A stretch of DNA of 64,000 nt, from positions 1,624-65,623 of the forward strand of contig JAGWLG010000017.1 in the NCBI GenBank assembly GCA_028864975.1, given 5' to 3'. The notes beneath the pieces were generated by a model. It was not told the DNA's origin, searched no databases, and saw only the letters and a list, made by a program, of their open reading frames with translations. The position numbers and the translations under genes are program-made. The DNA is from Thermoplasmata archaeon. Lineage in GTDB: Archaea > Thermoplasmatota > Thermoplasmata > Lutacidiplasmatales > UBA184. Of the stretch, positions 1-64,000 are shown one piece after another (within the stretch, counting starts at the first letter, position 1; every line of letters starts with the position of its first letter).

Positions 1-3000
1 AGCTGCACCGGGACGGGGTGCTACTCGGGCATCAACGACCCGGCCACGTTCTCGATCGCGGCCCCCACCACCGAGACCGCGAGCTTCGTCGCGGTGGCGG
101 TCGTGCCGGTGACCTTCCTGGAGTCCGGGCTGCCCACGGGGACCAGCTGGTCGGTCATCCTGAACGGGGTCGCGGCCTCGGCAACGGGGCAGAACATCAC
201 GTTCAACGTCACGGCGGGGACCTACAGCTACACGATCCTGACGCCGATCGCGGGCGGGGCGGGCGTGCAATACGTCGTGACCAGCCCTGCCGCCGCCGGG
301 GCGATCACGGTCTCTTGGCATCAGACGCAGAGCGTCACGTACACGACCCAGTACCAGCTCACGATGGTCGCCTCCCCGGCGGGGGCCGGTACGGTCTCCC
401 CCACCAGCGGTGGTTGGTACAACGCCGGCAGCGGTGTGACCCTGACCGCGGTGGCGGCGGGAGGGTACGCCTTCGCCTCCTGGAGCTGCGTGGGAACGGG
501 ATGCTATGCCGGGACGAACGACCCGGCCTCCTTCACGATATCGGCCGCGACGACGGAGACCGCCAACTTCGCCTCGGTGCCTACCGTCCCGATGACCTTC
601 CTGGAGTCCGGGCTCCCCTCCACTACCGGCTGGTCGGTGACCTTGAACGGCGTCACGACCTCGGCCACCGGCGCGAACATCACGTTCAACGTGACGCAGG
701 CCACCTACAGCTACGCGATCATGAGCCCGATCTCGGGGGGAGCGGGCGTTCAGTACGTGGTCTTGTCGCCGGCGTCCTCGGGGACCCTCACGGTCACCTG
801 GCACCAGACGCAGGCGGTTGCCTACGCCACCCAGTACCAGCTCACCACCGCGGCGGCGCCCGCCGGAAGCGGGACCGTCTCCCCCGCGAGCGGGTCCTGG
901 TACACCGCGGGTTCCTCGGTCACCCTTAGCGCGGTCGCCTCCACCGCCTACGCGTTCTCGGCCTGGAGCTGCACCGGGACCGGCTGTTACGCGGGGACGA
1001 ACGACCCTGCGACGGTCACGGTCGGGTCCCCCACGACCGAGACGGCGGACTTCGTCGCGACCCCCACCGTCCCCGTGAGCTTCGTGGAGGTGGGACTCCC
1101 TGCCGGGAGCTCCTGGTCGGTGACCCTGAACGGGGTCGCGGCCTCGGCCTCCGGTCAGAACGTCACGTTCAACGTTACGGCTGGCAGCTATTCCTACGCC
1201 CTTGCCACGCCGATCTCCGGGGGCTCCGGCATCCAGTACGTGGTCTCGAGCCCCTCGGCCGCCGGGACCCTCGCGGTCACCTGGCACCAGACCCAGAGCG
1301 TGGTCTACGCCACCCAGTTCCAGCTGACGATGACGGTCGCGCCGGTCGGCGGGGGCACGGTCTCTCCCTCCAGCGGGAACTGGTACCCCTCGGGGTCCCT
1401 GGTCACGCTAACCGCGGTCGCGGCCTCAGGCTATGCGTTCTCCTCCTGGAGCTGCGCGGGGACCGGCTGCTATTCGGGGACGAACGACCCGGCGACCCTC
1501 GCGATCGCAGGCCCCACGACCGAGACGGGGAACTTCGTGGCCACGCCGACCGTCCCCCTAAGCTTCATGGAATCCGGCCTTCCGGGCGGGACCTCTTGGT
1601 CGGTGACGTTGAACGGGGTCGCGGCCTCCGCGAGCGGGTCCAACGTCACGTTCAACGTCACGGCGGGCACGTACAGCTACGCCCTCCTCACCCCCATCCC
1701 GGGGGGCACCGGGGTCCAGTACGTCGTGACCAGCCCTTCGGCGGCCGGGACCGTCGTGGTCTCCTGGCATGGGACCCAGAGCGTGGCGTACGGCACGCAG
1801 TACCAGCTGACGATGGTCGCCGCCCCGGCAGGCGGAGGGACGGTGTCCCCGACGTCGGGGTCGTGGTACGCCTCCGGCGGCTCGGCGACCCTCAGCGCGG
1901 TGGCGGCGGCCGGTTACGCCTTTTCGTCGTGGAGCTGCACAGGGACCGGATGCTATGCCGGCACGAGCGACCCCGCGACCCTGACCCTCGCGGGCCCGAC
2001 CACCGAGACGGCCGACTTTGTAGCCGTTCCGACGGTCCCCTTGACGTTCCTCGAGTCCGGGCTCCCGGCGGGTACCTCGTGGTCAGTGACCCTGAACGGG
2101 GTCGCCGGTTCGGCGACGGGTCAGAACATCACGTTCAACGTGACCCAGGCCAGCTACAGCTACGCGATCGCCGGGCCGATCGCGGGAGCCCTGGGCGTAC
2201 AGTACGCGGTCACCAGTCCGGCCGCCTCAGGGACCCTTTCGGTGACCTGGCACGCGACCGAGGCCGTTGTCTACACCACAGAGTACCAATTGACGACCGC
2301 GGTCGCACCCTCCGGCAGCGGCTCCGTTTCCCCTGCCACCGGTTCCTGGTCCATCTCCGGGAGCAGCGTCACCCTCTCCGCGGTCGCCGCGGCGGGCTAT
2401 GTGTTCTCGGCTTGGAGCTGCTCCGGAACGGGATGCTACGCGGGGAGCAGCGATCCCGCGACGTTCTCGATCGGCGGTCCCACCACCGAGACCGCGGGAT
2501 TCATGGCGGTCACCACCGCCCCGATCGCCTTCCTCGAGTCCGGCCTTCCCGGAGGGACGCTATGGTCGGTGGCCCTGAACGGGGTTTCCGCCTCCTCGAC
2601 GGGACAGAACCTGACCTTCAATGTCACGGCGGGGAGCTACACCTACTCCGTGTCCACCCCCATCGCCGGCGCCGTCGGGGTCCAGTACCTCGTCACCAGC
2701 CCCTCCCCTTCGGGCACGGTCACGGTCGGGGCCTCCCATGTGACCGAGGCTGTGACCTACTCGACCCAGTACCAGCTTACGACGACCGTCGCTCCCTTGG
2801 GCGGCGGCGCGGTCTCCCCTGTTAGCGGGAGCTGGTACGATGCGGGGAGCACGTTGACCCTCACTGCGGTGGCGTCCTCCGGCTACGCCTTTACGTCATG
2901 GACCTGCTCGGGCACCGGCTGCTACGCAGGGACGAGCGATCCCGCGAGCTTCGCCATCGCGGGACCTACCACCGAGACCGCGAACTTCGCGGCGGTCACC

Positions 3001-4440
3001 ACCGCCCCTGTCAGCTACCTGGAGTCAGGGCTCCCCACCGGGACCCCCTGGTCGGTCTCGCTCAACGGGGTCTCGGTCTCTTCGAGCGGGCAGAACATCA
3101 CGTTCAACGCGACCGCGGGCTCCTACACCTATGCGATCTCCACCCCTATCTCGGGCGGGACCGGCGTGGAGTTCGTCGTCCGCACCCCGAGCCCGTCGGG
3201 GACCGTGACCGTCGGGGTCTCCCACCTGACCCAGGCCGTCTCCTACACGACGCAGTACCAGCTGACCACGGCGGTGAGCCCCGTCGGCACGGGTACGGTC
3301 TCTCCGGCGAGCGGGACCTGGTACGATGCGGGAAGCGGCGTCACGGTGACCGCCGTCCCATCCCCTGGATACTCGTTCTCTAGCTGGACCTGCCTAGGAA
3401 CGGGTTGCTATTCGGGGACCAACGACCCCGCCACGTTCGTCATCGGCGGGGCTACGACGGAGACGGCGAACTTCGTTCCCCTCCCGAGCCAGGTGCCGGT
3501 GAGCTTCCTGGAGTCCGGCCTTCCCGGCGGCACGACGTGGTCGGTGACGCTCAACGGGATCGTGGGCACAGCGAGCGGGCAGAACATCACCTTCAACGTG
3601 ACGGCAGGGACCTACGGGTACTCGGTGGAGACGCCGATCGCAGGGGCGACCGGGGTCCAGTACGTTGCGACCTCGTCGGCCTCGGGGACGCTCACCGTAG
3701 GGAGCTCGTTCTTGGTGCAAGCCGTAGGGTACGGGACGGAGTACCAGCTGAGCACCGCGGCGACCCCGGCGGGGAGCGGATCGGTCTCGCCGACGAGCGG
3801 CGGGTGGTATGCCAGCGGAGCCACGGTGTCGCTGACAGCGCTCCCCGCGAGCGGCTACACCTTCTCGGTTTGGACCTGCACAGGGGCGGGCTGCTATGCA
3901 GGGACCAACGACCCGGCGACCTTGACGATGGGCGCGCCCACGACCGAGACGGCGAGCTTCACAGCTGTCGCGGCCACCTACGCGGTGACGTTCACGGAGA
4001 GCGGGCTGGCACCCGGGACGAGCTGGTGGGTGGCGCTGAACGGGGCGACGGAGGCCTCCACGACCACGACGATCGTGTTCCAGGAGCCCGACGGGACCTA
4101 CTCCTATGCGCTGGAGACGCCGGTGGCGGGCTCGGCGGGGGTCCAGTACACCGCGACCTCGGGATCGGGAAGCGTGACGGTCTCGGGTGTACCGACCGGG
4201 GTCGCCGTTCCCTTTGCCACCCAGTACTGGGTCTCCGTCGGGGCCTCACCGGCGGGGGGAGGCTCGGTCTCCCCCTCGAACGGCTGGACCGCCGCGGGCC
4301 TGTCGGTCACCCTCCTTGCGACGGCGTCGCCGGGCTGGAGGTTCGTGAGTTGGGACGGGCTCGGAAACGGAAACTACTCCGGCACAAGCGACCCGGCGAC
4401 CGCGACTGCGAACGGGCCGCTCACCGAGGTGGCTACCTTC
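1..4440 (+). repeat. In-frame tandem protein-module repeat, period ~483 nt, at least 9 diverged copies
   Basis: The 'V(T/S)F(L/V/M)ESGLP' module starts recur near nt 103, 583, 1066, 1549, 2032, 2518, 3001, 3490 and 3976. Copies are diverged at the nucleotide level, so this is an old duplication rather than a recent expansion. Confidence 0.85.
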
Positions 4441-5259
4441 GCGCCCGTAACGCCGCCACCCCCGGTGCGGTACGAGGTCAGCTTCGTGACAAACCCTGCC
4501 ACGTGCGGAGAGGTGGTGTTCGCAGGGACAGGGTATGGGAACGGGGCGCGAGTGAACGTCTCGGCGGGGAGCTATGGGGTCAGCGCCCTGGCGTGTTCCG
4601 GCTACGTGGTGAGCTCGATCGCGGCGGGCGGGTTCGTCTACTGGCCCGGGAACGGGACGGCAAGGGTCTCCGCGAGTGGGACGCTCACCGCGCTCTTCTC
4701 TCCGCAGGCGCCGCCGAGCCCTGGGCCAAGTTGGCTCGCGGGGCTCGTGACCCCGGCCACTTCGACGGTGGAGGTCGACGGGCAAGCGGTGACGGTGGAC
4801 TCGAGCGGGCACTTCAACGTCACCGCGACCCCCGGGACGCACACGGTAACCGCCACTGCGAGCGGCTACGTGGGCTCCGGACCGCTGTCCGTCGGTGTGC
4901 CGGTGGGCTCTGGCGCGTTCGTGACGATCACCCTGTCGAAGCAGCCAAGCAGCTCCAGCACCCCCACCAACCTGGCGGGAGGGGCCATACCCGACTGGGC
5001 GCTCCTGCTGCTCCTGATCCTTGTCATCGTCGGGATGGCCATCGTGCTGGCCGTCACGGCCCAGAAGCGGAGGAAGGACCGTCGGGAGAAGCAGGAGCTG
5101 GAGGCAGCCCTGATCAGGGCGAGCTCCGCTTCCACGACGGCCACTGAGCCCGATGGGGCCCCGCCCTCGAGCGTGGAGTCGGACCCCCAAGCCACACCAG
5201 CACCCGCCGAGGAAGACCCCGTCCACCTCGCGGAGGACTCCCAATCCCCGGACGGCTAA
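1..5259 (+). CDS. Giant surface protein, 5'-partial. At least 9 tandem ~160-aa modules, a C-terminal beta-sandwich-like domain, a single TM anchor and an acidic/Pro-rich tail
   Basis: Frame 1 is open from nt 1 (SCTGTGCYSGINDPATF... precedes the listed Met at 94) to the stop at 5257-5259. Each module has two halves: 'VTFxESGLPxGTxWSVxLNG..NITFNVTxGxYSY' and 'YQLTxxxxPxGxGTVSPxSGxWYxxGxxVTLTAVxxxGYxFxSWxCxGTGCYAGTxDPAxxxxxxPTTETAxF' (InlB B-repeat-like). The C-terminus has the hydrophobic segment PDWALLLLLILVIVGMAIVLAV followed by KRRKDRREK. Confidence 0.9.
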   Translation, partial: SCTGTGCYSGINDPATFSIAAPTTETASFVAVAVVPVTFLESGLPTGTSWSVILNGVAASATGQNITFNVTAGTYSYTILTPIAGGAGVQYVVTSPAAAGAITVSWHQTQSVTYTTQYQLTMVASPAGAGTVSPTSGGWYNAGSGVTLTAVAAGGYAFASWSCVGTGCYAGTNDPASFTISAATTETANFASVPTVPMTFLESGLPSTTGWSVTLNGVTTSATGANITFNVTQATYSYAIMSPISGGAGVQYVVLSPASSGTLTVTWHQTQAVAYATQYQLTTAAAPAGSGTVSPASGSWYTAGSSVTLSAVASTAYAFSAWSCTGTGCYAGTNDPATVTVGSPTTETADFVATPTVPVSFVEVGLPAGSSWSVTLNGVAASASGQNVTFNVTAGSYSYALATPISGGSGIQYVVSSPSAAGTLAVTWHQTQSVVYATQFQLTMTVAPVGGGTVSPSSGNWYPSGSLVTLTAVAASGYAFSSWSCAGTGCYSGTNDPATLAIAGPTTETGNFVATPTVPLSFMESGLPGGTSWSVTLNGVAASASGSNVTFNVTAGTYSYALLTPIPGGTGVQYVVTSPSAAGTVVVSWHGTQSVAYGTQYQLTMVAAPAGGGTVSPTSGSWYASGGSATLSAVAAAGYAFSSWSCTGTGCYAGTSDPATLTLAGPTTETADFVAVPTVPLTFLESGLPAGTSWSVTLNGVAGSATGQNITFNVTQASYSYAIAGPIAGALGVQYAVTSPAASGTLSVTWHATEAVVYTTEYQLTTAVAPSGSGSVSPATGSWSISGSSVTLSAVAAAGYVFSAWSCSGTGCYAGSSDPATFSIGGPTTETAGFMAVTTAPIAFLESGLPGGTLWSVALNGVSASSTGQNLTFNVTAGSYTYSVSTPIAGAVGVQYLVTSPSPSGTVTVGASHVTEAVTYSTQYQLTTTVAPLGGGAVSPVSGSWYDAGSTLTLTAVASSGYAFTSWTCSGTGCYAGTSDPASFAIAGPTTETANFAAVTTAPVSYLESGLPTGTPWSVSLNGVSVSSSGQNITFNATAGSYTYAISTPISGGTGVEFVVRTPSPSGTVTVGVSHLTQAVSYTTQYQLTTAVSPVGTGTVSPASGTWYDAGSGVTVTAVPSPGYSFSSWTCLGTGCYSGTNDPATFVIGGATTETANFVPLPSQVPVSFLESGLPGGTTWSVTLNGIVGTASGQNITFNVTAGTYGYSVETPIAGATGVQYVATSSASGTLTVGSSFLVQAVGYGTEYQLSTAATPAGSGSVSPTSGGWYASGATVSLTALPASGYTFSVWTCTGAGCYAGTNDPATLTMGAPTTETASFTAVAATYAVTFTESGLAPGTSWWVALNGATEASTTTTIVFQEPDGTYSYALETPVAGSAGVQYTATSGSGSVTVSGVPTGVAVPFATQYWVSVGASPAGGGSVSPSNGWTAAGLSVTLLATASPGWRFVSWDGLGNGNYSGTSDPATATANGPLTEVATFAPVTPPPPVRYEVSFVTNPATCGEVVFAGTGYGNGARVNVSAGSYGVSALACSGYVVSSIAAGGFVYWPGNGTARVSASGTLTALFSPQAPPSPGPSWLAGLVTPATSTVEVDGQAVTVDSSGHFNVTATPGTHTVTATASGYVGSGPLSVGVPVGSGAFVTITLSKQPSSSSTPTNLAGGAIPDWALLLLLILVIVGMAIVLAVTAQKRRKDRREKQELEAALIRASSASTTATEPDGAPPSSVESDPQATPAPAEEDPVHLAEDSQSPDG

Positions 5260-5502
5260 CGATCCCCGGCTCGCGTCGGGCTTCGATCGACAACGCCGAT
5301 CCACAGAAGGAGCCTACGCGCGGTGGGGGATCGACTCTTCACGCGGTCTTCAGAAAGGGGATGACCTTCGTCAGGGCGTGTGAGGAGTACCGTAGAGCGA
5401 CCGCACCCTTCAGCATCCTCTCCTAGCACCGCTTCGGCGAGGGAAGCATGCGCGACTGGGAGGCACGCAGATATACGTGGGAATGCGGAGCCGACTCGAA
5501 AC

Positions 5503-5510
5503 GATTATGA
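5503..5510 (+). promoter_or_regulatory. TATA-like AT-rich box (gattatga) about 30 nt upstream of ATG 5536
   Basis: It is an isolated AT-rich octamer in a GC-rich intergenic region. The spacing fits an archaeal TATA box with a leaderless or near-leaderless start. Confidence 0.35.
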
Positions 5511-5535
5511 AGGGGACGGGACGTTCGAGTCTGCT

Positions 5536-8500
5536 ATGCCTGAGCCTGGGGATTGCCTACCAATGGAAAGCTGTCATTTCGAATCCACTCTATCGGAAAA
5601 GGGACGCACGGCTCCCGGGCCACGGTGGCATCTCCTCGCGTTGACCCTGGCGTTCGTTTTCCTCATGGCCGTCCCGGGCCTACCCTCGGGGGCGGCGTCA
5701 ACAACCCCCGCGCTCCCCCACCCTGCCACCGCTCACACGAACACCCTTCAGACCTTGCCGACCCTTCCCCCGGGTTTTCTTGGTAGGCTCGGAGGAGTGG
5801 CCCACTTCCTCCCGTCGACCTTGCTCTTCCCTTCTGGTGAGTCCGCGCGTTCTTCCGCTGCTTCCCCCAACATCGTCTCCTATTGTGGGGCGTTCGGTTG
5901 TGGGCCCTTGACGTACTACGGCGGACCGGTGATGCACAACCCTACGGTCTACCAAATCTGGTGGGAACCGAGCGGGTTCACGTATGATGGGACCGACACT
6001 CTAAGTGTGGGGGCTTCGGACCAAGAATATCGCAACGTGATCAACGGATGGTTCCTCAACGACACGAACAGTGGATGGATGACGCTCCTACAACAGTACA
6101 CTGATGGATCGGGAGCTCCCGGGAAGACCGTGACCCTCGCGGGTCAGTTCATGGACACCAGCGCGTTCCCTTGCGGGACCTGCGGCAGCGTGCGGACCCC
6201 GCTGTACGACTCGGACGTCCAGACCGAGGTTCAGAAGATCATCACGAACTACGGTACCCCGGACGGCTACAACACGGAGTACTTCGTCTACACTCCGCTC
6301 GGCGTGGTGGAGTGCCAAGCGAACCCCCCCGGCCGTCAGGGATGCACGGCGAACGCGGGTGGGACCTACGCGGGATATTGCGCGTATCACGGAGGCTTCA
6401 CCGACGCGAACGCCAATCCTGCCACCTACGCGTACATGTACGACGTGGGGTCGAGTCTCGGGAGCTGCTCTTCGTGGACGGACACGGTCTTCCCCTACGG
6501 GGCGAACGGCGACCAGTACGCGGACTACGAGATCTCCGTCGTGTCGCACGAGTTCGCCGAGTCGATCACCGATGTCGACGTGTGGCAAGCGACCACGTGT
6601 TCGAGCGGTACGACACTCGCCTGGTACGACTGTACCTATGGGGAGATCGGGGACGAGTGCGCTTACGTCTTCCCTGGTGCCGGAGCGCTCCAGGACCACC
6701 CCGTGGCGGTGCAGCTTCAGCACCCGTACTTCTACCAGCCGGAGTACTCGAACAGCGCGGGGAGTTGCGCCTTCGACCCCGCCTCCCTCCCCGCAGCGTC
6801 CGGACCATCGATCGTGAACGTGAACGCCCAGCCGTCCACGATCACATTAGGACAGACCACGCACATCTTCGTCAATGTCACGAATACGGCATCGGCGGCC
6901 CAGTGGGGAAACCTCACGGTGGACTTCCCGGGGGCCAGCGCAGGCTCCCTCAGCATCGTTGCAGCCCACACCACGTTCAGCGCGACCCCCACCGTCGTCC
7001 CGACGGGGACGGTCATCCAAGGGTGCTACTCGGTGTGCAAGGTGACCACGACCTACCCGGCCGTGGTCGCGTTCCAAGCGCCGTGGGCGGCGTCCTCGAC
7101 ATATGAGCTCGAGGTGGCCTACACCCCCACGACCTCCGGCGCCCTGAACTACTTCGTCAAGGCCACCATGGGCGCCCAGGGTATTGACCAGGCCACGGAG
7201 TGGGTGCCTCTCTCGAACGCGGTCACGGACCAGCAACGGGAGAACGTCACCTCCTATTCGATCACCGTGAACCCATCAGCCTCCCACACCGTCACGCTCT
7301 CGATCAATCCTGCTACAGGCGGGGGTTATCTTACCTCGGGCGCCAACAGCTACTACAATGGTCAGCCCCTGACCGTACCGACCGCTGGGCTCACCATCGG
7401 CTTCGTCGCGAATCCCGGCTGGCACTGGGTGGCCCCCTACGGCACCACGCTTGCGGACAGCGTATCGGGATCCACTCTGACGGCGACTTCCAACGGTGGC
7501 AAGCTCTTCCTGAATTTCACGCAGTACCCGTTGGTAACCTACGTAGTCAATCCCTCCACCTGCAGTCCGCTGGCCAACGCCATCAACACCACCGGGACCG
7601 TCGCGGCAATGACCACAGGTGGGACCTCCAACTTCTTCGACGTCTACGGGACCCAGGCCCCGATGCCCAACCCTCTCGGCATCAGCGCGCCCGCCTGCGC
7701 CGGGAACACCTTCACGACGTGGGGCGCCGGTCCGGCCATCACATTCGGCTCCGCAGCTACCACCGCCACCAACACGATCACCAAGCTGACCAGCAACGCC
7801 ACGCTCTGGGCCAACTACACGGCCACTCCCAATCCCACCGTGACGTTCATCCTCAACCCCGGTACCGGGGCGGGGGCCGTGCGGGTCAATGGGGTCGCCT
7901 ATTACAACAGCCAGACCGAGAGCACGTTGGCCGCAGGGACCTACTCGTTGGCGGCTGTCGTCGACCCCTGGGCCCACTTCTCGACCTGGGGGACCTCCGC
8001 AGGGCTCGCCATCGGGGCGGGAACGGTCACCATCACCCGGACCGGGAACCTCTACGTCAACTTCACCGGCTACCCGCTCCTCACCTTCGCGACCAACCCC
8101 ACGGCCTGCAGCCCGCTCGACTTCAACGGGAGCCTCCAGGCGACCGGCAGCTCCGCGCACTACATGGCGAGCGGCTCCCCCTTCAACATCGGTGCCCTCG
8201 TTTGTTCGGGAGAGACCTGGTCCACGTGGACGTCCACCGGCGGGGTCTCCGTCGCGACACCCACCTCGGCCTCCACGACCGCGACGCTCACCCTGCCGAA
8301 CGGCACGCTGACCGCGAACTACGCTGCCGTCAGCACGTATACGGTCACGTTCAATGAGGTGGGCGTCCAGACCTGGCTCCCCACCTGGGGGGTTACCCTC
8401 AATGGGGTCGCCAAGACCGCGGCCCCTGGCGTGGCCATCAGCTTCACCGTCAACACCGGGACCTCGTACTCCTACAGCGTCCCGACCCTCGCGGTCAATA

Positions 8501-11500
8501 CATGGGTGCAGGACCTCCCCTCCCCCGCGAGCGGGACGGGGAGCTCGGCCGCGACCATCTCGACCACGTTCACGGTCCAGGACCTCCTCACGATGGCCGT
8601 CGCTCCCGCGGCTTCGGGCACCGTCGGCCCCGGCACCGGTTGGGTCGCGGACGGTGTGGGGGTCTCGATCTCGGCGGGGGCCGCCCCTGGCTACTCGTTC
8701 AGCTCTTGGACCGGCGCCCCGGCCGCGCGCGGCGCTTACTCAGGGACCAACGACCCTCAGACCGTTACGCCCTCGGGGGGCGGTATCAACGAGACCGCGA
8801 ACTTCGTGGCCGCGACCACGTATGCCGTCACCTTCAGCGAGAGCGGGGTCCAGGCGTGGTTCCCCACGTGGGGCGTGACCCTGAACGGCGTCACGAAGAC
8901 CGCAGCTCCAGGAGTCTCAATCACGTTCAACCTCCCCACGGGGACTTCGTACAGCTACACGGTGCCCACGATAGCGGTCAACGCCTGGGTCCAGGACGTT
9001 CCCACGCCCAACAGCGGTTCCGGGAGCGTCGCCGCCACCATCCCCGTAGCCTTCCAGGTCCAGGACCTCCTGACCACCGCGGTCAGCCCTGCAGCGTCCG
9101 GCACCGTCAGCCCGGGCACGGGCTGGGTCGCTGACGGCGTTGGCGTCGCCATCTCCGCCGGCCCCGCCTCGGGCTATGCCTTCAGCTCTTGGACGGGAGC
9201 CCCGGCCGCGCGTGGCGCCTACTCCGGCACCAACAACCCCCAGACCGTCACCCCCTCCGGCGGCGGGATCAACGAGACCGCCAACTTCGCTGCCCTGACC
9301 AGCTACACGGTCTCGTTCTCCGAGACCGGGGTCCAGGCTTGGTACCCCACTTGGGGGGTCACCCTCAACGGGGTCACCAAGACCGCGGCCCCGGGGGTTG
9401 GCATCAGCTTCACCATCCCTACGGGGACTTCTTACAGTTACACTGTCGGGACGATTGCCGTGAACGCTTGGGTGCAGGATGTGCCCGGCCCTTCGAGCGG
9501 CTCGGGCAGCACCGCCGCGACGGTCGCCGTGACGTTCCAGATCCAGGACCTTCTCACCATGGCGGTGAGCCCGGCCGCCTCCGGGAGCGTGAGCCCGGGC
9601 ACGGGGTGGATCGCGGACGGTGTCGGGGTCGCGATCTCCGCCGGGGCGGCCGCAGGCTACTCGTTCGGCGCCTGGATGGGCACCCCCGCGGCACGCGGGG
9701 CGTATTCGGGGACGAACGACCCCCAGACCGTCACCCCCTCCGGCGGCGGGATCAACGAGACCGCGGACTTCACCGCGGCGACGACCTACGCGGTCACGTT
9801 CAGCGAGAGCGGGGTCCAGGGCTGGTGGGCGAGCTGGGGCGTCACCTTGAACGGCGTCTCCAAGACCGCGGCACCGGGCGTCTCGATCACCTTCAACGTA
9901 CCGACCGGTACGCCGTACAGCTACACGGTGCCCTCGATCGCGGTCAACACTTGGGTGCAGGACATCCCCGTCCCCGCGAGCGGCTCGGGCTCCGCGGCGG
10001 CCACCGTCGCGGTCGCCTTCGCGGTGGAGGACCTCCTCACCATGGCCGTGGCCCCCGCCGCCTCGGGGACCGTCAGTCCTGGCACGGGTTGGGTGCCTGC
10101 GGGTTCGATCGTGAGCATCTCGGCGGGACCCGCTAGCGGCTACGTCTTCTCCAGTTGGACGGGAACGGGGGCGACCGGAGCGTACAGCGGCACCAACGAC
10201 CCCCAGTCCATCACGGTCAACGGAGGCATCAACGAGACCGCCAACTTCGCGGCCACCACGACCTACACTGTGACCTTCACGGAGTCCGGGGTCCAGACCT
10301 GGTGGGCCAGCTGGGGCGTGACCCTGGACGGCGTCACCAAGACGGCCGCCCCGGGAGGCTCGATCAGCTTCTCGGTGCCGACCGGGCAGTCCTACAGCTT
10401 CACGGTGGGGTCCATCGCGGTCAATACCTGGGTCCAGGATGTTCCCTCCCCTGCGAGCGGCTCTGGGAGCACGACAGCGACGGTCGCCGTGGCCTTCTCG
10501 GTGAAAGACCTCCTCACCATGTCGGTCAGCCCCGTCAACAGCGGGACGGTGAGCCCAGGGACCGAATGGGTCGCGACGGGGACCCCGGTAACCATCTCGG
10601 CAGGAGCCGCCGCAGGCTACGTCTTCAGCAGTTGGGCGGGAACCGGGGCGAGCGGCGCCTACAGCGGAGCCTCGAACCCGGACACCATCACCGTCAACGG
10701 CGGCATCAACGAGACCGCCAATTTCGTGGCTCCGGGCACGTACACCGTGACCTTTACGGAGACCGGGGTCCAGAGCTGGATCGCGACCTGGTCGGTCACC
10801 CTGAACGGTGTCACCAACACGGCAGCCCTGGGCAGCCCGATCAACTTCATCGTGACGACCGGGACGTCATACTCCTACTCGGTGTCCACGATCACGGTCA
10901 ACACCTGGGTCCAGGACCAACCTTCTCCGTCGGGCGGCACCGGGAGCTCTGCGGCCACCATCGCCATCACGTACACCGTCGAGGACCTCCTGACCACCGC
11001 CGTGTCCCCTGCGAGCTCGGGGACCGTGAGCCCCGCGACGGGATGGGTCCCGGACCTGACCCCGGTCAGTCTGTCCGCGGGTCCTGCGAGCGGCTACGCC
11101 TTCGGTTCCTGGACCGGCACGGGGGCCACGGGGGCCTACTCCGGCTCGAACAACCCCCAGAGCATCACGGTGAACGGCGGGATCAATGAGACCGCGAACT
11201 TCGTCCCGACCACCACGTACACGGTGACCTTCACGGAGACCGGGGTGCAGGCCTGGTGGAGCGGTTGGGGCGTCACCCTCAACGGGGTCACCACCACCTC
11301 GCTGCCGGGGGCACCTGTCGTCTTCAATGTCCCGACAGGTCAGTCGTACTCGTACACGGTCGGCATGATCACCGTCAACGGCTGGGTCGAGGACCTTCCC
11401 TCGCCCTCCTCGGGCTCGGGAAGCTCGGCCGCGACCATCGCGGTCGCCTTTGCGGTCGAGGACCTCCTCACCATGTCCGTCGCCCCCGCCAGCAGCGGGA

Positions 11501-14007
11501 CGGTGAGTCCGGGGACGGGATGGGTCGCGGATGGATCCTCGGTGAGCATCTCGGCGGGACCTGCAGCGGGTTACGCTTTCTCGGCCTGGACGGGCACGGG
11601 CGCGTCCGGGGCTTACAGCGGCGCCAACGACCCCCAGACCCTCACGGTCAACGGCGGCATCAACGAGACCGCGACCTTCGTGACCTCCGGGGGGACCTAC
11701 ACGGTGACCTTCACCGAGACCGGGGTCCAGAGCTGGCTCTCGGCCTGGTCCGTCACCCTAGACGGCGTGACGAACTCCGCAGCCCCCGGTGCCTCGATCT
11801 CCTTCACGGTGGCGAACGGACAGTCCTACTCCTTCTCCGTGGCCAACATCGTCGACAACACGTGGGTCCAGGATGTCCCCTCGCCCGCGAGCGGCACGGG
11901 CAGTGCGGCCACGACGGTCGCCGTGACGTTCTCCGCAGAGGACCTCCTCACGATGGCGTTCGCGCCGAGCGGGTCGGGGACGGTCAGTCCGGGCACCGAA
12001 TGGGTCGCCGACGGCTCCTCCGTCGCCATCTCGGCGGGGGCGGCCTCCGGATACGTCTTCTCGAGCTGGACGGGAACGGGGGCGACGGGGGCCTACACCG
12101 GGACCAATGACCCGCAGACCATCACGGTCAACGGCGGCATCAACGAGACCGCGACGTTCGTGGCCTCCGGAAGCTACACCGTCACGTTCACCGAGACAGG
12201 GCTCCAGAGCTGGTACCCCTCCTGGTCGGTCACCTTGAACGGCGTGACGAACAGCGCGGCGCCGGGAGCATCGATCAGCTTCTCGGTCCCCACCGGGCAA
12301 TCGTATGGCTACACGGTGGGAGCGATCCTGCCCAACGCTTGGCAGATCGACCGACCGACACCGGGGAGCGGGTCCGGCAGCAGTGCGGCCACCCTCCCGC
12401 AGACGTTCCTGATCTTCGACCAGGTGGCGATGACCGCAACGCCCTCCGCCGGAGGCTCGGTCGCGCCGGGAACGGTCTTCGTGCAAGACGGTTCGACCCT
12501 CACGATGTGGGCGAACGCGAGCGCGGGGTACACCTTCTCCAGCTGGACGGGAACTGGCGCCAGCGGGGCCTACAGCGGCACGACGGACCCGGTGACCATC
12601 ACCGTCAACGGAGGGATCAACGAGACGGCGAACTTCGTGGCCATCCCGCCCCCACCGACCTTCGCGGTGACCTTCACGGAGACCAATCTGGCCACCGGAA
12701 CTAGCTGGTCCGTCTCTCTCAACGGGGCGACAATGACCTCGACGAGCGCGACCATCACGTTCACCGAGCCCGATGGGACCTACGGCTTCGCGGTCCAGGA
12801 CCCGGTGGCGGGCGGCGGTGGGATCCAGTACGTGCCGGCTCCCCCCACGGGAAGCCTCACCGTCAGCGGGGCGGCCGCGAGTCAGACCATCGCGTTCAGT
12901 GCTTGGTACTACCTCGGAGTGTCAGCCTCGCCCGCGTCCGACGGAACGGCATCCCCCGCGAGCGGCTGGTTCGTCTCGGGCTCCACGCTCGCCTTGACGG
13001 CCGTCCCCGCCGCGGGGTACGCCTTCTCGGCGTGGGCAGGTACGGGGACGGGGTCCTACTCTGGCGCGAGCGACCCCGCGAGCCTCACCCTCAACGGGCC
13101 GGTGAACGAGACGGCGACGTTCTCGGCCCTACCGACGATGTACGTGGTCGCGATCGCCACGAGCCCCACCGGGTGCGGAGCGATCGTGCTCAACAGTGTG
13201 CCCTACACGGACGGCGCGACCGCGACGCTCGCGGCAGGGACCTATTCGATCTCTGCGACGGCTTGCCCCGGCTTCGCCCTCAGCGGGGCCATCTCGGCCT
13301 CGGGCGGCGTGTCCATCACCAGTGGGAGCGCGAAGGTGAGCGGGAACGGCGGGCTCTCGGCCACGTTCGTGTCGAGCGCCCCGGCCCCGCTCACGTGGAT
13401 CGCCGGCACAGTCGCGCCGGGGACCGCCGCGGTGATGCTGGACAACCGCTCGGTCACCGTCACGGGCGGGATGTTCAACGTCTCCGTCAGCGGAGGACAC
13501 CACTACCTGTGGGCCTGGCAGACCGGCTACATCGGCTGGTTCACGAACCTCACGGTCCCGACCGGGACCCACGCCTTCGTGACCATCTCCCTGGAGGCGG
13601 TACCAACCACAACGCAGACGTCCCCGGGGAACTCGAACGGCCTGCTCTTCTCCGGGAGCGGCATCCCGCTATGGGCGTTCCTGCTCCTGCTGCTCGTCCT
13701 GATCGGGGTCATCATCGTCCTGGCCGTGGCCCTGAGGAAGCGCCGCAATCCCCCGCCACCGCTCGAGGAGGCCGCCTCGGGGGCCGCCATGGGAGCGACT
13801 GCCGGGGGCGCGGAGGCCGCGCCGGACGCCACAGAGGCCCCTCCACCGCCTCCTCCGCCACCTTCGGAGGAGACGCAGGACGCTTCCACGGAGGCCCAGC
13901 CCGCTCCGGAGGAAACGGGTAGCGTGGAGCAGGGAGGGAGCGGAGAGGTCCAGGTCGAATCGCCCCCGGGGGAGAATGATGGGGACGAGAGTGCACCGGA
14001 CGGCTGA
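5536..14007 (+). CDS. Giant surface protein (~2820 aa). N-terminal globular domain, Ig-like/beta-rich region, 10 tandem ~160-aa modules, C-terminal beta-sandwich, TM anchor and acidic/poly-Pro tail
   Basis: The long ORF is 5380..14007. A signal-like segment (RWHLLALTLAFVFLMAVPGLPSGAAS) follows the Mets at 5536 and 5563, so the start is taken at 5536 with 5563 as an alternative. Modules read 'TYTVTFTETGVQxWxxxWxVTLNGVT...SYSYxV' plus 'DLLTxAVxPAxSGTVSPGTGWVxDGxxVxISAGxAxGYxFxSWTGTGAxGAYSGxNDPQxxTVNGGINETAxF'. The C-terminus has LWAFLLLLLVLIGVIIVLAVAL followed by RKRRN and PPPPPPPP. Confidence 0.9.
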   Translation: MPEPGDCLPMESCHFESTLSEKGRTAPGPRWHLLALTLAFVFLMAVPGLPSGAASTTPALPHPATAHTNTLQTLPTLPPGFLGRLGGVAHFLPSTLLFPSGESARSSAASPNIVSYCGAFGCGPLTYYGGPVMHNPTVYQIWWEPSGFTYDGTDTLSVGASDQEYRNVINGWFLNDTNSGWMTLLQQYTDGSGAPGKTVTLAGQFMDTSAFPCGTCGSVRTPLYDSDVQTEVQKIITNYGTPDGYNTEYFVYTPLGVVECQANPPGRQGCTANAGGTYAGYCAYHGGFTDANANPATYAYMYDVGSSLGSCSSWTDTVFPYGANGDQYADYEISVVSHEFAESITDVDVWQATTCSSGTTLAWYDCTYGEIGDECAYVFPGAGALQDHPVAVQLQHPYFYQPEYSNSAGSCAFDPASLPAASGPSIVNVNAQPSTITLGQTTHIFVNVTNTASAAQWGNLTVDFPGASAGSLSIVAAHTTFSATPTVVPTGTVIQGCYSVCKVTTTYPAVVAFQAPWAASSTYELEVAYTPTTSGALNYFVKATMGAQGIDQATEWVPLSNAVTDQQRENVTSYSITVNPSASHTVTLSINPATGGGYLTSGANSYYNGQPLTVPTAGLTIGFVANPGWHWVAPYGTTLADSVSGSTLTATSNGGKLFLNFTQYPLVTYVVNPSTCSPLANAINTTGTVAAMTTGGTSNFFDVYGTQAPMPNPLGISAPACAGNTFTTWGAGPAITFGSAATTATNTITKLTSNATLWANYTATPNPTVTFILNPGTGAGAVRVNGVAYYNSQTESTLAAGTYSLAAVVDPWAHFSTWGTSAGLAIGAGTVTITRTGNLYVNFTGYPLLTFATNPTACSPLDFNGSLQATGSSAHYMASGSPFNIGALVCSGETWSTWTSTGGVSVATPTSASTTATLTLPNGTLTANYAAVSTYTVTFNEVGVQTWLPTWGVTLNGVAKTAAPGVAISFTVNTGTSYSYSVPTLAVNTWVQDLPSPASGTGSSAATISTTFTVQDLLTMAVAPAASGTVGPGTGWVADGVGVSISAGAAPGYSFSSWTGAPAARGAYSGTNDPQTVTPSGGGINETANFVAATTYAVTFSESGVQAWFPTWGVTLNGVTKTAAPGVSITFNLPTGTSYSYTVPTIAVNAWVQDVPTPNSGSGSVAATIPVAFQVQDLLTTAVSPAASGTVSPGTGWVADGVGVAISAGPASGYAFSSWTGAPAARGAYSGTNNPQTVTPSGGGINETANFAALTSYTVSFSETGVQAWYPTWGVTLNGVTKTAAPGVGISFTIPTGTSYSYTVGTIAVNAWVQDVPGPSSGSGSTAATVAVTFQIQDLLTMAVSPAASGSVSPGTGWIADGVGVAISAGAAAGYSFGAWMGTPAARGAYSGTNDPQTVTPSGGGINETADFTAATTYAVTFSESGVQGWWASWGVTLNGVSKTAAPGVSITFNVPTGTPYSYTVPSIAVNTWVQDIPVPASGSGSAAATVAVAFAVEDLLTMAVAPAASGTVSPGTGWVPAGSIVSISAGPASGYVFSSWTGTGATGAYSGTNDPQSITVNGGINETANFAATTTYTVTFTESGVQTWWASWGVTLDGVTKTAAPGGSISFSVPTGQSYSFTVGSIAVNTWVQDVPSPASGSGSTTATVAVAFSVKDLLTMSVSPVNSGTVSPGTEWVATGTPVTISAGAAAGYVFSSWAGTGASGAYSGASNPDTITVNGGINETANFVAPGTYTVTFTETGVQSWIATWSVTLNGVTNTAALGSPINFIVTTGTSYSYSVSTITVNTWVQDQPSPSGGTGSSAATIAITYTVEDLLTTAVSPASSGTVSPATGWVPDLTPVSLSAGPASGYAFGSWTGTGATGAYSGSNNPQSITVNGGINETANFVPTTTYTVTFTETGVQAWWSGWGVTLNGVTTTSLPGAPVVFNVPTGQSYSYTVGMITVNGWVEDLPSPSSGSGSSAATIAVAFAVEDLLTMSVAPASSGTVSPGTGWVADGSSVSISAGPAAGYAFSAWTGTGASGAYSGANDPQTLTVNGGINETATFVTSGGTYTVTFTETGVQSWLSAWSVTLDGVTNSAAPGASISFTVANGQSYSFSVANIVDNTWVQDVPSPASGTGSAATTVAVTFSAEDLLTMAFAPSGSGTVSPGTEWVADGSSVAISAGAASGYVFSSWTGTGATGAYTGTNDPQTITVNGGINETATFVASGSYTVTFTETGLQSWYPSWSVTLNGVTNSAAPGASISFSVPTGQSYGYTVGAILPNAWQIDRPTPGSGSGSSAATLPQTFLIFDQVAMTATPSAGGSVAPGTVFVQDGSTLTMWANASAGYTFSSWTGTGASGAYSGTTDPVTITVNGGINETANFVAIPPPPTFAVTFTETNLATGTSWSVSLNGATMTSTSATITFTEPDGTYGFAVQDPVAGGGGIQYVPAPPTGSLTVSGAAASQTIAFSAWYYLGVSASPASDGTASPASGWFVSGSTLALTAVPAAGYAFSAWAGTGTGSYSGASDPASLTLNGPVNETATFSALPTMYVVAIATSPTGCGAIVLNSVPYTDGATATLAAGTYSISATACPGFALSGAISASGGVSITSGSAKVSGNGGLSATFVSSAPAPLTWIAGTVAPGTAAVMLDNRSVTVTGGMFNVSVSGGHHYLWAWQTGYIGWFTNLTVPTGTHAFVTISLEAVPTTTQTSPGNSNGLLFSGSGIPLWAFLLLLLVLIGVIIVLAVALRKRRNPPPPLEEAASGAAMGATAGGAEAAPDATEAPPPPPPPPSEETQDASTEAQPAPEETGSVEQGGSGEVQVESPPGENDGDESAPDG
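8338..13127 (+). repeat. In-frame tandem protein-module repeat, period ~480 nt, 10 diverged copies
   Basis: Module starts ('(T/S)Y(T/A)V(T/S)F') recur near nt 8338, 8821, 9301, 9784, 10261, 10741, 11218, 11698, 12175 and 12661. The last copy switches to the 'LATGTSWSVSLNG' flavour used in the upstream gene. Confidence 0.85.
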
Positions 14008-14258
14008 GGGAGACGCGTCCCGTCATCCGAGACCCCCCCTGGGCAGCCCCCCTCGCGATCGGCCACGCGGCGGGGCCGCACGACCTTCCCGAGCTCGCCC
14101 TCGTGCCCCCCACGGGGACTGCACGGAGACGGTGGGGAGGATGCCAGAGCACGCCCCGCTCGACTCGTCCAGAGGGTTCGAGGAAGGGCCCTTGGGCGAG
14201 GGGAGCGCCGGCCCCATCCTGTGACCTGAAACCTTCCTGCGGTCTGCTTGGGAGTGGC

Positions 14259-15056
14259 ATGACCTCTCGGTACCAAGCCCTCTCGCTCGACCTCTGGTTC
14301 ACAACGCTCACCTACGAGCGACCGACGCTCCGGGCGTGGCGGGAAGCCCGCCAGAGGGTCCTGCGGCAGGTCCTCGACCTTCCAGGACCTTTCCCGCCCC
14401 CCGAGGTCCTCGCAAGGGCCCAAGAGGCGGTGAGGACCTCAGCGATGCCCGGAGGGGTCTGGAGAGAGACCCTTGAACCTGCGAGGTACCTCGAGCTCAT
14501 GGCCGAACGTCTGGGAGGGCGTCTGCGCGGAAGCTCGGACGAGGCGGGACAACTCTACTCCGACGCGGGCCTCGCGGAGGCGCCGCCGGTCGTGAACCCT
14601 GAGGCCGCTCACGTCGCCCAAGAGCTGACCGAGCGTGGGGTCCCCGTTCTTGCGATCACCAACACGGCGCGGAGGGGCGTGAGCTGGCAGCGGTTCTTCG
14701 AGCGGAACGGTGGGCCGAAGTTCCAGACCATCGTGACCTCTTGCGAGGTGGGGCATGGTAAGCCGTCGCCGCAGATCTTTGAGGAGGCCGCCGCGCGCTT
14801 GGGGATGCCGTGCTCCGCGATCCTTCACGTCGGGGACCGCTGGGACCTCGACGTCGTCGGGGCCCGGGAGGCGGGAGCGGGGCGCGCGCTCTACCATGGG
14901 CTCTGGGACCGTTACGAGGAGCAGGGCGAGGTCGAGCTCAATCGGAGGTTGGACGACCGAGGTGACGACGTCCTGAGGATCGGCCGGCTTGACGAGCTCC
15001 TGGAGGACCCGACGCTCTTCTCGCCACGGGACGGTCCCGCAGGGGACCACCCTTAA
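14259..15056 (+). CDS. HAD-superfamily hydrolase (haloacid-dehalogenase-like subfamily)
   Basis: Motif I variant 'LSLDLWFTTL' keeps the nucleophile Asp, but the D+2 position is Trp. 'ITNTARRG' resembles motif II. 'SCEVGHGKPSPQIFEEAAARLG' carries the motif III Lys. 'LHVGDRWDLDVVGAREAGAG' matches motif IV. The start is taken at the internal Met (MTSRYQ) just before motif I. The longer ORF from 14103 is Arg/Pro-rich and looks non-coding. Confidence 0.75.
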   Translation: MTSRYQALSLDLWFTTLTYERPTLRAWREARQRVLRQVLDLPGPFPPPEVLARAQEAVRTSAMPGGVWRETLEPARYLELMAERLGGRLRGSSDEAGQLYSDAGLAEAPPVVNPEAAHVAQELTERGVPVLAITNTARRGVSWQRFFERNGGPKFQTIVTSCEVGHGKPSPQIFEEAAARLGMPCSAILHVGDRWDLDVVGAREAGAGRALYHGLWDRYEEQGEVELNRRLDDRGDDVLRIGRLDELLEDPTLFSPRDGPAGDHP

Positions 15057-15119
15057 CTCGCGTAGGGCCCGCGTGGCCACGTCACGAGTGTCTTGTAGAC
15101 GTACCCCTCTGCGGGGCCC

Positions 15120-15839
15120 ATGGCCGGGGACCCCAAGCTCACACCGCCCGACATCGACCACCAAACGATGGACGACAAGAACTTCGCGACGGGGGACCTC
15201 GCGCAAGCTTGGCAGCTGCTCACCCGACCGACGTTCACCATCCGGCGCGAGATGAAGGACATCGAGGGGTACTACGTCGAGGACCACCGACTGAAGCTCC
15301 TCAACAAGCCCCACATCCTGGGGAAGGTCCTCTGGGTCCAGAACGGGGGCTGGTCGGTACAGGACCCGAACGGGCAGACCTTGGCGATGTTATGGCGGCA
15401 GCACACCGAGGACCACTCGGTGGACAACCTCTCCTCGCTGGCGCACATGGGGTTCCACCGGTGGGAGGACGCCCGCAAGAGGGAGGAGACGGCCTCGATC
15501 TACTGCCTCGCGAACACCGACAAGACGGTCCGGTTCTTCGTCACGTTCGCGCACGGCGAGGCGATCCTCGACTCGCCGTCGAACCGACCCGTGCTGAAGA
15601 TGGCCAAGGGCACGAGCGAGAACAACATCGAGCTCACCGACGCGTTCGACGACCCGGTGGCCTCGGTGCATACCGACGCCACGACCTTCGCCGAGACGCA
15701 CGAGGTCGCGATCCAGGAGGCGGTCGACCCCTTCCTCGTCGCGACGTTCACCATCACGATGAGCCTCGAGATGGGGTTCGAGCACGGGGGGCAGTGGCGT
15801 TCGCCCTACGCCCACCTCGATTTCACCAAGACCGAGTAG
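15120..15839 (+). CDS. Hypothetical cytoplasmic protein (239 aa)
   Basis: Clean ORF with balanced amino-acid composition and GC-rich third codon positions. I see no motif I can name with confidence. There is a faint resemblance to LURP-one/DUF567-type beta-barrel proteins, which I do not assert. Confidence 0.6.
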   Translation: MAGDPKLTPPDIDHQTMDDKNFATGDLAQAWQLLTRPTFTIRREMKDIEGYYVEDHRLKLLNKPHILGKVLWVQNGGWSVQDPNGQTLAMLWRQHTEDHSVDNLSSLAHMGFHRWEDARKREETASIYCLANTDKTVRFFVTFAHGEAILDSPSNRPVLKMAKGTSENNIELTDAFDDPVASVHTDATTFAETHEVAIQEAVDPFLVATFTITMSLEMGFEHGGQWRSPYAHLDFTKTE

Positions 15840-15884
15840 CGTCCTCCGTGAGGGGAGCGTCGGGCGGGGGATGCTCTGCCCTCG

Positions 15885-16043
15885 TCACCGCTGCCAATCG
15901 TAGGAGACCTTGTTCGTGATCGACCTCTGGTCGCTCGGGTTATCGGTCCGGACATCCATCTTTCGCGCGATCTCGGCGACCAGCTGTTCCAACCGCGCCA
16001 CTCGACGTTCGAGCGCTCTCAAGTCTTCCTGGGAAGCCGACAT
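15885..16043 (-). CDS. Possible small coiled-coil protein (52 aa)
   Basis: This ORF is below the ORF-track size cut-off and I read it directly: MSASQEDLRALERRVARLEQLVAEIARKMDVRTDNPSDQRSITNKVSYDWQR. It has a heptad-like N-terminal half. Coding status is unproven. Confidence 0.3.
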   Translation of the reverse strand: MSASQEDLRALERRVARLEQLVAEIARKMDVRTDNPSDQRSITNKVSYDWQR

Positions 16044-16109
16044 GGTCTGCGGACCTCTAGGACGGACCCAAGCGTAAAGCTCTCCCCTCGTCCCGGGGGA
16101 GCCTCCGCC

Positions 16110-16316
16110 TCACTGCCGCCAGTTCTCGTCCTGGTACTCGGGGAGGTCGTAGGAGAGCAGACGGGGGATGTACTTCGGCTGGAACTTCGTGGGCGAGCGG
16201 GCCTTGCCCCCGACCGACGGGAGAGGTGAGGACGCGGGCACGGTGAGGGCGGGTGCCGGGGCCGGGTTCGCAGGCGTGTTCTTCCGGGGCGAGCGTTCGT
16301 CGGTTGGAGCGGGCAT
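16110..16316 (-). CDS. Possible small Pro-rich protein (68 aa) downstream of the membrane-protein gene
   Basis: An internal Met of ORF 16110..16691 gives MPAPTDERSPRKNTPANPAP...KFQPKYIPRLLSYDLPEYQDENWRQ. Third codon positions are GC-rich and the ORF lies 37 nt downstream of the stop at 16354. No motif was recognised. Confidence 0.3.
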   Translation of the reverse strand: MPAPTDERSPRKNTPANPAPAPALTVPASSPLPSVGGKARSPTKFQPKYIPRLLSYDLPEYQDENWRQ

Positions 16317-16353
16317 CCTTCCCTGGCCTCGGCTTCGACGGGGCGGGCCCTGC

Positions 16354-17607
16354 TTATGAATCTTGGGTCGAGCGAAGCGTCGGCGTGACAGGTCCCGGCA
16401 TGGAAGGGGACGCGGAGGGGGTCGGGACCGAGAGCAGGAGCGGGGCGCTCGCGCGCTGCGGGAACAGCGCGACCCAGATCGCCCAAACGGAGAGGAGGGC
16501 GTGCTGGAAAGCCCAGTGGAAGAGGAGCGCGGGCCCCACGACCGTGTCGGGAGGCGCGGCCCCCCAGGAGGCAGGGGCCCCCAGATACCCCATGCCCTCG
16601 TTGATGAGGCCCCCCAGGCCCGCGGAGACGAGGGGTGCGGGGACCCAGAAACCCCAGGAGACCCCCGCGAGGAGGAGGACGAACCTCCCACCTCGGCCCG
16701 GTGCGGATGAGCACCATCGCGAGATGTAGCGCGCCCCTTCCGTCGGAAAGAACCCCATGAAGATCGCCGTCAGGCTGAGCAGCTGGTGCTCGAGGGCCCA
16801 GTGATAGAGCAGGGCGGGCGTGACGGCACTAGAGGGAGTGTTTCCCATCTCCACGAACATCGCGAGGGACCAGGTGATCCCCGCTACGATCAGGCTCAGC
16901 CGCAACAGGACCGAGGAGAGGACCCGGCGGTCGAAGCGCAGCTTCTCCGTCGGGCAGGCTCGGGCCTGGGAGATGGCCCGTTCCTGCGCGATGAGCGCGA
17001 GCCAGATCACCGCGATCTGGAAGAGGCTCACGTACCAGTCGTTGTAGAGGACCTGGGAGGCGGTGACCGCGGAGAGGCCGGCGACCACGGCCACGACCGA
17101 GGGGCCGACACAGGTCACGCAGCAACAGGCGCCCAGCGCGGAGAGCCCCGCGATCCCCGGCAGAGTGCCGGCGACCGTGGGGGCCGTGCCGGCGCTCCCG
17201 CCCTCCTCGTCCTCAGGGTCGCGGCGCCGTGATCGGCGGAGGAGCTCGACCGCGACGACCACCCCGATGCCGGTGCCGATGGCGGCGATGACCATCGTGA
17301 ACGTGGCCAGGAAGGGGAACTGGGCCTGGATCCCCGGACCCCAGACCAAGAGGTTCGGGAAGTCCCAGATCGGGCCCCCCGGGGGCGCGAAGAGCGCCCC
17401 TTGTACGATCCATGCCTCGTTCCAGCTCCCGACGATGAGCATCTCGCCCGAGAGCATGACCACCCAGGTGTAGAGCCAGGCGATCAGCCCCACGCGACGC
17501 CAGCCGACCTCGCGGACGATCGCCCTCAGCGAAGGCAGGCTCGCGAGACAAAGAGCACGCTCGAGCCCTCTCGCGACAAGCCGCAGCGAGGAGACATCGC
17601 TCGGCAC
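16354..17607 (-). CDS. Polytopic membrane protein of unknown function
   Basis: Multiple hydrophobic helices, a Cys cluster 'GACCCVTCVGPS' inside a helix, and paired 'LLYHWALEHQLLS' / 'LLFHWAFQHALLS' motifs. The ORF as listed reaches 17787, 2 nt from the divergent gene. I place the start at the in-frame GTG at 17607, which lies about 26 nt downstream of a 'cctatagg' box. Other candidate starts are 17493 and 17457. Confidence 0.6.
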   Translation of the reverse strand: MPSDVSSLRLVARGLERALCLASLPSLRAIVREVGWRRVGLIAWLYTWVVMLSGEMLIVGSWNEAWIVQGALFAPPGGPIWDFPNLLVWGPGIQAQFPFLATFTMVIAAIGTGIGVVVAVELLRRSRRRDPEDEEGGSAGTAPTVAGTLPGIAGLSALGACCCVTCVGPSVVAVVAGLSAVTASQVLYNDWYVSLFQIAVIWLALIAQERAISQARACPTEKLRFDRRVLSSVLLRLSLIVAGITWSLAMFVEMGNTPSSAVTPALLYHWALEHQLLSLTAIFMGFFPTEGARYISRWCSSAPGRGGRFVLLLAGVSWGFWVPAPLVSAGLGGLINEGMGYLGAPASWGAAPPDTVVGPALLFHWAFQHALLSVWAIWVALFPQRASAPLLLSVPTPSASPSMPGPVTPTLRSTQDS

Positions 17608-17630
17608 GAGAGATGGAGGCGACGCTCGGC

Positions 17631-17636
17631 CTATAG
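17631..17636 (-). promoter_or_regulatory. TATA-like box (ctatag) about 26 nt upstream of GTG 17607
   Basis: AT-rich hexamer in GC-rich sequence. The spacing matches the other candidate boxes in the window. Confidence 0.3.
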
Positions 17637-17789
17637 GGCCGTTGGTGCAGGACCGAACTCGTCCATCCGGATATCGGACTTCGGTTACGGACCGACGCGT
17701 GTGCGCCGTGGTCACGCCTTTATAGCCCGTGCCAATCCAAAACGCGGCAAGCTCCTGGGGACGCACCGGGGGCATGAGGCACGTCATCG

Positions 17790-20700
17790 ATGCGGCGGTT
17801 CCTGAGCAGAGAGAAGCTCCGAGTCCCCAGCTTTGACGAATGGCGTCGGGCCACCTGCTTCCTCCTCGTCGGTATCGTGCTCTTCTCCGGCTACGGGACC
17901 TTGGCGCCTGCGGCGCTGCGCTGCCACCTGCCGGGCCGGGTCGAGTGCCCCGGAGGGGTCCTAGGTCCCGACGTGGCCGCGGCGTCTCCCGGGACCCAGT
18001 GGTTCCAGGTAATCGCGTACGACTACTCCTTCTGGATCACGAACACCCAGACCGGGGCGAACGATACCTCGACCTGGAACATGTACGAGGGATGGAAGGC
18101 CCACATCAACACGACGAGCTACCCCGCGAACCCGAACGTAGGGGGGGTCAACGAGCACGGGATCGGGATCTACTCGAACTCTCAGGGGTCGTTGCTCTCC
18201 CTGGCGGCACCGGTCGGCTCCTGGGCGAGCGGCTCGTTCACGGTACCCTCGACCGCCGAGACGGGGGACCAGATCTACTGCACGATCTACTGTGGTCCGG
18301 GGCACTCTAGCCAGTACCTGAACAACATCAATATCGAGCCCGCCCCGCCTCAACCGAGCGTCAGCAGCACGGCCACCCCGACCAGCGGGACGGCACCGCT
18401 CTCCGTGGCGTTCACGGCGACCCCGTCGGGCGGCACCTCCCCCTACACGTATGCCTGGACGTTCGGCGATGGGAACACCGCCACTTCCCAGAACCCCTCG
18501 CACACGTACAGCACTGCGGGGACCTTCACGGCCACCGTGAAGCTCACGGACAGCCAGGGGATGGTCGCCTCCTCCTCGCAATCGATCACCGTCAATCCAC
18601 CGGCAACGCTCAGCGCCACCGCCTCCGCGTCGCCCACTTCGGGGACCGCTCCGCTCTCGGTCGCGTTCACGGGGACGGCGAGCGGGGGCGCCACTCCTTA
18701 CGCGTATGCCTGGTCCTTCGGCGATGGGCTCACGGGGACTGGAGCCACGGTCGCTCACACGTACACCGGCGCTGGGAATCCTGTCGCGACGCTCACGGTC
18801 ACGGACGGGGCAGGTACCACAGCGACCTCCTCGGTCCCTATCACGGTCACCGCCGCGGTGCCGCTCTCGGTGTCGGCTTCCGCGGACAAGACCAGCGGGA
18901 ACGCGTGGCTCCACGTGAACTTTAGCGCCTCCGCCACCGGAGGGTCGGGGACCTACAGCGCGGCCTGGAACTTCGGCGACGGACAGACCGGCACGGGCAT
19001 GACCACATCTCACATCTACACCGTCGCGGGAAGCTACACTCCCCAGGTCACGGTGACCGATATTTCGGGGAAGAGCGGGACCGCGACCACCTCGACGATC
19101 GGCGTCACCGGTGGTCAGACCGCTCCCCTCAAGGTGAACGCGGTCGTCTCCCCCTTGAACGGGACGGCCCCCCTGACCGTCAATGCGAGCTCCTCCGTCT
19201 CCGGCGGTTCCGGGGGCTACGTCTACACCTGGGGCTTCGGCGACGGATCTCCCGGGTCGCACTCGCCCGCCCCTCAGCACGTCTACAACTCTTCGGGGAC
19301 GTTCCCGGTCTCCCTCTCGGTGCAGGACTCCGCGGGACACGTGGCAACGGCGTTTGCCAATGTGACGGCGACCGCGCCGCAGGGTCTCACCGCCTCGATC
19401 GTCCTCAATCGGACCGGAGGGGATCTCCCGCTCAGCGTCCAGGCCACGGCTTCCATCCCAAGTGGAGCGCCCCCCTACACGACAAGCTGGGACTTCGGCG
19501 ATGGCACCACCGGAAGCGGTACCATGGCCGACCACATCTTCACGCGAGCAGGGACCTTCACCATCACCCTCGCGGTGACCGATTCGAAAGGAGCCCACAC
19601 CTCGAGCTCGGCGTCGGTCGTGGTGAATCCTCCGCTCACCGCGAGCCTTGGCGCGAGCGTGTCGACCACCTCGTACGCGGTCAACTATACGCTCACGGTC
19701 TTGGGAGGCTCGGGGCACTACGAGCTTCCCTTCGTCTGGTCCTTCACCGACGGCACTGGGACCCAGACGAACCTCTCGGGGACTTCCGCGACCCACGTCT
19801 TCTCCGGGGCCGGGCCGGTGAGCGCGACCGTCAAGGTCGTGGACAGCCTCTCAAGGGCGATCTTGGTCAGCAACACGACGACGCTCCCGACCATCTCCTC
19901 CCCTTCGCCTACGGGGGGTTCCATCCCCGGCGCTTCGCTCGGCCAACCCTGGCAACCCGGGATCGGCGACGCGAACGCCACCGGGCTCGGTCTGTTGGGT
20001 CTCATGGCCCTAGGGACGCTCTTCCTCATCGCGACCTCACCAAAGCGCAAGGTGAAAGCCAAGGCCGGCCACTCCCAGAGCTCTTCGGCGACGGTGGGTA
20101 CGGGTCTCGTGGTCGGAGCAACGGCGGCCCCAGCAGGACCCTCCAGCGCCACCGGCCCGACACCCGCCGAGGTCGCCGAGGCGGAAGCCATCGCCGCGGC
20201 GTTCTCCCCGACGGACGAGAGCAAGGAGGCCAGGATTGCTCGTGCGAAGGCGAAAGCGATCAAGGCCAAGGCCGAGCGTGCGGCGAAGGCCGCCGCGAGT
20301 CCCACCGCGGGAGAACCCCCCTCGGGCACGTCGGGCGTTCCAGGGCCCATCGCAGTTTCTCCTGAAGTCGTGGCCGCCGAGGCCGCGGCGGCAGCCTACG
20401 CGCCCGGCGATACCAGCAAGGAGGCGAAGATCGCCCGAGCCAAGCTCGCTGCGGCGAAGGCCAGGGAGGCCCGCGCGGCCAAGTCTGCCTCCTCGAGTCC
20501 CTCTCCCGCTGCCGGAGCTTCCGGTGGTCTCCTGCCCCCACTCCCTCCGCTACCCCCACCCCCTCCCTCGCCTGTTACGTCCACGCCGAGCTGCGTGCCT
20601 CCGCCAGACGGGGGTTGGGCTCGGCCCTCACCTCCCTTTCCACCACCTCCGGCCCCTCTGCCGCCCCCACCTCCGACCTTGGGAATGGGGACCGCGAGTC

Positions 20701-20894
20701 GTGCGGGGTTTGCCTCGACGACTGGTGCCGCCCTGGGACGGAGCGGGACTTCCGCTAGCGGGGCCACATGGGCGCTTCGCGCCCCTATCGCTCGCCTGCC
20801 CCCTCCGAGCACGTGGACGAAGGGTGAGAAGCGTGAGGGGGCTCCTCCCTCCTCGGCGTCCCAGTCCGGTGCCTCCGCGACACCTCCGCCGTGA
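17790..20894 (+). CDS. Membrane-anchored surface protein. N-terminal cupredoxin-like domain, 6 PKD domains, TM, and a Lys/Ala- and Pro-rich cytoplasmic tail
   Basis: N-terminal signal/anchor CFLLVGIVLFSGYGTLAPA. The C-x3-C-G-x2-H motif 'YCTIYCGPGHSSQ' (nt 18279-18314) resembles the CuA / Cupredoxin_1 metal site. PKD consensus 'TSGTAPLSVAFTxxxSGGxxPYxYxWxFGDGxT...HTYxxAGTFTxTLTVTD' occurs five times, plus one degenerate copy. TM GLGLLGLMALGTLFLIA is followed by KRKVKAK. Confidence 0.85.
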   Translation: MRRFLSREKLRVPSFDEWRRATCFLLVGIVLFSGYGTLAPAALRCHLPGRVECPGGVLGPDVAAASPGTQWFQVIAYDYSFWITNTQTGANDTSTWNMYEGWKAHINTTSYPANPNVGGVNEHGIGIYSNSQGSLLSLAAPVGSWASGSFTVPSTAETGDQIYCTIYCGPGHSSQYLNNINIEPAPPQPSVSSTATPTSGTAPLSVAFTATPSGGTSPYTYAWTFGDGNTATSQNPSHTYSTAGTFTATVKLTDSQGMVASSSQSITVNPPATLSATASASPTSGTAPLSVAFTGTASGGATPYAYAWSFGDGLTGTGATVAHTYTGAGNPVATLTVTDGAGTTATSSVPITVTAAVPLSVSASADKTSGNAWLHVNFSASATGGSGTYSAAWNFGDGQTGTGMTTSHIYTVAGSYTPQVTVTDISGKSGTATTSTIGVTGGQTAPLKVNAVVSPLNGTAPLTVNASSSVSGGSGGYVYTWGFGDGSPGSHSPAPQHVYNSSGTFPVSLSVQDSAGHVATAFANVTATAPQGLTASIVLNRTGGDLPLSVQATASIPSGAPPYTTSWDFGDGTTGSGTMADHIFTRAGTFTITLAVTDSKGAHTSSSASVVVNPPLTASLGASVSTTSYAVNYTLTVLGGSGHYELPFVWSFTDGTGTQTNLSGTSATHVFSGAGPVSATVKVVDSLSRAILVSNTTTLPTISSPSPTGGSIPGASLGQPWQPGIGDANATGLGLLGLMALGTLFLIATSPKRKVKAKAGHSQSSSATVGTGLVVGATAAPAGPSSATGPTPAEVAEAEAIAAAFSPTDESKEARIARAKAKAIKAKAERAAKAAASPTAGEPPSGTSGVPGPIAVSPEVVAAEAAAAAYAPGDTSKEAKIARAKLAAAKAREARAAKSASSSPSPAAGASGGLLPPLPPLPPPPPSPVTSTPSCVPPPDGGWARPSPPFPPPPAPLPPPPPTLGMGTASRAGFASTTGAALGRSGTSASGATWALRAPIARLPPPSTWTKGEKREGAPPSSASQSGASATPPP
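18357..19890 (+). repeat. Six tandem PKD-domain coding units (~260-280 nt each)
   Basis: Recurring 'W(T/S/N/G/D)FGDG' cores and 'APL(S/T)V' strands in the translated frame. Confidence 0.8.
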
Positions 20895-22261
20895 TGGGAC
20901 CGATGTACGGCGGGCTCCCCTTGGCTCCAGGTGGCCTCACGCACTGTCCGCAGTGCGGGAGCGCGCTCCTTCCCGGGCGCGTCTGTCCCAGCTGCCAGGT
21001 CGCTTGGGAGCCGGTGACCCCGACCGCCCCTGCCTCCGCAGCGACACCCCCGCCACTCCAGATCTGCCCCTGGTGCGGGGGGGCTCTCCAGAACGGAGCG
21101 TGCTACCGGTGCCGGGTCGAGTGGGTCCCGAAGGGGAAAGGCGGTCCGGCACCCCCCCCGATGGCCTCCGCCGCGCCCCCGGCGGCGCAGAAGCCTCGCA
21201 CCACCCAGACCCGTTCGAAGACGATCGTGAAGAAGGCGCTGCGGTACATCCCGCCCGTCCGGCTCGTCTGGATCTTCCTCGGCATCCTGATCGCGGTCGG
21301 CGAGACCCAGTCCACCCCCGCGGGCGAGGGGGCGTGGGCCGCCGTGCTCGCGTTCGCCGTGGGACTCGACCTCGTGATCCAGTTCGGGAGGTTCGGCAAG
21401 AAGCTGCGCTTCCCCGACGCCGCCCTCGCGATCGGGATGTTCATCGTCATCCTGGTCCAACCTCGCAACGCGACCATCGGGAGCGACCCCACCGTGGACT
21501 ACGGGGTCACCCTGCTCGCGGTCACGGCTGCCACCATCGTCATCCGCCACCTCCTCCGTCAGAATGGGCGTCCGTGGTTCAACCCCACCGCGCTAGGGCT
21601 GGCCGTGGGGCTCTTCCTCTTCGGACTTCAGGTGCCCTGGGCCGTGGGAGTCTGGCCCGCCTCAGGGGCAGCGCCTCAGAAGGTCGCGGAAATCGTCCTG
21701 GTCGTGATCTTCGGAGTGGTGCTCGTCATCCGTCAGCGGAACACCTGGAGGTTCCCCGCGTTCTTCTTCGCGACCGCCATCCCGCTCCAGTTCGTCCAGA
21801 CGCTTGCCCTGCAGCAAGGGCTCGGAGCGGACCCCGGGACGACCCTGGCCACGACGATCTTCGCCCCACTGACGTTCTTCTACGGTTTTTTCATGGTCTC
21901 CGAGCCGAGGACCGCACCCTCCGCCCCGAAGCACATGTGGCGCTTCGCGATCCTCGTCGGGGCAACCTACGTCCTGCTGGGACTCCTCTTCGGCTACGGG
22001 GCGAACCACAGCACCTCGATCTACTTCTGGTCGAACCTCTCCTCCATCGACCCGTGTCTCGCGCTGTTCGCGGGGAACCTCTACGCCGTCGTGACACGGA
22101 AGGTCTGGAAGAAGCGGCCGTCGAAGGACGTGGCGCCGCGCTCCGTCGCGGCCCCCTCCCCTGAGCGGTATGGCGCGTTCACCGCTCCCATGTTCTACGG
22201 CGGGTTCGAGATCGTGGGGGCGCCGGGCCCGAACCCGCCCTCGCTCGCGGGTGCGCGCTGA
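20891..22261 (+). CDS. Double zinc-ribbon fused to an RnfD/NqrB-like (NQR2_RnfD_RnfE family) polytopic membrane domain
   Basis: N-terminus has 'CPQCGSALLPGRVCPSCQ' and 'CPWCGGALQNGACYRC'. The membrane part carries the family signature 'FFYGFFMVSEPRTAPS' (compare the RnfD/NqrB 'FFMxTDPxTsP'). The GTG/ATG start at 20891/20894 overlaps the upstream stop at 20892-20894. Confidence 0.7.
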   Translation: MMGPMYGGLPLAPGGLTHCPQCGSALLPGRVCPSCQVAWEPVTPTAPASAATPPPLQICPWCGGALQNGACYRCRVEWVPKGKGGPAPPPMASAAPPAAQKPRTTQTRSKTIVKKALRYIPPVRLVWIFLGILIAVGETQSTPAGEGAWAAVLAFAVGLDLVIQFGRFGKKLRFPDAALAIGMFIVILVQPRNATIGSDPTVDYGVTLLAVTAATIVIRHLLRQNGRPWFNPTALGLAVGLFLFGLQVPWAVGVWPASGAAPQKVAEIVLVVIFGVVLVIRQRNTWRFPAFFFATAIPLQFVQTLALQQGLGADPGTTLATTIFAPLTFFYGFFMVSEPRTAPSAPKHMWRFAILVGATYVLLGLLFGYGANHSTSIYFWSNLSSIDPCLALFAGNLYAVVTRKVWKKRPSKDVAPRSVAAPSPERYGAFTAPMFYGGFEIVGAPGPNPPSLAGAR

Positions 22262-22279
22262 TCGGGGAGGTGCTTGGCG

Positions 22280-23830
22280 ATGTCTTCTTCGGTACCGACC
22301 CGCTCGGTGTTGTTGATTGGCGGCCCTGCCTCCCTGCTCCGGTCCCGCGAGGTAGGTGACGCGCTCCGCCCATCACTTGAGAAGCTGGGCGCGCGCTCGG
22401 TCTTCATCGACCCCGCGGTCGCTTCTCGACGTGAGGGGCTGCCTTCGTTCCTCGAATCCCTCGCCACGTCCCCCGTCGTGGTCGGTGAGGTGCCGCCGGG
22501 GGGGGGCTCGGACCCGAAGCTGCTCCTGGTGCTCGGGACGGCCATGGGGGCCAACGCCCCCTCGACCCTCCTGCTAGGCCCGGGGACGGGGGCAGCGGAA
22601 CAAGGGCTCGTCAGCCTGCTCCACGCGACGGTCCTTCAGTACCGCGACACGAACGGACTCGTTCAGGGTCTCACCTACTTCCTCGACGAGGCCTGGAAGG
22701 TGACAGACGTGGGCGCACCGGCGACCGACGCCTGGAAGGACTGGCGCGGTGCGCAGGGGATGCTCGCCCGGGGTTCGTTGCAGGGTCAGGCCGGGCTGTT
22801 GGGGGAAGAGGTGACCTCCGACCAGGAACTCTTGAGGAGGTTCTCGGAGCGCAGGGAGCCTCCATTCCAAGAGACGACGTTACGAGCGCGCATCAACCTC
22901 GCCTCCTCCCTGCGTCTCCTCGGGCGCTCGTCGGAAGCCCTCCAGGCCTACGCCGAGGCCGCCCAGCAGGGCTCGCGCATGGGCGGGTCCGTCGGCGAGG
23001 AGGGTGCGGTCCGAGCGCAGGTGCTCATGTCGGAACTGCTCCTGGAGCTCTCACGTCCACGAGATGCGTTGGCGACGCTGGACCGTGCGCTCGAGGTCCT
23101 TGATAAGGACGAGGGCACGGAGCTCCGTATGTGGAAGGCCCGAGCGGTCCTGGGGCGCGGCCTTGCGCTCTCCGGGGCCGGGGACGCGAAGGGAGCCTTG
23201 TCGGTGTTCTCGAGCGTCGTGGAGCGCTTCGGGACCTCCCCTGAGGCCGAGCTGCAGGAGTACGTTGCGAAGGCCATGATCGACCGTGCGATCACCCTGA
23301 CCGACCTCTGGGAGAAAGGTGAGGCGCTCCGAGAATACGACCTGGTGGTCCAGAAGTTCGGCGACGCGGCCGACCCCGAGCTCTTCGAACAGGTCACCAA
23401 GGCACGGCTCAACCGAGGGCTGTTGCTAGGGGACCTCGGTCGTCACGGCGAGGAGATCGCCCAGTATGACGAGATCGTGGAGATCCTCGACGGCAACGAA
23501 GATGCGGCGACCCGTCCGTTGCTGGCGCGGGCCCTCCTCAACAAGGGCGTGGCGCTGGGGCAGCAACGGAAGTTCCGTGAGGAGCTCTCGGCGTACACCG
23601 AGGTGGTCCGAAGGTTCGAGGGGATCGACGAGCCCAGCCTCTCGGAGCCGCTCGCCCGCGCCCTTGTCAACGAAGGGCTCTCGCTCATGCGGCTAGGTCA
23701 GGACGAGGAAGCCGCCTTCGCCTTCGACCGAGTGGTCGAACGCTGGGGCAGTTCGACCGACCCTTCGATACGCTCGCTGGTCCAGGGAGCCCAGGAGAGC
23801 CGGTCGAGGCTGCCGGAGCCGTCTTGGTGA
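22280..23830 (+). CDS. TPR/helical-repeat protein with an N-terminal alpha/beta (Rossmann-like) domain
   Basis: ATG at 22280 is preceded by 'ggggaggtg' (SD-like) and lies 18 nt after the upstream stop. The C-terminal ~330 aa are helical repeats with recurring 'A(R/K)AL.N.G..L..LGR..EA...Y' patterns. The N-terminal ~120 aa read 'SVLLIGGPAS...KLLLVLGTAMGA'. Confidence 0.65.
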   Translation: MSSSVPTRSVLLIGGPASLLRSREVGDALRPSLEKLGARSVFIDPAVASRREGLPSFLESLATSPVVVGEVPPGGGSDPKLLLVLGTAMGANAPSTLLLGPGTGAAEQGLVSLLHATVLQYRDTNGLVQGLTYFLDEAWKVTDVGAPATDAWKDWRGAQGMLARGSLQGQAGLLGEEVTSDQELLRRFSERREPPFQETTLRARINLASSLRLLGRSSEALQAYAEAAQQGSRMGGSVGEEGAVRAQVLMSELLLELSRPRDALATLDRALEVLDKDEGTELRMWKARAVLGRGLALSGAGDAKGALSVFSSVVERFGTSPEAELQEYVAKAMIDRAITLTDLWEKGEALREYDLVVQKFGDAADPELFEQVTKARLNRGLLLGDLGRHGEEIAQYDEIVEILDGNEDAATRPLLARALLNKGVALGQQRKFREELSAYTEVVRRFEGIDEPSLSEPLARALVNEGLSLMRLGQDEEAAFAFDRVVERWGSSTDPSIRSLVQGAQESRSRLPEPSW

Positions 23831-23855
23831 GGTCACCACGGGCGGGGGGGTCTCG

Positions 23856-24428
23856 ATGGAGCAAGCAGAAGGAACGATCGCCTGGCGAGAGAACGCCCTT
23901 CGCCGCTCGCTCCGGAGAAGGACCTACCTCGCCTTCCTTGTCAGCGCAGGTCTCCTACTGACCGTGATCACGTTCGATGCTCTACCGTTCGACCTTGACC
24001 TCCCGGGGATCCCGGACGTCGAGCTCATCTTTCCGTTGTACGCGAGCCTTACCCTCGCGTGGGTGGTCGCGCTGGCCTTCCTCTACGCGACCTGGCTGCT
24101 GTACGCCAACGCGCCCGTTCGCATCGGGTTCCATCGCGAGGGCATTGTCGTGGGTTACGACCCGGACCGTCCCGCGATGGCCCTCCACCTCTTCACCCGG
24201 GCCTCCCCGCGGGAGGTCGCCTGGAAGGAGGTCCGATCGATCGTCCCCGCCGGACGATCCGGGCTCTCACGGCACGACGTCGCCCTTTGCCGCCGCGGGG
24301 CGAGACCTTGGATCCTGGCGGGCCTCTCCCATGAGCTCCGCGATGCGGTCGTTCTCGCGCACCGCGCCCACCGGGACGTCGCCCAGAACGGTTCGTGGCA
24401 AGGCTATGCTCCTCGACCCCTGAGCTGA
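23856..24428 (+). CDS. Hypothetical membrane protein (2 TM plus a cytoplasmic domain)
   Basis: Hydrophobic segments YLAFLVSAGLLLTVITF and LTLAWVVALAFLYATWLLY. No motif was recognised. Confidence 0.5.
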   Translation: MEQAEGTIAWRENALRRSLRRRTYLAFLVSAGLLLTVITFDALPFDLDLPGIPDVELIFPLYASLTLAWVVALAFLYATWLLYANAPVRIGFHREGIVVGYDPDRPAMALHLFTRASPREVAWKEVRSIVPAGRSGLSRHDVALCRRGARPWILAGLSHELRDAVVLAHRAHRDVAQNGSWQGYAPRPLS

Positions 24429-24450
24429 CCGGCATCTTTTGCGAGGGAGA

Positions 24451-25302
24451 CTAGGCTCCGCCGAACGAGACGATCGTGTCCGTCGCGATGCCGAGGATGA
24501 AGCCCAGGACGATCCCGAACCAGACCCAGGACTTGGTCGCGGGCGCCATCATCGGCCGCACCATCTCGAGGACGACGTAGATGATGGCCCCCGCCGCCAG
24601 ACCGAAGAACAGGATCGACAGGGACGACGAGTAGACCAGGCTCCCGACCACTGTTCCGAGGAACGTGGGTCCTCCCCCGACCAACCCAAGGGAGATCAGG
24701 CGCCGCGGCGAGTAGCGTTTCCCGGAGAGGAGCCCTGGCCCCAGGATCCCGAACCCCTCGGTCGCATTGTGGGAGGCGAACCCGATGACGAGGACGGTCC
24801 CCGCGGCGAGCGCCCCCCCCGCGTAGGCTGTGCCGATGGCCAGCCCCTCGGAGAAGTTGTGGAGGCCGATGCCGATGGCGATCATCGTGGAGACCGTAAG
24901 CGCATCCATGGTGAAGGGCGGCGGAGCGCGCCCTTCGACCGCGGCCTCGACCGTCTCCTCTGCCGCCTGGGACTTGGAGGCCGTGTGCTTGACGTAGATC
25001 TTCTCGAATGCGCCCAGAGAGAGGAATCCCGCGGTCCAGCCCACGAGCAGGACCACGACGTAGGCCAGGGCCAAGGACCCGTTCCCCCCGCCCTGGGCGG
25101 GGATCTGGGCCACGACCATCTCGTGCGCGTTGTTGAGGACATCGAAGAAGAGGAAGAGGAGGATCCCCGCCGCGAGGGCGCTCAGGAAGGCTCGAGCGCC
25201 CCTCGAGAGGTTCCGGCCCAAGGCCACAAGCAAGCCGAGGAAGATCGTGAATCCCGCGAAGGCCCCGAGCCCTAGGATCTGCCACTCGGTCGGCCCGGTC
25301 AT
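24451..25302 (-). CDS. ZIP-family divalent-metal transporter (ZupT-like)
   Basis: Signature 'GIGLHNFSEGLAIG' and a second 'GFASHNATEGFGI' helix, which is the duplicated HNxxEG metal-site motif of ZIP/ZupT proteins. About 8 TM segments are present. Confidence 0.85.
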   Translation of the reverse strand: MTGPTEWQILGLGAFAGFTIFLGLLVALGRNLSRGARAFLSALAAGILLFLFFDVLNNAHEMVVAQIPAQGGGNGSLALAYVVVLLVGWTAGFLSLGAFEKIYVKHTASKSQAAEETVEAAVEGRAPPPFTMDALTVSTMIAIGIGLHNFSEGLAIGTAYAGGALAAGTVLVIGFASHNATEGFGILGPGLLSGKRYSPRRLISLGLVGGGPTFLGTVVGSLVYSSSLSILFFGLAAGAIIYVVLEMVRPMMAPATKSWVWFGIVLGFILGIATDTIVSFGGA

Positions 25303-25333
25303 CGCGTTCGGAAAATAGGCACAAAAACGTGAG

Positions 25334-25340
25334 TATATAA
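25334..25340. promoter_or_regulatory. TATA box (tatataa) in the divergent intergenic region between the ZIP gene and the HTH regulator
   Basis: This is the strongest AT island in the window (gagtatataatttg). It lies about 35 nt upstream of the ZIP ATG (25302, minus strand) and about 115 nt upstream of the regulator ATG (25455). Confidence 0.5.
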
Positions 25341-25454
25341 TTTGCGCGTCCGTGAAAGTTGAGTAGGGTTGTTCACAACGTTACAGAACCGCGCGAACAC
25401 GGTGCTGCCCCCATCACGTTGTTATGTCGGCGCTCCCTTGGGAGGAGGAGCACC

Positions 25455-26267
25455 ATGCCTTCCTCCCGTGCGTCTCCCGTCACCTGGGTACGCCTGCTCC
25501 AAGCGCTCGTGGCACGGGAGCTCGTCGAGGGATTGGGGCTCCCGGCCCAGCGGGCCGCTGCCCTGCTCGGGCTCACGCCAGCGGCGGTCTCCCAGTACCT
25601 TTCGGGAAAGCGCCTGCGCTCGGAGTTCCTCTCCCACGCTACGGACGAGGGGGCGCGAGGCGTTGCACGCCGAGTGGCGAGCGAGCTCTCCGAGCGCCGT
25701 CTTGAGGGGGAGGAACGCCTCCGCGTCTTCCTCGAGGGAGCGCTCTCGCTCTCGGCCAGCTTCACGGGTGCGCGCGGACCGAAGGACCCTGCTGGGGCGG
25801 CAGCACCGGGGGTGGGCGACGCCAGGACGCGCGAGATGGCCCGGTGGCTTCGTCAGCGGGTCCGCGGCGAGCAGGCGGCCGTGACCCTGAGCATGCGGCT
25901 CGCCCAGCGAGCACGCGACGAGCTCACGAGGGCCATCCTTCGGCAGATCGCCTCCGACAGCCTCCGACACGCGGAGATCGTCGCATCGCTCGCGCCCTAC
26001 TTGGACCAAGGGGTGGTCCAGGCGCATGCCTCAGGGATCACCCGGCGGGAGGTCCAGGCGTTAATCGAGGGGGAGCGCCGGGCCGAGGCCCAGGCCGCGA
26101 CCGAGCTTACCCATCACCTTGGAGGGACGATGGCCCTCCTCCTCGCGAGCATGGAAGCGGATGAGCGCAAGCACGCCGCGCTCCTGCAAGGCCTGCTGGC
26201 GACCGGGTTCGGCGCGCCTCCCTCCGAACCGGTGAGGCGCAAGAGCCTCCCGAGACGGCACCGTTGA
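25455..26267 (+). CDS. HTH transcriptional regulator with a C-terminal all-helical (possibly ferritin-like) domain
   Basis: ATG at 25455 is preceded by 'ggaggaggag'. The HTH reads 'GLPAQRAAALLGLTPAAVSQYLSGKR'. The C-terminal helices carry 'DSLRHAEIV' and 'EADERKHAALL' (E/D-x-x-H-like pairs). The ferritin-like call is tentative. Confidence 0.6.
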   Translation: MPSSRASPVTWVRLLQALVARELVEGLGLPAQRAAALLGLTPAAVSQYLSGKRLRSEFLSHATDEGARGVARRVASELSERRLEGEERLRVFLEGALSLSASFTGARGPKDPAGAAAPGVGDARTREMARWLRQRVRGEQAAVTLSMRLAQRARDELTRAILRQIASDSLRHAEIVASLAPYLDQGVVQAHASGITRREVQALIEGERRAEAQAATELTHHLGGTMALLLASMEADERKHAALLQGLLATGFGAPPSEPVRRKSLPRRHR

Positions 26268-26315
26268 TGGAAAGGCGCCCCGGGAAGGCCCCCCCGGGAG
26301 CGAGGGACGGTCAAG

Positions 26316-26705
26316 GTGCAGGTGGTCGAGCGAGCACCTGTCCCGGCGTCGGACCACCGGGAGGACCGGATCCTCGAAGCACTCGCCGACCCCACGATGC
26401 GCGCGATCCTGCTCGCGCTCAACGAACGCGCCCAGCCGGCCCCGGTGATCGAATCGGAGCTTCGGATGCCCCACAGCTCCCTCTATCGGAAGATCCACGA
26501 GCTGAAGGCACTCGGGCTCCTCGGCGTCGAACGCGTCGAGATCACCCCCCAAGGGAAGCGGGTCGAGCTGCTGCGAGCGCTGGTATCCAAGGTAACGGTC
26601 GAGATGGATGGAGGGCGGTTGAGCGTGAGAGCGATGTTCCGTAGCCTGGCGGAGGAGCGAGCGAGGACGATGTGGAGCGCCATCCGAGAAGAGGTGCGGC
26701 GATGA
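26316..26705 (+). CDS. ArsR/SmtB-like winged-helix regulator
   Basis: 'ILEALADPTMRAILLALNE...ELRMPHSSLYRKIHELKALGLL' matches the ArsR-type HTH layout. The start codon is GTG. Confidence 0.7.
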   Translation: MQVVERAPVPASDHREDRILEALADPTMRAILLALNERAQPAPVIESELRMPHSSLYRKIHELKALGLLGVERVEITPQGKRVELLRALVSKVTVEMDGGRLSVRAMFRSLAEERARTMWSAIREEVRR

Positions 26706-27100
26706 CGTCCCCGGACCTGATCTGGCTCCTCCGGGGGCTCATGGGGGTGATCCTAGTGGTCGGGACACTCACCGCTTACTACGCCCTCGCCGCAGGACGT
26801 CGGGCCCGCTCCCGGTCGATGCTCCTGATGGGCGGGGGGTTCGTCCTCATCTCGCTCGCCGCCGCGTCTGCGGGGCTGGTCTATGAGATCTTGACCCACG
26901 ACCCGCTCACGGCCTGGACGGTGAGCGCCGGCCTTTCGGCGGCAGGGTTCGTGGTGATCCTCTACTCTCTCCTGGTGCGGGAATCCGCGCCTCTGGGGGA
27001 CCCCGCCATGGAAGATCTCCGGGGGGAGGCGGGTTCCGGTGCAGAGGTACGGGTCCCAAACGCTGAGTCCCAGAAGTTGGATTTGACCTCCGGCAGGTGA
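26702..27100 (+). CDS. Small membrane protein (3 TM), translationally coupled to the ArsR-like gene
   Basis: ATG at 26702-26704 overlaps TGA at 26703-26705 (ATGA). Hydrophobic helices LLRGLMGVILVVGTLTAYYAL, LLMGGGFVLISLAAASAGLV and VSAGLSAAGFVVILYSLL. Confidence 0.6.
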   Translation: MTSPDLIWLLRGLMGVILVVGTLTAYYALAAGRRARSRSMLLMGGGFVLISLAAASAGLVYEILTHDPLTAWTVSAGLSAAGFVVILYSLLVRESAPLGDPAMEDLRGEAGSGAEVRVPNAESQKLDLTSGR

Positions 27101-27152
27101 ATCTCCCCCGGGTCGGGTCCCCAAGGCGGCAGGGCCGCCGAAGAGGAAGAAC

Positions 27153-27836
27153 ATGTCCGAAGTCACCGAGAGGTCCTTGTCCGACGAGAAGCAGACCCCC
27201 TACGAGACCCGGACCGGCCATCCCCCAGCCCCGGTGGGGAAGGGCACGGGCGCGTTGGTCGTGGTGGCGGTCGTGGCCTTGCTGGTGGGCGTGGGCGGAG
27301 GGTTCCTGGTCGGTCACGCCACCGTGAACAGCCCTTCCCCCGCCCCCAAGGCCGCGACGCCGGTCGACTACGTCTATCTCCAGATCAAACCGGGCTGTGC
27401 CTGGTGCGCGTCGCCCTTCAACGGCTCGGACGAGTACACTCCGGCGAACTTCACGGTCCCCGCCCACACGCTGATCGTGCTCACCATCACCAATTTCGAC
27501 AATGGTGTGAACCCGGTCGCGCCCTCGGTCCGTCAGGTGAGCGGGGTCCTGGGGAACGTCGAGTACCAGGGGGCGTCAGCGCCCTCTTCCTGGGGAACGA
27601 CGGCGAGCTCGGTCGATGGGAGCGCGCTCTCGCACACCTTCAGCGCGAACCCGCAGAGCACGACGTCGGGGTTCAACGTGCCGATCCCGGCGTCGACCGG
27701 CCCCGGAGGCAACTCGGTCACCGTGATGATGTTCTTCAACACGACCGGGTCGATCTCCTGGCAGTGCAACGCTCCGTGCGATGGCTGGTCGATGGCTCAG
27801 GCCGGGTTCATGGCCGGGACGATCACCGTGGTGTAA
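27153..27836 (+). CDS. Membrane-anchored cupredoxin-like protein (metal-site residues degenerate)
   Basis: N-terminal anchor ALVVVAVVALLVGVGGGFLVG. The beta-rich body reads 'FTVPAHTLIVLTITNFDNGVNPV'. The C-terminus 'ISWQCNAPCDGWSMAQAGFMAGTITVV' resembles the cupredoxin C-terminal loop (C-x3-C...M..G.I.V) but lacks the His. Confidence 0.55.
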   Translation: MSEVTERSLSDEKQTPYETRTGHPPAPVGKGTGALVVVAVVALLVGVGGGFLVGHATVNSPSPAPKAATPVDYVYLQIKPGCAWCASPFNGSDEYTPANFTVPAHTLIVLTITNFDNGVNPVAPSVRQVSGVLGNVEYQGASAPSSWGTTASSVDGSALSHTFSANPQSTTSGFNVPIPASTGPGGNSVTVMMFFNTTGSISWQCNAPCDGWSMAQAGFMAGTITVV

Positions 27837-27876
27837 ACGACCAAGCGAAAGTGGCTGAGGGGGGTGGATGGCCCCC

Positions 27877-29226
27877 TCAGCCCGAGCAACCCGAGACGGC
27901 GTAATCGTCGCCGTTGAACTCGGCGAACCCGTAGTCCTCGTACATGTCGGTCTCGGTCACGGTGACCTGGTTCACCGGGTCGTAGAAGACCACGACACCG
28001 GTGTTCGAGTTGTATGAGAGGATGACCGAAGGGCCGAGGGCCTGGTGGAGGCTCTGGACCGTGGAAGCGGGGATGTTCGGGTTGTCCTGCTGGCAGTTGG
28101 CGTAGGTGTTGCCCCCTCCCCCGCTGGTGCCTCCCCCTGTACCCCCGCCGCCAGGGGATCCCCCGCCCCCTCCGAGTCCCGGGGGCGTTGCGATGATGGA
28201 GGAAGGGGTACCGGTCTGCTGGGTTGCTGTTCCGAGCGACACCCCCCCGACGACCAGGGCGACCAACACCAAGGAGCCGGCCCGGTACGCCACGGGCCAT
28301 CGGATAGATGAGGCGAGGGCGGCGCGAGAGCGCTTCGCCCGCTTGGCGTCGCGAGCACCGATCCCCACCGTCGAGGATGTCAAGGCCGGGGAGGTCCGGC
28401 GGTGAACGAAGGCCAGGAGGTTCCCCAGGAACAGGGCGAACAGGACCCCCACCGTGGGGAGGAAGATCGGGAGGAAGGAGGAGCCGATCGCGATGACGAT
28501 GGCATACATCGGCTGGAAGTTGGGGTCGCTCGGTGCCGTGCGGGGCTCGGTGACCATGAAGAGGCCGAAGAAGAGCACGGCAGGGTCGACCACCGACAGA
28601 GCGAGCAGCCGGGGCGAAAGGATGCCACCCACCAGGAAGTGCTCGAGAGCGGCGAAGCCTGCATAGGCCACGAAGAAGCTCGCGGGGATGCGCCACCGAC
28701 CGGGTTGACGGAACGCAAGGAGCGCTCCGAGGACGACGACCAGCACCTCCGCGTTGGGCGAGACCGCGGCCCACCAGGCGGGGGCCATGCCGAAGATCAG
28801 GGCGCCGAGGAGCAGCCCTGCGCCGGCCGGGTTGAGCCACGGCCGGCCCCGAAGACGGAGCGCGTGGCGGAGGCCGATGGCCGCGACGGCGACCGCCCCC
28901 GCTTCGACGAGGACCACTGTCGGAGGGAGCAAGAGCGCGAGGAAGAGCCCGGTGGCGATCGCGGACTCGGGCACGCGGAGCTCCGAGAATCGTGCGCGCT
29001 GGAAGAGCAGGTCCGTGGCGGCGGCGACCATGGGCAGGGCGACGAGCGAAGCTAGGCCCGCTCCTCCGAGGAGGTAGGAGCTCGTCCCGCCGAGCACGAT
29101 CAGGAAGATAATGAGCAGACGCACCGGTGGTAAGCGGTTCAACACCGGCCGGGCCAAGACGCGAAGCCTCTCGAGCGGGCGGTCCCCCTTCACGACGAAC
29201 GTTCGAGGCTCGGGGGGGTATATCAC
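27877..29226 (-). CDS. RnfD/NqrB-like polytopic membrane protein with a Gly-rich linker and a small Cys-containing extracytoplasmic C-terminal domain
   Basis: Signature 'LFFGLFMVTEPRTAPSDP', and it is a paralogue of 20891..22261 (both have '(L/I)PPVRL(L/V)' before the first TM). The listed ORF (to 29439) overlaps the plus-strand gene at 29281, so I place the start at in-frame GTG 29226. GTGs at 29265 and 29193 are alternatives. Confidence 0.6.
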   Translation of the reverse strand: MIYPPEPRTFVVKGDRPLERLRVLARPVLNRLPPVRLLIIFLIVLGGTSSYLLGGAGLASLVALPMVAAATDLLFQRARFSELRVPESAIATGLFLALLLPPTVVLVEAGAVAVAAIGLRHALRLRGRPWLNPAGAGLLLGALIFGMAPAWWAAVSPNAEVLVVVLGALLAFRQPGRWRIPASFFVAYAGFAALEHFLVGGILSPRLLALSVVDPAVLFFGLFMVTEPRTAPSDPNFQPMYAIVIAIGSSFLPIFLPTVGVLFALFLGNLLAFVHRRTSPALTSSTVGIGARDAKRAKRSRAALASSIRWPVAYRAGSLVLVALVVGGVSLGTATQQTGTPSSIIATPPGLGGGGGSPGGGGTGGGTSGGGGNTYANCQQDNPNIPASTVQSLHQALGPSVILSYNSNTGVVVFYDPVNQVTVTETDMYEDYGFAEFNGDDYAVSGCSG

Positions 29227-29245
29227 CCCTTCAACCAAGAGTTCG

Positions 29246-29260
29246 ATAGTTTCATATGTT
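29246..29260. promoter_or_regulatory. AT-rich box (atagtttcatatgtt), possibly bidirectional
   Basis: It lies about 27 nt upstream of ATG 29281 (+) and about 28 nt upstream of GTG 29226 (-). Confidence 0.35.
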
Positions 29261-29280
29261 ACCACCCCTGTGGCCGCTCC

Positions 29281-29571
29281 ATGGCGCTCTTCGTGGCCCA
29301 GCACCAGCACGCGTCCGATCATTGCCCGGCGAAGGACCCCAAGATGGGCGCGATGCTGCTCCAGCATCTCTCCTCGCCCAACGCGGCCAAGGCGGGGATC
29401 ACGATCCACGGAGAGGCCGTGGCCACGGGGAAGCACCACCTCTTCCTCATCCTCGAAGCCCCCAGCGAGGGCGCCCTCAAGCAGTTCCTCGCGCCGTTCG
29501 GACAGGCAGGAAGCGTCGAGATCATCCCCGCCAGCCCTTGCGAGCAGGTCGTCGCCCAGGGCGGGTGCTAG
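29281..29571 (+). CDS. Small conserved-looking cytoplasmic protein (96 aa)
   Basis: MALFVAQHQHASDHCPAKDP...HHLFLILEAPSEGALKQFLAPFGQAGSVEIIPASPCEQV. The composition is balanced, third codon positions are GC-rich, and an AT-rich box lies upstream. No family is assigned. Confidence 0.55.
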   Translation: MALFVAQHQHASDHCPAKDPKMGAMLLQHLSSPNAAKAGITIHGEAVATGKHHLFLILEAPSEGALKQFLAPFGQAGSVEIIPASPCEQVVAQGGC

Positions 29572-29680
29572 CCGTCGCGCTCGGCAGACCGGGCCGTGGT
29601 GGGGCGGGGCGCCCTGTTCGTAGGCTCGGACCGCCCCGCTGAGGCTATTTCAAGAGGACCGCCATTCGACCCCCATCGCG

Positions 29681-32600
29681 ATGGTGTCGTCCGCGACCGC
29701 CCCTCTAGCGGGAGCCCTGCTCACGCTCCTGGTCCTGCTCGCCACCCTCCCCCCGACCTCGGTGCACACCGGCGGTCCCGAGGTCCCCTCGACCTCGGCA
29801 ACGCTCCAGGGTCTCGCTGGTGCCGACCCGGCACTCGCTGTCGCGCCCAGGGCCCTCGGGATCGATCACAAGGCTCTCTCGAGCGCCGGCCTCGAGGGAA
29901 GCTCGGCGACAGGACCCGGGGAGGTTGCGGTCTCCACCGACGACGATCGTCTCGCGGGGAACACCCTCCTCGAACTCCAGATGACCGTGCCCCAGGGGCC
30001 GTCCGCGAACTCGGTCGATGACCTGTGGGTCGAGGAGCCCATCTCGAGCACCATCACGGCTGGGGTGGGGCTCAGGATCCAGGGCACCGCTACGACACCG
30101 CAGGACTTCGCGGAGTACGCGGTCTACGTCTCCGGCAGCCTCACGACCCTGGTCGTGAACCGCACCGCCTCCTTCGCACCGGGGACCTCGTTGGTGCTCG
30201 CGCTGGAGTCCTCGGGGTTCGGGACCTGGTGGAGCTTCACCGCCCAGGGCACCCGCATCCAGGCGGGCGGGAACAACGGCACGCTCAACCTGGGGATCCG
30301 AAGTGCCGTGGCCTTTGCGGCGGGCTCGCTCCCTGTGGCCACTCCTACCTTGGTGGCGACGAGCGACGGCAACGCCTCCTTCCCGGAGACGAGCGTCGAC
30401 CTCGCCCTCGGAGCGATGGTCGGTGGGACGTTCCTCGCTCCGGGGGACGGGATCTCTACCTTCATGGGAGCGGGATGGGGAGCGGAAGGGTTCGATGAGA
30501 ACGTCTCGTTCGCACCCGGCGCCCTTCTCCTGAACGGGAGCCTTCCCCCCCTTGCGGCCGGGACCTACCTTTGGGGGGTCGGGGGACCAGGGTTCGGCCC
30601 CTCCGCCCAGTGGACCAGCAGCAACTCGGCCTCGCTCGGGGCGGCGGGGAGCGGCCTGAACACGACCCTACCTAGCGCGAACGTACCCGGTAGCAACGGA
30701 AGCTTCTGCTCCGTACTGGGGGAGCCGTTGGACCGCGGGGTGACCCTGGAGGCCGGGATCTGCTGGCGCTCGGACCCCGGCGTGGCGGTTCCGTTCCTCG
30801 CCGTCGCGACCCCCACGGGGAACTTCCAGGTCTCCCCCGCGGTCCCCGTACCAGGGTCCGGGGCGATCGCTCATCTCGCTTGGTCCGCCCAGGGCGGGGG
30901 ATACTGGCAGGCCACCCTGAATGGGCAGACGATGGCCCCGTCGGGGTCGAACGGCACCGTTTACGGTGGCTCGGCCTTGGCCAATGCCACCGTCGCTCCG
31001 TGGGGTGAGCTCTGGGGAGGGGGACCTTCCTCGAACTACCCCTCGGCAGTGGAACTCTCGCCCGCTCTCGAAGTGCAACCGACCATCGGATCGGTGCTCG
31101 TGCTCGCTTCCTACGGTGTCGCAGGACCCTCGACCGCGGTCGCCGCGCTCGAGGGGAACGCCGAGAACTGGACGATCACCCCAGGAACGTTGAGGCTCCT
31201 GCCTGGAGGACCGGCCACCTCGGCGGGGATGGCCCTCTGGAACGCGACCGGGCTCTCCCCGGTCGTGGTCACCGTGAAGGGCGCGCCATCCTCTACCGGT
31301 TCCGCCCAGCCCATCACGCTCGAGGTCTGGGGGAACTTGTCCGGAGGAGGTCCGGTTTCCCCTTCGCGCCTCTTCCTCTCAACGAACCCCACGGTCGGGT
31401 ACTCGGCGACCGCCCTCGGCCCCGGGGCCTGGAGCGTGAGCCTGCTCGCACCCACCTACTCGACGAACCTTTCCCGGTGGTCGATCACGGCGACCGTTGG
31501 GGCACCGGACCGGGCCCCCGCGGGCTGGGTCACGACGCTGCTGCTCGGGCCGGGAAGCCTCTTGGCCACCCTGACGACCCCTGGCCGGGGGTCAGTGCTC
31601 GACGTCGGCACGACGACGTTGCACTTCTGGCTGAACACGACCTACGCGCCTTCGGCCCCTGTCTCGGGGGCGAATCTCACCCTCGCGTCCGCGCTGGGTG
31701 GGAACCTCTCGGCCCTCACCGCGACGGGAGCGGGCACGTACGTCGCAGTCTTCTCCCCTACGCTCACCCCGGTCGCGGTCAACAACAGCCTGGTGGGGAG
31801 CGCGAGCGCGCCGGGCTTCTGGCCCCTCTCCGTGAGCCTGACGCTGGTCGTGGCCCCCTCCCCCCTCCAGATCTCGGTCCGAGGTCTCAACGCCTCTCTT
31901 CCCGAAGGCTCGAACGTTTCGGTCGTGGTCTGGTCGAACGACTCGGTGGGGACGGTCCAGAACGCGACCTGGAGCGCGGAGCTCAACCTGAGCGGATCCT
32001 GGACCGGGAACTTGGTCACTTCCGTCGGGCCGCCAAGGTCGGACGGGGGGCGGAACGTCACCCTCGCGTTGCCGATGCTCTCCGCCACGGGTTCGGGGAC
32101 CCTGCTTTGGAACGCGGCGCACTGGGGCTACTTGGGAGCAACGGCTCGGACCTCGCTCACGCTGGTCGCCCTTCCGCTCTCCGTCTCCTTCTCCGCGCCC
32201 CAGAACGTCCGGGTCGGGGCGTTGTCGGCGACCGTACCCTTCGTCGCCACCGGGGGGAACTCGACCGCTCTGGCCGGCGTGTCGGTCACCCTCGTCCTGC
32301 CTGCGGGCGGGGGGAGCCTCGCTTCCGACGTTGTGGTCAGCGGCACGGGCGGAGCCGGAAGCTTTGTGTGGTTCCCCCCCACGGCCCCGGGGAGCTGGAC
32401 CGCGACGTACACGGCTTCGGCCCCAGGACACCCCACGGTACGTGGTTCTGTGGTCCTGACCGTGACGGGAACTGCGAAGAGCGGGAAGGGCTGGTTCTCG
32501 GGGCCCACCCTCGATGCTGTCGTCATCGGGGGCATCGTGGGAGCCGCACTGCTCGTCTTCTTCCTGCTGGGTCAGCTGCGATGGAGACGACGGACCAGAC

Positions 32601-32773
32601 CCGCGCCTCGGGTGACACGTCGCCGACGGGAACGGAGGACCCGTGGGGGCCCTGGGACCGAACCAACGGTCGAGTCCTCGGGCTCGGAGAGCCCCCCTCC
32701 GCCCTCCCCCGAGCCCCCTACGCCTCCACCACTGCCGGGAGGGCCGGAACCCGCAGCGGAACCGCCGAAGTGA
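29681..32773 (+). CDS. Large secreted, heavily sequon-decorated envelope protein (S-layer candidate) with a C-terminal TM anchor
   Basis: Signal peptide MVSSATAPLAGALLTLLVLLATLPPTSVH. I counted about 25 N-x-S/T sequons by eye. C-terminal TM VVIGGIVGAALLVFFLLGQL is followed by RWRRRTRP and a Pro-rich tail. Confidence 0.75.
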   Translation: MVSSATAPLAGALLTLLVLLATLPPTSVHTGGPEVPSTSATLQGLAGADPALAVAPRALGIDHKALSSAGLEGSSATGPGEVAVSTDDDRLAGNTLLELQMTVPQGPSANSVDDLWVEEPISSTITAGVGLRIQGTATTPQDFAEYAVYVSGSLTTLVVNRTASFAPGTSLVLALESSGFGTWWSFTAQGTRIQAGGNNGTLNLGIRSAVAFAAGSLPVATPTLVATSDGNASFPETSVDLALGAMVGGTFLAPGDGISTFMGAGWGAEGFDENVSFAPGALLLNGSLPPLAAGTYLWGVGGPGFGPSAQWTSSNSASLGAAGSGLNTTLPSANVPGSNGSFCSVLGEPLDRGVTLEAGICWRSDPGVAVPFLAVATPTGNFQVSPAVPVPGSGAIAHLAWSAQGGGYWQATLNGQTMAPSGSNGTVYGGSALANATVAPWGELWGGGPSSNYPSAVELSPALEVQPTIGSVLVLASYGVAGPSTAVAALEGNAENWTITPGTLRLLPGGPATSAGMALWNATGLSPVVVTVKGAPSSTGSAQPITLEVWGNLSGGGPVSPSRLFLSTNPTVGYSATALGPGAWSVSLLAPTYSTNLSRWSITATVGAPDRAPAGWVTTLLLGPGSLLATLTTPGRGSVLDVGTTTLHFWLNTTYAPSAPVSGANLTLASALGGNLSALTATGAGTYVAVFSPTLTPVAVNNSLVGSASAPGFWPLSVSLTLVVAPSPLQISVRGLNASLPEGSNVSVVVWSNDSVGTVQNATWSAELNLSGSWTGNLVTSVGPPRSDGGRNVTLALPMLSATGSGTLLWNAAHWGYLGATARTSLTLVALPLSVSFSAPQNVRVGALSATVPFVATGGNSTALAGVSVTLVLPAGGGSLASDVVVSGTGGAGSFVWFPPTAPGSWTATYTASAPGHPTVRGSVVLTVTGTAKSGKGWFSGPTLDAVVIGGIVGAALLVFFLLGQLRWRRRTRPAPRVTRRRRERRTRGGPGTEPTVESSGSESPPPPSPEPPTPPPLPGGPEPAAEPPK

Positions 32774-32906
32774 TGCTCACTTCGTACGCGGGCACGCACA
32801 CGGAGAGGGCGGAGGTCTTCCCAGGAGCGCCAGAAGTCCTGCCGCGTTGTTCGAGTCAAGGGCAGTTTACCTCAGAATCTAATCCTCGCTCGCGGGTTAG
32901 ACTCTC

Positions 32907-33326
32907 ATGTCCGCGCCGTCCCCTCCAGTCCCCAGCCGGCCTTCTCCGCGGGGACGCCGTGTCGTGATCAGTCTCGTGGTCCCCGTCGCACTCGTCGCGG
33001 CGCTCCTCGCGATGTTCTTCCTCCCCTTCAACTCCGTGTCCCAAGAGATCCAGGTGTCCTCCGCTTCCCCCGCGACGGGCACCCTGACCATCCCCCGGGC
33101 CGGATGGGTAACGGTCCACATCGATCACCCGGGAGGCATGCCGATGCACTTCTGGATGGGGGGTGAAGGAGGTTCGGGCATGATGCACGACATGACGATG
33201 ATGAACGGCGCGGCATCCTACTCGTTCTGGTCGAACGGGGGAACCTACCCGTTCGGGGCAGAGTGCTCCAGCATGATGGGCGGAACGATGCCGGTATGGG
33301 TGAACGCTACCTGGGGCGCGGTCTGA
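32907..33326 (+). CDS. Small membrane-anchored Met/His-rich protein (putative Cu(I)/soft-metal binding)
   Basis: Anchor VVISLVVPVALVAALLAMFFL. Mature part: 'HIDHPGGMPMHFWMGGEGGSGMMHDMTMMNG...ECSSMMGGTMPVW'. Met/His clusters of this type occur in CopC/PcoE/CusF-type copper proteins. Confidence 0.55.
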   Translation: MSAPSPPVPSRPSPRGRRVVISLVVPVALVAALLAMFFLPFNSVSQEIQVSSASPATGTLTIPRAGWVTVHIDHPGGMPMHFWMGGEGGSGMMHDMTMMNGAASYSFWSNGGTYPFGAECSSMMGGTMPVWVNATWGAV

Positions 33327-33571
33327 AGGCTCTGAACTGAGTTCGGGCGTCCCACGAAGGTCCCGAGGGGACGGCCTCGCCCTCGCGCTTCGTAGTAGAT
33401 GCGTCCCCGTGGGAGATTCTCGAACACGTTGTCGGCGCTCAGGAGCAGGACATGGGTCTTGGGCACGTCCCGCCGAGGCTTCAAGGAGGGAACGGCGGGC
33501 CAAGGGAGAGGGGGCCTGAGGGCAACGATCTATCCTTTCGAACGCCGAGCCGGGGGGGCGCCGAACCCTCG

Positions 33572-34732
33572 CTACCGGAGGACCTCCACCAGGCCGAGAA
33601 GGGCACTCCGCTTGTCCTGGCGGTTCTTGAATCGATACAGGTGTCGGCCGAGCCCCCGTCTCACGCCCTTCGTGCGTGAATTCAGCTTCCGGGCCTTCAC
33701 GAGCTTCCGTGCGTCGTAGAAGATGAGGAGGTCGAGCCGGACCGGATGACCCCGGTCGATGGGCGCTCCGTTGTAGAAGTGCCAGACAACGCCACCGAAC
33801 CAGGAGCGACCGCCTCTCTCTCTGTCGAACTTGTCGAGGACCAACCTCGAGTTCCGCATCCTGAGAGGACCTGCGTGGATGTCGTAGTCGTAATCCTTGA
33901 AGTCATCGTGTGCGACGCCCTTCCGAGATGGGTCGTACTTGTCTGTCCCCCTGTCGAGGATGATAGCGATCAGGTCATCATGGTGCAACCCGGGATGGTC
34001 GTCGAGGCCGATGGCCCGGACAACGTAGGTGCCGTCCGGGAACTCCGCCTCGACGGCCTGGTCGACCTTGACCCCAATCGCATGGTAATCTGGCTCCCGG
34101 GCGACCGTGTAATCCGGGACCGCAACCTGGGCGATCCTGACTGGAGACGCGCCGCTGCTCCTCTCGCAGGACCTCTCCCGAGAGCGAAGGGGACTCCCGC
34201 CGATCTGACGGAGTATCTCGGCTAGTGGCAGAGATGCGTCCACGACCTCGAAGCCTGACGCTCTTGCGAGGGATGGCCAAGTGCGAGCGGCCCTCCGGAC
34301 CCACGCTCGCTGGGCGGGTCGCGTGTCCCGACCCCAATCATTGTCCCGCTTCGGATCGTCTAGGCGCGCGTGGATGACAGCCCAGGGGGCGCGCAAGAAG
34401 ATCCTTCGGTCGAAAAGGCGCGCGAGATCGAGGTTGAACATGTTGTCGCTGGCACCGCAGACGACGATGTCGGAGTTCCGCGAGAGGAACCTCTGCAGCG
34501 TGTTCTCATCCCAGAAGTTCTGCCAGCCGTCGGCCTGGAGGTACTGTTCGTGGGAGATTCCGCGCAAAGGGCGCCCCCGGGGGTCGACCACGCGCATCAA
34601 CCTCGGGATGGCGTCGGCGTCGACCGCAAGGGTCCCTTGCTTCCGCAGGTAACGAGCGAGGGTACTCTTCCCTGAACCGGAGGGCCCAGTGATGAAGATA
34701 CGACCTCGAAGACCCCCCTTGCCGTCCCGCAT
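33572..34732 (-). CDS. P-loop NTPase/kinase-like domain fused to an uncharacterised ~200-aa C-terminal domain
   Basis: The start is at the internal Met (MRDGKGGLRGRIFITGPSGSGKSTLARYL), 22 nt after the upstream stop. Walker A is 'GPSGSGKST' and a Walker-B-like motif is 'DIVVCGASD'. I recognise no motif in the C-terminal part (IAQVAVPDYTV...HLYRFKNRQDKRSALLGLVEVLR). The N-terminal 134 aa of the listed ORF overlap the DUF2493 frame and are rejected. Confidence 0.65.
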   Translation of the reverse strand: MRDGKGGLRGRIFITGPSGSGKSTLARYLRKQGTLAVDADAIPRLMRVVDPRGRPLRGISHEQYLQADGWQNFWDENTLQRFLSRNSDIVVCGASDNMFNLDLARLFDRRIFLRAPWAVIHARLDDPKRDNDWGRDTRPAQRAWVRRAARTWPSLARASGFEVVDASLPLAEILRQIGGSPLRSRERSCERSSGASPVRIAQVAVPDYTVAREPDYHAIGVKVDQAVEAEFPDGTYVVRAIGLDDHPGLHHDDLIAIILDRGTDKYDPSRKGVAHDDFKDYDYDIHAGPLRMRNSRLVLDKFDRERGGRSWFGGVVWHFYNGAPIDRGHPVRLDLLIFYDARKLVKARKLNSRTKGVRRGLGRHLYRFKNRQDKRSALLGLVEVLR

Positions 34733-34754
34733 CTCCTGCGCAAACGGTTGTCGC

Positions 34755-35123
34755 CTACAACGTCCTTTCGCCCGCGTGGGAAGTGAGCCGGACGGGGATT
34801 CCCGCCAACCGAGCCCGCGGAACCATGCCGTTTCCCCCACGGCAAGTTCCGTGGTCCTCGGTGAATCCCAGAACCAAGTCGGGGCGGCCCTCGTCGGGCA
34901 TCGCCTGGTTGCGAGTCGCGCCCGCCGCGTGCCCGTAGCGCTCCCAATCGACTGGGAGCGCCTGCACGGAAGTGCCGAGGGTCCTGGCGGCCACTCCAGC
35001 GAGGGTGTCAGCGCCAGGGGCGGCCCCGTGAATGATGCGCGAGATGGCGGACGTGTCACAGAGCACCGAGAGGATGAGCTCCCCGTCGCTCCCGTCGCGC
35101 GAGCCACAGACCAAGATACGCAC
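34755..35123 (-). CDS. DUF2493 / SLOG-superfamily (YspA-, DprA-related Rossmann-like) protein
   Basis: 'MRILVCGSRDGSD...RIIHGAAPGADTLAGVAARTLG...LPVDWERYGHAAGATRNQAM...DLVLGF' matches the DUF2493 pattern as I remember it (VCG.RD / HGGA.GAD / DW..YG..AG..RN). Confidence 0.7.
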   Translation of the reverse strand: MRILVCGSRDGSDGELILSVLCDTSAISRIIHGAAPGADTLAGVAARTLGTSVQALPVDWERYGHAAGATRNQAMPDEGRPDLVLGFTEDHGTCRGGNGMVPRARLAGIPVRLTSHAGERTL

Positions 35124-35177
35124 GGACCCCTCACTGGAGAAGGAAGCTCATCGTGATTTCAGAAGCTTCAGAAGCTC

Positions 35178-36710
35178 CTACGCCCAGTTCCACGTGAGGT
35201 CCCGTACGCCGAGCGGGTGACCGGTCAGCTCGGCCACCCGTGGCATCCAGTCGTAGGCGGCCCCGGGGGCGAACCAGTTCTGGGCCAGCCACGGACCGAG
35301 CTTCGGATTCGGCCAGAGGTCGCCGCCGACCAACTCGAGCCCGGCACGGAGGACCTGGGTTGAGACAATCGCCCCGAGGACGTAGCTCTTGAAGTAGAGC
35401 GGAGACTCCACTTGGATCGCATCCGCCCACATCCTAGGTTCGAACGAGTCGTATCCGTAGAGCTCTCGCTCCAGACGGTTCATCGTAACGCCGGGGTCCC
35501 TGTCGGGGTGTAGGTATGCCTGAACCTCGGTCTCGGTGTGCGAGAGCGTCATGGCAATCTCCCACCAGAAGCCTTCCTCTGCACGAACCCGAAGCTGCTG
35601 CGCTTGTTCCCTCGTCAAGTTGCGGATCGACCGTAGCCACCCCGGAGCGGACATGCTCCGTGGGAAGAGCATCCCGATGCCCTCTTGCAGACCACCGAAG
35701 CTGGGGGGGAAGTCCCAGGAGCGGAGAAGGAAGGAGGCTTGCCGAGTCAACAAGGCCGAGACAGCGTGGCCGACCTCGTGACACATGAGGCTGTGGCCGG
35801 ACCAGCCCGCTCGTGGGTTCATGATGATTCGTACATCCGATGGGACCTCCACCGCGATGGACAGTCCTCCGAAGGGAATCCGCCCTCCCGTGGTGGAGAA
35901 GCGGAAGGCCTTGGGCGGAAACCCCCACCCTTTGGCCGCGCGCACCGCCTCTGGGAAAGCCCGCTCTGGTGGAAACAGCGCGCTCGTTCCATCGAGTTCG
36001 AGGTGGTACAAGTGGCGATAGTCCCAGGGATACCAACCGGATTCTTGCGTCAGATCCTGGAACCTAGAACGGGCGCCGAGCATTCGGGCGCGCACGATAG
36101 GGACGAGCCGCTCCGAGAGGTCGTGCCACTGGCCGATGGTCAGCCCCTCCAGCGCGAGCCTAGCCGAGGCCAGGGAGCCCTGGCCGATCTCCCGACAGTG
36201 TTCGACCCTTTCCCGGATGAGGGCGAGCGTCCTAGGCTCGAGGACGCGGTCCCGGCCCATGAGGCCGTAGTAGGCCCTCTTCCTCTTCCGCCGGTCCGGG
36301 TCCTCTTTGAGGGTCCGCGCGAAGGAGGCGGAGTCGGGTTGGCCCCCCATATGTTTGGGAGCGAACTCCGAGAACGCGCGCTGGAGCGCGGATCTCTGCC
36401 CGATCAGCCTACGGGAATGCTCCAGCTGGCAGTCGACCACGTGCCGGCGGAGAAGCTCGAGGCGCCGCTCGACCATAGGTGTGGATGCACGGCTTCGGGC
36501 CTCGGCGATCCAATCGAGGATTCGCGGGGCCAGGAGACTCCTCGCCCGCAGCTCACGCAGCTCACCCGTTCCCCTGCGGCTCCGGCCCGTCCACACGGCA
36601 ATGTCCGCGAGTTTGATCCGACGATCGAGCGATGCGAGCTGCCCCTCCAGCTTGCCGAGGAAGCGCTCGTCGAGAGCGGGAGTGCTCGTTGGTGAAGGCA
36701 CGGGATGCAT
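35178..36710 (-). CDS. Gluzincin metallopeptidase (M3/M32-like fold)
   Basis: HExxH 'MCHEVGHAVSAL', with a candidate third ligand Glu about 28 residues downstream ('GGLQEGIGMLF'). No signal peptide is present. The length (510 aa) and helical composition fit oligopeptidase-type gluzincins. Confidence 0.7.
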   Translation of the reverse strand: MHPVPSPTSTPALDERFLGKLEGQLASLDRRIKLADIAVWTGRSRRGTGELRELRARSLLAPRILDWIAEARSRASTPMVERRLELLRRHVVDCQLEHSRRLIGQRSALQRAFSEFAPKHMGGQPDSASFARTLKEDPDRRKRKRAYYGLMGRDRVLEPRTLALIRERVEHCREIGQGSLASARLALEGLTIGQWHDLSERLVPIVRARMLGARSRFQDLTQESGWYPWDYRHLYHLELDGTSALFPPERAFPEAVRAAKGWGFPPKAFRFSTTGGRIPFGGLSIAVEVPSDVRIIMNPRAGWSGHSLMCHEVGHAVSALLTRQASFLLRSWDFPPSFGGLQEGIGMLFPRSMSAPGWLRSIRNLTREQAQQLRVRAEEGFWWEIAMTLSHTETEVQAYLHPDRDPGVTMNRLERELYGYDSFEPRMWADAIQVESPLYFKSYVLGAIVSTQVLRAGLELVGGDLWPNPKLGPWLAQNWFAPGAAYDWMPRVAELTGHPLGVRDLTWNWA

Positions 36711-36737
36711 GTGCTCTAAGCAGCGCGAGGGATGGAG

Positions 36738-36744
36738 ATAAAAT
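36738..36744 (-). promoter_or_regulatory. TATA-like box (attttat on the minus strand) about 31 nt upstream of ATG 36710
   Basis: AT island 'gagataaaatgg' in the 72-nt gap upstream of the peptidase gene. It would drive the peptidase / SLOG / P-loop trio. Confidence 0.45.
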
Positions 36745-36782
36745 GGTGTTAGGAAATAGTCGCTCTAATTTGAGCGCGGCGG

Positions 36783-37241
36783 TCATCGCCGCCGGGTTCG
36801 CCCCTTCGATGGAGGTCCAGCCTTCGGGAGGCCGGTCCCTGCGGCCCGACCTCTGTTCAGCCCTGCCTCCTTGAGGATCTCTGCGACAACAGGGTAGCTC
36901 ACCTGGTGCCCTCTCGACGCGAGCTCACGCGCCAAGGCTCGAACGCTCTTGGTCTGACTTCCCCGAGCAACTCCCGGTCCCAAGGCTGTCACGAGGTCCG
37001 CAAGTAGTGTGGGGTCCTTCTCCACGAGCTTCTTGCGACCCCCTCCGTATCGGCGGACTCGCCACGCGTCCCGAGGCAAGGCTCCCTCGATCTCGCGAAT
37101 CCCGCGGGAGATTGTGCTCCGTGCCGCGCCCGAGGCCTTGTGCACCTGCTCGATCCCACCGCGCCCGAGGGCGCGGGCTTCGGAAGCCAGTACCAGACGG
37201 CGGCTCCGTTCATCGAGCGACACACTGATGTGCGAGAACAT
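36783..37241 (-). pseudogene. ISAzo13-family (Rhodopirellula-type DDE) transposase, N-terminal fragment only
   Basis: 'LDERSRRLVLASEARALGRGGIEQVHKASGAARSTISRGIREIE...VRRYGGGRKKLVEKDPTLLADLVTAL...GSQTKSVRALARELASRGHQVSYPVVAEILKEAGL' matches the N-terminal HTH region of ISAzo13-type transposases from memory. The DDE catalytic part (about 300 aa) is absent. The fragment is read in frame with the upstream methyltransferase ORF. Confidence 0.6.
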
Positions 37242-37529
37242 CTTGCCAAGTGTGGCCACATCCACAGCGCGCCTCCCCGTCCGCTTCACAGGTGTCAACA
37301 GGGGGAGGCCCCATTTCAGGGCCTCTGTCAGCGGTTCATCCCCTCTGTCGGATCTTCCCCCGCCTGGAAGATCGAGAAGGGACGCACCGTGCCGACTTGG
37401 ACGACCGAGCTCGCGAACCTGCCGGCGAGATGGGACCACGAGTTCAGTAGGGCGCTCGTCCAATCCGAGGACCGCGAGGCCTTTCGCCAGTTCACGCTCG
37501 AGAGAACCTCTAGCGCGGCTCGAATCGAT

Positions 37530-38243
37530 ACACCTCGGACCACCGGTCGGGGTCCGTCGCCCCCGCGGGGGGGCCCTGCCCATCTCGCGCTTGACCAGCT
37601 CCCAACTCTGTGCAGCCATCAGCGGTTCCAGCACGAACGGCGACCACATGGCGTGGTCGAGCTTCGTCGACCACCCTCCTCGGGATGGGGTGGCCGTGAT
37701 ACGGATGACCCCCGCCTCGAAATCCACGTCGGTTGTACGGCTGGTGATTGTGCCTCGCCCGGGCCGACGCTGAACGTAGGGGCGACGGGTCCAATGCCCT
37801 CGCCAGAACATCCCAATAGCGTCGCGGTAGTCCACCAAGAACCTGCTTCCGCGGTGGACGTGGGAAGCGAGATGTTCGAGCAGCTCGAGCATCCCCCGGG
37901 TGTTGACGTGGCACAGCGCGTTCCCCAGCAGGGTTACCGTGTCGAACCTCCCGTTAACTGGGACCTTCGTGATATCCCCTAGAACGAAGGCGGACCTCGA
38001 GTTTCGAGCTCGGGCCGACGAGCGAGCCGCTCGAATCATGTCCGGGTTCAGGTCGACACCAACGTAGGCGCGCCCGGTCGGGTCGAGGACCACAGCCAAG
38101 ACCCCTCCCCCGCACGCGAGGTCAAGCACGCGCTTTCCGAAGGAGGCTCGGTTCGCCTCGACGAACGCAGAGAGGGCGTTCGTTCGGTCTTCATCCGCTG
38201 GCGTGTACCTGCGCCAGTTCTCGGCGGTGCGATAGTACTTCAC
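37530..38243 (-). CDS. Class I SAM-dependent methyltransferase (3' end undefined, runs in frame into the transposase remnant)
   Basis: Motif I 'VLDLACGGGVLAVVL', motif II 'YVGVDLNPDMI', post-II 'FVLGDITKVP', motif IV 'FDTVTLLGNAL'. The start is tentatively GTG 38243 (VKYYRTAENW). There is no stop before 36783, so the 3' coordinate is approximate. Confidence 0.6.
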
Positions 38244-38826
38244 CAGCTGAGTCGGCCTCGACCGCACGGGTCCGGCGAGAACCGCTTGAAAGAAAAGCCT
38301 ACCTTTAGCTCCTTCGTCGACGGAATGTCGTTCGAGGATGATGGCCGCTCGGATGGAGGAGTTCGTGTCCGTCCGAGTTCCGACCTTGCGGGGATGCGTT
38401 TGGATCAGGGGACCGCGCACAGAGGGCGGACCCGCGTATGATCCTCGGGCGGCAACGAAGGATCGTGGACCTGGAGAGGAGGGTGGTCGTCCCATCCGGC
38501 CCTACCAGGTACGAACGGAGCGCTGCCGAGCCCTTGCCTCCCGGTCTGACTGTCCTACCGTAGGGGCAAGGGCATGAGCTTCCTGAACCGCGCCCCGAAG
38601 TCTCCTCGCTTAACGGAATTGCTCTGCCCACCGCAACGATCTTCGGGCGCAAGACAGCATGACCTTCGCACGAGTGTCGCCCCGGTCCCCTCTATCATGA
38701 GGGCGCCTTCCAAGGACTCCGGACTCGTCCCCTTTGTGCGTCCTCCAATGAGATGGTCCGCCGGAGCGCATTGGGTCCCCAGGATAGGCCCCGAACACAA
38801 TTAGCTTCAGCGCCCTGCTTCCCAAT

Positions 38827-39258
38827 CTATCCGCTGGGCACCTCGGAGTTGGAGGGAGGGTCCACGGAGTCGGGGTTGGCCCTCGGAAGACCCGTTGCAT
38901 GGAAGTGAGACCGAAAGCTTGCTAGTTCGATGTCGGGAATCGCGAGCGAGGATACGAGCATCTGCACCAGGCCGAGCGCGAGGATCGTGAGCAATCCGGC
39001 CCCAAAGAACACCGCGACCATGGCGAAGACCAGGCCCGAAGCCAACACGGTCCGCCCGACCCCGAGGATCGGCCCCCAAGCCCCGAACAGGATCCCTAGT
39101 CCGAACGGCAGGAACCAGAGCAACCCGCCAACGACCAGCAGGGGACCTGACCCAACAGACATCGTGATCAGGATCACGGGGAAGGCCACGGAACCGGTGG
39201 TGGCTGTGAGAAGCATACCGGTAATCCAATAGCCGGTCCTCTGCGTCCACAGGGCCAC
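38827..39258 (-). CDS. Small polytopic membrane protein (4 TM)
   Basis: Strongly hydrophobic 143-aa ORF with Gly-rich helices. No motif was recognised. Confidence 0.5.
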   Translation of the reverse strand: MALWTQRTGYWITGMLLTATTGSVAFPVILITMSVGSGPLLVVGGLLWFLPFGLGILFGAWGPILGVGRTVLASGLVFAMVAVFFGAGLLTILALGLVQMLVSSLAIPDIELASFRSHFHATGLPRANPDSVDPPSNSEVPSG

Positions 39259-39319
39259 AGGTCACGAAAGTGGTCCCGTCCAGAAAGCTCCTTCGGTGCC
39301 TCCGGCGACAGAGGGAACG

Positions 39320-40408
39320 TCATCGAGGATCGCCCACGGAACTCGCGAGGCTCGCCGAAGGCAAGGGCACTCCATGTGCGGACATGACATGGCGGTGTCT
39401 CCGCCAAAGATAGCCCAGCAGCGAGATGATCAGCAGGTCGTATCCAACGACCGCCACCATCCCGATCCCCGTGTGGAGCTGCCCAAAGAACCCTTGGGGG
39501 AGCGCCACCGCGACGAACCCGGCGCAGAGCGCGACGAGCTGGAGCTCATTCCCCGTCCTCCCCACGTGCCGAACCACCCAGAGCAGCGCGAGAGATCCGA
39601 TCGCCAAGAGGAAGACCGCGATCAACAGAGGCATCACGCCGTTCGAAGCCATTCCGTCGCTCCCGAACGTGACGAGCGCGAAGAACCCGACAGCGAAGAG
39701 GAACATGGTGAGCGGTCGGGAGGTCGGTGTCGGCCGAGGAGGACGAAGCAGGTCCGCGCGCACGTAGTAGGCGGCGACCACGAGCGCAGCGATGGCCGCT
39801 GCGCATCCCGCCCAGAGGACCGGTCCCGCGTAGAAGTGCCGAACGTACCCGATGAGCACAAGCGTGCCGATGGCGTCGACCGCCGCGCCTACGAGCGCCC
39901 AGCGGATCTGCTTCGAGCTCAGGAGCGTCCTTCCTCGGGTCTCGGGCATTGCGAGCTGCAAGAGGAGTATCGGGAGGGAGACGCTGAAGACCGGATGGAT
40001 GATCAGCACGAGCTGGGTCGTCCACACCCAGTTGACCCCCAGCCAGTGGCCGTAGGTCGAAACCACCCCTAGAACCCCGGCATCGTTCGGGTTGAACAAC
40101 GTCGCCGCACCCACCCCCTCGTTCAGGATCCCGTACGCCGCCCCGAGCAACAGGACGCTCGCCCACCCCTTGCCCCAACGGACCTTCGCTTCCCGGATGA
40201 GGAGGACCGCGAGCCCGTACGACCCCAGGTTCTGGGCGAGGAAGGCGAAGAAGAATGGAGGGTTGAGCACGAGCCAGCTGATCTGCGTCGAACCGGTGAG
40301 GTACTCCACCATCGGGGCCAGGAGGCCCAGGAAGAGCGCCGGGTGGGCCCGAAAGAACGCCCCTCCGCGTGCGATGGGGGTCGAGAGGGGTCTGGGCAGT
40401 CCCGACAC
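39320..40408 (-). CDS. Polytopic membrane protein (~9-10 TM), unknown function
   Basis: 362-aa hydrophobic ORF. A conserved-looking 'GAAYGILNEGVGAATLFNPN' loop is present. No family is assigned. Confidence 0.55.
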   Translation of the reverse strand: MSGLPRPLSTPIARGGAFFRAHPALFLGLLAPMVEYLTGSTQISWLVLNPPFFFAFLAQNLGSYGLAVLLIREAKVRWGKGWASVLLLGAAYGILNEGVGAATLFNPNDAGVLGVVSTYGHWLGVNWVWTTQLVLIIHPVFSVSLPILLLQLAMPETRGRTLLSSKQIRWALVGAAVDAIGTLVLIGYVRHFYAGPVLWAGCAAAIAALVVAAYYVRADLLRPPRPTPTSRPLTMFLFAVGFFALVTFGSDGMASNGVMPLLIAVFLLAIGSLALLWVVRHVGRTGNELQLVALCAGFVAVALPQGFFGQLHTGIGMVAVVGYDLLIISLLGYLWRRHRHVMSAHGVPLPSASLASSVGDPR

Positions 40409-40545
40409 GGGCGATACTCCCCAGCTACGTTGTTGGGGAGGAAGTTCTACATGAACACCTCAGGAGGATTCTGCTGTCCCTTCTGGGAGGGGACCGAGGG
40501 GCATCGAGGGCTCCGGGCCGTCTGTCGCGGGGAGATCCCCGTGCT

Positions 40546-41388
40546 TCACATCGGGAGAAAGGCCCCGCACTGACGGCACGTGACGTCCCCGGGACGTCGT
40601 TCCAGCCCGCAGCTAGGACAGGACGGGGGCCCGAGCGGCTCCTGGCGGGAGCGGTCGACCACCGGGGGGAGTACGGTGGGCAGCATAGGCTGGCGTGGCG
40701 AAGGGGGGGGTGAGGAGCCGGGGGGGGCCCCGGGTGAGACGAACCCGTAGCTCGATGGGGGCGGTGGAGGGGGCGGAGGCGCTGCGGGTGGGGGCGTCAC
40801 GACCGCTGTCGGGGGAGGCGGTGGAGGAGCAGGTGCGGCCGAACCCGCGGAGGAAGGGGTCGAGGGAGCGAGGGGAGCTTCCTTCGCCTTCTCCTTGTCC
40901 TCCTCCTTCTTCGGTTTCGGCGCGGGTTCCTTGGGCGGGGGGCCGAAGAAGCCCTGATGGGCCCGGAAGAGCAGCACTCCGGGGAAGACACCGCCCAGGA
41001 CCATGCCAAGCGCCGAGCCCAAGAGGCTGCTCTGGAAGAAATGGGAACCGTCGTTCTCCTCCTCAATCGAGAGGAGCATCGCCCCTGTGACCGAGATGGC
41101 GATGCCCAGGTCGACCAACGCGCCGACCGTCCAGAGGATGACGAGCGACCACGCTTCCATCGGCCAGCCGGGGAAGAGCGAAGACCCCACGTCGAAGACC
41201 CAGTAGACCAGACCCAGCAGCATGGCGGCGCCGGCAATCGAGCCCCAGCGGGCGACCTTCACCCGGCCCTCAAGATGCTCTCGGCTCTCCGGGGTCTCCA
41301 TCCAGGGCGGATGGGTGGGAACCAGGGCGTTCAATGCGTGGAGGGCCGGGGCTACGGGGTTCGCGGGAGCGGAGGCGGAGGCCGCCAT
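40546..41388 (-). CDS. Membrane protein with a poly-Pro linker and a C-terminal zinc ribbon
   Basis: Three or four TM helices, then 'KEPAPKPKKEEDKEKAKE', long P-runs, and a terminal 'CPSCGLERRPGDVTCRQCG'. It lies 75 nt downstream of the last pilin-like gene on the same strand. Confidence 0.6.
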   Translation of the reverse strand: MAASASAPANPVAPALHALNALVPTHPPWMETPESREHLEGRVKVARWGSIAGAAMLLGLVYWVFDVGSSLFPGWPMEAWSLVILWTVGALVDLGIAISVTGAMLLSIEEENDGSHFFQSSLLGSALGMVLGGVFPGVLLFRAHQGFFGPPPKEPAPKPKKEEDKEKAKEAPLAPSTPSSAGSAAPAPPPPPPTAVVTPPPAAPPPPPPPPSSYGFVSPGAPPGSSPPPSPRQPMLPTVLPPVVDRSRQEPLGPPSCPSCGLERRPGDVTCRQCGAFLPM

Positions 41389-41463
41389 GTCAGTCGCCCT
41401 CCCCCTGCGGGAATGTGGAGGAGAAGGGGTGGGCCGCGGCGGGTCGCCGGGGGAGGTGCTCGC

Positions 41464-42036
41464 TCATGGGCACGCCGACGGGGTGAACCCCGTCGGGTAA
41501 AAGATGGTGAGGTAGGTGGGGGAGGCGTCGACCCAGGCGAGCACGACGCTCACATGCATGTCCACGCCCGCCGAGAAGGTGATGCAAGGGGTGGCGTGGT
41601 CCCAGCTCGTGAGCTGGGCCTGCGTGGTCTGGTACCCCGCCGCGGCGAGCGCCTGCAGGGTCGCAGGGGAGTAAAGGTGGACCGGGTTGTCGAAGGATCC
41701 GGAGCGGGAGACCGATCCCCCCGGAAGGTTGGCACTCGCGATCAGGAAGTCGGGCGTGACCAGGAACTGGTAGAGGACCCCGTCTGCGCTCGACGGGAGC
41801 TGGGTCCCGTTCCCCCCCGGGACGGGGGCCGCACCGAAGGTGAACTCCTCGGAGGTCGCGGCGCTCAACCCTTCGTCCCGGTCGACGTGCGTCACGACCG
41901 AGGTCACGACCGCCTCCAGGGCACCTCCCACCCCCGTGTTGCGGTCCATCGCGACGACGGCCGACATCCCGATGATCACGAGCGTGAGGGCGACCATGCT
42001 CGCCACGAGGAGGGAGACCACCCAGTCGAAGATCAT
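41464..42036 (-). CDS. Pilin-like/minor-pilin-like protein (N-terminal hydrophobic helix plus beta-rich body)
   Basis: Start ATG at 42036 overlaps the upstream stop at 42033-42035 (ATGA). N-terminus MIFDWVVSLLVASMVALTLVIIGMSAVVAM. The upstream part of the listed ORF 41464..42555 is Arg/Pro-rich shadow sequence. Confidence 0.6.
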   Translation of the reverse strand: MIFDWVVSLLVASMVALTLVIIGMSAVVAMDRNTGVGGALEAVVTSVVTHVDRDEGLSAATSEEFTFGAAPVPGGNGTQLPSSADGVLYQFLVTPDFLIASANLPGGSVSRSGSFDNPVHLYSPATLQALAAAGYQTTQAQLTSWDHATPCITFSAGVDMHVSVVLAWVDASPTYLTIFYPTGFTPSACP

Positions 42037-42605
42037 CCGCCGTAGGCCCTCCCGACCAGGACGTAGTCGAGGACCCCGCCGCCCGGGAGCGGATAGGCGC
42101 GCTTCTCGAAGAAGAGCGTCATCGAGCTGCCCACCGTCGTGGGGAACGCCGGGCCGAGGGCGGAGGAGAGGTTCGTCATCAGGACGTTCCCGGCTCCTGT
42201 TGACGCGAGGGCCCTGTAGGTCGTGCTCCCGACCACGCCGACGGCCCAGGCCGCCTGATAGTTCGGGGTTCCCCCCGAGGTCAGCAAGGCCGCGCCGACG
42301 GTCACGAGGGCGCCTCCGGGATTGACGTCGAGCAGCAGGGTCGTGTTCAGGTCCCCCTCGAAGGTCTGGACCGCGGTGGAGACGATGTCGTTCACGACGA
42401 CCTCCATCTGGTCGGTCTCCTGGAACGAGCGGAACGCAAGGAACCCTCCGATCACGATGGGAAGGACCATCGCGAGCACCAGCACGATGATCGTGAGCTC
42501 GAGGGGCATCTCGAGAACGCCCCGTCGCGCCCGGGCGAGACGCCGCCCGCGACACCCCGACCGGGGTCGGGGCCGGAGGATGCCAGTTCGTTGGGGGACG
42601 GTCAT
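42033..42605 (-). CDS. Pilin-like protein with a class-III-like N-terminus
   Basis: Basic leader 'RGRRLARARRGVLE' followed by 'MPLELTIIVLVLAMVLPIVIGG'. ATG at 42605 overlaps the upstream stop (ATGA). Confidence 0.6.
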   Translation of the reverse strand: MTVPQRTGILRPRPRSGCRGRRLARARRGVLEMPLELTIIVLVLAMVLPIVIGGFLAFRSFQETDQMEVVVNDIVSTAVQTFEGDLNTTLLLDVNPGGALVTVGAALLTSGGTPNYQAAWAVGVVGSTTYRALASTGAGNVLMTNLSSALGPAFPTTVGSSMTLFFEKRAYPLPGGGVLDYVLVGRAYGG

Positions 42606-43135
42606 GCGAGGTACACCACGAACGACGTCGTGGCCGTCTCCGTGGAGGTGGAACCGACGCTGGCCGGGGGCGTGTAGGTGCCCGTGGCCGTCATATCGAC
42701 GTAGGGGGAGTGCGTGGGCGGCGCGGGGGAGAAGGTCAGCTCGACGCTCCCGTTGCTCCCGGTGGTGCCGATGGCGCCGGTGCCGCCCCCGGCGAGCGTG
42801 ACCGCGACGCCGGGAAGCCCGGCCCCGTGCTCGTCCGAGGCGAGCACCCAGACGTAGATCGGGGTCGAGGACTCGGTCAGGAACCCTCCGCCCCCTCCCC
42901 GGGAGTCCGTGACGCTCACAGCGGAGAGGTGGTGGGCCTGGGCGTAGCCGAGCCAGAAGAAGAGGAGCGTGACCCCGGCTCCGATGATCATGATCGAGAT
43001 GACGAGCTCGAGCCCCATGCCTTCGAGGGTCGCGCGTCGCCCTCGCAGCCTCCTTCGAGACGAGGAGGAGCGGAGCAGCGCAGGGTGGGGGGATGGGACC
43101 ACCACGCTCTTCCTAGGCCACGGTCGAGATTTCAT
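42602..43135 (-). CDS. Pilin-like protein with a class-III-like N-terminus
   Basis: 'RRRLRGRRATLEGMGLELVISIMIIGAGVTLLFFWL' is followed by a Gly/Thr-rich beta body. The start is at the internal Met 43135 of ORF 42602..44650 (alternative Met at 43018), 62 nt after the FlaJ-like stop. Confidence 0.6.
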   Translation of the reverse strand: MKSRPWPRKSVVVPSPHPALLRSSSSRRRLRGRRATLEGMGLELVISIMIIGAGVTLLFFWLGYAQAHHLSAVSVTDSRGGGGGFLTESSTPIYVWVLASDEHGAGLPGVAVTLAGGGTGAIGTTGSNGSVELTFSPAPPTHSPYVDMTATGTYTPPASVGSTSTETATTSFVVYLA

Positions 43136-43197
43136 CCTTCGGACACGTGGGCCGGTGGACGAGGGCGGGGGGGAGAGGACGCCGAGGTCGGGAGGGG

Positions 43198-45357
43198 TCA
43201 CGAGCCCGCCCCTCCTCCGAGGAAGACGATCCCGAGGAAGGCCCCGACCGCGTAGACCAGGACCGCCAGCCAGAGGAACTGCCCAACGAGCGTCCAGAAC
43301 TTGAGCCGGTCCCCGCCGGTCTCGATCCCGATCGAGAAGGCCCCGATGATGAAGACCATCTCCAGGAGGTAGACCCCCATCACGGCAAAGAAGAGGGGCG
43401 GTGGGACCGCCAGCGCGCCGCTGGCGAGGACCCCCGAGAGCAGAAGGTAGAGCGCCCCCGTCATCCCCATGACGATCGGGGCGAAGAAGAAGGCCGAGCC
43501 CTTCATCATCTGGACCGTGCCGCGCAGCGAGGTCCGGATCGAGGCGTCGGTGTTCCGGAGCTCCTTCAGGTGCTGGGCCATCGGGATCACGGTGTCCGTG
43601 ACCGCCTGCGGGCCTTTCGAGGCCGCCTCCAGCAAGGCGCGCAAGGAGACGCGCATCTGGCGAGAGGGATAGCGGGTCAGAAGGCCCGGGCCCCGTGCCG
43701 AACCGAAGAGCGCCTGCTCGGGGGTCCCTCCGCTCACCCGAAGGACGTGGAGCGTCCGGTCGAAGAACTGGGAGGACTCGGTCCCCCGCATCCCCGCGCT
43801 CGTCCGTTCCACCGCGCGCTCGAAACGGAGCCCTTCGCCCATACGGCTCGCGAGCTGGAAGAGCGTGTCGGGGAACTCGTTCTCGAGCTTCTGGAGGGCG
43901 TTGCCCCGCTTGGCGAGGGCCCGGGTCCGCACGTGCACCCCCATCGAGATGCCGGCGCCCAGCCCGAGGAGCACGAAGACCGGCCAGGCCAGGGTCCCGG
44001 GGGGGCCGAAGTACCCCAGGTAGGCGGGGAGCGCGAGGGCTCCCGCCAAGCCCCCCGTGGCGGCCGCCAAGAGCGCGGACTCGCCTCGCGACGGTCGGCG
44101 GACCCCCTGCTCCGGGGGGCGGGGCGGCGTGACGGTCCCCGGACGTTTCGAGAGGATCTGCATGGAATAGAGGAGCGCGACGAAAGGGAAGCCGACGTCC
44201 ATGGCGAGGACGAAACCGACGACCGTCACGATGCTGTTCGTGCTGTTGGCGGAGGTTCCCGCTGATCCTGTCGTGGACGGTGCCCCCGCTGTTCCCGCTC
44301 CTGCGCCAGGGCCGGCCCCCAGGTTCCCCACGTTCGCGAGGTTCGACAGGAAGACCATCGGCAGCATCGCCCCGATGACGAGGGGCAGCAGGACCCCCAG
44401 CGCGAAGAAGACCGTGGTGGGTCCTGAGAGGGAGGAGGCGAACTCCTCGATCTTCCGACGGGTCCCGGAGAGGACGATGTCCTGGGCCTTCTCCAGGTTC
44501 CGCGTCAACCCTTCGTCGGTCTTCTCGTGGGTCGAGAGGCGGAGCGCGTACATGGACCGCATGAAGTCCTCGTTCCAGTTCCCCCACTCGTCGGCGAAGT
44601 GGAGGAAGGACTCCTCGAGCGAGGGGTGCTTGCGGGACATCACGTCCCACTGGACCTTCTTGAGAGCGGCCCCCAAGTTCCCCTCGACGTTCTCGGAGGC
44701 GAACCGGACCGCCCGGGGGAGCGACCGGTTGAGCCTCAGGGACATGGCCATGTAGTGGACGGCTTCTGGGGCCCGTCCCAGGGTCTGCACGCGCAGACGC
44801 CGCGCCAGCATGCCCGGGTAGTTGTACACGAACAGGTAGAGCGAGATGGGGAGCACGAAGGCGAGCAGCGCGACCACGAGGAGGAAAGGCGAGACGACCC
44901 CCTGGCTGAGGACCACGAGGGCCACGAGGGTGCCCACGAGCGCGACAAAGGAGAGCAAGAGCCCTCCCACCGCGGCGTAGTGCACCTCGTCCGGGGTGAC
45001 CTCGAGCCCGGCGAAGTAGATCTCCCGCTTGAAGGCGGTCCGACGGACGGCCTCTTCCAGGCTCTCGCAGCGGCGCTGCAGCGAGGCGAGCTTCCGCTCC
45101 TGGCGGTCCCTCGCGGAGCCGCCGTGAGGGTCGATCGCCTCCTCGCGGGCGAGGATGGAGGTGAGGCGTTGACGGTCCGCGCGGGCGCGCTCCAGCGCCC
45201 TCTGCAGCCGGGCGGTCCTCCGGGCCGGGTCTGCGTAGCCGAGCAGTGCGCGGCCCAGGAGGTGGACGAGCGCGACGTACGCCTTCCCCGGGGCCTCCTC
45301 CTGGACGGTCGGGGGACCCGCGGGCGGGCTTCCCAGCGGGGCTTCCGCGCTATCCAT
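43198..45357 (-). CDS. FlaJ/TadC/PilC-type (T2SSF) polytopic platform protein, fused two-domain archaeal form (720 aa)
   Basis: Two repeats of [TM helices plus a cytoplasmic helical domain]: 'YPGMLARRLRVQTLGRAPEAVHYMAMSLRLNRSLPRAV' and 'LENEFPDTLFQLASRMGEGLRFERAVERT'. An N-terminal coiled-coil-like extension is present. The start at 45357 overlaps the ATPase stop by 8 nt. Confidence 0.8.
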   Translation of the reverse strand: MDSAEAPLGSPPAGPPTVQEEAPGKAYVALVHLLGRALLGYADPARRTARLQRALERARADRQRLTSILAREEAIDPHGGSARDRQERKLASLQRRCESLEEAVRRTAFKREIYFAGLEVTPDEVHYAAVGGLLLSFVALVGTLVALVVLSQGVVSPFLLVVALLAFVLPISLYLFVYNYPGMLARRLRVQTLGRAPEAVHYMAMSLRLNRSLPRAVRFASENVEGNLGAALKKVQWDVMSRKHPSLEESFLHFADEWGNWNEDFMRSMYALRLSTHEKTDEGLTRNLEKAQDIVLSGTRRKIEEFASSLSGPTTVFFALGVLLPLVIGAMLPMVFLSNLANVGNLGAGPGAGAGTAGAPSTTGSAGTSANSTNSIVTVVGFVLAMDVGFPFVALLYSMQILSKRPGTVTPPRPPEQGVRRPSRGESALLAAATGGLAGALALPAYLGYFGPPGTLAWPVFVLLGLGAGISMGVHVRTRALAKRGNALQKLENEFPDTLFQLASRMGEGLRFERAVERTSAGMRGTESSQFFDRTLHVLRVSGGTPEQALFGSARGPGLLTRYPSRQMRVSLRALLEAASKGPQAVTDTVIPMAQHLKELRNTDASIRTSLRGTVQMMKGSAFFFAPIVMGMTGALYLLLSGVLASGALAVPPPLFFAVMGVYLLEMVFIIGAFSIGIETGGDRLKFWTLVGQFLWLAVLVYAVGAFLGIVFLGGGAGS

Positions 45358-47740
45358 GCTGGAGCGCCCCCCGCAACCACTCGAGCCACTCGGAGTAGAG
45401 GGCACTGTAGTCGACGCGATGGTCGATGATCTCCTCCGCATGCCGCTCGAGGAGCTCCCAGAACGCGGCGTTCGAGGAGGCGACCCAGGGCGCGGAGAGG
45501 ACGTCGGGGCGCCCCTCGCCCTTGGCGACCTCGACCAGCTTCTCCCGGATCCGGGCCCTCAGCCGGATGTTCTCCATGGCCTCGGCGTAGGAGAGCCCCC
45601 AGGCCTGAGCGATCCGACGTATGCGGTCGGACCCTTCCACGAGCGCGCTGGTCTCCCGGAGCTGGTCCGTCGATTCGTCGTAGGCGAGGAGCTCCCGGAA
45701 CGTCCCCGGGGCGACCCCTTCCTCCTTCGCGACCTCGCTCACTTCGAGGACGCGGCGGCGCTGGGACCGCACCGACCCCGCGGGGTTGGTGAGCCCGCTC
45801 ACCACGACGACGTCCGTCGCGTTGAACGAGGTCGCGGAGATCCCGATATCGTGGACCACACGCTCGAAGATCGCGCGGGAGGAGTTCCCGTGGATGGTCC
45901 CCAGGACGGCGCTCCCGGCGGTCCCCGCCCGCATCGCTTCGTAGAGGGTCCGGGCCTCCTGGCCCCGGACCTCACCCAGGACGATCGCGCTCTCTCCGAG
46001 CCGCAGGGAGACCTTGAGCGCGTCCTCCGCGCTCATCTCGGTCTCTCCTCCCACCGAGGATCGGACGAAGATGGTCTGCACCTTGTAGCCGAACTGCCGC
46101 ATCTCGACGCTGGGAAGCTCGAGGGTGTCCTCGATGGTAAGGATCCTCTGGGTCTTGGGGAACTCGAGCATGAGCGCCCCCACGAGGGAGGTCTTCCCCG
46201 CGCCGCGCGCCCCTGCGACGAGGATGGTCGAGCGGCCGTCGATGAGGAAGGAGAGGAGCCCCGCGGCGAGGGGGGTCATGGCCTCGAGGTAGACGAACTT
46301 CGTGAGCGTCCACGGGTCCGTTGCGTGGCGCCGGAGCGCCATGGCGATCCCGTCGGGGGAGAGCGGACGGCCGATCACCGTCGCCCGGACCCCGTAGTCC
46401 CTGAGGTCGGTCTCGAGGACCGGCATCGACTCGGAGAAGGGGCGGCCGCTCTCCACCAGCAGTCGCGCGAGCAGCGCTTCCGCTTCCTCGTCGGTCACGG
46501 TCACGTTCGTGATGCACTTGTCGCCGATGTCCCGGCGACCGAACCCTCCGACCCGAAGGTGGACACGGTTCTCCGAGGCCGGGGCGTCAACGTAGAGGTC
46601 CTGGACGTGCGGGTCGGCGAGCAGCACCTCCAGCACGCCAAAGCCCACGACGTGCCGCGTCAGCACCTCCGAGAGCTGCTCCAGCTTCGCCAGTCGAGCC
46701 GAGGAGTTCCCGGGGAGCACGATCCCGGTCTCGCGCGAGACCCGCTGGAGGAAGCGAAGCGAGAGCTCGTGCACGACGTGCCGCGTCTGGGAGAGGCTGT
46801 TGACCGTGAGGTGCTTCGGATAGTACTCGACGAGCTCGTCGCGGGTCCGGTGCAGGAGCTCGACCTCGTCCTCCGTCAGATGATAGTCCGCCAGGTCGAG
46901 GTGGTAGAGGATGTCGATCTCCTCGGGGACCCGGTAGAGACGTACCTGGCTGCGTCCGAGCGGGTACTCGGTCAGGAGCTCGGCCCCCTCGGGCGGGACC
47001 AGGTTCACCCAGCAGCCGGAGAATCCCGGGCGGGTCAACGAACCTCGGCGCAGCCGTCGCGTGACCATCCGGGAGAAGTTGGGCGGGACCCGCTCGAGGC
47101 TCGCCTGGATCCCGCGAAGGACCCCGGGCCGCTCCTCCACGGGAAGCGCTCGGCGGGGTGCGAGGGCGCTGAACCCCGCGCGGCCTCCCCCCAAGGGGAG
47201 GCCGATCCCCCCGGAGGGGGTCAGCGGGGCACGAAGTGCGATGGGTGGAGGGGCCACCGCGGGGACCACGGGGGCCGTCCGGACCCCCGCCCACGGAGGC
47301 GAGGCCGGGGTCGAAGGCGGAGCGGGGGCTGACGACGGGGGGGAGCTCAGAGCGCTGGCCCCGGCGGCCGTCCCTGTGCTCGGTAGGTGCGCGCGGAGCC
47401 AAGGGGGCGGCGGCGGTGGCGCCCGCTGCGCCTCGGGAGGGGGCAGCGTGGGGGAGGAGGGAGGGGGAGGTGACGCGGGCGGAGGGGCCGAAGGAGGAGG
47501 AGGAAAGGGAGCAGTCAGAGGTCCTGGTGCAGGAGAGGGTACGGGCGGGGGCGGGGCCCCAGTTGGTGGAGGCGGCGGAGGGGTGTAATGGGTCACTGGG
47601 ACGGGAGGCTCCCTCCATGGATCGTGGGGCGGAGCGGGGCGTTCGGTGTCGAGGGCGATCGAGGTGATCGTGAGGCCGCAGGTGGGGCAAGCCCGCTCGC
47701 CCTCCCGCAACCGTGTACCGCATCGCGGGCAGTTCCCCAT
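45350..47740 (-). CDS. FlaI/PilB/VirB11-type secretion ATPase with an N-terminal zinc ribbon and a ~170-aa Pro-rich linker
   Basis: Walker A 'VAGARGAGKTS', Asp box 'ILTIEDTLEL', Walker B 'AIVLGEVRGQEA', His box 'VLGTIHGNS'. N-terminus 'MGNCPRCGTRLREGERACPTCG' is followed by PPPPP-rich sequence. Confidence 0.9.
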   Translation of the reverse strand: MGNCPRCGTRLREGERACPTCGLTITSIALDTERPAPPHDPWREPPVPVTHYTPPPPPPTGAPPPPVPSPAPGPLTAPFPPPPSAPPPASPPPPSSPTLPPPEAQRAPPPPPPWLRAHLPSTGTAAGASALSSPPSSAPAPPSTPASPPWAGVRTAPVVPAVAPPPIALRAPLTPSGGIGLPLGGGRAGFSALAPRRALPVEERPGVLRGIQASLERVPPNFSRMVTRRLRRGSLTRPGFSGCWVNLVPPEGAELLTEYPLGRSQVRLYRVPEEIDILYHLDLADYHLTEDEVELLHRTRDELVEYYPKHLTVNSLSQTRHVVHELSLRFLQRVSRETGIVLPGNSSARLAKLEQLSEVLTRHVVGFGVLEVLLADPHVQDLYVDAPASENRVHLRVGGFGRRDIGDKCITNVTVTDEEAEALLARLLVESGRPFSESMPVLETDLRDYGVRATVIGRPLSPDGIAMALRRHATDPWTLTKFVYLEAMTPLAAGLLSFLIDGRSTILVAGARGAGKTSLVGALMLEFPKTQRILTIEDTLELPSVEMRQFGYKVQTIFVRSSVGGETEMSAEDALKVSLRLGESAIVLGEVRGQEARTLYEAMRAGTAGSAVLGTIHGNSSRAIFERVVHDIGISATSFNATDVVVVSGLTNPAGSVRSQRRRVLEVSEVAKEEGVAPGTFRELLAYDESTDQLRETSALVEGSDRIRRIAQAWGLSYAEAMENIRLRARIREKLVEVAKGEGRPDVLSAPWVASSNAAFWELLERHAEEIIDHRVDYSALYSEWLEWLRGALQHG

Positions 47741-47760
47741 GAGCTCCTCCTCCCTCGACC

Positions 47761-48849
47761 TCAGCTGCTGCCTCGACCCGGGGTCGAAGCTCCCGGTGGA
47801 GGGGACGGCGAGGAGGGGGAGGACGAGCTCGCCGAAGTCGGGCCTCCGCGTCCGGCAGCTTTGCCGCGGGAGGTGCTCGAACCACCTCGGACCTTGGAGA
47901 CGAGCTCGGAGAGCTCATGGCTCACGAGCTCAAGGTCGCTCACCGTCACGCCGAGGCAACGCACACACTCCTCGTCGGGCCGCCCCGTGCCCAGCACCTG
48001 GACCTTTTCCTTGAGGTCGTCCAGGAATTCCGGCCAACCGATCCGAAGGCTCTCCTCAAGCTCGGGGAAGAACATCCGGGGATTGAAGGCGCACGTCGCA
48101 CAGTCCAGGCGCTTGAGCCGACGCTGCAGGTTGCCGCGGTTGGTCTCCACCGTGGAGATCTTCTCTTCCAGAGGGAGCTCCTGTGGCGTCGACCCTGGGG
48201 ACGGCGCGACGCTACCTGAGGGGGGTGCGCTACTCCGCGACGGGAAGGAGGTCGCACGGGGCGGGGGGGCCGTGGGACCGGCGCGGCCCAAGGGATCGGG
48301 AGCGGTCGTCGCCTCTGAAGAGGGTCGCACCGGTGGGGGCGTGGGGGGAGTGCGGCGCGCGCCCGGGCCCAGGACGCGGCGGAGCTCCTCCTCCTTCTCC
48401 TCCTCGGCCTCCTCGTCGTCGACGGGGGCCCGGGCGGCCTCAAGGTCCGCCTGGCGGTAGAGGTCCTCTAGAAGGTCGTCGAGGTCCGCGCCCGGGATGA
48501 CGATCCCGTCGAGGAGGGGCTGCGGCGGTCGCGTCGCCAGCTGCTGAAGGAGCTTCTGCAGGCCCAGCACCTGCCGCAGCAGCTGGACGGTCTCGCTCGA
48601 GAACTGCCGCATCGTCCGCCCCGACAAGGTCAGGAGGTCGACGTGGTACTCCTCGCCGAGGGCTTGGAGCACGGCCGCGAGGCAGCGGGGGTCGGCGAGC
48701 GCGTCGGGCCCCTCGCAGGCGTCGCAGCGAAGGATCAGATTCGCGGCGCCCCCGGAGGAACGGACCTCGTACTCGAACGGGGGGACCTCGACCTCCTCCG
48801 GCGGCTCCTCCTCCTCGTCGTCCGCGCGACGCCGGTCCGGGGGGGTCAT
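47761..48849 (-). CDS. Acidic cytoplasmic protein with two Cys motifs, immediately upstream of the ATPase (unknown function)
   Basis: 'CDACEGPDALADPRC' near the N-terminus and 'CATCAF...x44...CVRC' near the C-terminus, with Glu/Asp runs and a Pro/Ser-rich centre. It sits in the same position as the uncharacterised 'X' genes of crenarchaeal ups/aap pilus operons. This is positional analogy only. Confidence 0.6.
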   Translation of the reverse strand: MTPPDRRRADDEEEEPPEEVEVPPFEYEVRSSGGAANLILRCDACEGPDALADPRCLAAVLQALGEEYHVDLLTLSGRTMRQFSSETVQLLRQVLGLQKLLQQLATRPPQPLLDGIVIPGADLDDLLEDLYRQADLEAARAPVDDEEAEEEKEEELRRVLGPGARRTPPTPPPVRPSSEATTAPDPLGRAGPTAPPPRATSFPSRSSAPPSGSVAPSPGSTPQELPLEEKISTVETNRGNLQRRLKRLDCATCAFNPRMFFPELEESLRIGWPEFLDDLKEKVQVLGTGRPDEECVRCLGVTVSDLELVSHELSELVSKVRGGSSTSRGKAAGRGGPTSASSSSPSSPSPPPGASTPGRGSS

Positions 48850-48901
48850 CGTCCTCCGAACGCTCCCCGGAGAGGGAAGGGCCCCGGGCCCTCCTCAGCG
48901 C

Positions 48902-50791
48902 TCACCCGAACCCCGGTGGCAATCGGGAGGACCGGCGGGTCCGACGGCCCCGGCTCGTGCCTCCTCTCGGGCGTCCGCGCGCCCCCCAACCCCGCTCTTG
49001 GCGCCCTAGACGGGGGCTCTCTTCCACGTCCGGTGGCGGAGGAGGCTCTCGGCCCGAACGGAAGAGCAAGGCACCCGCGACGGCCGCGCCGACGACGAGC
49101 AGCGCGACCCCCATGATCTCGGCCAGGAAGAAGGGGTCGGGAGGAGGGGGGGCGGGGAAGGTGGTCCCGCTCCCGACGGCGACCTCCTGGTAGAGGCCGA
49201 AGAACGACCTCAGGGTGACGGAGACATTGTAGGTCGTGCCGGGGGAGAGTCCCGTGAACGTCGTCGTCGTCAAGGCGGGGTCGGTCAAGGTGACCCAACC
49301 GCCCATCGCGGGACGGGGGTAGAGCTGGACCGCGTAGGAGACGAACCCCTGGACCGAGGAACCCGCGAGGTTCCAGGCCACGGTGAACGAGCTGGGCGTG
49401 ACGCCGTAAACGTAGACCACGAACCCCGGCGGCGAAGGGGCACCCGCGTCCAGGACCACCATGAGCTCGGGGAGCGCCTGGCCCGCGACGTGCTGCATGC
49501 CCACGGCGACGACCGCAAGGTCGTTGGAGGAGGCGGCGGAGAGCGAGGTCGAGGGAAGTTGGACCGTCCGGTACGGCGCGGCGGGGCCGGAGGAGAGGTT
49601 CTCGAACGGCGTGTAGTAGTAGCGCAACGTGCTGCCGATCGTCCCTGCGCCGAGGAGCGCGAAGTACGCCGGGTCGTCGGTCGAGAGCAGGACCTGCGGA
49701 AGGGGGCTCGAGAGGGTGAGCGACCAGACGGGAGTGGTGTAGGCCCCTCCCGGGCTGCCCGACATCGCCAGGGCGTTGAACGCGTAGAGCCCCCTCGTCG
49801 TCTCGACCATGAACTCGGCGCCCGAGGGCCCTGTCGCGATCTGCGAGACGCCGTCGAAGGTCGACCCGGTCGTCGCCCCGTAGCTCTGCCCGGTCACGGC
49901 GGTCTTGCCCACGTTGAAGCCGGTGTTCCCTCCAAGGAACACGTGGGTCCCGTCTGCGGAGAGGGCCGTTGCGGTGGCCGTCGCCCCGGGGTTGGGCCAG
50001 CTGTAGTTGAGAGTCGGGCTGCCGAAGTAGGGGAAGATCGTCGCCTCCGAGGTGCGGCCCTGAAGGTTCACCGTGAGCGCGACCAAGCTCCCATCGGGGG
50101 TCATCGCCACGCCCATCCCCGCCGGGGTCACTCCCCCTAAGGCCGTGTAGTGCCAGGTCATCTTGCCGTGCACGAGGTAGGCGAGGGCGACCCCCGCGAG
50201 CCCGTTCTGCAGGAACGAGCTGAGGACGGCCACGTCGCTGCTCTCGGCGTCGACCGCGACCGCGACGACCTGCTGGTTGGTGATCCCCTTTCCGAAGTAG
50301 GCCAGGTTGTCCGTGAAGTTCCAGGCCTGGAGGAAGCTCCCCGGCTGGGTCAGATTGAGCGCGTAGACCTCCGCCCCCACGGAGGTCAGGACCAGGCTGT
50401 TGGTCCCCGGGGCGGGACCCCGGGCGGAGACGGTCAGCGTCGTCGGTGCCGCGGGCAGGGCGAAGACCCCCAGCGGCTGGTTCGAGGAGATGTTGAAGAG
50501 GTAGACGTGGCCGCTGGTCGAGCCCGCCGCGACGTACCCCGGGTCGCCGGAGACCGCGACCAGGGAGATGGCGGCGGAGTCGGAGGTGTTGAAGCTCCAG
50601 CTTCCCGAGGAGATCGGGGTCAGGCTGGGCTGCAGGATCGCGGGGGCACTGCCCTCAGTGCGCGGAGCGGCGCCCGCCGGGGCCGCTGTCCCGACCGACG
50701 GCAGAGCCAGGAGGAGTCCCAGGAAGAGCGTGAGCACGACCGGAGCTTTCCAGACGACCGTGCTCTTGGGGCCCGGCCCCTTTCCGTTCAT
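48902..50791 (-). CDS. Secreted beta-propeller-like plus fibronectin-III protein with a C-terminal TM anchor
   Basis: The start at Met 50791 overlaps the upstream stop (ATGA). Signal peptide VVLTLFLGLLLALPSVGTA. Recurring blade-like motifs: 'SGDPGYVAAGSTSGHVYLFN', 'MTPDGSLVALTV', 'LSADGTHVFLGGNTG'. FN3: 'TPSSFTVAWN...FTGLSPGTTYNVSVTLRS'. TM FFLAEIMGVALLVVGAAVAGALLF. Confidence 0.7.
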   Translation of the reverse strand: MNGKGPGPKSTVVWKAPVVLTLFLGLLLALPSVGTAAPAGAAPRTEGSAPAILQPSLTPISSGSWSFNTSDSAAISLVAVSGDPGYVAAGSTSGHVYLFNISSNQPLGVFALPAAPTTLTVSARGPAPGTNSLVLTSVGAEVYALNLTQPGSFLQAWNFTDNLAYFGKGITNQQVVAVAVDAESSDVAVLSSFLQNGLAGVALAYLVHGKMTWHYTALGGVTPAGMGVAMTPDGSLVALTVNLQGRTSEATIFPYFGSPTLNYSWPNPGATATATALSADGTHVFLGGNTGFNVGKTAVTGQSYGATTGSTFDGVSQIATGPSGAEFMVETTRGLYAFNALAMSGSPGGAYTTPVWSLTLSSPLPQVLLSTDDPAYFALLGAGTIGSTLRYYYTPFENLSSGPAAPYRTVQLPSTSLSAASSNDLAVVAVGMQHVAGQALPELMVVLDAGAPSPPGFVVYVYGVTPSSFTVAWNLAGSSVQGFVSYAVQLYPRPAMGGWVTLTDPALTTTTFTGLSPGTTYNVSVTLRSFFGLYQEVAVGSGTTFPAPPPPDPFFLAEIMGVALLVVGAAVAGALLFRSGREPPPPPDVEESPRLGRQERGWGARGRPRGGTSRGRRTRRSSRLPPGFG

Positions 50792-51360
50792 GGTCCCCAG
50801 AGCTCCACCCCCACGGTCACCGACGTGTAGCCGCTGTTCAGCGGGGGGAGGGTCGTCCAGGAGGTATAGACCTGATTCTCCGTGCCGGGGGGGGTGGGAC
50901 CCAGGTCCAAATGGGCCGGGTTCCCGCAACCGGTGGCATTGGAGGCAAGGGATGCGAACGTCCATTCCCCGGAGGTGATGTTCACGAGGGCGCTCCCGAT
51001 GTCCCCTCCTACGAACCCGGCCTGAATAAGGCTCGAGGTCCCCACCGTACCGCACCCCAACCCCTGGAGGGCGGTGGCGAGCAGTTGGGAGACGGGCTGG
51101 TCGAAGAGCAGGACCGTCCCCCCGGAGCTCTGGGGAAGCCGGGTCTCGTGAAGGGTGGTCCTCAGCAGGGTCGCGAGGGTGGCTTGGGCATCCCGTTCTC
51201 CGACCACCGAGGCCGCGGACCCCTGGACGGGCGGGACCAGCACGGTGTCGATCACCACCACTGCGAGGGCGAGGATCGGGAGGAAGAGGACCGCATCGAA
51301 GAGCGCGAGCTGACCACGCTGCGTGCGGATCCGTCGTCCTCTCGGCGTATCTGGACCCAT
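50788..51360 (-). CDS. Pilin-like / TadE-like protein with a class-III signal-like N-terminus
   Basis: 'MGPDTPRGRRIRTQRGQ|LALFDAVLFLPILALAVVVI' has a basic leader, an RGQ motif and then a hydrophobic helix, as in archaeal prepilins and TadE-type pseudopilins. Confidence 0.65.
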   Translation of the reverse strand: MGPDTPRGRRIRTQRGQLALFDAVLFLPILALAVVVIDTVLVPPVQGSAASVVGERDAQATLATLLRTTLHETRLPQSSGGTVLLFDQPVSQLLATALQGLGCGTVGTSSLIQAGFVGGDIGSALVNITSGEWTFASLASNATGCGNPAHLDLGPTPPGTENQVYTSWTTLPPLNSGYTSVTVGVELWGP

Positions 51361-51370
51361 GCGACCTCCC

Positions 51371-51856
51371 TCACTCCCAGACGGTGACCTCGATCGTCGC
51401 ATCGTGCATCTCCACGTCGCTCACCCACAGGTCCACGGGGGCCTGGGCGGCGTAGCGGCCCAGGCGCAGCGCGCTGGGGTCGGTCGGCAGCGCGCCGCTC
51501 GCGACGACTCGGTCGAAGTGGGCGGGGTAATCCGACCGGTCGGTGATGTTCACCTCGAACCCGTAGGAGGGATGGTACTCCCAGCTGATGTTCGACTCGG
51601 TGAGGTTGACGACGCGCGAGGCATCGAAGACCGCGTACTGCCCCTGGTAGGTCAGGTTCCGGTAGCCCAGGAGGTCCTCCAGGAGGAGGGAGGCCTGCTC
51701 GGCGAAGGACGAACGGCCCTGACGAGCGGAGAGGGTGGTGAAGGTCGCGTCCAGGGCGGAGAAGAAGAGGATGAAGGAGATGACCACGATCAGGAGGACG
51801 GGGACCTCTTCGAGGAACCCCGCGACCCCGCGACGGGACCGCCGTGAGAGGCGCAT
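51371..51856 (-). CDS. Pilin-like protein, first gene of the operon
   Basis: 'MRLSRRSRRGVAGFLEEVPVLLIVVISFILFF' is followed by a beta-rich body with N-x-S/T sequons. The start is at Met 51856 (internal to ORF 51371..51961), with an AT-rich box about 30 nt upstream. Confidence 0.6.
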   Translation of the reverse strand: MRLSRRSRRGVAGFLEEVPVLLIVVISFILFFSALDATFTTLSARQGRSSFAEQASLLLEDLLGYRNLTYQGQYAVFDASRVVNLTESNISWEYHPSYGFEVNITDRSDYPAHFDRVVASGALPTDPSALRLGRYAAQAPVDLWVSDVEMHDATIEVTVWE

Positions 51857-51882
51857 GGGCGCCTCTTCACGTCCTGGTGAGC

Positions 51883-51890
51883 ATTTAATC
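51883..51890 (-). promoter_or_regulatory. TATA-like box (gattaaatg on the minus strand) about 30 nt upstream of ATG 51856. Candidate promoter of the pilus-like operon
   Basis: It is the only AT island in the divergent 192-nt region between 51856 and 52049. Coordinates are +/-2 nt. Confidence 0.45.
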
Positions 51891-52048
51891 CTCCCCTCGA
51901 GGGGGAACCGACCGAGGACGAGCCTGGGTACGAACGTTTTTGCCCCCGCGAGGCCAGTCACTCTTCACCGACCGGTGGTGGGCCCTCCGTCCCGTCCGAA
52001 CGGAGGTCCGACAGGACCGGGCGAACGCGTGGAAGGTGGAACCGGCCG

Positions 52049-55000
52049 ATGGGAGGAGGGCCGCCCGCGAGCCTCGTTCCCCGAGGTCGGGCCCTTCGTC
52101 GCGACCGACACGGGAGGGTCCCCTACGCCTTCGCGGCCTTGGTCGTGGGGTTGGCCCTCCTCTTGCTCGTGAGCTCGCTGCTCTCCTCCGAGGTCCTCTG
52201 GACGGGAGGGATTACCGGGCACGACACCGAGATCGTCGATCAGGCGATGACGAGCGCGGTCGCGATGCTCGAGGAGAACGCCAGTGAGGCCCTGCTAGGG
52301 GAGCTCGCCCATCTTCTCGAGGGAGGAGCGAACCTGCCCCTGCAGCTCCTGAACTCGTCGGTCGCCTCCGACGTTCAGCAGTACGTGGCCACGGCCTTCC
52401 ACGGCTCCACCACGCACTCCCCCCTCTGCCCCTCGGGACGCGACATGGGGCCGGCGACCGTCTGCGTGCTCTCCTTCTGGGTGGGAGTGACCTTCCCTTC
52501 GTGGCAAGGGAACGGGCTGGCCCCGAACGTCGCGCCGACACCGCCGGACGCGGGCAGCGCCTGGCCCGCGATGCCGGGACAGGAGGTCTCGACGACCGGA
52601 TTCTCGGTGCCTGCGCAGGTCAACGAGACCCCCTTTCCTGCGGTGGTGGGGGCCTTCGTCCTCTCTGCGGTCGACCCGAGCGGGACGTCGACGGTGGCGA
52701 GCTACCCCTTCCTCCGTACCGAGACGGTGCCCCTCGGGCTCCTGGAGTCCTCCTCGGACCTCTTCACGGCGGACCTGACCGGCCCGGACGGTGGCTTCGC
52801 CCGACTCGCGGCCTACATCCTCTCCACCGTGGCGGAGCTACGCGCGCTCCTGGGGTACGGGAGCGGAGGGTACTCGGGTCCGGACACGGGGGCGACGACA
52901 GGGGTCGCCGAGGTCCTTACGCCGGCGGACGTGGCGAACGCGGGGGCGCTGGCCGTGATGGTCGAGACCCTCTACACCTTCCATGCGACCGACCCCAGCG
53001 CCGTCACGCTCTTCGGCAATTCCCTTCCTCCTCGCTTTTCCTCGCTCCTGCACGCGGCCCTTCAGGGGCGCATCGACGGGGCCGCGCTCTTCCTCTACCT
53101 CGAGAGCACGCCCGGGTCGCTCTGGTCGAACGAGAACGTCGCCGTGGGGGAGACGCTGGCCCAGGCGATCTCCTCGTTCTCGGACCGCTTCACCTTCGAC
53201 CTCCTGCACACGATCTGGGGGGCGCAGACCGTCGATCCCACGCTGCGGGAACCGGTCGCGGACTGGGCGTTCGTCTGGTCGCTCACCTCTCAGTGGGCGC
53301 AGGCGCGTCTCTCCCAGTACATGACCCAATACCGGTCGTGGATGGGCTCGCAGCTCTCGCATCTCACGAGCTACACGGGGACCTCCCCCGTGGGGATCAT
53401 GGGGGCGTGGGCCGACCAGGACGGACCTGGGGACCTGCTCTGCTACTACCCCTCGACCGGGGGCCCCATCTGGGTCGGTATCCCCGACTTCTACACGATC
53501 TTCCCAGGGGGAAGCTACTCCGCGACCACGGGGGCGGTGGGGAACACCACGTCGCTCGTGCTGGGGAATCCCAACGCGGCGGCCCCCTACAACCCTGCCC
53601 CCTACGTCGTCAAGACCACGCTCAAGATCAACGCTCAAGGCGGCCCGTCGACGATCAAGCACACGTTCGACTACACGCTCGTCGACAGCTCGCTGCTCGG
53701 GGAGTACACCACTTCGACTCCGACGAACGGAGCGTCGAACGACACGCTGACCCAGCTCCTGACCGACCTTTCCTGGAGCATGAGCACCCCCGCCGGCTCT
53801 TCCCTCTCCTCGCCGGGGTACGTTCCGTACGTCGCGGGTTGGATGGATGGGCAGGTCCCGTCAGGGCTCTCTACGAGCTCGGTGGGCGTTCCCGACCCCA
53901 CCTCCCCGCTCCAATTGGGGCCATCGGGGGCCGGGTCGACCTACCTTCAGGACGGGGTGGGCTCGCTCTACTCGGGGCCCTTCGCCTCCGCGCTCTCGAC
54001 GCTCGCCGCCGACGAGCCAACGCAGTCCTCCTCCTGGTTCGTCCAAGGAGCGGAGTATCCCCGGGGGCTGGGGTCGGGGCCGAACCAGGGGGACGCGAAC
54101 TCGCTGCTCGACATCGCGCGCCTCGCGGTGCGCCTCTGGACGATGATGGACTACAACCTCTACTGGGGCGGCATCGGGCAGATCACGCCCATCTACACCT
54201 TCGGGCCGGTCTCCTACCAGCAGCAGGCCCCGTACGACGAGCGCATCTCCTCGCCGCCCGCCCCCTACAGCTTCCCGGACTTACCCCAGGACCTCCAGGT
54301 TTCCGCCTTCGATGACATCTACAAGTGGATCTCGACGCACACGGCCTCCCCGTCCTGCTCGTACGACTCGGCGTGCCAGGCCGGGTATTACGGCGCGATC
54401 TGCGTCAGCCCCTGGGGGCCGGGGAGCGGCTACTTCAACGCGCTCGCGCTCTACTTCTGGAACCCGCAGGGGGTCTGGGACGCCCTCGCCCCCTCGACCC
54501 TGACCGTCGCCGCGGGGTCGGTGGGGAGGGTCGCCTCGCAAGCGCAACCGGCCCTCGTGAGTGCTTGGGCGGACACCGGCAACGCCCACTGGAACTCGGC
54601 GTACTTCCGCTCCTGGGTCGAGCAGAGCCTGGGAGGCTCAGAGGTGCTGCCCGACATGGCCAGCCTCGCCTCGACCTGGGCGCCGGAGCTCTACGGGAAC
54701 GCCCAGAGCTGGAACTCGCGCGTCCTGGACGAGCACACGCTGGTCGACCAACCCACGCTGCTTGGAGGGTTGCCGTTCCAGGCCTGGCAGGGGAACCGTT
54801 CTCAGGCCGTGGCCGGCGGGGGATTGTTGGACGAAGGACCTCCCCAGGTGTCGCTCGCGCTTCGTGGTACGACGCTCGGGCTCTCCCCGCCGCTCGAGAC
54901 GCTCCAGTTCGTCGACCCGCAGGACCGGTCGTCAGACATGGGGATCTCCCCGTTCCAGACGACCTGGGACGTGCGGTACTCGTCGACGGTGGACCTGGTG

Positions 55001-56521
55001 CTCACCGTCCCCGGGGACCCGGTCCTTCCGGGGCCGAGCGGCCCCGAGCCCACGCGGCTCGCCCTCAGTGTGCCGTTGCACGCGGAGTTCCCCGTGACGG
55101 TGGTGACCCCTTGGCCCCTCGAGACCGGGGCGCAGGGGGTCCCGAGCGACCCGACGCTCACCTACACCCGGGGGCTGACCGGCATCGAGGGGGCGGACGT
55201 CCACGTCGCACGGAACCCGGACTTCCTGCCGGGGACCTACGTCTCGCCGACCCTGATCGACCTGCTCGGCCGGGTGGGGATCGTCGGGGGCGAGGTGCTC
55301 GGGGAGACGACCGCCGACGCGTCGCTACTCTCCGCCCTACCGGACACGGCCGCGTCGGGAGGGCCGGGGGCGGCGGAGGGGCTGGGGGATGGCCTCGACT
55401 ACGCGACGAACGCCATGGTCGCGACGGACCAGCAGGGTAACTCCGCCTCGGTCCGGGGGGACATGGGCACGATGAACTCGCTCCTTTCTCGGATCGGCTT
55501 CCCGTCGCTTCTCTACCTCAACAACTATGCTTTCCTGGGAGACAACCTTTCGTTGACCCTCCAAGGGACCTACGTGGCGACCTTCGGAGAGGGCACGAAC
55601 GCGGCCAGCGTGCTCGACGCGTCCCTCACCTTCTCCGCGAGCGCGCTCTCGTTCATCTCGGTCGACTACGACAACGCTTACGCACCCTACACGTTCTCCC
55701 TCGTCCACACGCCGAACGGGGCCACGGGCCTGGGGCTCCAGTTGCGCGCGGGATGGCTCCGTTGGGGGGTCACATCCTCACTTGCCCTCACCGCCCCGGG
55801 GGGAGGACCGGCAGGGCCCTCGGGAGGCGGGCCGACGGCGCTCGGTGCGCTCTACGTTCCCGCCCTCGGGACCACGGTGCCCTCTGCGGACCTCTACGAG
55901 CAAGGTTCTCCCTCGCTCCCCTCCCCGGCGGCCGGGGCGTACTCGCGTTCGGTGGGCGAGTGGCTCTCCTCGTACGGTCCCACCGCGCCGCCCACGTTCG
56001 ACGAGGTGGTCTCGGCCGAGCAGTTCGCCTTCGGGTACTACTACGACTCCGTCCGACAGTCGGGACTCTCAGGGACGTTGGACAGGATCGACCTGGGCGT
56101 CTCGCTCGGCTTGGGGAACACCTGGTCCTCCGGTAGCATCGCCTACGCTCCCGGTGGCGCGGTGACGGCTGCGGGGTTGGAAACGTTCCTCGAGTGGGCC
56201 GTCAGCGCGAACCGACCGCTCGCCTATGCCCTGGGCGAGCCGACCCCCGATGAGCAGGTCATCGCGCAGCTCCCCCCCTCGCTTCTCGCTTCGGTGTTCT
56301 GGAACGATAGTCTCGGTGGCTGCGGCGGGGGCCTGGGGTCGTGTCCCGCGGTGGGCGACGTGTACGCGAACTACCCCGGCGCGTTCTCCTCGCCGAACCT
56401 GGCCGCGATCGAGTCGGACCTTGGCGGACTGGGCGGCGGGCTCTCGAACCACCCCGAGGTCATTCTAGGGGGCAACGGACCCTCGGGGAGCTCCCCCTTC
56501 CTCGGGCAGCTCACGTACTGA
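52049..56521 (+). CDS. Giant (1490 aa) N-terminally anchored extracytoplasmic protein with no recognisable domains
   Basis: N-terminus 'RGRALRRDRHGRVPYAFAALVVGLALLLLVSSLL' has a basic stretch followed by a hydrophobic helix. The rest is Ser/Thr/Gly/Ala-rich and aromatic-rich, with no internal repeats or motifs that I can name. It is transcribed divergently from the pilus-like operon. Confidence 0.8.
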   Translation: MGGGPPASLVPRGRALRRDRHGRVPYAFAALVVGLALLLLVSSLLSSEVLWTGGITGHDTEIVDQAMTSAVAMLEENASEALLGELAHLLEGGANLPLQLLNSSVASDVQQYVATAFHGSTTHSPLCPSGRDMGPATVCVLSFWVGVTFPSWQGNGLAPNVAPTPPDAGSAWPAMPGQEVSTTGFSVPAQVNETPFPAVVGAFVLSAVDPSGTSTVASYPFLRTETVPLGLLESSSDLFTADLTGPDGGFARLAAYILSTVAELRALLGYGSGGYSGPDTGATTGVAEVLTPADVANAGALAVMVETLYTFHATDPSAVTLFGNSLPPRFSSLLHAALQGRIDGAALFLYLESTPGSLWSNENVAVGETLAQAISSFSDRFTFDLLHTIWGAQTVDPTLREPVADWAFVWSLTSQWAQARLSQYMTQYRSWMGSQLSHLTSYTGTSPVGIMGAWADQDGPGDLLCYYPSTGGPIWVGIPDFYTIFPGGSYSATTGAVGNTTSLVLGNPNAAAPYNPAPYVVKTTLKINAQGGPSTIKHTFDYTLVDSSLLGEYTTSTPTNGASNDTLTQLLTDLSWSMSTPAGSSLSSPGYVPYVAGWMDGQVPSGLSTSSVGVPDPTSPLQLGPSGAGSTYLQDGVGSLYSGPFASALSTLAADEPTQSSSWFVQGAEYPRGLGSGPNQGDANSLLDIARLAVRLWTMMDYNLYWGGIGQITPIYTFGPVSYQQQAPYDERISSPPAPYSFPDLPQDLQVSAFDDIYKWISTHTASPSCSYDSACQAGYYGAICVSPWGPGSGYFNALALYFWNPQGVWDALAPSTLTVAAGSVGRVASQAQPALVSAWADTGNAHWNSAYFRSWVEQSLGGSEVLPDMASLASTWAPELYGNAQSWNSRVLDEHTLVDQPTLLGGLPFQAWQGNRSQAVAGGGLLDEGPPQVSLALRGTTLGLSPPLETLQFVDPQDRSSDMGISPFQTTWDVRYSSTVDLVLTVPGDPVLPGPSGPEPTRLALSVPLHAEFPVTVVTPWPLETGAQGVPSDPTLTYTRGLTGIEGADVHVARNPDFLPGTYVSPTLIDLLGRVGIVGGEVLGETTADASLLSALPDTAASGGPGAAEGLGDGLDYATNAMVATDQQGNSASVRGDMGTMNSLLSRIGFPSLLYLNNYAFLGDNLSLTLQGTYVATFGEGTNAASVLDASLTFSASALSFISVDYDNAYAPYTFSLVHTPNGATGLGLQLRAGWLRWGVTSSLALTAPGGGPAGPSGGGPTALGALYVPALGTTVPSADLYEQGSPSLPSPAAGAYSRSVGEWLSSYGPTAPPTFDEVVSAEQFAFGYYYDSVRQSGLSGTLDRIDLGVSLGLGNTWSSGSIAYAPGGAVTAAGLETFLEWAVSANRPLAYALGEPTPDEQVIAQLPPSLLASVFWNDSLGGCGGGLGSCPAVGDVYANYPGAFSSPNLAAIESDLGGLGGGLSNHPEVILGGNGPSGSSPFLGQLTY

Positions 56522-56563
56522 GAGGGAGCGCCCGCCTCGGCGCGGATCGGTGGACGAGGTGCC

Positions 56564-59500
56564 TCACGGAGAGGGAGGAGCGAACGCCCCGGCGTCCGAA
56601 GGGGGGGAGGGGTCGGAGCTACCTGCTCCGGGTATCGTCTCGACCGGAGCGGGGCTCTGGGTTTCGCCCTCCGGGGGCGTCTTCAGCGACGAGGTTCCCG
56701 CGCCACCCCGTCCCCCGCCCCCGCCTCCCTTGCGACGGCGTCGAGAACGGCTCTGACCGCGTAGGAAGAGCAGGAGGCCTAGCACGACGACGACCGCGAG
56801 GACCACGCCACCGAAGACGAGGGCCCCGAGCGTCCCCTCGTACCACGGCTTCGCGGGAGGAGGAGCGGGGGTCTGGTTCCCACCGCCACCGCCCCCTCCG
56901 CCGCCACCGCCGCCCCCACCGCTGCAGCTCGCCCCCGACGAGGTCGTGGAGGTCGCGATGACCTGGACGGGGGTGATCCCCGCGGCGGAGCTGGTCGCGT
57001 CGGTGACGCGGAGCGAGACGGAGTAGGTCCCTGTGGCGGTGAACGTGTGGCTCGCCGAAGAGATCGCGATCGCGCTGGAGAAGGTGGTGCCGTCCCCGAA
57101 GTCGACGACGATCGTGTACGGGGACGTCCCTCCCGAGGCCACCCAGGAGGCGGACACCGAGAGCGGGGCGCATCCCGTGGTGGGACTGACCGTCCCCGAG
57201 AGGCTGAGCGGGGCGGCCACCGTCACCGTGCCCGTCAGGTTGAGGACGACGCCGACCGAGTCCGAGACGTTGACCCAGACCCGGAACGTCCCCGCCTGGG
57301 TGATGTGGAAGGTGGCGGAATACCCCGAAGCGGTCCCCCACGGGGTGTGGAAGGTGGGGACCCCGTAGGGCTGGACCCCTCCCGAGATCCCGACGAGCGT
57401 CAGGGTGAGGTTGGCGGGGGCGTCGAGCGTGGCCGAACTGGCGTCGAGGGTCCCAGCGAAGGGGGCCGGGAGCTCGACGACATCGGCCGTCCCGTTCAAC
57501 GAGCCATCTCCCGCCCAGAGGAGGCCGTTCGCGGCGAGCGTGCTCGGGGGCCACTGCCAGAGGACGCCCACGCCGGTCGTGAGGTCCTGCTGCGACACCC
57601 CGACGACCCCTTGCAGGACCTCCGGGCCCGGGACGGTCGGGGACTGTTCGTACCCCTGGGCGCCCAGGAGATAGGTGTTCCCCAGGGTCGAGAGCGAAGT
57701 GACGCTGAGGACGTTGGACGGCAGGGGGAGGGGCACCGTGAGGTCGAAGGCGCCCTGCCCTCCTTGGGTCCAGTTGACGAGGGCCCCCGGTCCTCCGATC
57801 CAGTAGGTGCTCCCGTTCCAGGTCGAGGCGAGAGGGACGAAGAGGTTGGAGACGAAGTCGATGCTCTCGTTCTTGAGCGCCGGGGTCGCGGCGGGGTCGT
57901 AGAAGAAGAAGTCGCCGATCCCCGAGGCCTCCGGCTGCTGCTCGCCTCCGACGAAGGCGGGTCCTCCTCCCTGGGGGGTGATCGTGGTGACCTCGCTGAG
58001 CGAGGTGAGCGCGCCGGAGAGGTTCGCCCAGGTCCCGGCCCCGGGGGCGAAGGAAAAGAGACCCCCTCCCGCGCTGACCTCGGTCGTGAGGCTCGTTACC
58101 TTCTGCAGGAGACCGCCGACGAGCAGTCGGCCGCTGTCCCAGGCCATCGCACCGATGACGAGGTTCGGGTCAAGCCCGGAGGAGATGTCGGTAACCGTCC
58201 CGGTGGTCGTGTTGAACTTGAACACTCGGACCCCATCGGAGAGGTAGACCGCGGCGCCTGAGGCGGCCGCGTAGGAGAGGGGAAGGGTCCCGGAGGGAAG
58301 GCTGCTGGTCAGGTCCGCGGTGGTCAGATTGCCGAGGTCGATCGCGGCGAGACTGCCGGAGGTCCCGTTCGTCCCGGCCGCGTAGAGATGGCCCTCATCC
58401 AGGGCCATCGATGCCGCATCGACGAGGCCGGTACCGAGGGCGCCGCGGATCGAGACGTAGCCTCCCGCCGAGGTCCAGCTCCCGAGGGCGGCGGCGGCCC
58501 CGTTCGTCCAGCCCCCGACCATCAGCGTGGTCCCGTTCCAGTCGATGGTGAGAGGGGCCAGGCCCTTCGGGAAGGGGGAGGGAGGCGACAGGGGCGTGGC
58601 GGCTCCCGTCAGGACGTTCACGGTCGCCGCCCCTGCGGAGGATGCGACCGTGAGACCGTTGGCCACGTTGGGGTCGGGGGCGGCCGCCGTCGGGGTTCCC
58701 GCGGAGCCCGACAGGGGAGCCGTCAGGTTCACGAACGCGCCCCCGGTGAGGTTGACCAGTCCCGTGTAGCGTCCCTGGGAGGTCACGAGGACGTAGCTCC
58801 CTCTCGAACCGACGGGCACGACGGGGGCGGGGAACGTCGCGGGGAGGAGCGTCGTGAGGTTGGTGAACGCCCATGCCCCGCTGGCGAAGGTCAGGAGCCC
58901 GATCGTCCCCAAGGGGCCGCTTCCTGCCACGAAGACGCCCGAGGCGACGGTGAGCGCTCCGAAGAGCGCCTGGAAGGAGGCGGGGACCCCTGCGAACTGG
59001 CCGAAGCCGACGGAATCGTTGTAGACCACGACGATCGGGGCGGGGGTTCCGCTCGAATAGTTCCCTCCCACCAGAGCGACCTGCGAGCCCACAACGCCTC
59101 CGCCGCCGAGCACTTGGAGCCCGAGCGGAGTGAACCCGTAGGCGGGGTGGAAGCTCGCGTTCGAGACGTTCTGCTCCATCAGGGCGGGAGTGCCGCTCGC
59201 TTGACCCCAGAGGAAAACCGTGGGATACTGGCCGGGGACCAGCGCCCCGGTCTCCCGAGCCCCCAGGGCGTTCGCGGGCAGGGTGTTGAGGAAGGTCCCT
59301 GTGGCGTCGCGAACCGCGGGGGAAGCTCCCACCGACAGTGTGCCGAGCTTCGACCCCGTCGCGTTGTCCGTGCCGATCAGGTCGAACTTCCCGCTAGGGA
59401 GCGTGAGGACCTGGTCGACCGAGCTCCAGGACCCTCCGGGGAGCTGGGGTAGGAGCGAGGAGAGGGAGTGCGGGGGCTCCGGGGTCGAGTTCGTGCTCAG

Positions 59501-59677
59501 GAGGATGTCCGAAGGGACCCGTGGCTCCGGGGCCTTGAGGTGTGCAAGGTGAATCCCCGAGGAGGATGGGAGGGCCTTTGCGGAGGCACCGACCGCGGGC
59601 GGCAGCGTGGGCAGCACGACAAGGACGAGGATCGCAAGGACGAGCGCGTGTCCGACGGGGGTCTTGAGCTTCACCAC
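56564..59677 (-). CDS. Large secreted protein (1037 aa) with a C-terminal PKD domain, poly-Gly linker, TM anchor and basic/Pro-rich tail
   Basis: Signal peptide ALVLAILVLVVLPTLPPAVGASA. PKD: 'TTGCAPLSVSASWVASGGTSPYTIVVDFGDGTT...HTFTATGTYSVSLRVTDA'. A G-run is followed by TM LGALVFGGVVLAVVVVLGLLLF and SRSRRRRK. Confidence 0.8.
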   Translation of the reverse strand: MVKLKTPVGHALVLAILVLVVLPTLPPAVGASAKALPSSSGIHLAHLKAPEPRVPSDILLSTNSTPEPPHSLSSLLPQLPGGSWSSVDQVLTLPSGKFDLIGTDNATGSKLGTLSVGASPAVRDATGTFLNTLPANALGARETGALVPGQYPTVFLWGQASGTPALMEQNVSNASFHPAYGFTPLGLQVLGGGGVVGSQVALVGGNYSSGTPAPIVVVYNDSVGFGQFAGVPASFQALFGALTVASGVFVAGSGPLGTIGLLTFASGAWAFTNLTTLLPATFPAPVVPVGSRGSYVLVTSQGRYTGLVNLTGGAFVNLTAPLSGSAGTPTAAAPDPNVANGLTVASSAGAATVNVLTGAATPLSPPSPFPKGLAPLTIDWNGTTLMVGGWTNGAAAALGSWTSAGGYVSIRGALGTGLVDAASMALDEGHLYAAGTNGTSGSLAAIDLGNLTTADLTSSLPSGTLPLSYAAASGAAVYLSDGVRVFKFNTTTGTVTDISSGLDPNLVIGAMAWDSGRLLVGGLLQKVTSLTTEVSAGGGLFSFAPGAGTWANLSGALTSLSEVTTITPQGGGPAFVGGEQQPEASGIGDFFFYDPAATPALKNESIDFVSNLFVPLASTWNGSTYWIGGPGALVNWTQGGQGAFDLTVPLPLPSNVLSVTSLSTLGNTYLLGAQGYEQSPTVPGPEVLQGVVGVSQQDLTTGVGVLWQWPPSTLAANGLLWAGDGSLNGTADVVELPAPFAGTLDASSATLDAPANLTLTLVGISGGVQPYGVPTFHTPWGTASGYSATFHITQAGTFRVWVNVSDSVGVVLNLTGTVTVAAPLSLSGTVSPTTGCAPLSVSASWVASGGTSPYTIVVDFGDGTTFSSAIAISSASHTFTATGTYSVSLRVTDATSSAAGITPVQVIATSTTSSGASCSGGGGGGGGGGGGGGNQTPAPPPAKPWYEGTLGALVFGGVVLAVVVVLGLLLFLRGQSRSRRRRKGGGGGGRGGAGTSSLKTPPEGETQSPAPVETIPGAGSSDPSPPSDAGAFAPPSP

Positions 59678-59736
59678 GGTCTCCGTCCCGGGTCAGCGCG
59701 CGCTGACAGGGGGCGCGGGAGCAAGTCCGCAGGGGT

Positions 59737-62700
59737 TCATGGCGCTTCGCCCGGGGTCGAAGCGGAGCCCGGGGGGTCTCGCGCCCTTCGGACTCCCCTC
59801 ACGCGAGCGAGGAGCAACCCGCCGAGCGCCGCGACCAGGAGCACCGCCACGAGCGGCAGCGCGGCCCCAGCGATCGCCGGGAGCACGAGCAACCCGAGCG
59901 GGGCGAAGAGGAGCACGAACGGACCGCTCGTTGACGAGGCCGGGGAGGAGGAGACCAACTTCCCTCCCTCCTTCATCGCCGAGAGATGGGAGGAAGAGGC
60001 CGCTGCCCACTGCGTCGCGGACGGTAGGGTGGTCGGGCTGGTGGCGACCGTGTAGGTCACCGACGTGATGTGCAGGAAGTCGTAGAGGTAGGCCCCGTAG
60101 TCGCCCCAGGGTTGGGGCGTGGTCGTAACGCCACCCGCACCGTTGCCGAAGGAGTGCTCAGCGACCTGGCCGTTCCCGATGTAGACGGCGGTGTGGTCCC
60201 AGCCGCCTCCGCTCCAATCGTACATGATCAGGTCCCCCGGTTTCATCCAGGAGGGGAGCGAGCCCCCGGTCGCCTCCTGGACCATGTGGCCGGAGATGAG
60301 CCAGTTCCGAAGGCTGACGACCGAGGGGTTCCCGTAGGGGGGAGGCACGGTCGAGGGGACGTTGATCCCACCCGCGTGGAGGGCGAGGGACGCGAAGTGC
60401 GTGCAGTCGTCCCCGATGCTCCCGTAGGCGCTCACGATGTACGGGGTCCCCGTTCCTTGGGAGAAGTGGTGGTAGCAGCACCCCGAGGTCCAGTAGTAGC
60501 CGTCCGAACCCACGACCCCCATGTAACTGCGAGCGTACGAGGCGGCCGCGGCCCCGTTGTAGCCTGAACCACCTCCGCCGCCACCCCCGCCACCGCCTCC
60601 CCCGCCGCCGCCCCCTCCGGTCTGGAGGAAGTGGGCGATCGTCGGCCAAAGGCCGCTCGGCATCGCAGCGGGGCCATCGTCCAGCGCCCAGTAGGCGAGG
60701 AAGTGGACCCCGAGGTTGGTCGTGGATTGGACCTCGGATTGCATGTCCGAGAGCTCGCTCGGAGAACCCGCGCAGTACTCGGGGTCGAGGCCGAGCCCCA
60801 GGTGGGATGTCCCGATCGACGCGAGCGAGGTGTGCGCGGCTCCGTTGAACTGGCTCAACGAGCAGGTGTAGTCCATCAGGACCCAGGTGTCGACCGACGA
60901 CCGGGCCATGCTCGAGAGGGACCAGAAGCCGGGGCTCCACAGGGCGAAGTCCCCGTTCAGCTTCATCCCCTTCCCGTGCAGCGCCGTCGCGAACTGCCCC
61001 ATGAACTGGGCATAGGCCGAGGCGTCCCCGCCGGCGACGGAACCTCCGTTGCAGCTCGAGTCGGGCTCGAAATCCACGTTGTACCCCGCGTACCCGTTCC
61101 CCTTCGCCGTGGTCACGGCCTGGTTGATGAACGGCTGCCAGAGGCTGGAGGCACCCAGGAAGTAGTTCAGGGTGTAGAGGTCGCACGACGTGATCATCGG
61201 GTACATCTTGGAGGAATGCTGCTGGGCCCAGGGCGTCAGGTCGTTCTGGGTACCGGCGTAGCCTCGAGAGCCGAAACTTCCCGAGCTCGAGAGGTAGAAG
61301 GCCTCCTCCGAGATGGACGGGATGTCCTTCGCGACGGTCGCGTACTCGTTGGCGAAGGCGCTTCGGGAGCCTGCCCACGAGCAGAACTGGCATACCCACG
61401 GCATGAACGTCAGGCTCGTGGAGCCGCCGCCTCCGCCCCCGCCTCCTCCGCCGCCCCCTCCTCCGCCACCGCCGGAGCCCGCGCAGGGGGACCCGGAGCT
61501 GTAGGGGATACAGAGGTACCATCCGGCGGTGATGAGGTTCGGGTTGGAGATGCCGTCCACGCTCGCGATCATCGTGTACTTCGCGCTGTTGCCGTAGGCC
61601 TGACCCGCGATCCCCGAGAGCGTGTCGCCCGACCGGATCTGGTACCAGTCACCCGGGGTCGGAGAGCCCGTGAGCGGTGTGCACGGGCTCGGTCCGTAGA
61701 GGTTGCAGTTCCCGCTCCCGCCACCGCCACCGCTCGAGGAACAGGGGGAGCCCCCGCTCGTCGGGATGCAGAGGTAGTAGCCCGAGCTGATGAGGTTCGG
61801 GTTCGGGATACCGTCCACGCTGGCGATCATCGTGTACTTCCCCGAGTTGCCGTAGGCCTGTCCCGCGATCCCGGACAGTGTGTCACCGGAGCGGATCTGA
61901 TACCACTCCCCCGGCGTGGGGGAGCTCGCGAGCGGTGTGCAGCGGTTCGGGCCGTAGAGGTTGCAGCTGCCGCCGCCTCCTCCTCCGCCCCCACCCCCGC
62001 CGCCACCGCCGCTGGAGGAGCAAGCGGTGCCGCTCGAGTGGGGGATACAGAGGTACCATCCGGCGGTGATGACGTTCGGGTTGGAGATGCCGTCGACACT
62101 CGCGATCATGGAGTAGAGGTTACCGTTCCCGTAGGCCTGGCTCGCGATCCCCGAGAGGGTGTCGCCCGATCGGATGCGGTACCAGTTGCCGGGAGAGGGG
62201 CTCGAGGTCAAGGGCTGGCAGGAGGCGGGCCCGTAGAGGTTGCAGCCGCCGCCTCCGCCGCCACCGCCTCCCCCGCCGCCACCCCCGCCGCCCCCGCCAC
62301 CGCTAGAGCAGACGTTGGAGGGGCAGACCGTGCTCCAAGGCAGGCCGGCCTGGTTCTGGCCGGAGCCGGAGCAGCCCTTCCAACCCGTGCCGTAGAAGCC
62401 GTTGGGGGCCCACTTACAGTAGGCGCCGGACAGGTAGCTTCCCCAGAAGTTGTAGCTGTTCGCCCCGTAGTAGGCGTGGGCCCACTGGAACGAGCAGCTG
62501 GGGTTGAAGTAGATCCCACCCCAATTGCCGCTGCTGCCGGACCACGTGGAACAGGTCGAGGCCTGGTAGCCCCCGATGGGGAAGGGGTTGCCCTGGGGCG
62601 GGGACTGTCCACCTGTCCCTTCCTGAAGGATCCCTTCCGCGTAGTAGACCGGCTCGATCGCTGCGGGGTCGAAGCTGCTCTCCTGATAGGCCATCGCGAC

Positions 62701-63006
62701 GAAGGTGATCACGAGCTGGCCGGAGAACCCGGCGTTGAGGGCACAGTCGACGACCGCCTGGAGGGAGAGCGATGTGTGTTGACCGTAGTAGTAGGCGTTC
62801 GGGCAGCCCGACGCCGCGATCGAAGGGCTCACGGGGGCGGAAGACGCCGAGGAGACCTCGGGCGAGAGCGAGGAGGGCGGGCTCGTTCCCTGGGCAGGTA
62901 CTCCTGAAAGCACCATGCCCACGGCGGTCGCCACGGCGGCGACCAGCAGCAGCCAGGGGGTTTCGGAGGGCCGAGAAGCGCGAGAGGGTCCTCGCGAAGA
63001 TTCCAT
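59737..63006 (-). CDS. Membrane-anchored multi-domain peptidoglycan hydrolase-like protein. SLT/lysozyme-like, 3x LysM, GH18/SleL-like and amidase (Amidase_6-like) domains joined by poly-Gly linkers
   Basis: SLT motif 'AMAYQESSFDPAAI...AEGILQ'. Three LysM copies: 'WY(R/Q)IRSGDTLSGIA(S/G)QAYGN...ASVDGI(S/P)NPN(V/L)I(T/S)(A/S)G(W/Y)YLCIP'. GH18-like 'GYAGYNVDFEPD'. Amidase-like 'DDCTHFASLALHAGG' ... 'GDLIMYDWSGGGWDHTAVYIG'. Signal peptide WLLLVAAVATAVGMVLSG. C-terminal TM LPLVAVLLVAALGGLLLA followed by RVRGVRRAR. Confidence 0.85.
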   Translation of the reverse strand: MESSRGPSRASRPSETPWLLLVAAVATAVGMVLSGVPAQGTSPPSSLSPEVSSASSAPVSPSIAASGCPNAYYYGQHTSLSLQAVVDCALNAGFSGQLVITFVAMAYQESSFDPAAIEPVYYAEGILQEGTGGQSPPQGNPFPIGGYQASTCSTWSGSSGNWGGIYFNPSCSFQWAHAYYGANSYNFWGSYLSGAYCKWAPNGFYGTGWKGCSGSGQNQAGLPWSTVCPSNVCSSGGGGGGGGGGGGGGGGGGGCNLYGPASCQPLTSSPSPGNWYRIRSGDTLSGIASQAYGNGNLYSMIASVDGISNPNVITAGWYLCIPHSSGTACSSSGGGGGGGGGGGGGGSCNLYGPNRCTPLASSPTPGEWYQIRSGDTLSGIAGQAYGNSGKYTMIASVDGIPNPNLISSGYYLCIPTSGGSPCSSSGGGGGSGNCNLYGPSPCTPLTGSPTPGDWYQIRSGDTLSGIAGQAYGNSAKYTMIASVDGISNPNLITAGWYLCIPYSSGSPCAGSGGGGGGGGGGGGGGGGGSTSLTFMPWVCQFCSWAGSRSAFANEYATVAKDIPSISEEAFYLSSSGSFGSRGYAGTQNDLTPWAQQHSSKMYPMITSCDLYTLNYFLGASSLWQPFINQAVTTAKGNGYAGYNVDFEPDSSCNGGSVAGGDASAYAQFMGQFATALHGKGMKLNGDFALWSPGFWSLSSMARSSVDTWVLMDYTCSLSQFNGAAHTSLASIGTSHLGLGLDPEYCAGSPSELSDMQSEVQSTTNLGVHFLAYWALDDGPAAMPSGLWPTIAHFLQTGGGGGGGGGGGGGGGGGSGYNGAAAASYARSYMGVVGSDGYYWTSGCCYHHFSQGTGTPYIVSAYGSIGDDCTHFASLALHAGGINVPSTVPPPYGNPSVVSLRNWLISGHMVQEATGGSLPSWMKPGDLIMYDWSGGGWDHTAVYIGNGQVAEHSFGNGAGGVTTTPQPWGDYGAYLYDFLHITSVTYTVATSPTTLPSATQWAAASSSHLSAMKEGGKLVSSSPASSTSGPFVLLFAPLGLLVLPAIAGAALPLVAVLLVAALGGLLLARVRGVRRARDPPGSASTPGEAP

Positions 63007-63027
63007 GGTCGTATTTTCGCTCAGCCC

Positions 63028-63036
63028 CTATTTGAA
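63028..63036 (-). promoter_or_regulatory. TATA-like box (tcaaatagg on the minus strand) about 26 nt upstream of ATG 63006
   Basis: AT island 'cctatttga' upstream of the hydrolase gene. Confidence 0.4.
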
Positions 63037-63352
63037 CGTGGCGAGCGGCAGGTCCTGAGGACGAAAATCGTCTCCACGCGGGCCACGGGGGCGCGAGGGC
63101 TGCCTACCTCGCTCCGAGGGACCCCAACTCCAGCGGTGAAGACCTCAGCCCGTGTCCGGCCCAGCGCCACCGCGCGCGTGCGAGGCCGGACGGGGAGGTC
63201 ATGGGGTGTCCGACACGACACCTCGTATCGGCCTCCTTGAAATCCTGCGAGTGGGTGAAAACCTCGACCATGCCCGCGGCTACCGTCGTGCTCTTGGTCC
63301 TTGTAGGAGCCGCCGCGGTCCTTCTCCCCACGGCGTCGCCCTCCATGGGGCG

Positions 63353-63676
63353 ATGAGCGACGCGCAGCACCCACCGTGTCCTCCCGCGTCCCCCGCCGGT
63401 CATGGAGAGAACTCCGGTCGGGGTGAGAACGGTACGGGCGACCACGACAATGAGACCGGGGACCCCGCGAACGAGACGGGCGAGAACAACGACACCGGCG
63501 ACTATGAGAACGAGACCGGAGACGACAACCAGACCGGAGAGCAGGGCCCCGGCGAGAACGATACGGATGGGGACAACGAGACCGCGGACGATGGGATGGC
63601 CTGCGGCGAAGGCCCCGAACACTCGGGCGACCTTCTCTCCTCCTTCACCTCCCTCGTGCTCCGGGCCCCGCTGTAG
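63353..63676 (+). CDS. Possible acidic 'NETGD'-repeat protein (start uncertain, possibly frameshifted)
   Basis: Frame 2 reads 'GENGTGDHDNETGDPANETGENNDTGDYENETGDDNQTGEQGPGENDTDGDNETADDG' with GC-rich third positions. The opposite-strand hydrophobic ORF (63104..63622) looks like its mirror image. Confidence 0.35.
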   Translation: MSDAQHPPCPPASPAGHGENSGRGENGTGDHDNETGDPANETGENNDTGDYENETGDDNQTGEQGPGENDTDGDNETADDGMACGEGPEHSGDLLSSFTSLVLRAPL

Positions 63677-63725
63677 GGCCTCGCTTTCGTTGGGTTCATC
63701 CGTTCGGTGAGCGTGCGCCCACGCC

Positions 63726-64000
63726 GTGCGTGGCGCCCGGGCCAGATCACTCTCACCTCGTCGCCGGCGTCTCCAACTCCGCCAGACCTTCGACCGTTCG
63801 GTGGACAGGGAGTGGCGGAGGTTCGCTCTCGAGCCCCATCGAAGGCTCCGGGGGGAGCTGCGGGCCCGCTTCCTTCGGAAGCACCTATCGGGGGTCAGGG
63901 GGCGGGTGCTGGAGCTGGGTCCAGGACCGGGGCGGTTCTCTCCGGAGGTGCTTCGGTCGAGAGGGGCCTCCTTGCTGGCGGTGGACCTCTCCCGTGAGGG
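63726..64000 (+). CDS. Class I SAM-dependent methyltransferase, 3'-partial (runs off the window)
   Basis: Frame 3 is open from the stop at 63708-63710 to the window end: '...FDRSVDREWRRFALEPHRRLRGELRARFLRKHLSGVRGRVLELGPGPGRFSPEVLRSRGASLLAVDLS'. Motif I is 'VLELGPGPGRF' and motif II is 'LLAVDLS'. This ORF is not in the ORF track. The GTG start at 63726 is a guess. Confidence 0.5.
   Translation, partial: MRGARARSLSPRRRRLQLRQTFDRSVDREWRRFALEPHRRLRGELRARFLRKHLSGVRGRVLELGPGPGRFSPEVLRSRGASLLAVDLSRE

Follow-up and report, generated by a model that had tools for sequence, protein, structure and literature searches.

A Thermoplasmata operon pairing a predicted CuA-type cupredoxin–PKD protein with an RnfD/NqrB-like membrane protein

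Within a 64,000-nt stretch of contig JAGWLG010000017.1 from a Thermoplasmata archaeon (assembly GCA_028864975.1), hereafter the window, conserved gene order identifies a real two-gene unit (pair 1): A1, a surface protein with a predicted CuA-type cupredoxin domain and a PKD array, and B1, a membrane protein of the RnfD/NqrB superfamily, are the invariant core of a Thermoplasmata-specific operon. As the most likely function of this unit we favour, tentatively and with somewhat less than even confidence, a compact transmembrane electron-transfer relay built by analogy with known systems. A further neighbouring of a cupredoxin-like gene (A2) and an RnfD/NqrB-like gene (B2) in the same window (pair 2) is not a copy of the pair 1 module; it is a loose, occasional association, and B2 is a widespread stand-alone paralogue. 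The principal features are as follows.

16354..17787, minus strand: GACCCxxC membrane protein, 477 aa, multi-pass, divergent from A1, no Pfam family
17790..20894, plus strand: A1 (pair 1), 1034-aa bitopic exoprotein
17958..18350, plus strand: predicted CuA-type cupredoxin domain of A1, residues ~57-187, from AF2 model, Foldseek and ligand pattern
20891..22261, plus strand: B1 (pair 1), 456 aa, RnfD/NqrB-like membrane protein
22274..23830, plus strand: TPR-repeat protein (Pfam TPR families), immediately downstream of B1
27153..27836, plus strand: A2 (pair 2), 227 aa, membrane-anchored (transmembrane residues 35-53), cupredoxin-like
27877..29226, minus strand: B2 (pair 2), RnfD/NqrB-like core

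Results

Pair 1 is a conserved unit with variable accessory genes

All four reading frames lie where a first-pass annotation of this DNA had placed them, and the overlap that it described between the A1 stop and the B1 start can be read directly from the letters (ccGTGATGgg; TGA at 20892-20894, with GTG at 20891 and ATG at 20894), which indicates that the two genes are translationally coupled. At 14 of the 14 independent loci with enough sequence (the window, L001-3, L081-87, L091/95, L092 and L093), the RnfD-like gene is immediately preceded by a CuA-PKD gene of the same strand, and the genes flanking the pair vary among these loci. A1 homologues, present upstream of every B1-like gene examined, are ~780-830 aa long.

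The protein encoded at 16354..17787 carries an invariant GACCCxxC motif and two [YF]HWxx[EQ]HxLLS motifs. Genes for homologues with 41-47% identity immediately follow B1-like genes at L085, L087, L091/L095, L092 and L093, and this recurrence marks the gene as an accessory member of the pair 1 module. Membrane proteins with Cys motifs often occur beside pair 1, at about 6-8 loci as against 14 of 14 for B1, and include a second type ('mid') with a GCPxCxP motif; homology between this type and the 16354..17787 protein was tested and rejected. Homologues of the TPR-repeat protein occupy the same position at L001-L003 and L082, and its gene may belong to the unit in some lineages only.

A1 presents a predicted CuA-type domain

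Hydrophobic segments place two transmembrane helices in A1, at residues 21-39 and 730-748, the second followed by a K/A/P-rich cytoplasmic tail. The PKD stalk noted in the first pass consists of six PKD domains (residues ~189-700; Pfam PKD_4, 245 bits in 6 stretches). The first helix would put the CuA-type domain outside, beside the membrane, a predicted topology that fits the relay. The window is otherwise rich in giant surface proteins.

Because neither Pfam (no match even at E<1, COX2, PF00116, included) nor a search of PDB sequences with the A1-domain profile gave a match, the domain was placed only by structure comparison. Its AF2 model (pLDDT 86, pTM 0.78) finds as top Foldseek matches in the PDB the CuA domains of oxidase subunit II and NosZ (2yev_B, E 2.5e-6; 6ptt_A; 2cua_A; 1cyx; E 2.5e-6 to 3.5e-5, TMq 0.53-0.64). 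The putative CuA ligands are H123 (18156), C164 (18279), C168, H172 and Q175 (18312), following a family pattern of H-x38-42-C-x3-C-x3-H-x2-[M/Q]; the equivalents of the first four are invariant across the 13 sequences of the A1-domain family, and the axial position is M in 8/13 and Q, as in the window copy, in 5/13. The corresponding site of Thermus ba3 is formed by H114, C149, C153, H157 and M160. By fold and by ligand pattern, then, the A1 N-domain is a predicted CuA-type cupredoxin with putative copper binding, and it represents a small family (14 clusters at 50% identity among 1.8 billion representatives). It resembles oxidase subunit II and NosZ in structure and in the spacing H...C-x3-C-x3-H-x2-M, but differs from them in lacking a COX2 sequence match, in its fusion to six PKD domains and a second transmembrane helix, in the Gln at the axial Met position, and in having no oxidase subunit I or NosZ catalytic domain nearby; none of the 111 window ORFs of 150-720 aa belongs to the COX1 or NosZ families.

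B1 and B2 are non-canonical members of the RnfD/NqrB superfamily

B1 and B2 are paralogues (32% identity, E 3e-27), and the RnfD-like label given to both in the first pass holds: they score 32.1 and 47.3 bits, respectively, against PF03116, above its gathering score of 27.7. The B1 membrane core (residues ~115-405, with FFMVSEPRT at 333-341) is preceded by two cytoplasmic CxxC..CxxC zinc-ribbon-like modules (residues 15-70) and a linker. The two zinc ribbons reported earlier are present as four CxxC knuckles, which score 25.8 bits against Pfam DZR, slightly below its cut-off of 27.3, and which occur in only part of the B1 family. B2 has LFMVTEPRT at residues 222-230 and, beyond the core, an 11th transmembrane helix (residues 316-334), a Gly-rich linker and a highly conserved ~70-aa extracytoplasmic domain with two Cys (27880..28104).

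A family profile was needed for comparison with the PDB, since single-sequence phmmer searches with B1 and B2 picked up nothing but spurious matches to Gly-rich scFv linkers and L32 zinc knuckles. The profile matches NqrB (7xk3_B, 2.9e-10) and RnfD (7zc6_D, 1.2e-8) and aligns to NqrB residues 133-209 and 272-401. The intervening NqrB loop, 209-272, which bears T236, has no counterpart in the family (profile positions 134-151), and no [ST]GA[ST] occurs at that position in B1, B2 or 41 B1-family proteins, in line with the earlier failure to find a flavinylation motif. Nor does any of the 111 window ORFs match Rnf-Nqr, FMN_bind or ApbE, as had been suggested for other rnf and nqr subunits; the called genes around nine B1 homologues (L081-L087, L091 and L092) contain no Rnf/Nqr partner or ApbE Pfam family, and PF00175 matches neither B1 nor B2. 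Against the NCBIfam models TIGR01946, NF041838 and PRK05349, B1 and B2 score 15-37 bits, with cut-offs of 207-415. The missing flavinylation loop, the missing partner subunits and the equivalog scores far below cut-off bear out the view that these are not parts of canonical Rnf/Nqr complexes, and on sequence grounds B1 and B2 are members of the RnfD/NqrB superfamily outside the canonical subunits. They share with RnfD and NqrB (7zc6_D, 7xk3_B) the fold family, the motifs G-x-x-x-x-N-P-A and F-M-x-x-[DE]-P, and a pair of conserved acidic residues in the membrane (D72 and E227, which correspond to NqrB E144 and D346), but lack the ~45-residue loop for covalent FMN (NqrB T236) and the partner subunits.

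The riboflavin site of NqrB comprises T162, G198, N200, N203, A205, F342 and D346 (PMC10643135). Two motifs that map onto this site, G-[RH]-P-x-x-N-P-[AT] and [FYW]-M-x-x-E-P, are present in 160 of the 161 family members. Among the pocket equivalents the G, N203, the A/T and the F are kept, the acidic residue is E for D, and P takes the place of N200; at the T162 equivalent, 109/114 B2-type proteins have T, and B1-type proteins have N, T or I without conservation. Across the fold as a whole, the motifs matching the pocket are also simply those conserved best.

Pair 2 is a loose association

The first-pass annotation read the two pairs as one duplicated pairing. The B proteins are indeed paralogous, but homology between the A1 N-domain and A2 was rejected (no BLASTP match; profile-profile probability 0.5%), a concatenated query of the two returned only A2-family proteins, and the layouts differ, pair 1 being a co-directional overlapping operon and pair 2 convergent. 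Because the A1 N-domain and A2 represent unrelated cupredoxin families, pairs 1 and 2 are not a duplicated two-gene module. Across loci, pair 1 recurs throughout (14/14) and pair 2 only sporadically (A2-like gene adjoining B2 in 2/80). What both exoproteins do share, as anticipated, is a predicted structure that matches cupredoxins. The other features around pair 2 are these.

24451..25302, minus strand: ZIP transporter (Pfam)
25359..26267: HTH_3 plus rubrerythrin-like protein (Pfam)
26316..26705, same strand as A2 and upstream of it: HTH_20/ArsR-like protein (Pfam)
26672..27100, same strand as A2 and upstream of it: DUF7521 membrane protein (Pfam)
27853..27882: inverted repeat, GC-rich hairpin with an 11-bp stem, between the A2 and B2 stop codons

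The folded domain of A2 is modelled by AF2 with pLDDT ~90, and its leading Foldseek matches are copper proteins of cupredoxin fold: auracyanin, NosZ, ba3 subunit II, laccases/multicopper oxidases, rusticyanin and CupA. The matched structures include 1qhq, 2iwf_A, 5ndc_B, 1rcy, 4hcf and 4f2e, at E 2.5e-5 to 5e-4. Residues H161, C205, C209, M214 and M220 are invariant in the A2 family (24 clusters), and no His follows the Cys pair, leaving both the type-1 (H, C, H, M) and CuA (H, C, C, H, M) ligand sets incomplete. A2 resembles CupA (4f2e) and Pfam Cupredoxin_1 (4hcf) in its single N-terminal transmembrane helix, cupredoxin fold and Cys/Met-rich site, but differs in its site (H, C-x3-C, M, M) and in having no sequence-level family match; it is possibly a copper chaperone or carrier.

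A2 and B2 lie tail to tail across a 40-nt spacer, as described earlier, and because they are convergent and hairpin-separated they are not co-transcribed. By synteny, the closest relatives, L002/L003, lack a segment formed by the genes of 24451..27100 and A2, which in the window separates B2 from the 23856 gene. A genome scan of Thermoplasmata MAG contigs found 122 stretches that encode relatives, and the analysis used the best 80 as B2 orthologue loci; an A2-like gene adjoins B2 at two of these 80 (L018 and L042), lies 5 kb off at L006, and does not adjoin B2 at the other 78, even by iterative search. The convergent order of B2 then A2-like gene, with gaps of 40-80 nt, is common to the window, L018 and L042, the L006 gene has the same orientation, and all four sit on well-separated branches of the B2 tree. 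The L018 copy has lost one Cys. Three A2 homologues that were looked up (L088-L090) have no RnfD-like neighbour, and of the ~7 A2-family genes with known context 3-4 are near B2. The ArsR and DUF7521 genes have no significant counterpart at other A2 loci. B2 itself is near-universal in these archaea, even without an adjoining cupredoxin, and the idea of B2 in an operon was dropped because, among the 80 loci taken as the best of 122 stretches, no neighbour family is common to more than 14/80 and none is consistently placed.

Discussion

A proposed relay and its alternatives

Two-subunit Nqr/Rnf-like complexes have been described in which an RnfD-like subunit without the conserved Thr is joined by an extracytosolic redox partner, an NqrC/RnfG-like flavinylated FMN_bind protein, with proposed electron transfer from the cytosol to the outside (bioRxiv 10.1101/2024.03.13.584918); the membrane subunit carries a C-terminal NAD-binding PF00175 domain (Meheust et al. 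2021; Huang et al. 2024, bioRxiv 10.1101/2024.03.13.584918). Pair 1 is alike in that an NqrB/RnfD-like subunit without the flavinylated Thr stands beside one membrane-anchored extracytosolic protein, both encoded apart from other Rnf/Nqr subunits. It is unlike them in lacking PF00175, FMN_bind and ApbE, in the CuA-type cupredoxin fused to PKD domains that takes the place of the partner, in the N-terminal zinc-ribbon-like knuckles of B1, and in its archaeal host. By this analogy, A1-B1 may be a variant of such systems in which CuA replaces the flavinylated partner.

Beyond the observed folds, motifs, family membership and conserved gene order, the relay would have the two proteins carry cofactors, interact physically and transfer electrons. 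A1, anchored in the membrane at both ends, would present its binuclear-copper domain at the outer face, followed by the PKD array. B1, having lost the covalent-FMN loop and kept the core motifs of the family, including those that form the riboflavin pocket in NqrB, would pass electrons across the membrane, possibly by way of a non-covalent flavin, between a quinone or a cytoplasmic partner on the cytoplasmic side and the extracytoplasmic CuA of A1. The variable GCPxCxP and GACCCxxC proteins would serve CuA maturation or copper handling. A cytoplasmic-side flavin may lie too far from an external CuA for electron transfer, because the bridging periplasmic-side FMN of NqrB is missing. Four further observations speak against the relay. 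B1 contains nothing recognisable as a domain for electron input on the cytoplasmic side, having zinc-ribbon-like knuckles alone and no PF00175. Pro stands in place of N200, and the B1 clade does not conserve T162. The pocket motifs are simply those that the fold conserves best in general. The Cu(I)-like Cys motifs of the accessory genes suit copper handling equally well. The fuller proposal, that A1-B1 is an unrecognised respiratory or extracytoplasmic module in which a lone RnfD/NqrB fold acts as a flavin (or quinone)-to-copper relay feeding a surface CuA, strikes us as possible but rather doubtful.

Pair 1 could instead be a copper delivery or maturation machine, in which B1, with a channel-like fold, and the Cys-motif proteins move Cu(I) outward and/or hold the CuA cysteines in reduced form, and the redox partner of A1 is encoded elsewhere. 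The membrane-embedded GCPxCxP, GACCCxxC and H-x4-H pairs of the accessory proteins would suit such a role, as would the weak likeness of one of them to DsbD_2 thiol-disulfide transporters (E 0.002, below cut-off), the retained D72 and E227 (NqrB E144 and D346), the ZIP and ArsR-type genes nearby in the window, and, in A2, the H/C/C/M/M site and the structural likeness to the copper chaperone CupA (4f2e). Yet the invariant partner of A1 is B1 (14/14 loci) and not the Cys-motif proteins (about 6-8), B2 is near-universal even where no cupredoxin adjoins, and we know of no PF03116 member that transports copper; we consider this machine unlikely. The reading of the first-pass annotation, a general cupredoxin/RnfD-like partnership with A2-B2 a functional pair like A1-B1, we hold to be improbable to a like degree. 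Two cupredoxin families beside two RnfD-like paralogues are suggestive, the convergent order recurs on separated B2 branches (window, L018, L042, and L006 at 5 kb), and 3-4 of ~7 A2-family genes with known context are near B2. Set against this are the 78/80 B2 loci (best 80 of 122) without an adjoining A2-like gene, the absence of the whole A2 segment in L002/L003, the A2 homologues at L088-L090 without an RnfD-like neighbour, the lost Cys at L018, the hairpin between two convergent genes that are not co-transcribed, and the position of A2 after the HTH_20 and DUF7521 genes on its own strand.

Very improbable, in our judgement, is the absence of any redox or metal link, with the B proteins as ion or solute channels or envelope-assembly factors, a purely structural cupredoxin-like domain in A1, and co-transcription of A1 and B1 from a shared envelope function. 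The giant surface proteins that fill the window, the Na+ half-channels held by the NqrB fold (PMC10643135) and the receptor- or transporter-like appearance of the conserved extracellular domain of B2 agree with it; the complete and invariant CuA ligand set, with M or Q axial, is hard to explain on purely structural grounds, and the constant companion of B1 is the A1 N-domain, not PKD proteins generally. For pair 1, the 'undescribed membrane redox or metal-trafficking module' of the first-pass annotation is a reasonable proposal. We found no paper describing it, and literature searches for RnfD-like/PF03116 with cupredoxin and for enediyne E5/UnbU with RnfD returned nothing on this pairing.

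Implications

CuA centres, as far as we know, have been described almost exclusively where electrons enter haem-copper oxidases and N2O/NO reductases, and RnfD/NqrB proteins exclusively in multi-subunit Rnf/NQR pumps or in recent flavin-based two-subunit systems. A conserved operon of a CuA-type and an RnfD-like protein would extend both families, and would show the RnfD fold to be a membrane-spanning module that can be reused with one outer redox partner or another, flavin or copper. The B2 paralogue, labelled 'RnfD' in databases, is not part of an Rnf complex, which corrects metabolic reconstructions that count B2 as evidence for Rnf. Pair 1 offers a testable candidate for the movement of electrons or copper across a single membrane in the abundant uncultured Thermoplasmata that live in acidic soils, peat and mine waters. 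Were the relay true, uncultured Thermoplasmata of soil and peat would have in it a minimal quinol:CuA oxidoreductase or else an extracellular electron outlet or inlet. A1 would then also hold the first CuA centre, oxidases and N2O/NO reductases aside, that has a dedicated membrane partner of its own.

A conserved operon of CuA-type and RnfD-like proteins

The four open reading frames that the first-pass annotation had grouped into two cupredoxin/RnfD-like pairs were all recovered by ORF calling:

17790..20894, + strand: A1, exoprotein with an N-terminal CuA-type domain (A1N) and PKD domains
20891..22261, + strand: B1, RnfD/NqrB-like membrane protein
27153..27836, + strand: A2, anchored cupredoxin-like protein
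27877..29226, - strand: B2, RnfD/NqrB-like membrane protein

Pair 1 (A1-B1) is a conserved, translationally coupled operon in which an extracytoplasmic CuA-type domain close to the membrane is encoded together with an RnfD/NqrB-fold membrane protein without the loop for covalent FMN. The stop of A1 and the start of B1 overlap in the sequence GTGATG, as had been described, and the genes of pair 2 (A2-B2) do converge tail-to-tail across a spacer of 40 nt. Between the convergent stop codons, overlapping that of B2, lies a GC-rich hairpin with an 11-bp stem (27853..27882), a possible bidirectional terminator.

The B1 family is rare (45 matches). Neighbourhoods were compared for nine members picked across the 34-50% identity range, and in all nine a PKD protein of ~780-830 aa is encoded directly upstream on the same strand, each time with an A1N domain (46-57% identity). 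The three closest genomes likewise carry an A1N-PKD gene upstream of a B1-like gene. A reverse search with the A1N domain in metagenome contigs returned four loci, and both of those with sufficient downstream sequence have an RnfD-like gene, one of them duplicating a locus already in the set (L091). For pair 1, the pairing thus recurs in 14 of 14 independent loci, in otherwise unrelated surroundings. A TPR protein directly follows B1 in the window, in the three closest genomes (L001-L003) and in L082.

Copper-site signatures of the exoproteins

The A1N family is very small: among 1.8 billion representatives it comprises 14 clusters at 50% identity. In A1, this domain is followed by six PKD domains (PKD_4, 245 bits). 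The AlphaFold model of A1N (pLDDT 86, pTM 0.78) adopts the suspected cupredoxin fold and matches almost exclusively CuA domains of haem-copper oxidase subunit II and nitrous-oxide reductase (2yev_B at 2.5e-6, 2cua, 1cyx, 6wti_B and 1fwx). H123, C164, C168 and H172 are invariant across the family, and the third residue after H172 is Met in eight sequences and Gln in five, including the window copy; the predicted ligand spacing is identical to that of CuA sites, H...C-x3-C-x3-H-x2-M. Two hydrophobic segments (residues 21-39 and 730-748) indicate that A1 is anchored in the membrane at either end and that the CuA domain sits directly outside the first anchor. Just outside the N-terminal helix and before the CuA domain, most of the A1 homologues compared conserve a motif with two Cys, LFSxYGxxxPxxLRCxLPGxVxCPGGxLG (17850..17990 in the window, A1 residues ~20-65). 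Past the second helix, A1 ends in a low-complexity, K/A/P-rich cytoplasmic tail of ~285 aa with repeated 'EAKIARAK..AKA', for which most homologues (~780-830 aa) are too short:

20034..20894, + strand: A1 cytoplasmic tail, residues ~749-1034

A2 is also a cupredoxin as judged by its model (folded domain pLDDT ~90), which matches auracyanin, NosZ, ba3 subunit II, rusticyanin, Cupredoxin_1 and the copper chaperone CupA. Invariant in its family are H161, C205, C209, M214 and M220; as the second His is missing from this set, A2 lacks both the type-1 and the CuA site.

RnfD-fold proteins without the FMN-bearing loop

B1 and B2 score 32.1 and 47.3 bits against PF03116, above the gathering score of 27.7. 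Single B1 or B2 sequences gave no usable match to PDB sequences; a profile built from 33 family members matches Vibrio cholerae NqrB (E 2.9e-10) and, in three solved Rnf complexes, the RnfD chain (1.2e-8 to 5e-4). The alignment spans NqrB 133-209 and 272-401, and the intervening segment with the flavinylated T236 is represented by only ~17 profile positions, which means that the B family has lost the FMN-bearing loop. No [ST]GA[ST] motif occurs at the place of T236 in B1, B2 or 41 B1-family proteins, in keeping with its absence as first reported. NCBIfam RnfD/NqrB equivalogs give only 15-37 bits against cut-offs of 207-415, and the Rnf-Nqr, FMN_bind, ApbE and RnfC families were found neither in the window nor among the neighbours of the nine B1 homologues. 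Since the loop is deleted, the equivalog scores are low and the partner families are absent from these loci, B1 and B2 belong to the superfamily without being Rnf/NQR subunits, as the first-pass annotation had argued. B2-type proteins are publicly annotated as 'RnfABCDGE type electron transport complex subunit D', a misleading name, and occasionally as 'enediyne biosynthesis protein E5', the JGI name of three B-family homologues (P0046, P0053 and P0146); the latter annotations hint that the unflavinylated RnfD-like fold has also been recruited in unrelated bacterial contexts.

For comparison with the riboflavin site of NqrB, we mapped the profile alignment to the NqrB residues taken from PMC10643135. 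Almost all of 161 B-family sequences carry G-[RH]-P-x-x-N-P-[AT], corresponding to NqrB G198-R-N200-F-L-N203-P-A205, and [FYW]-M-x-x-E-P, corresponding to F342-M-A-T-D346-P; the N200 position is Pro in the B families, and the T162 equivalent is kept in the B2 clade only. These motifs are compatible with, and no proof of, a putative non-covalent flavin site. The N-terminus of B1 additionally bears four CxxC knuckles (Pfam DZR, 25.8 bits, just under cut-off). In B2, an additional (11th) TM helix and a Gly-rich linker lead to an extracytoplasmic domain:

27880..28104, - strand: B2 C-terminal extracytoplasmic domain, residues ~375-449

This domain, which matches no Pfam family, is the best-conserved stretch of B2 over >80 Thermoplasmata species, with the consensus C..DNPSIP...LH..LGPSVILSY...VTVTETDLYEDYGFAEFNGDDYAVSGC and two invariant Cys.

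Pair 2 is mostly unconserved

B1 is a paralogue of B2 (32% identity across ~300 residues, E 3e-27), and A1N and A2 share no similarity detectable by BLASTP or profile-profile comparison. The proposed duplicated pairing therefore stands as two RnfD-like paralogues, each beside a cupredoxin-like gene, but not as a duplicated two-gene unit.

B2 orthologues are widespread in Thermoplasmata MAG contigs. Among the best 80 of 122 matching stretches, and with an iterative profile search included, an A2-like gene is adjacent only in L018 and L042 (convergent, as in the window); in L006 it lies 5 kb from B2. No B2 neighbour family is common to more than 14 of these 80 loci, and three A2 homologues elsewhere have no RnfD-like neighbour. 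In L002 and L003, the closest relatives, B2 directly abuts a homologue of gene 23856, with no counterpart of the following segment between them:

24451..27836: ZIP transporter, HTH_3 plus rubrerythrin-like protein, HTH_20 (ArsR-like), DUF7521 and A2

L001 has the ZIP and HTH-rubrerythrin genes on the other flank of B2. The block appears to have been inserted or rearranged. A loose, facultative A2-B2 association seems unlikely; we still consider it because a rough B2 tree places the three species with this adjacency on different branches and because A2 has a small family.

The window has a G+C content of 64-71%, and its proteins have their nearest counterparts (identity up to 65-70%) in MAGs of uncultured 'Thermoplasmata archaeon' sampled in soil, in peat and at acidic sites. 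The window abounds in very large surface proteins but is Pfam-poor, with only 20 families matched among 111 ORFs of 150-720 aa. Two giant surface-protein genes hold tandem arrays of about eight copies at ~70% matches, with periods of 483 nt (1..3665) and 477 nt (8365..12297), respectively:

94..5259: 1721 aa, with InlB B-repeat/Flg_new_2 domains
5380..14007: 2875 aa, holding the 477-nt-period array

Accessory genes and proposed role of pair 1

Outside the coordinates covered by the first-pass annotation lies a further gene, divergently transcribed in the window:

16354..17787, - strand: 477-aa membrane protein with invariant GACCCxxC and two [YF]HWxx[EQ]HxLLS motifs

It belongs to no known family, and we regard it as part of the A1-B1 module because in five other loci a homologue immediately follows the B1-like gene. 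In eight loci, a membrane protein of ~285 aa with a GCPxCxP motif, which weakly resembles DsbD_2 (sub-threshold), is encoded between the CuA-PKD and RnfD-like genes (L084:4619-5497, L086:5159-6004, L087:4558-5427, L091:5142-6008, L092:5136-5999, and also L093, L094 and L096); neither the window nor its closest relatives have it.

The first-pass suggestion of an undescribed redox or metal-trafficking module is partly supported: it remains reasonable for pair 1, which is conserved and for whose RnfD-like/cupredoxin pairing our literature search found no paper. The closest described system is a two-subunit Nqr/Rnf-like complex, in which an RnfD-like subunit without the conserved Thr is joined by an extracytosolic flavinylated NqrC/RnfG-like protein, with a proposed electron route outward from NAD(P)H (bioRxiv 10.1101/2024.03.13.584918). 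A1-B1 shares the Thr-less RnfD-like subunit and the extracytosolic partner but, unlike that complex, has a copper-type partner in place of the flavinylated one. By this analogy, B1 would be a membrane conduit for electrons and the CuA of A1 the outer one-electron centre, and the Cys-motif membrane proteins may help insert copper or reduce thiols as the CuA centre is assembled.

The case for such a relay is weakened because no cytoplasmic input domain was recognised in the A1-B1 module and because B1 has lost the periplasmic FMN with which NqrB bridges the membrane. The main rival explanation makes B1 itself part of a copper-export or maturation apparatus, in keeping with accessory proteins whose Cys motifs are Cu(I)-like and with the neighbouring metal-related genes. 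Our proposal is that A1-B1 may constitute an RnfD-like two-component extracytosolic redox module in which copper replaces flavin.

Follow-up and report, generated by a model that had tools for sequence, protein, structure and literature searches.

A probable type IV pilus-like assembly operon, in or beside subclade 4F, in an uncultured Thermoplasmata archaeon

The locus described here raises the question of whether a compact run of genes around an ATPase and a polytopic membrane protein encodes an archaeal type IV filament system and, if so, which one. The window, meaning the whole stretch of 64,000 nucleotides analyzed, derives from a Thermoplasmata MAG, and all close relatives are likewise Thermoplasmata. 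An earlier interpretation made without database searches (the sequence-only reading) recognized a nine-gene operon with five pilin-like genes and an accessory set that it could not place in any described system. On the evidence below, we consider it likely that the locus is an archaeal type IV pilus-like assembly operon, in or beside subclade 4F.

All nine minus-strand ORFs proposed by that reading are present, co-directional and tightly packed between 51856 and 41464, and each N-terminal peptide it quoted was found in the translated ORFs. ORFs, spacing and synteny agree in supporting the operon, and add a tenth member (g10). The features are as follows, with the supporting analyses in parentheses.

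51883..51889, minus strand: TATA-like box ATTAAAT, ~26 nt 5' of the g1 ATG
51371..51856, minus strand: g1, 161-aa prepilin-like protein, leader MRLSRRSRRG then VAGFLEEVPVLLIVV (pattern match, one TM)
50788..51360, minus strand: g2, ~190-aa prepilin-like protein, ...RTQRG then QLALFDAVLFLPIL (pattern match, TM scan)
48902..50791, minus strand: g3, 629-aa surface protein (Pfam fn3, PDB similarity, TM scan)
47761..48849, minus strand: g4, 362-aa acidic cytoplasmic protein (conserved Cys, family search, AF2)
45350..47740, minus strand: g5, 796-aa secretion-superfamily ATPase (Pfam, NCBIfam, motifs, PDB relatives)
43198..45357, minus strand: g6, 719-aa polytopic platform of FlaJ/TadC type (Pfam T2SSF, repeats, TM)
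42602..43135, minus strand: g7, 177-aa prepilin-like protein, ...RRATLEG then MGLELVISIMIIG (N-terminal alignment)
42033..42605, minus strand: g8, 190-aa prepilin-like protein, ...ARRG then VLEMPLELTIIVLVL (pattern match, TM scan)
41464..42036, minus strand: g9, 190-aa leaderless, putatively pilin-shaped protein, start MIFDWVVSLLVASMVAL (alignment, AF2 model)
40546..41388, minus strand: g10, 280-aa membrane protein (Pfam Zn_Ribbon_1, TM scan, synteny)
52049..56521, plus strand: g0, 1490-aa acidic surface protein (ORF, synteny, one TM)

With the chosen starts, the junctions measure +10 nt (g1/g2), -4 nt (g2/g3), +52 nt (g3/g4), +20 nt (g4/g5), -8 nt (g5/g6), +62 nt (g6/g7), -4 nt (g7/g8) and -4 nt (g8/g9). 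An alternative g2 start at 51402 would yield a 204-aa protein and a g1/g2 junction of -32 nt. The chosen frames are taken as the true ones because GC at the third codon position is 0.81-0.93 in all of them. Many spurious long ORFs occur in this 69% GC genome. One rejected candidate, 42602..44650, overlaps g6 and is mostly artefact, third-position GC favoring the chosen frames. Upstream of g1, the ATTAAAT box probably serves as promoter for a leaderless transcript of the operon; A/T-rich elements occupy the same distance from the g1 start in related loci (TATAAAT in L001/L002, TTATAT in L013, TTAAGT in L008).

The operon is conserved as a unit. The order g1 to g9 is kept gene for gene in six further loci (L001, L002, L003, L006/L007, L008 and L013), in which the ATPase is 61-87% identical, and the gene-order comparison proposed with the sequence-only reading thus came out in its favor. 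Conservation of this order is far beyond chance. The unit extends past the nine genes first recognized: g10 lies 75 nt 3' of g9, is syntenic in L001-3, L006, L008 and L013, and is the tenth conserved member, with a similar Zn-ribbon gene following the platform gene in L009. All ten genes are transmitted together, and one MAG has the block in duplicate.

The ATPase and platform that the sequence-only reading took as the core were both recovered by HMM searches. In g5, an N-terminal four-Cys Zn ribbon (Pfam, aa 3-23) is followed by a Pro-rich tract at about aa 30-200, read straight from the sequence and forming a tether of ~170 residues, then by an N-domain and a T2SSE core (PF00437, 1.2e-18); the ribbon and long Pro linker had been described correctly. 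The sequence shows Walker A (GARGAGKT) at position 510 and recognizable Asp, Walker B and His boxes; by its motifs, g5 is a secretion-superfamily ATPase whose catalytic motifs are all intact. Thousands of Thermoplasmata relatives were found. Against the Haloterrigena turkmenica pHTUR04 ATPase it scores 205 bits (40% identity); its PDB relatives are the Tad motor CpaF (112 bits, the best solved-structure relative of the core), AfGspE (93) and FlaI (81). The platform, g6, has ~9 TM segments and matches T2SSF (PF00482) at aa 200-328 (1.9e-6, 28.3 bits against a cut-off of 25.2), with a second T2SSF-like repeat detected by aligning its N-half with its C-half (hhalign E 2.7e-4). Similarity to the haloarchaeal TadC is 26% identity over 574 aa (E 4e-28). 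As judged from these repeats, g6 is a double-T2SSF membrane platform in one chain.

Such a core could belong to several systems. An archaellum-related motility operon, or a horizontally acquired bacterial Tad pilus, would explain why NCBIfam ranks the TadA family (131.9 bits) and FlaI (NF058587, 114.9 bits) first for g5, with CpaF as top PDB relative. However, both scores fall far under their cut-offs (373 and 550) and CpaF reaches about half the score of the haloarchaeal ATPase. The scanned ORFs contained neither archaellum components (archaellin, FlaH, FlaX, FlaCDE, FlaF/G) nor Tad components (Flp, TadZ, RcpA, separate TadB/TadC); the platform is one chain, fused in archaeal style, and the close relatives are all Thermoplasmata. 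This already disfavored reading is therefore most improbable. More broadly, no archaellin or fla family occurs in the operon or the other window ORFs scanned, Pfam gave no match to Flp, TadE, TadZ or secretin among the operon proteins, and the motif scan and Pfam scans of larger ORFs detected no prepilin peptidase (PibD/FlaK/EppA, A24) in the 64-kb window. The sequence-only reading had likewise seen neither archaellin, fla accessory gene nor peptidase. Archaeal prepilin peptidase genes are often encoded elsewhere. The Ups pilus was rejected by NCBIfam (UpsF, 11.8 bits against a cut-off of 400), as was a bindosome equivalog (BasE, 66.7 against 1000). The original assignment to an archaeal type IV filament operon is upheld, and by these NCBIfam scores the operon is distinct from the archaellum, Ups pilus and bindosome.

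In g1, g2, g7 and g8, the N-termini are alike, comprising a basic leader ending in R-G, an acidic residue, often a Pro, and a hydrophobic helix of ~20 residues. This prepilin-type N-terminus is kept across 50-87% diverged orthologs, while the globular parts of the four proteins are unrelated, a combination that is the hallmark of prepilin families. Class III signals were sought with a FlaFind-like regular expression and a hydrophobicity filter. Across the entire window the pattern fits just six sites, three of which are g1, g2 and g8; g7 as encoded in the window falls outside the strict pattern, its L006 and L008 orthologs match, and g9 has no leader. Profile alignments (hhalign) connect g7 with g8 by their N-termini (probability 95%), g1 with g8 (62%) and g2 with g7 (54%). 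The g7 N-terminus also aligns with a haloarchaeal DUF7382 protein adjoining the ATPase (84%, E 7.5e-6).

Individually, g1 has four conserved N-x-S/T sequons and orthologs in L001-3, L006, L008, L013 and L005, and the g2 family HMM also picks up a 183-aa gene in L005 (E 1.5e-7); Pfam searches assigned no family to either. The C-terminal domain of g7 is Ig-like (Big_1-like), the Big_1 match being weak. Orthologs of g8 are 71-87% identical in L001-3, and its family HMM also recovers genes in L006, L008 and L013. The fifth protein, g9, bears conserved Cys at C151 and C189, and its L008 ortholog approaches Pfam DUF7266 (2.9e-5, 24.3 bits, below the cut-off of 27.6). Its AF2 model, a helix at 2-56 plus a beta domain with seven strands (pLDDT 73), suggests a helix-plus-beta-domain pilin shape without a leader. 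Foldseek against the PDB returned no solved pilin for this model (best E 0.028). A small PilA-type major pilin is absent from the operon. Of the five pilin-like genes originally claimed, four have leader-type N-termini in their favor and the fifth a predicted pilin-like shape, from the single model made among the small proteins.

Could these proteins instead be ordinary, uncleaved, N-terminally anchored proteins, stator- or scaffold-like as FlaF/FlaG, with a pilin encoded in trans the only one polymerized? Such a reading is favored by the leaderless g9, by its model lacking a Foldseek pilin match, by the silence of the pilin Pfam families (Pilin_N, TadE and Class III signal gave nothing significant for any small protein) and by the lack of a nearby peptidase. 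It accounts poorly for the conserved leader, R-G, acidic-Pro and hydrophobic N-terminus of four of the five proteins with unrelated globular parts, for the pattern fit of three (g1, g2, g8), and for the N-terminus that g7 has in common with a haloarchaeal protein adjoining a type IV pilus ATPase. We regard uncleaved anchors as very unlikely.

Pfam and NCBIfam searches of the operon proteins left extra genes without a family assignment. The accessory protein g4 was rightly described beforehand as an acidic Cys-motif protein. No TM segment was found by the TM scan; two Cys-bearing domains (C42, C45, C56 and C250, C253, C295, C298; seven near-invariant Cys across the family) are separated by a disordered acidic/Pro-rich insert, the second domain being helical with four Cys. 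Both domains are modeled by AF2 with pLDDT >90, and no fold match was found in the PDB. The g4 family has 198 representatives, mostly of 170-220 aa. In seven family proteins of 749-834 aa, the module lies N-terminal to T2SSE, and the ATPase parts of these fusions are 43-49% identical to g5. In addition, the family profile finds an ORF directly 5' of the ATPase in 11 of 11 loci having upstream sequence, and matches the haloarchaeal ATPase ORF/N-terminus modestly (hmmsearch E 2.9e-5; hhalign E 1.7e-4, probability 50%). By these family relationships, g4 is a detached form of an ATPase N-terminal module.

Of the secreted beta-propeller/FN3 protein with a C-terminal TM claimed for g3, the FN3 domain and TM are borne out. 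From its N-terminus, the protein has a hydrophobic segment of Sec type, propeller-like blades, FN3 at aa 454-528 (Pfam fn3 1.3e-8, with PDB similarity to fibronectin/Dscam FN3), a TM at aa 559-577 and an Arg-rich tail, and its orthologs are syntenic in related loci. The propeller label reflects blade-like similarity to designed 'Cake' propellers in the PDB, with a summed E of 7.5e-12 from single stretches that are all non-significant. The membrane protein g10 has three TM segments, a long Pro-rich linker (19% Pro) and a C-terminal Zn ribbon (Zn_Ribbon_1, aa 257-276).

Divergent from the operon, g0 has a single N-terminal TM (aa 27-45) and no family in a Pfam search. Its N-terminal motif G-R-[VI]-P-Y-x-F-x-A-L-V is conserved in L001, L002, L006 and L008 and lies outside the FlaFind-like pattern. 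The gene is syntenic in L001-L003 (63-74% identity) and L008 (29%). Proteins of 960-1535 aa recur at the edges of such loci, often together with a small pilin of g7 type; in L003, L006 and L008 the operon adjoins a g0-like giant coupled with a g7-like protein, and g7 paralogs are located beside g0-like giants. We propose g0 as a candidate pilin-headed adhesin or displayed cargo.

Which described system does the locus most resemble? Subclade 4F combines the arCOG01818 'MA1299-like' ATPase with the arCOG01814 TadC in Halobacteria, Methanomicrobia, Methanomassiliicoccales and Nanoarchaeota (Makarova, Koonin & Albers 2016, PMC4858521). Its branch of the archaeal VirB11-family tree includes Mx1201 and BRNA1, both Thermoplasmata; its ATPases often have an additional variable N-terminal Cys-rich domain, and its loci run cytoplasmic acidic protein, pilin, ATPase, TadC, three pilins and large surface protein, haloarchaeal loci ending in a 1000-aa surface protein. 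The cognate pilin and accessory arCOGs are arCOG02981, 10216, 04673, 05165-05167, 06291 and 07564 (PMC4858521). The window resembles this arrangement in its order of acidic cytoplasmic protein, ATPase, single-chain TadC and three pilin-like genes, with a large surface protein nearby, and in the similarity of the g7 N-terminus to the haloarchaeal ATPase-neighbor protein. The 205-bit match of g5 to the haloarchaeal ATPase compares with 93 for AfGspE (clade 2) and 81 for FlaI (clade 3), as a pairwise proxy with one haloarchaeal reference; that reference, the Haloterrigena ATPase, is probably a 4F member, through a presumed match to GI 284176147 of Makarova et al.

There are also differences. The Cys-rich ATPase N-terminus occurs here in modified form: the module is detached as g4, with a second four-Cys helical domain, and fused in seven relatives. 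The ATPase instead bears a Zn ribbon on its Pro-rich tether; the upstream pilin-like g1 and g2, along with g3, g10 and g0, are additional; and no PilA-family pilin (arCOG02981 or arCOG10216) was recognized in the operon. The mapping to 4F is architectural, not gene for gene, g1, g2, g3, g8 and g0 being without demonstrated counterpart. The claim that the accessory set cannot be placed is only partly right because 4F shares the broad layout and Cys-rich ATPase N-termini, and there are precedents for Zn-ribbon proteins in type IV pilus loci; it holds for those five genes. Overall, the locus probably belongs in, or next to, the 4F lineage, with apparently new variant features on known machinery.

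Other systems offer partial parallels. As in Haloferax volcanii PilB3C3/PilA and euryarchaeal clade 2, one ATPase and TadC may serve several pilins, possibly in trans, in an adhesion role; however, AfGspE scores 93 bits against 205, and neither PilA-type pilins nor a minor pilin resembling arCOG02911 could be recognized here. The CdiP system of Cuniculiplasma divulgatum is a type IV pilus-like machine in the same class of archaea, which lack a canonical S-layer, and its pilins are encoded apart from the machinery. It has two ATPases and a platform split in two genes (Gaines et al. 2025, PMC12448462), whereas the operon here has a single ATPase and a single fused platform, contains five pilin-like genes and adds g3/g4/g10. 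Bacterial minor-pilin/PilY1 complexes likewise combine four distinct low-abundance pilin-like proteins with a large propeller-containing surface protein. This is a functional analogy: neither the pilins nor g3 has a sequence relationship to these or to Tad components, and the membrane architecture is of archaeal type, with a fused platform and no secretin.

The Sulfolobus bindosome (BasABC/BasEF, subclade 4I) is a type IV pilus-like device displaying proteins with class III signals, and resembles the locus in that its ATPase/platform is accompanied by small pilin-like proteins and by a membrane protein with a Zn ribbon (arCOG07264). It is thought to mount large surface proteins, not to build long pili. 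With this precedent, the operon could be a bindosome- or T2SS-like display machine whose short pseudopilus or membrane-proximal scaffold extracts and mounts giant g0-family proteins (~1000-1500 aa) and holds g3 at the surface. The syntenic g0 with its conserved pilin-like N-terminal anchor, the recurrent 960-1535 aa neighbors, the missing PilA-type pilin and the 1000-aa protein closing haloarchaeal 4F loci all point this way. Nevertheless, the BasE score is far from its cut-off, g0 misses the FlaFind-like pattern, and the missing pilin is weak evidence because major pilins of archaea are often encoded in trans. Compared with the bindosome itself, the lineage is different and the cargo would be giant non-SBP proteins. 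This reading shares its machinery with the pilus-like one, the output structure being the sole difference. We judge a display machine unlikely.

Under the preferred pilus-like reading, a prepilin peptidase encoded elsewhere is predicted to cleave g1, g2, g7 and g8 after R-G. The g5 hexamer would dock beneath g6, and ATP would drive the pilin-like proteins from the membrane into a helical fiber. Since these genes are single-copy, distinct in sequence and fixed in order, g1, g2, g7 and g8 would most likely form a priming/tip complex (a minor-pilin set). A candidate for the bulk subunit is g1, being the first gene and having four conserved sequons for N-glycosylation; the alternative is a pilin from another locus. 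The leaderless g9 may remain membrane-embedded, serving as base or anchor. Adhesive or scaffold surfaces could be provided by the C-terminally anchored g3 and by the giant g0 with its pilin-like N-terminal anchor. Within the cell, g4, probably metal-bound, would act as a detachable N-terminal module of the motor, and the Zn ribbons on Pro-rich tethers (g5, g10) may bring the motor to the membrane or regulate it there.

Cultured relatives of this lineage have no S-layer. For the uncultured archaeon described here, the most likely output of the machine would be adhesion, or the display of large surface proteins.

The operon comprises nine co-directional minus-strand genes, as the sequence-only reading had described, and can be extended by a tenth gene and a divergent giant gene:

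51856 to 41464, minus strand: nine genes (g1 to g9), encoding small pilin-like proteins (g1, g2, g7, g8, g9), a propeller/FN3 protein (g3), a Cys protein (g4), the motor ATPase (g5), and the platform (g6)
40546 to 41388, minus strand: tenth gene (g10), encoding a Zn-ribbon membrane protein, 75 nt after g9
52049 to 56521, plus strand: g0, encoding a 1490-aa protein and diverging from the g1 promoter region

Junctions within g1 to g9 range from overlaps of 4-8 nt to a gap of 62 nt, with the exception of g2, the start of which is ambiguous (51402 or 51360). Since GC content is approximately 69% across the whole window and long spurious ORFs are abundant, gene calls were checked by start-codon context, third-position GC, and protein-level conservation. 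Third-position GC is 0.81-0.93 in every operon gene. Very long artefactual ORFs cover genuine genes out of frame; two examples are an ORF of 682 aa over g6 and one of 658 aa antisense to g5. The former (42602..44650, minus strand) was rejected as a gene: conservation is confined to its last 177 codons, which are g7, and the remainder overlaps g6 out of frame. Automated callers could mis-annotate the locus due to such high-GC artefacts. ATTAAAT, about 26 nt before the ATG of g1, is the sole A/T-rich element in its upstream region, and similar elements occur at equal distance in four related loci; this positioning points to an archaeal TATA box and a leaderless transcript. A 362-aa polytopic protein (39320-40408, minus strand) with approximately eight TM segments and no Pfam family is encoded immediately downstream of g10 in the same orientation. 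It was rejected as a divergent prepilin peptidase, having no GxGD-type motif, Pfam match, or synteny. With neither a peptidase motif nor synteny in relatives, the gene probably has nothing to do with the operon.

The identification of an archaeal type IV pilus (T4P)-like operon was right. Pfam searches, proposed earlier as a check, match g5 (796 aa) to T2SSE (1.2e-18) and g6 (719 aa) to T2SSF. The ATPase has a Zn ribbon at its N-terminus, followed by a Pro-rich tract of approximately 170 residues and then intact Walker A (GARGAGKT), Asp, Walker B, and His boxes. It scores under the cut-off for every NCBIfam equivalog (TadA family 132/373, FlaI 115/550, BasE 67/1000). The platform contains about nine TM segments and its halves align with each other (E 2.7e-4); judged from its sequence, it is the single-chain FlaJ/TadC form.

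Gene order is conserved in related MAGs, a further point raised by the sequence-only reading. With g5 as the query, we retrieved three ‘Thermoplasmata archaeon’ MAG contigs of 78-87% ATPase identity, in which g0 to g10 are all syntenic. In the more distantly related loci L006/L007 (ATPase identity 67%), L013 (65%), and L008 (61%), the ten genes are again present, their order unchanged and their sizes similar. L013 is a second complete operon copy on the contig that also carries L003. This contig (DAHUZP010000021.1) encodes two complete paralogous ten-gene operons a few kb apart in one MAG, namely L003 (5811-27820) and L013 (31235-53403); their ATPases are 65% identical and proteins of about 1000 aa are encoded between and around them. 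At approximately 50% ATPase identity, the core alone is kept, i.e. the g4-like protein, ATPase, and platform (L005, L010, L014). In L005, g1-like and g2-like genes are relocated to a divergent operon. In L014 (CP070751.1), a HerA/DUF87-type ATPase (14051-15367) comes after the trio in place of pilin-like genes. The g5 clade is large and its named members are all Thermoplasmata or Thermoplasmatota. Across the clade, the ATPases have no N-terminal extension, a Zn ribbon, or an FHA domain. The FHA domain replaces the Zn ribbon in three g5 relatives of the same Thermoplasmata clade (P0073, P0083, P0097), and the extension thus looks like an exchangeable regulatory slot.

The most original element of the operon is the g4 module, which occurs split from or fused to the motor. 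Seven Cys residues of g4 are invariant or nearly so (C42, C45, C56; C250, C253, C295, C298), from which pattern we infer that the protein binds metal. In the window lineage, a disordered acidic/Pro-rich insert lies between two conserved domains; family proteins are about 200 aa in other lineages. Searching 1.84 billion representatives exhaustively with an HMM identified 198 members, mostly of 170-220 aa. Seven members of 749-834 aa carry the module N-terminally with T2SSE downstream (7/7); the ATPase parts of these share 43-49% identity with g5. The g4 profile finds the ORF directly upstream of the ATPase in all loci with upstream sequence (11/11). It also matches a haloarchaeal ATPase ORF (E 2.9e-5), and g4 can be aligned to the N-terminus of the Haloterrigena ATPase (hhalign E 1.7e-4 over 80 columns). 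Adjacency and fusion together are strong evidence that g4 would act on the ATPase in the manner of a detachable N-terminal module. The word-indexed homolog search with the g4 alignment returned only six close relatives and no link to cultured archaea. The AF2 model consists of an alpha/beta N-domain and a helical C-domain, both with pLDDT above 90, for which Foldseek found no meaningful fold match in the PDB. This Cys-rich family of about 200 clusters is tied to the pilus motor by Rosetta-stone fusion and has a confidently predicted fold without solved relative; it is a testable lead.

The five small proteins have one N-terminal TM apiece. In ortholog alignments, their N-termini are kept and their globular parts differ.

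N-terminal consensus of four small proteins in ortholog alignments
g1: RR[GA]-[VI]AGF[LF]EE[VIF]P
g2: RRGQ-[LI]AL[FV]D
g7: R[GA]xLEG[ML][GP]L
g8: RRG-V[LI]EMPLEL

Profile comparison links these N-termini with probabilities of 95% (g7-g8), 62% (g1-g8), and 54% (g2-g7). A FlaFind-like pattern combined with a hydrophobicity filter yields six sites in the whole window, three of which are those of g1, g2, and g8; g7 and g9 are not among the matches. The start of g9 is always the hydrophobic helix itself (M[IL]xDW...), and the protein has two conserved Cys. Its ortholog in L008 scores 24.3 bits against DUF7266, just below the 27.6 cut-off. The AF2 model of g9 (pLDDT 73) comprises a 55-residue helix and then a beta domain, a generic pilin shape. 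However, Foldseek against the PDB gave no meaningful match or solved relative for g9 either. The word-indexed search with the g9 alignment recovered only ten close relatives and no link to cultured archaea. For g7 and its paralogs, an Ig-like (Big_1) domain scores below threshold, and none of the five has a significant match to an established pilin Pfam family. We call these proteins prepilin-like on the basis of their common conserved N-terminal module and context, rather than proven cleavage or fold.

Archaeal T4P ATPases form four clades, and subclade 4F groups members from Halobacteria, Methanomicrobia, and Nanoarchaeota with the Thermoplasmata members Mx1201 and BRNA1 (Makarova et al. 2016, PMC4858521). 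The g5 ATPase scores 205 bits against a Haloterrigena plasmid ATPase with a Cys-containing N-terminus, compared to 112 bits against CpaF, 93 bits against AfGspE (clade 2), and 81 bits against FlaI (clade 3). In addition, the g7 N-terminus matches the DUF7382 protein adjoining the Haloterrigena ATPase. The operon probably belongs to 4F, with the haloarchaeal reference (pHTUR04 ATPase) only presumed to be Makarova entry GI 284176147. The 4F locus of Haloarcula hispanica encodes an Asp-rich cytoplasmic protein, pilin, ATPase, TadC, three pilins, and a 1000-aa surface protein (PMC4858521). The accessory set had been thought to be without precedent; given this similar layout and the haloarchaeal match of the g4 profile, that view holds only in part. 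The mapping onto 4F is architectural, not gene for gene. The plasmid collection yielded only two haloarchaeal loci, neither with downstream pilins. CdiP, the sole structurally studied Thermoplasmatales pilus, differs from the window operon in having two ATPases and a split platform (PMC12448462). Searching the literature for T4P in Thermoplasmatota turned up no account of this operon.

None of the eight non-core proteins has an NCBIfam family. The g3 protein has a signal-like N-terminal segment and a C-terminal TM, together with blade-like repeats and an FN3 domain. In g10, three TMs are combined with a Pro-rich linker and a Zn ribbon; a gene comparable to g10 follows the platform in L009 and L013. 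The giant g0 has one N-terminal TM and the conserved motif GR[VI]PYxFxALV. In L003, L006, and L008, the genes beside the operon encode giants resembling g0 or other proteins about 1000 aa long, often preceded by a g7-like small pilin. Such giants with pilin-like N-terminal anchors recurrently adjoin the machinery and are a testable lead. A 136-aa pilin-like protein of L005 (7780-8189, minus strand) matches only the first 33 of the 1000 Pfam DUF7286 profile positions (E 1e-5); haloarchaeal giant DUF7286 proteins hence seem to begin with the same pilin-like N-terminal helix, paralleling g0. No mention of DUF7266 or DUF7286 was found in the literature collection searched.

Elsewhere, the window encodes giants of 1721 and 2875 aa (94-5259 and 5380-14007, plus strand), each with 8-9 ‘Flg_new_2’ (divergent InlB B-repeat) domains, and PKD proteins (17790-20894 and 56564-59677), making it a surface-protein-rich region. 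A 1089-aa archaeal protein (59737-63006, minus strand) combines LysM repeats with an NlpC/P60 / Amidase_6 domain; this is equipment for binding and cleaving peptidoglycan and suggests that the archaeon interacts with bacterial cell walls. An RnfD/NqrB-like domain occurs in two paralogous membrane proteins (20891-22261, plus strand; 27877-29439, minus strand), accompanied in the first by a double Zn ribbon; the vicinity of their genes showed no further Rnf or Nqr subunits.

The operon is best regarded as a lineage-specific form of a known archaeal T4P kind, one that extends the catalogue of variants and overturns no concept. We infer that it functions in adhesion or in displaying large surface proteins. 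Sediments, soils, and acidic sites harbour abundant uncultured Thermoplasmata, the cultured relatives of which have no regular S-layer. A bolder joint reading, which we consider unlikely, would describe a Thermoplasmata-specific class of T4P-like machine. Its motor would have a modular metal-binding control unit, consisting of the detachable two-cluster g4 together with the Zn ribbons that g5 and g10 carry on long Pro-rich tethers. Its product would be, instead of a classical pilus, a pilin-based pedestal on which cells lacking an S-layer display giant pilin-headed adhesins (g0 family) and the propeller/FN3 protein; g4, with a fold without solved relative, would couple filament/adhesin deployment to the metal or redox state of the cell.

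A further testable lead is that the four prepilin-like families and the leaderless one have a common N-terminal signature that current pilin models miss, and T4P components are as a result under-annotated in this phylum. The operon is a conserved, sometimes duplicated candidate for the attachment of Thermoplasmata to surfaces and partners.

Follow-up and report, generated by a model that had tools for sequence, protein, structure and literature searches.

In uncultured Thermoplasmata, a gene cassette for a multi-module hydrolase and a PKD surface protein travels with one type of giant orphan protein (G1), which is encoded next to a type IV filament (TFF) operon. The operon, the giant gene and the hydrolase-PKD pair together occupy positions 40546-63006 of the window, i.e. 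of the whole 64,000-nt stretch of DNA that was analysed (Table 1). Taken by itself, this gene order suggests a surface module that would serve for gripping and digesting bacterial, or fungal, walls. We give even chances to the idea that the locus is a lineage-specific TFF super-locus of uncultured high-GC Thermoplasmata endowed with a surface-attack mechanism.

Table 1. Features of the TFF locus and its large neighbours, with positions in the window; arrows mark the putative class-III-type sites.
Feature	Coordinates	Strand	Characteristics
280-aa membrane protein, last gene of the operon	40546..41388	-	about 3 TM segments, Pro-rich linker, C-terminal Zn-ribbon (Zn_Ribbon_1 match)
Leaderless pilin-like protein, family c11	41464..42036	-	starts MIFDWVVSLLV..., start mapped at 42036
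190-aa pilin-like protein	42033..42605	-	class-III-like site RRG↓VLEMPLELTIIV; GC3 0.89; translation
Pilin-like protein, family c1, Ig-like body	42602..43100 (approximate)	-	reads ...RATLEG MGLELVISIMIIG
Fused FlaJ/TadC/PilC-type platform protein, polytopic	43198..45441	-	T2SSF 28.2 bits (GA 25.2); many TM-like segments
TFF secretion ATPase, 796 aa	45350..47740	-	N-terminal Zn-ribbon, about 200-aa Pro-rich region, CpaF/FlaI-type core
Acidic cytoplasmic accessory protein, 362 aa, 7 Cys	47761..48849	-	kept beside the ATPase gene in all related operons
Accessory surface protein, 632 aa from Met at 50800	48902..50800	-	signal-like N-terminus, beta-rich body, fn3, C-terminal TM anchor
Pilin-like protein, start approximate	50788..51360	-	site QRG↓QLALFDAVLFLPIL; translation
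161-aa pilin-like protein, first gene of the operon	51371..51856	-	site RRG↓VAGFLEEVPVLL
Divergent intergenic region, 192 nt	51857..52048		between the first pilin and giant genes
Giant orphan surface protein, type G1, 1490 aa	52049..56521	+	pilin-like N-terminus, single hydrophobic helix; GC3 0.89
1037-aa PKD surface protein	56564..59677	-	GC3 0.87; PKD_4 and PKD matches
1089-aa multi-module hydrolase	59737..63006	-	GC3 0.87; domain matches

The TFF operon

The CpaF/FlaI-type ATPase and the fused platform protein are encoded in a single minus-strand operon, together with five pilin-like and three accessory proteins. A pilus-like operon had been part of the original prediction, and the T2SSE ATPase, the T2SSF platform and the pilin-like N-termini bear it out. 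The operon reaches past the left edge assigned to it then, up to the conserved membrane/Zn-ribbon gene, which is found at the same operon end in loci L011, L012 and L016.

The ATPase scores 67.3 bits against T2SSE (GA 24.9), 132 bits against the TadA family and 115 bits against FlaI, with Zn-ribbon matches in addition. Its best PDB matches are CpaF (4.5e-31), the GspE protein of A. fulgidus (afGspE) and FlaI, which places it in the PilB/CpaF/FlaI family of archaeal TFF systems, and it carries some 340 extra N-terminal residues, Zn-ribbon included. The adjacent gene codes for a polytopic FlaJ/TadC/PilC protein that is 44-85% identical across related loci; its start codon is uncertain, owing to an overlap between this ORF and the end of the ATPase gene. 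As for the accessory proteins, that of 362 aa has no match in Pfam or NCBIfam, and that of 632 aa has an fn3 match (E=1.3e-8), TM-like segments at residues 13-43 and 555-583, and orthologues of 631-648 aa.

The N-termini of the pilin-like proteins consist of an R-G/A site followed by a hydrophobic stretch. At the level of motifs, class III signals can be recognised in four of them (RRG↓VAGFLEE, QRG↓QLALFD, RRG↓VLEMPLEL and RA↓TLEGMGLEL) and are kept by the orthologues; no Pfam pilin family was matched by any of the pilin-like proteins. The best-conserved pilin of the system is the product of the first gene (40-81% identity), in which all four Asn residues lie in N-glycosylation sequons (4 sequons vs 0.6 expected). 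Orthologues of the next pilin-like protein (50788..51360) have 59-71% identity in close relatives and 28% in L002/L003, the annotated ones being 189-203 aa long, and the site motif of the 190-aa protein is kept in L002, L016 and L017. The c11 gene abuts the stop codon of the preceding gene; the N-termini of its orthologues read MIFDW, MNLDW or MIYDW, and the family is kept in L002, L011, L012, L014, L016 and L017. The c1 gene, which had been missing from the earlier gene list, has an approximate start, somewhat upstream of the Met codon at 43018. Its product has a weak Big_1 match (E=0.0033), and its paralogues immediately precede giant genes in other clades. Archaeal prepilin peptidase genes are often encoded away from TFF loci; among the ORFs scanned across the 64-kb window, there was no match to a family of the PibD/FlaK/EppA type.

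The giant protein and the divergent region

The original prediction placed three very large proteins next to the pilus-like operon, one of them being a 1490-aa protein with a pilin-like N-terminus and no recognisable domain, divergently transcribed across 192 nt, and all these points stood. The overlapping alternative ORFs at the three large genes have GC3 values of 0.59-0.71, to be compared with those of Table 1, and all three proteins have protein-level homologues in other MAGs, which confirms that the genes are genuine. The giant starts with a conserved RxRS[G/A]-R[V/I]PY motif followed by one hydrophobic helix, and this motif is retained in homologues of only 28-35% overall identity. Searches of Pfam, NCBIfam and PDB gave no match for the G1 giant, no C-terminal anchor was seen, and its AF2 model has a pLDDT of 28.

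The length of the divergent region assumes that the first pilin starts at the ATG at 51856, a start that yields a protein of 161 aa, the length of its orthologues. On the minus strand, an AT-rich TATA-like element, ATTAAATG (51883-51890), can be read about 30 nt upstream of that ATG and represents a putative promoter.

The hydrolase-PKD cassette

The hydrolase and PKD genes form a tandem minus-strand pair with the 59-nt gap initially described. In the PKD protein, a signal-like N-terminus leads into an uncharacterised region of about 800 aa; a single PKD domain and a Gly run follow, and the chain ends with a C-terminal TM anchor and basic tail. A PDB profile search yielded PKD domains only. 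The protein contains 22 N-glycosylation sequons (6.9 expected). The hydrolase has none where 7 are expected, and its orthologues in L001 and L008 likewise have none. A TATA-like sequence, TTCAAATA, is located about 30 nt upstream of the hydrolase ATG.

From N- to C-terminus, the hydrolase displays a hydrophobic signal/anchor, a lysozyme-like candidate module, three LysM repeats, a GH18-like domain, an Amidase_6/NlpC-P60 module and a TM anchor. Four modules had been predicted at the outset: LysM and the amidase hold, SLT falls below threshold, and the fourth, unnamed then, is putatively GH18-like. Three of its Gly-rich linkers have 17-19 consecutive Gly residues, and runs of 14 and 5 Gly are found between the LysM repeats. 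The LysM repeats (aa 276-501; E=2e-17, 63.3 bits vs GA 20.9) provide a predicted peptidoglycan-binding region, of which repeats 2 and 3 form a 258-nt tandem repeat with 82% matches. The amidase module (aa 816-955) scores 28.7 bits against Amidase_6 (GA 23.2) and 26 against NlpC_P60 (GA 23), and the residues Cys868 (motif DCTHF), His938 and His951 are present; together, scores and residues predict a catalytic, peptidoglycan-cleaving domain.

The two remaining modules were assigned on more indirect grounds. The GH18-like barrel (aa 530-796) has no Pfam match at E<=10 in the window's protein, and in an exhaustive search 25 of its 68 homologues match PF00704 (Glyco_hydro_18), the best at 2.8e-8. 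Among the homologues, the DxE motif always has its Asp and retains its Glu in at least 90%; in the window it reads NVD645FE647. By transitive homology only, this module is thus a putative GH18-like barrel with an intact DxE motif. The lysozyme-like region (aa 60-235, motif YQE109S...GILQ) scores 11.4 bits against SLT, below the GA of 21.3, and has further sub-threshold matches to Phage_lysozyme2 (E=0.011, 16.3 vs 28.2) and SLT_3 (E=0.014, 16.3 vs 27). A PDB profile search gave no match for it, its AF2 model is poor (pLDDT 46.8) and the Foldseek result of that model meaningless. The weak matches that this domain does have, in up to four of the 13 scanned sequences, all point to families of the lysozyme clan, and its E-S...G-I-L-Q residues are invariant. 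We therefore regard it as a candidate for, rather than a member of, the SLT/lysozyme-like (GH23-type) class. All full-length orthologues keep the YQES/AEGILQ motifs of this domain and the Cys motif of the amidase, except that AEGILQ is unmatched in L011. Altogether, the cassette enzyme is predicted to be a multi-catalytic hydrolase of GlcNAc polymers or murein.

Conservation of the neighbourhood

The giant loci compared are thirteen, from GTDB species genomes, all of them Thermoplasmata MAGs (one is mislabelled 'bacterium'). Giant homologues were found only in a few Thermoplasmata MAGs. In most loci with readable flanks they adjoin TFF-operon genes, including loci at 28-35% identity, and five database homologues of the giant, in four distinct loci, are all beside a TFF operon. 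Comparative genomics had been proposed as a check of the original prediction, and the adjacency survived it for the relevant gene set. The cassette is found beside G1 in the window and in L001, L004/L008, L005, L007/L012, L011 and L013/L015, a linkage that extends over about seven species-level lineages of two deep clades and down to 35% giant identity, with all loci belonging to one narrow MAG group. L010 has the PKD gene; its hydrolase gene would fall outside the range that was fetched.

Wherever the flank is within the fetched DNA, the PKD gene adjoins the hydrolase gene in both clades (28-68% identity). In the distant clade (clade B), G1, hydrolase and PKD genes are co-directional and operon-like, following each other in that order on one strand with gaps of 61-133 nt in L007, L012 and L013. 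The cassette is inverted in the window's clade, with adjacency to the giant kept, and the order of the hydrolase domains varies between loci. The outer flanks also differ, both beyond the hydrolase gene (window, L001 and L008 compared) and beyond the Zn-ribbon gene (window, L011/L012 and L016 compared). These differences in flanks, cassette orientation and domain order argue for retained linkage rather than residual synteny.

The hydrolases of clade B lack LysM and a clear C-terminal anchor, and the catalytic Glu of the GH18-like domain is lost in L007/L012 and L013/L015, which limits the picture of a tethered four-module enzyme to the window's clade. Loci with only a G2 or G3 giant (L002/L003, L014 and the L016 side) have no cassette, and simpler paralogues that share the lysozyme-like domain are scattered elsewhere in unrelated contexts. 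The hydrolase-PKD pair of the window forms a transcription unit apart: it is convergent with the giant gene and preceded by a TATA-like element of its own, an arrangement that excludes co-transcription with the giant there. The initial idea that filament machinery, giants and hydrolase form one functional unit is therefore upheld in part: the conserved neighbourhood speaks for it, and the cassette-free G2/G3 loci, the convergent unit of the window, the scattered paralogues and the origin of all loci in one narrow group speak against it.

Comparison with known systems

Archaeal TFF loci are known to include large adhesin-like proteins, and peptidoglycan hydrolases (PGHs) are known from archaea too. 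The adhesin-like proteins are common (PMC4858521; bioRxiv 10.64898/2026.04.22.720090), and the locus shares several features with archaeal TFF loci (Makarova et al. 2016, PMC4858521), in particular system 2 (Sivabalasarma and Albers 2026, bioRxiv 10.64898/2026.04.22.720090): a long extra N-terminus of the ATPase, a single fused platform gene, pilins with and without class-III-type sites (c11 being leaderless), accessory membrane and cytoplasmic proteins, and large secreted or C-terminally anchored proteins. By its gene content, as distinct from ATPase phylogeny, it resembles system 2, with a putative adhesin role for the giant. Unlike those loci, it has no MinD-like ATPase, and its giant is an orphan that shows no Ig, PilY or DUF2341 similarity. 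Neither of the two studies mentions a hydrolase or lysozyme component (PMC4858521; bioRxiv 10.64898/2026.04.22.720090).

PGHs with which archaea kill bacteria are known, and such genes abound in Thermoplasmatota (PMC12352652); the premise that archaea need no such modules for a wall of their own agrees with that work. In Halogranum salarium, Woldo and Danwoldo are small Tat substrates that are secreted freely; besides PG_binding_1 domains, each has a single catalytic domain, M23 or glucosaminidase (Strock et al. 2025, PMC12352652), and the main text of that paper does not mention pili. Like them, the hydrolase described here comes from a wall-less archaeon and combines an export signal with peptidoglycan-binding and catalytic domains. 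It differs in the number of its catalytic modules (up to three), in its LysM repeats, poly-Gly linkers and membrane anchor, and in being encoded in a conserved neighbourhood of TFF and giant-protein genes.

Bacterial and phage systems offer other parallels. A muramidase or lytic transglycosylase is combined with NlpC/P60 in the bifunctional CwlT-type hydrolases of conjugative elements and in phage tail lysins, enzymes that breach the wall that their own machine must cross. The present hydrolase has a similar invariant core, with a lysozyme-like module followed by a papain-fold amidase/peptidase, is likewise encoded beside a membrane-spanning nanomachine, and weakly matches Phage_lysozyme2 and SLT_3; unlike those enzymes, it also has GH18-like and LysM modules. 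Apart from a 31% match spanning half the length of the amidase module, no significant similarity to proteins of phages was seen. The Kil system of Myxococcus xanthus is a Tad-like apparatus for contact-dependent prey killing, in a diderm bacterium and with a secretin. By analogy, a CpaF/TadA-type ATPase machine would be coupled to contact lysis here, killing being hypothetical; among proteins of solved structure, CpaF is closest to the ATPase, and no homology with Kil was seen beyond ATPase and platform. The SleL/YaaH spore-cortex hydrolases of Bacillus join LysM repeats to a GH18-type barrel, which in their case acts on the glycan of murein and not on chitin. The combination of LysM with a GH18-type domain recurs in the window, where the latter is linked to its family only through homologues, whereas overall architecture and organism differ.

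Possible functions of the locus

In the reading to which we give even chances, the module would work as follows. The TFF machine would assemble a filament or short pseudopilus, and the giant, by means of its pilin-like helix, would be inserted in it or displayed as an adhesin. Sec would export the hydrolase and the PKD protein; in the window's clade, their C-terminal anchors would tether them to the archaeal membrane, with the hydrolase modules on flexible poly-Gly linkers. Once filament and adhesin had a bacterial cell or wall debris in their grip at the surface of the archaeon, the lysozyme-like and GH18-like modules of the tethered enzyme could cut glycan strands and the NlpC/P60-type module peptide stems, while LysM keeps the substrate in place. 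Bacteria would be lysed on contact, or wall polymers scavenged, with the chitin-containing walls of fungi as a possible alternative substrate. Against this reading stand the confinement of all loci to one narrow lineage, the poor AF2 model of the giant, the sub-threshold lysozyme-like assignment and the lack of a prepilin peptidase match among the ORFs scanned in the window. That Thermoplasmata attack bacteria by contact in this way, with a filament and giant adhesin to catch the cell and a co-inherited, tethered murein hydrolase and its PKD partner to open the wall, is in our view unlikely, if worth considering.

Somewhat more probable, though still on the doubtful side, is that the locus is an island of surface proteins without mechanistic coupling, in which a stand-alone PGH came to lie near a TFF locus by clustering in a variable envelope region or through common regulation. 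The window does contain other giant surface proteins (Flg_new_2 proteins of 1721 and 2875 aa and a 5xPKD protein), related loci bear further large proteins of families c8, c15 and c19, and the characterised archaeal PGHs work alone as secreted enzymes (PMC12352652). The cassette being its own transcription unit in the window and the unrelated contexts of the lysozyme-like-domain paralogues point the same way. Such an island does not readily account for the adjacency of G1, hydrolase and PKD genes in about seven lineages, down to 35% identity and despite inversion, reshuffling and differing flanks, nor for their operon-like arrangement in clade B.

The target might also be something other than murein. 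The GH18-like (or ENGase-like), lysozyme-like and papain-fold modules could trim the archaeon's own N-glycans or glycocalyx, or the N-glycans of scavenged glycoproteins, so as to let the filament and giants pass or to recycle GlcNAc, much as trans-envelope machines of bacteria have wall hydrolases dedicated to them. Endo-beta-N-acetylglucosaminidases (ENGases) occur in families GH18 and GH85, and two of the 68 GH18-like homologues also match GH85 weakly; moreover, a hydrolase devoid of sequons among sequon-rich neighbours would fit an enzyme that spares itself as a substrate. However, LysM, NlpC/P60-Amidase_6 and a lysozyme-like domain make up a classic murein-hydrolase set, and the GH18-like Glu is dispensable in part of clade B while the lysozyme-like and amidase motifs are invariant. 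We hold self-directed remodelling to be improbable, and binding and degradation of chitin or fungal walls for nutrition to be just as improbable. LysM and GH18 are the standard pair of chitin-binding and chitinase domains, a combination that would suit chitin as well as murein, and in PDB the LysM region finds its best sequence match in Ecp6 (E=2e-6), a fungal effector that binds chitin; binding of chitin by LysM and its digestion by some archaea are on record (PMC12352652). Yet the NlpC/P60-type amidase and the lysozyme-like domain, unneeded for chitin, are the invariant modules, and LysM and the catalytic Glu of GH18 are the parts that are lost.

Significance

We found no report in the literature of a conserved linkage between TFF adhesin-like proteins and archaeal PGHs. 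Experimental evidence of archaea fighting or feeding on bacteria is recent and sparse, and the known examples that we considered, haloarchaeal PGHs and a phospholipase, are freely secreted. The locus is a testable candidate for a contact-dependent route, in which a filament machine is co-inherited with a family of orphan giants and a wall-degrading enzyme in about seven species. Should they be uncoupled, the hydrolase would still be distinct from the PGHs of Halogranum, with three candidate catalytic modules vs one, a comparison that covers characterised PGHs alone (PMC12352652). If they are coupled, archaeal TFF machines would gain a new role and a 1500-aa orphan family a function, and acidophilic or peat-dwelling Thermoplasmata would be implicated in the turnover of bacterial wall carbon or in the killing of neighbours. 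Contact attack, if true, would give archaea a counterpart of the Tad-dependent predation of bacteria and their first antibacterial weapon coupled to a filament.

A predicted type IV filament operon beside an orphan giant protein

The window is rich in G+C (64-71% in 2-kb windows), uniformly so across the region, and long ORFs are therefore found in many frames. Third-position GC content is 0.80-0.91 in real genes and 0.59-0.71 in the shadow ORFs that overlap them; together with homology, this criterion indicates that the minus strand from 51856 to 40546 is a single operon (see table). The nearest solved relatives of its ATPase are CpaF (E=4.5e-31), Archaeoglobus GspE and FlaI. Four of its small proteins have R-[G/A] followed by a hydrophobic helix, which is kept in the orthologues, and the fifth pilin-like protein opens straight with the helix (MIFDW...). 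Judged by its predicted proteins, the locus belongs to the archaeal kind of type IV filament (TFF) loci. The ORFs scanned across the 64-kb window include no prepilin peptidase gene, and tRNA and Rfam scans of the window yielded no matches.

Genes of the filament operon, the cassette and other features of the window
Feature	Position	Strand	Remarks
Pilin-like protein	51371-51856	-	first in operon
Pilin-like protein	about 50788-51360	-	second in operon
fn3 protein		-	third in operon; 632 aa; signal-like N-terminus, C-terminal anchor
Acidic cytoplasmic protein		-	fourth in operon; 362 aa
ATPase		-	fifth in operon; 796 aa; N-terminal Zn-ribbon, Pro-rich stretch, T2SSE core
Platform protein		-	sixth in operon; 747 aa; above T2SSF cut-off
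Three further pilin-like proteins	about 42602-43100; 42033-42605; 41464-42036	-	
Membrane/Zn-ribbon protein	40546-41388	-	operon end
Giant protein	52049-56521	+	1490 aa
PKD protein	56564-59677	-	1037 aa
Hydrolase	59737-63006	-	1089 aa
Giant surface protein	94-5259	+	1721 aa; 8-9 Flg_new_2 (divergent InlB B-repeat) domains
Giant surface protein	5380-14007	+	2875 aa; 8-9 Flg_new_2 domains
PKD-rich protein	17790-20894		1034 aa; five PKD domains
Membrane protein	20891-22261	+	partial NQR2/RnfD/RnfE matches
Membrane protein	27877-29439	-	paralogue of the preceding; partial NQR2/RnfD/RnfE matches
Acidic repeat ORF	63152-63676	+	coding status uncertain

The giant gene is divergent from the first pilin gene across a gap of 192 nt. 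The protein was originally predicted to have a pilin-like N-terminus and no recognisable domain, and both statements are borne out; searches of Pfam, NCBIfam and the PDB (the last with sequence and profile) gave no match. One hydrophobic helix is present, at the N-terminus, and a C-terminal anchor is lacking. Its N-terminal motif, RxRS[G/A]-R[V/I]PY followed by hydrophobic residues, is kept in homologues that are only 28-35% identical overall; it resembles a class III signal-peptide site, yet falls outside the usual consensus. An AF2 model of residues 1-1200, built on a five-sequence alignment, was unusable (pLDDT 28.4).

Homologues of the giant are scarce. A 5.8-billion-protein index contained five, and a profile of seven giants retrieved the same five; 13 giant loci were found in GTDB species genomes, and the single one in JGI metagenomes is identical to one already found. 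The database entry of the giant is assigned to a 'Euryarchaeota archaeon' MAG, and the relatives in GTDB species genomes all come from 'Thermoplasmata archaeon' MAGs except for one bin labelled 'bacterium'. Sample names suggest that the source habitats may be acid-mine or peat sites. The identity matrix defines three paralogue groups: G1, which comprises the window's giant, close relatives at 62-75% identity and a distant clade (clade B) at about 35%; G2, about 30% identical to the window's giant; and G3, found at one locus, L014 (L001-L024 being the related loci used for comparison).

Giant surface proteins take up much of the window's coding sequence. One of the two paralogous membrane proteins matching NQR2/RnfD/RnfE also has a double zinc ribbon, and the surroundings of neither gene resemble an Rnf or Nqr operon. 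The acidic ORF, which lies just upstream of the hydrolase promoter region, would encode an extremely acidic N-E-T-G-D repeat peptide (GENGTGDHDNETGDPANETGENNDTGDYENETGDDNQTGE...).

Modular organization of the hydrolase and its PKD neighbour

The sequence coordinates confirm that the hydrolase and PKD genes form a tandem pair on the minus strand, 59 nt apart. The pair converges on the 3' end of the giant gene, 42 nt away, and is preceded by a TATA-like element of its own, some 30 nt upstream of the hydrolase ATG. In addition to a signal-like N-terminus, the PKD protein comprises about 800 uncharacterised residues, one PKD domain, which alone was matched in PDB searches, and a C-terminal anchor.

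The hydrolase, with 29 Cys residues, consists of an N-terminal hydrophobic segment, four module types separated by Gly linkers (runs of 5 to 19 consecutive Gly) and a C-terminal anchor. Three LysM repeats and the Amidase_6/NlpC-P60 module score above Pfam cut-offs, and the amidase has its Cys868, His938 and His951 motifs. The middle domain (residues 530-796) has no direct Pfam match. An exhaustive search collected 230 homologues of it; 25 of the 68 that were aligned match Glyco_hydro_18, and across these 68 the Asp of a DxE motif is invariant and the Glu at least 90% conserved, the window reading NVDFE. Through its homologues, this domain is predicted to be a GH18-like barrel. The N-terminal domain (residues 60-235) has invariant YQES...AEGILQ residues, and its Pfam matches are weak and restricted to lysozyme-clan families. 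Its fold was not confirmed by a PDB profile search (no match), by AF2 (13 sequences, pLDDT 46.8) or by Foldseek against the PDB (one meaningless match). We regard it as a lysozyme-like candidate, not as a member of the SLT family. Thus, the idea of a four-module peptidoglycan hydrolase holds for LysM and the amidase, while the SLT module is reduced to a candidate and the fourth module now appears GH18-like.

Every full-length orthologue has the YQES motif and the Cys motif of the amidase, and all but that of L011 have AEGILQ; the L005 gene is truncated by the end of its contig and has no readable lysozyme-like domain. The invariant core of the hydrolase is thus a lysozyme-like module plus a papain-fold amidase, a pairing also used by wall hydrolases that accompany machines, for example CwlT and phage tail lysins. 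The order of the modules is lysozyme-like, two or three LysM, GH18-like and amidase in the window's clade. In clade B (which includes L007/L012 and L013/L015), a new 600-residue N-terminal region is followed by the GH18-like, lysozyme-like and amidase modules, without LysM. The window's clade and L011 retain the catalytic Glu of the GH18-like domain, which is replaced in L007/L012 (DLA instead of DFE, residue ~726) and L013/L015 (DFT, residue ~730); since those proteins have no LysM, their barrel may be a binding module. A clear C-terminal membrane anchor is found in the hydrolases of the window's clade only, whereas the TM-plus-basic tail of the PKD protein is kept throughout its orthologues. 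It is therefore conceivable that the PKD protein could serve as a membrane tether where the hydrolase has no anchor.

At the DNA level, the second and third LysM repeats make up a tandem repeat of 258 nt with 82% matches (61505-61973), and there are three LysM copies in the window and L008, two in L001 and L005. Short tandem repeats of the GGN type (60578-60612, 61423-61474 and 62246-62303) encode the poly-Gly linkers and are likely slippage or assembly hotspots. No N-x-S/T N-glycosylation sequon is found in the hydrolase, against about 7 expected, or in its orthologues L001:17945-21082 and L008:18798-22232; clade-B hydrolases have 7-10 for 11-13 expected. The PKD protein has 22 sequons for 6.9 expected, and all four Asn residues of the first pilin are in sequons.

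Simpler paralogues, with the lysozyme-like domain and PKD, with or without an amidase, occur in unrelated neighbourhoods, on contigs that also encode Topo VI or an RFC-type clamp-loader subunit. Among them, P0013 (lysozyme-like and PKD; L023:9142-12853) directly follows a 192-residue gene product with a weak Pilin_N match, at a long distance from any TFF ATPase or platform gene. P0006 and P0007 (lysozyme-like, Amidase_6 and PKD; L006:5685-12457 and L024:6729-13384) each follow an AAA_16/TPR protein of about 1050 residues with a MalT/LuxR-like regulator architecture, which may be their dedicated regulator.

A recent import of the hydrolase from bacteria or phages is unsupported. Its lysozyme-like and GH18-like domains have their nearest kin in other surface proteins from Thermoplasmata or 'Euryarchaeota', and the uniform GC content of the region also argues against it. 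In a phage collection, the lysozyme-like domain had no match and the amidase module matched Listeria phage records only partially, at 31%. Exact look-ups of the window's hydrolase and of protein P0012 returned no record.

Gene order in related loci

All window proteins were mapped onto the giant loci, and all called genes were clustered into families. The giant adjoins TFF-operon genes in most loci with visible flanks. It is divergent from the first pilin gene in the window, L001, L002, L004, L005, L008, L010, L015 and L017, as is the second giant of L007, and it lies just downstream of the last genes of the operon in L011, L012 and L016. L013 has only a pilin-like gene of family c1, at the contig end, and no operon genes were seen in L019, a partial giant match at 24% identity. 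In the distant clades, a c1 paralogue comes immediately before the giant gene.

The cassette of hydrolase and PKD genes is found beside a G1 giant in the window, L001, L004/L008, L005, L007/L012, L011 and L013/L015, which represent about seven species-level lineages in two clades. One gene intervenes in L005 and a G2-c1 pair in L011; L010 has the PKD gene after a 7-kb insertion, and its hydrolase position would lie outside the DNA compared. In L007, L012 and L013, the G1, hydrolase and PKD genes run in this order along one strand, separated by 61-133 nt; the window's clade has the cassette in inverted orientation, still adjacent to G1. Genes beyond the hydrolase differ among the window, L001 and L008, and those beyond the Zn-ribbon gene among the window, L011/L012 and L016. 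The one-strand order, the inversion, the rebuilt hydrolase and the differing outer flanks argue that the linkage is retained rather than residual. The expected conservation of adjacency in relatives thus holds for giant and TFF operon and for G1 and cassette; it fails at TFF operons with only a G2 or G3 giant, where no cassette is nearby (L002/L003, L014 and the L016 side).

Several loci have additional features. In L007, L011, L012, L013, L015, L017 and L002, a c1 pilin-like gene (~190 residues, weak Big_1 Ig-like match, site R[G/A]|[AVT]LEG[LM][PG]L) directly precedes each giant, and in L007, L011 and L012 one also precedes a ~970-residue Big_1-containing protein (family c8). This looks like a repeated cassette of a small pilin plus a large protein; the giants of the window's clade have no upstream c1 gene. 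Downstream of the giant in the peat-type JGI locus (L002/L003:14706-18387), an N6/N4 DNA methyltransferase and a DUF87 (HerA/TrwB-like) ATPase replace the cassette and may represent a defence or mobile-element insertion. In the MAG 'clean282' (L001:21447-24491, with L016 on the same contig), a paralogous set (pilin 46% identical, fn3 protein 24-26%) comes right after the hydrolase gene, and a G2-type giant lies past the opposite end of the TFF operon, so that in this genome the cassette has TFF-type gene sets on both sides. The window has neither feature; a second pilin set after its hydrolase was considered and rejected, as 63007-64000 contains instead the acidic repeat ORF and what is probably the beginning of a methyltransferase gene.

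Discussion

Each component of the locus is of a known kind. Archaeal TFF loci regularly include large adhesin-like or S-layer-like proteins (PMC4858521), and 'system 2' loci combine extended ATPase N-termini, one platform gene, mixed pilins and large adhesin-like proteins (bioRxiv 10.64898/2026.04.22.720090); neither paper mentions a hydrolase. Strock et al. (PMC12352652) found homologues of peptidoglycan hydrolases in about 5% of archaeal genomes, with Thermoplasmatota prominent among them, and showed that two haloarchaeal enzymes kill bacteria. The only delivery machine considered there is a contractile injection system, and the main text does not mention pili. A full-text literature search combining Thermoplasmata, LysM, peptidoglycan and pili returned nothing relevant. 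The orphan giant family and the conserved neighbourhood of TFF operon, giant and multi-enzyme hydrolase appear to be undescribed in the searchable literature.

Gene order ties the giant family with its pilin-like anchor to the TFF machine, and the hydrolase-PKD pair to the G1 giant. The functional unit of pilus, giants and hydrolase that was proposed for this region is therefore supported in part, by a single line of evidence, conserved synteny. The main rival is that the genes simply occupy a common surface-protein island, which we consider possible but rather unlikely; the G1-cassette linkage has been retained through rearrangement. The hydrolase might otherwise trim the glycans of its own cell or act on a chitin or fungal target, both of which seem improbable to us. 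The premise that such an archaeon needs no murein hydrolases for its own wall is consistent with PMC12352652.

To the reading in which filament and hydrolase cooperate against bacteria, we give an even chance as a whole, from what the sequences suggest. The TFF machine would display the giant as an adhesin, and the hydrolase and PKD protein would be exported by Sec and held at the archaeal surface. There, the walls of bound bacteria would be cut in both their glycan and their peptide parts, with killing or scavenging as the outcome.
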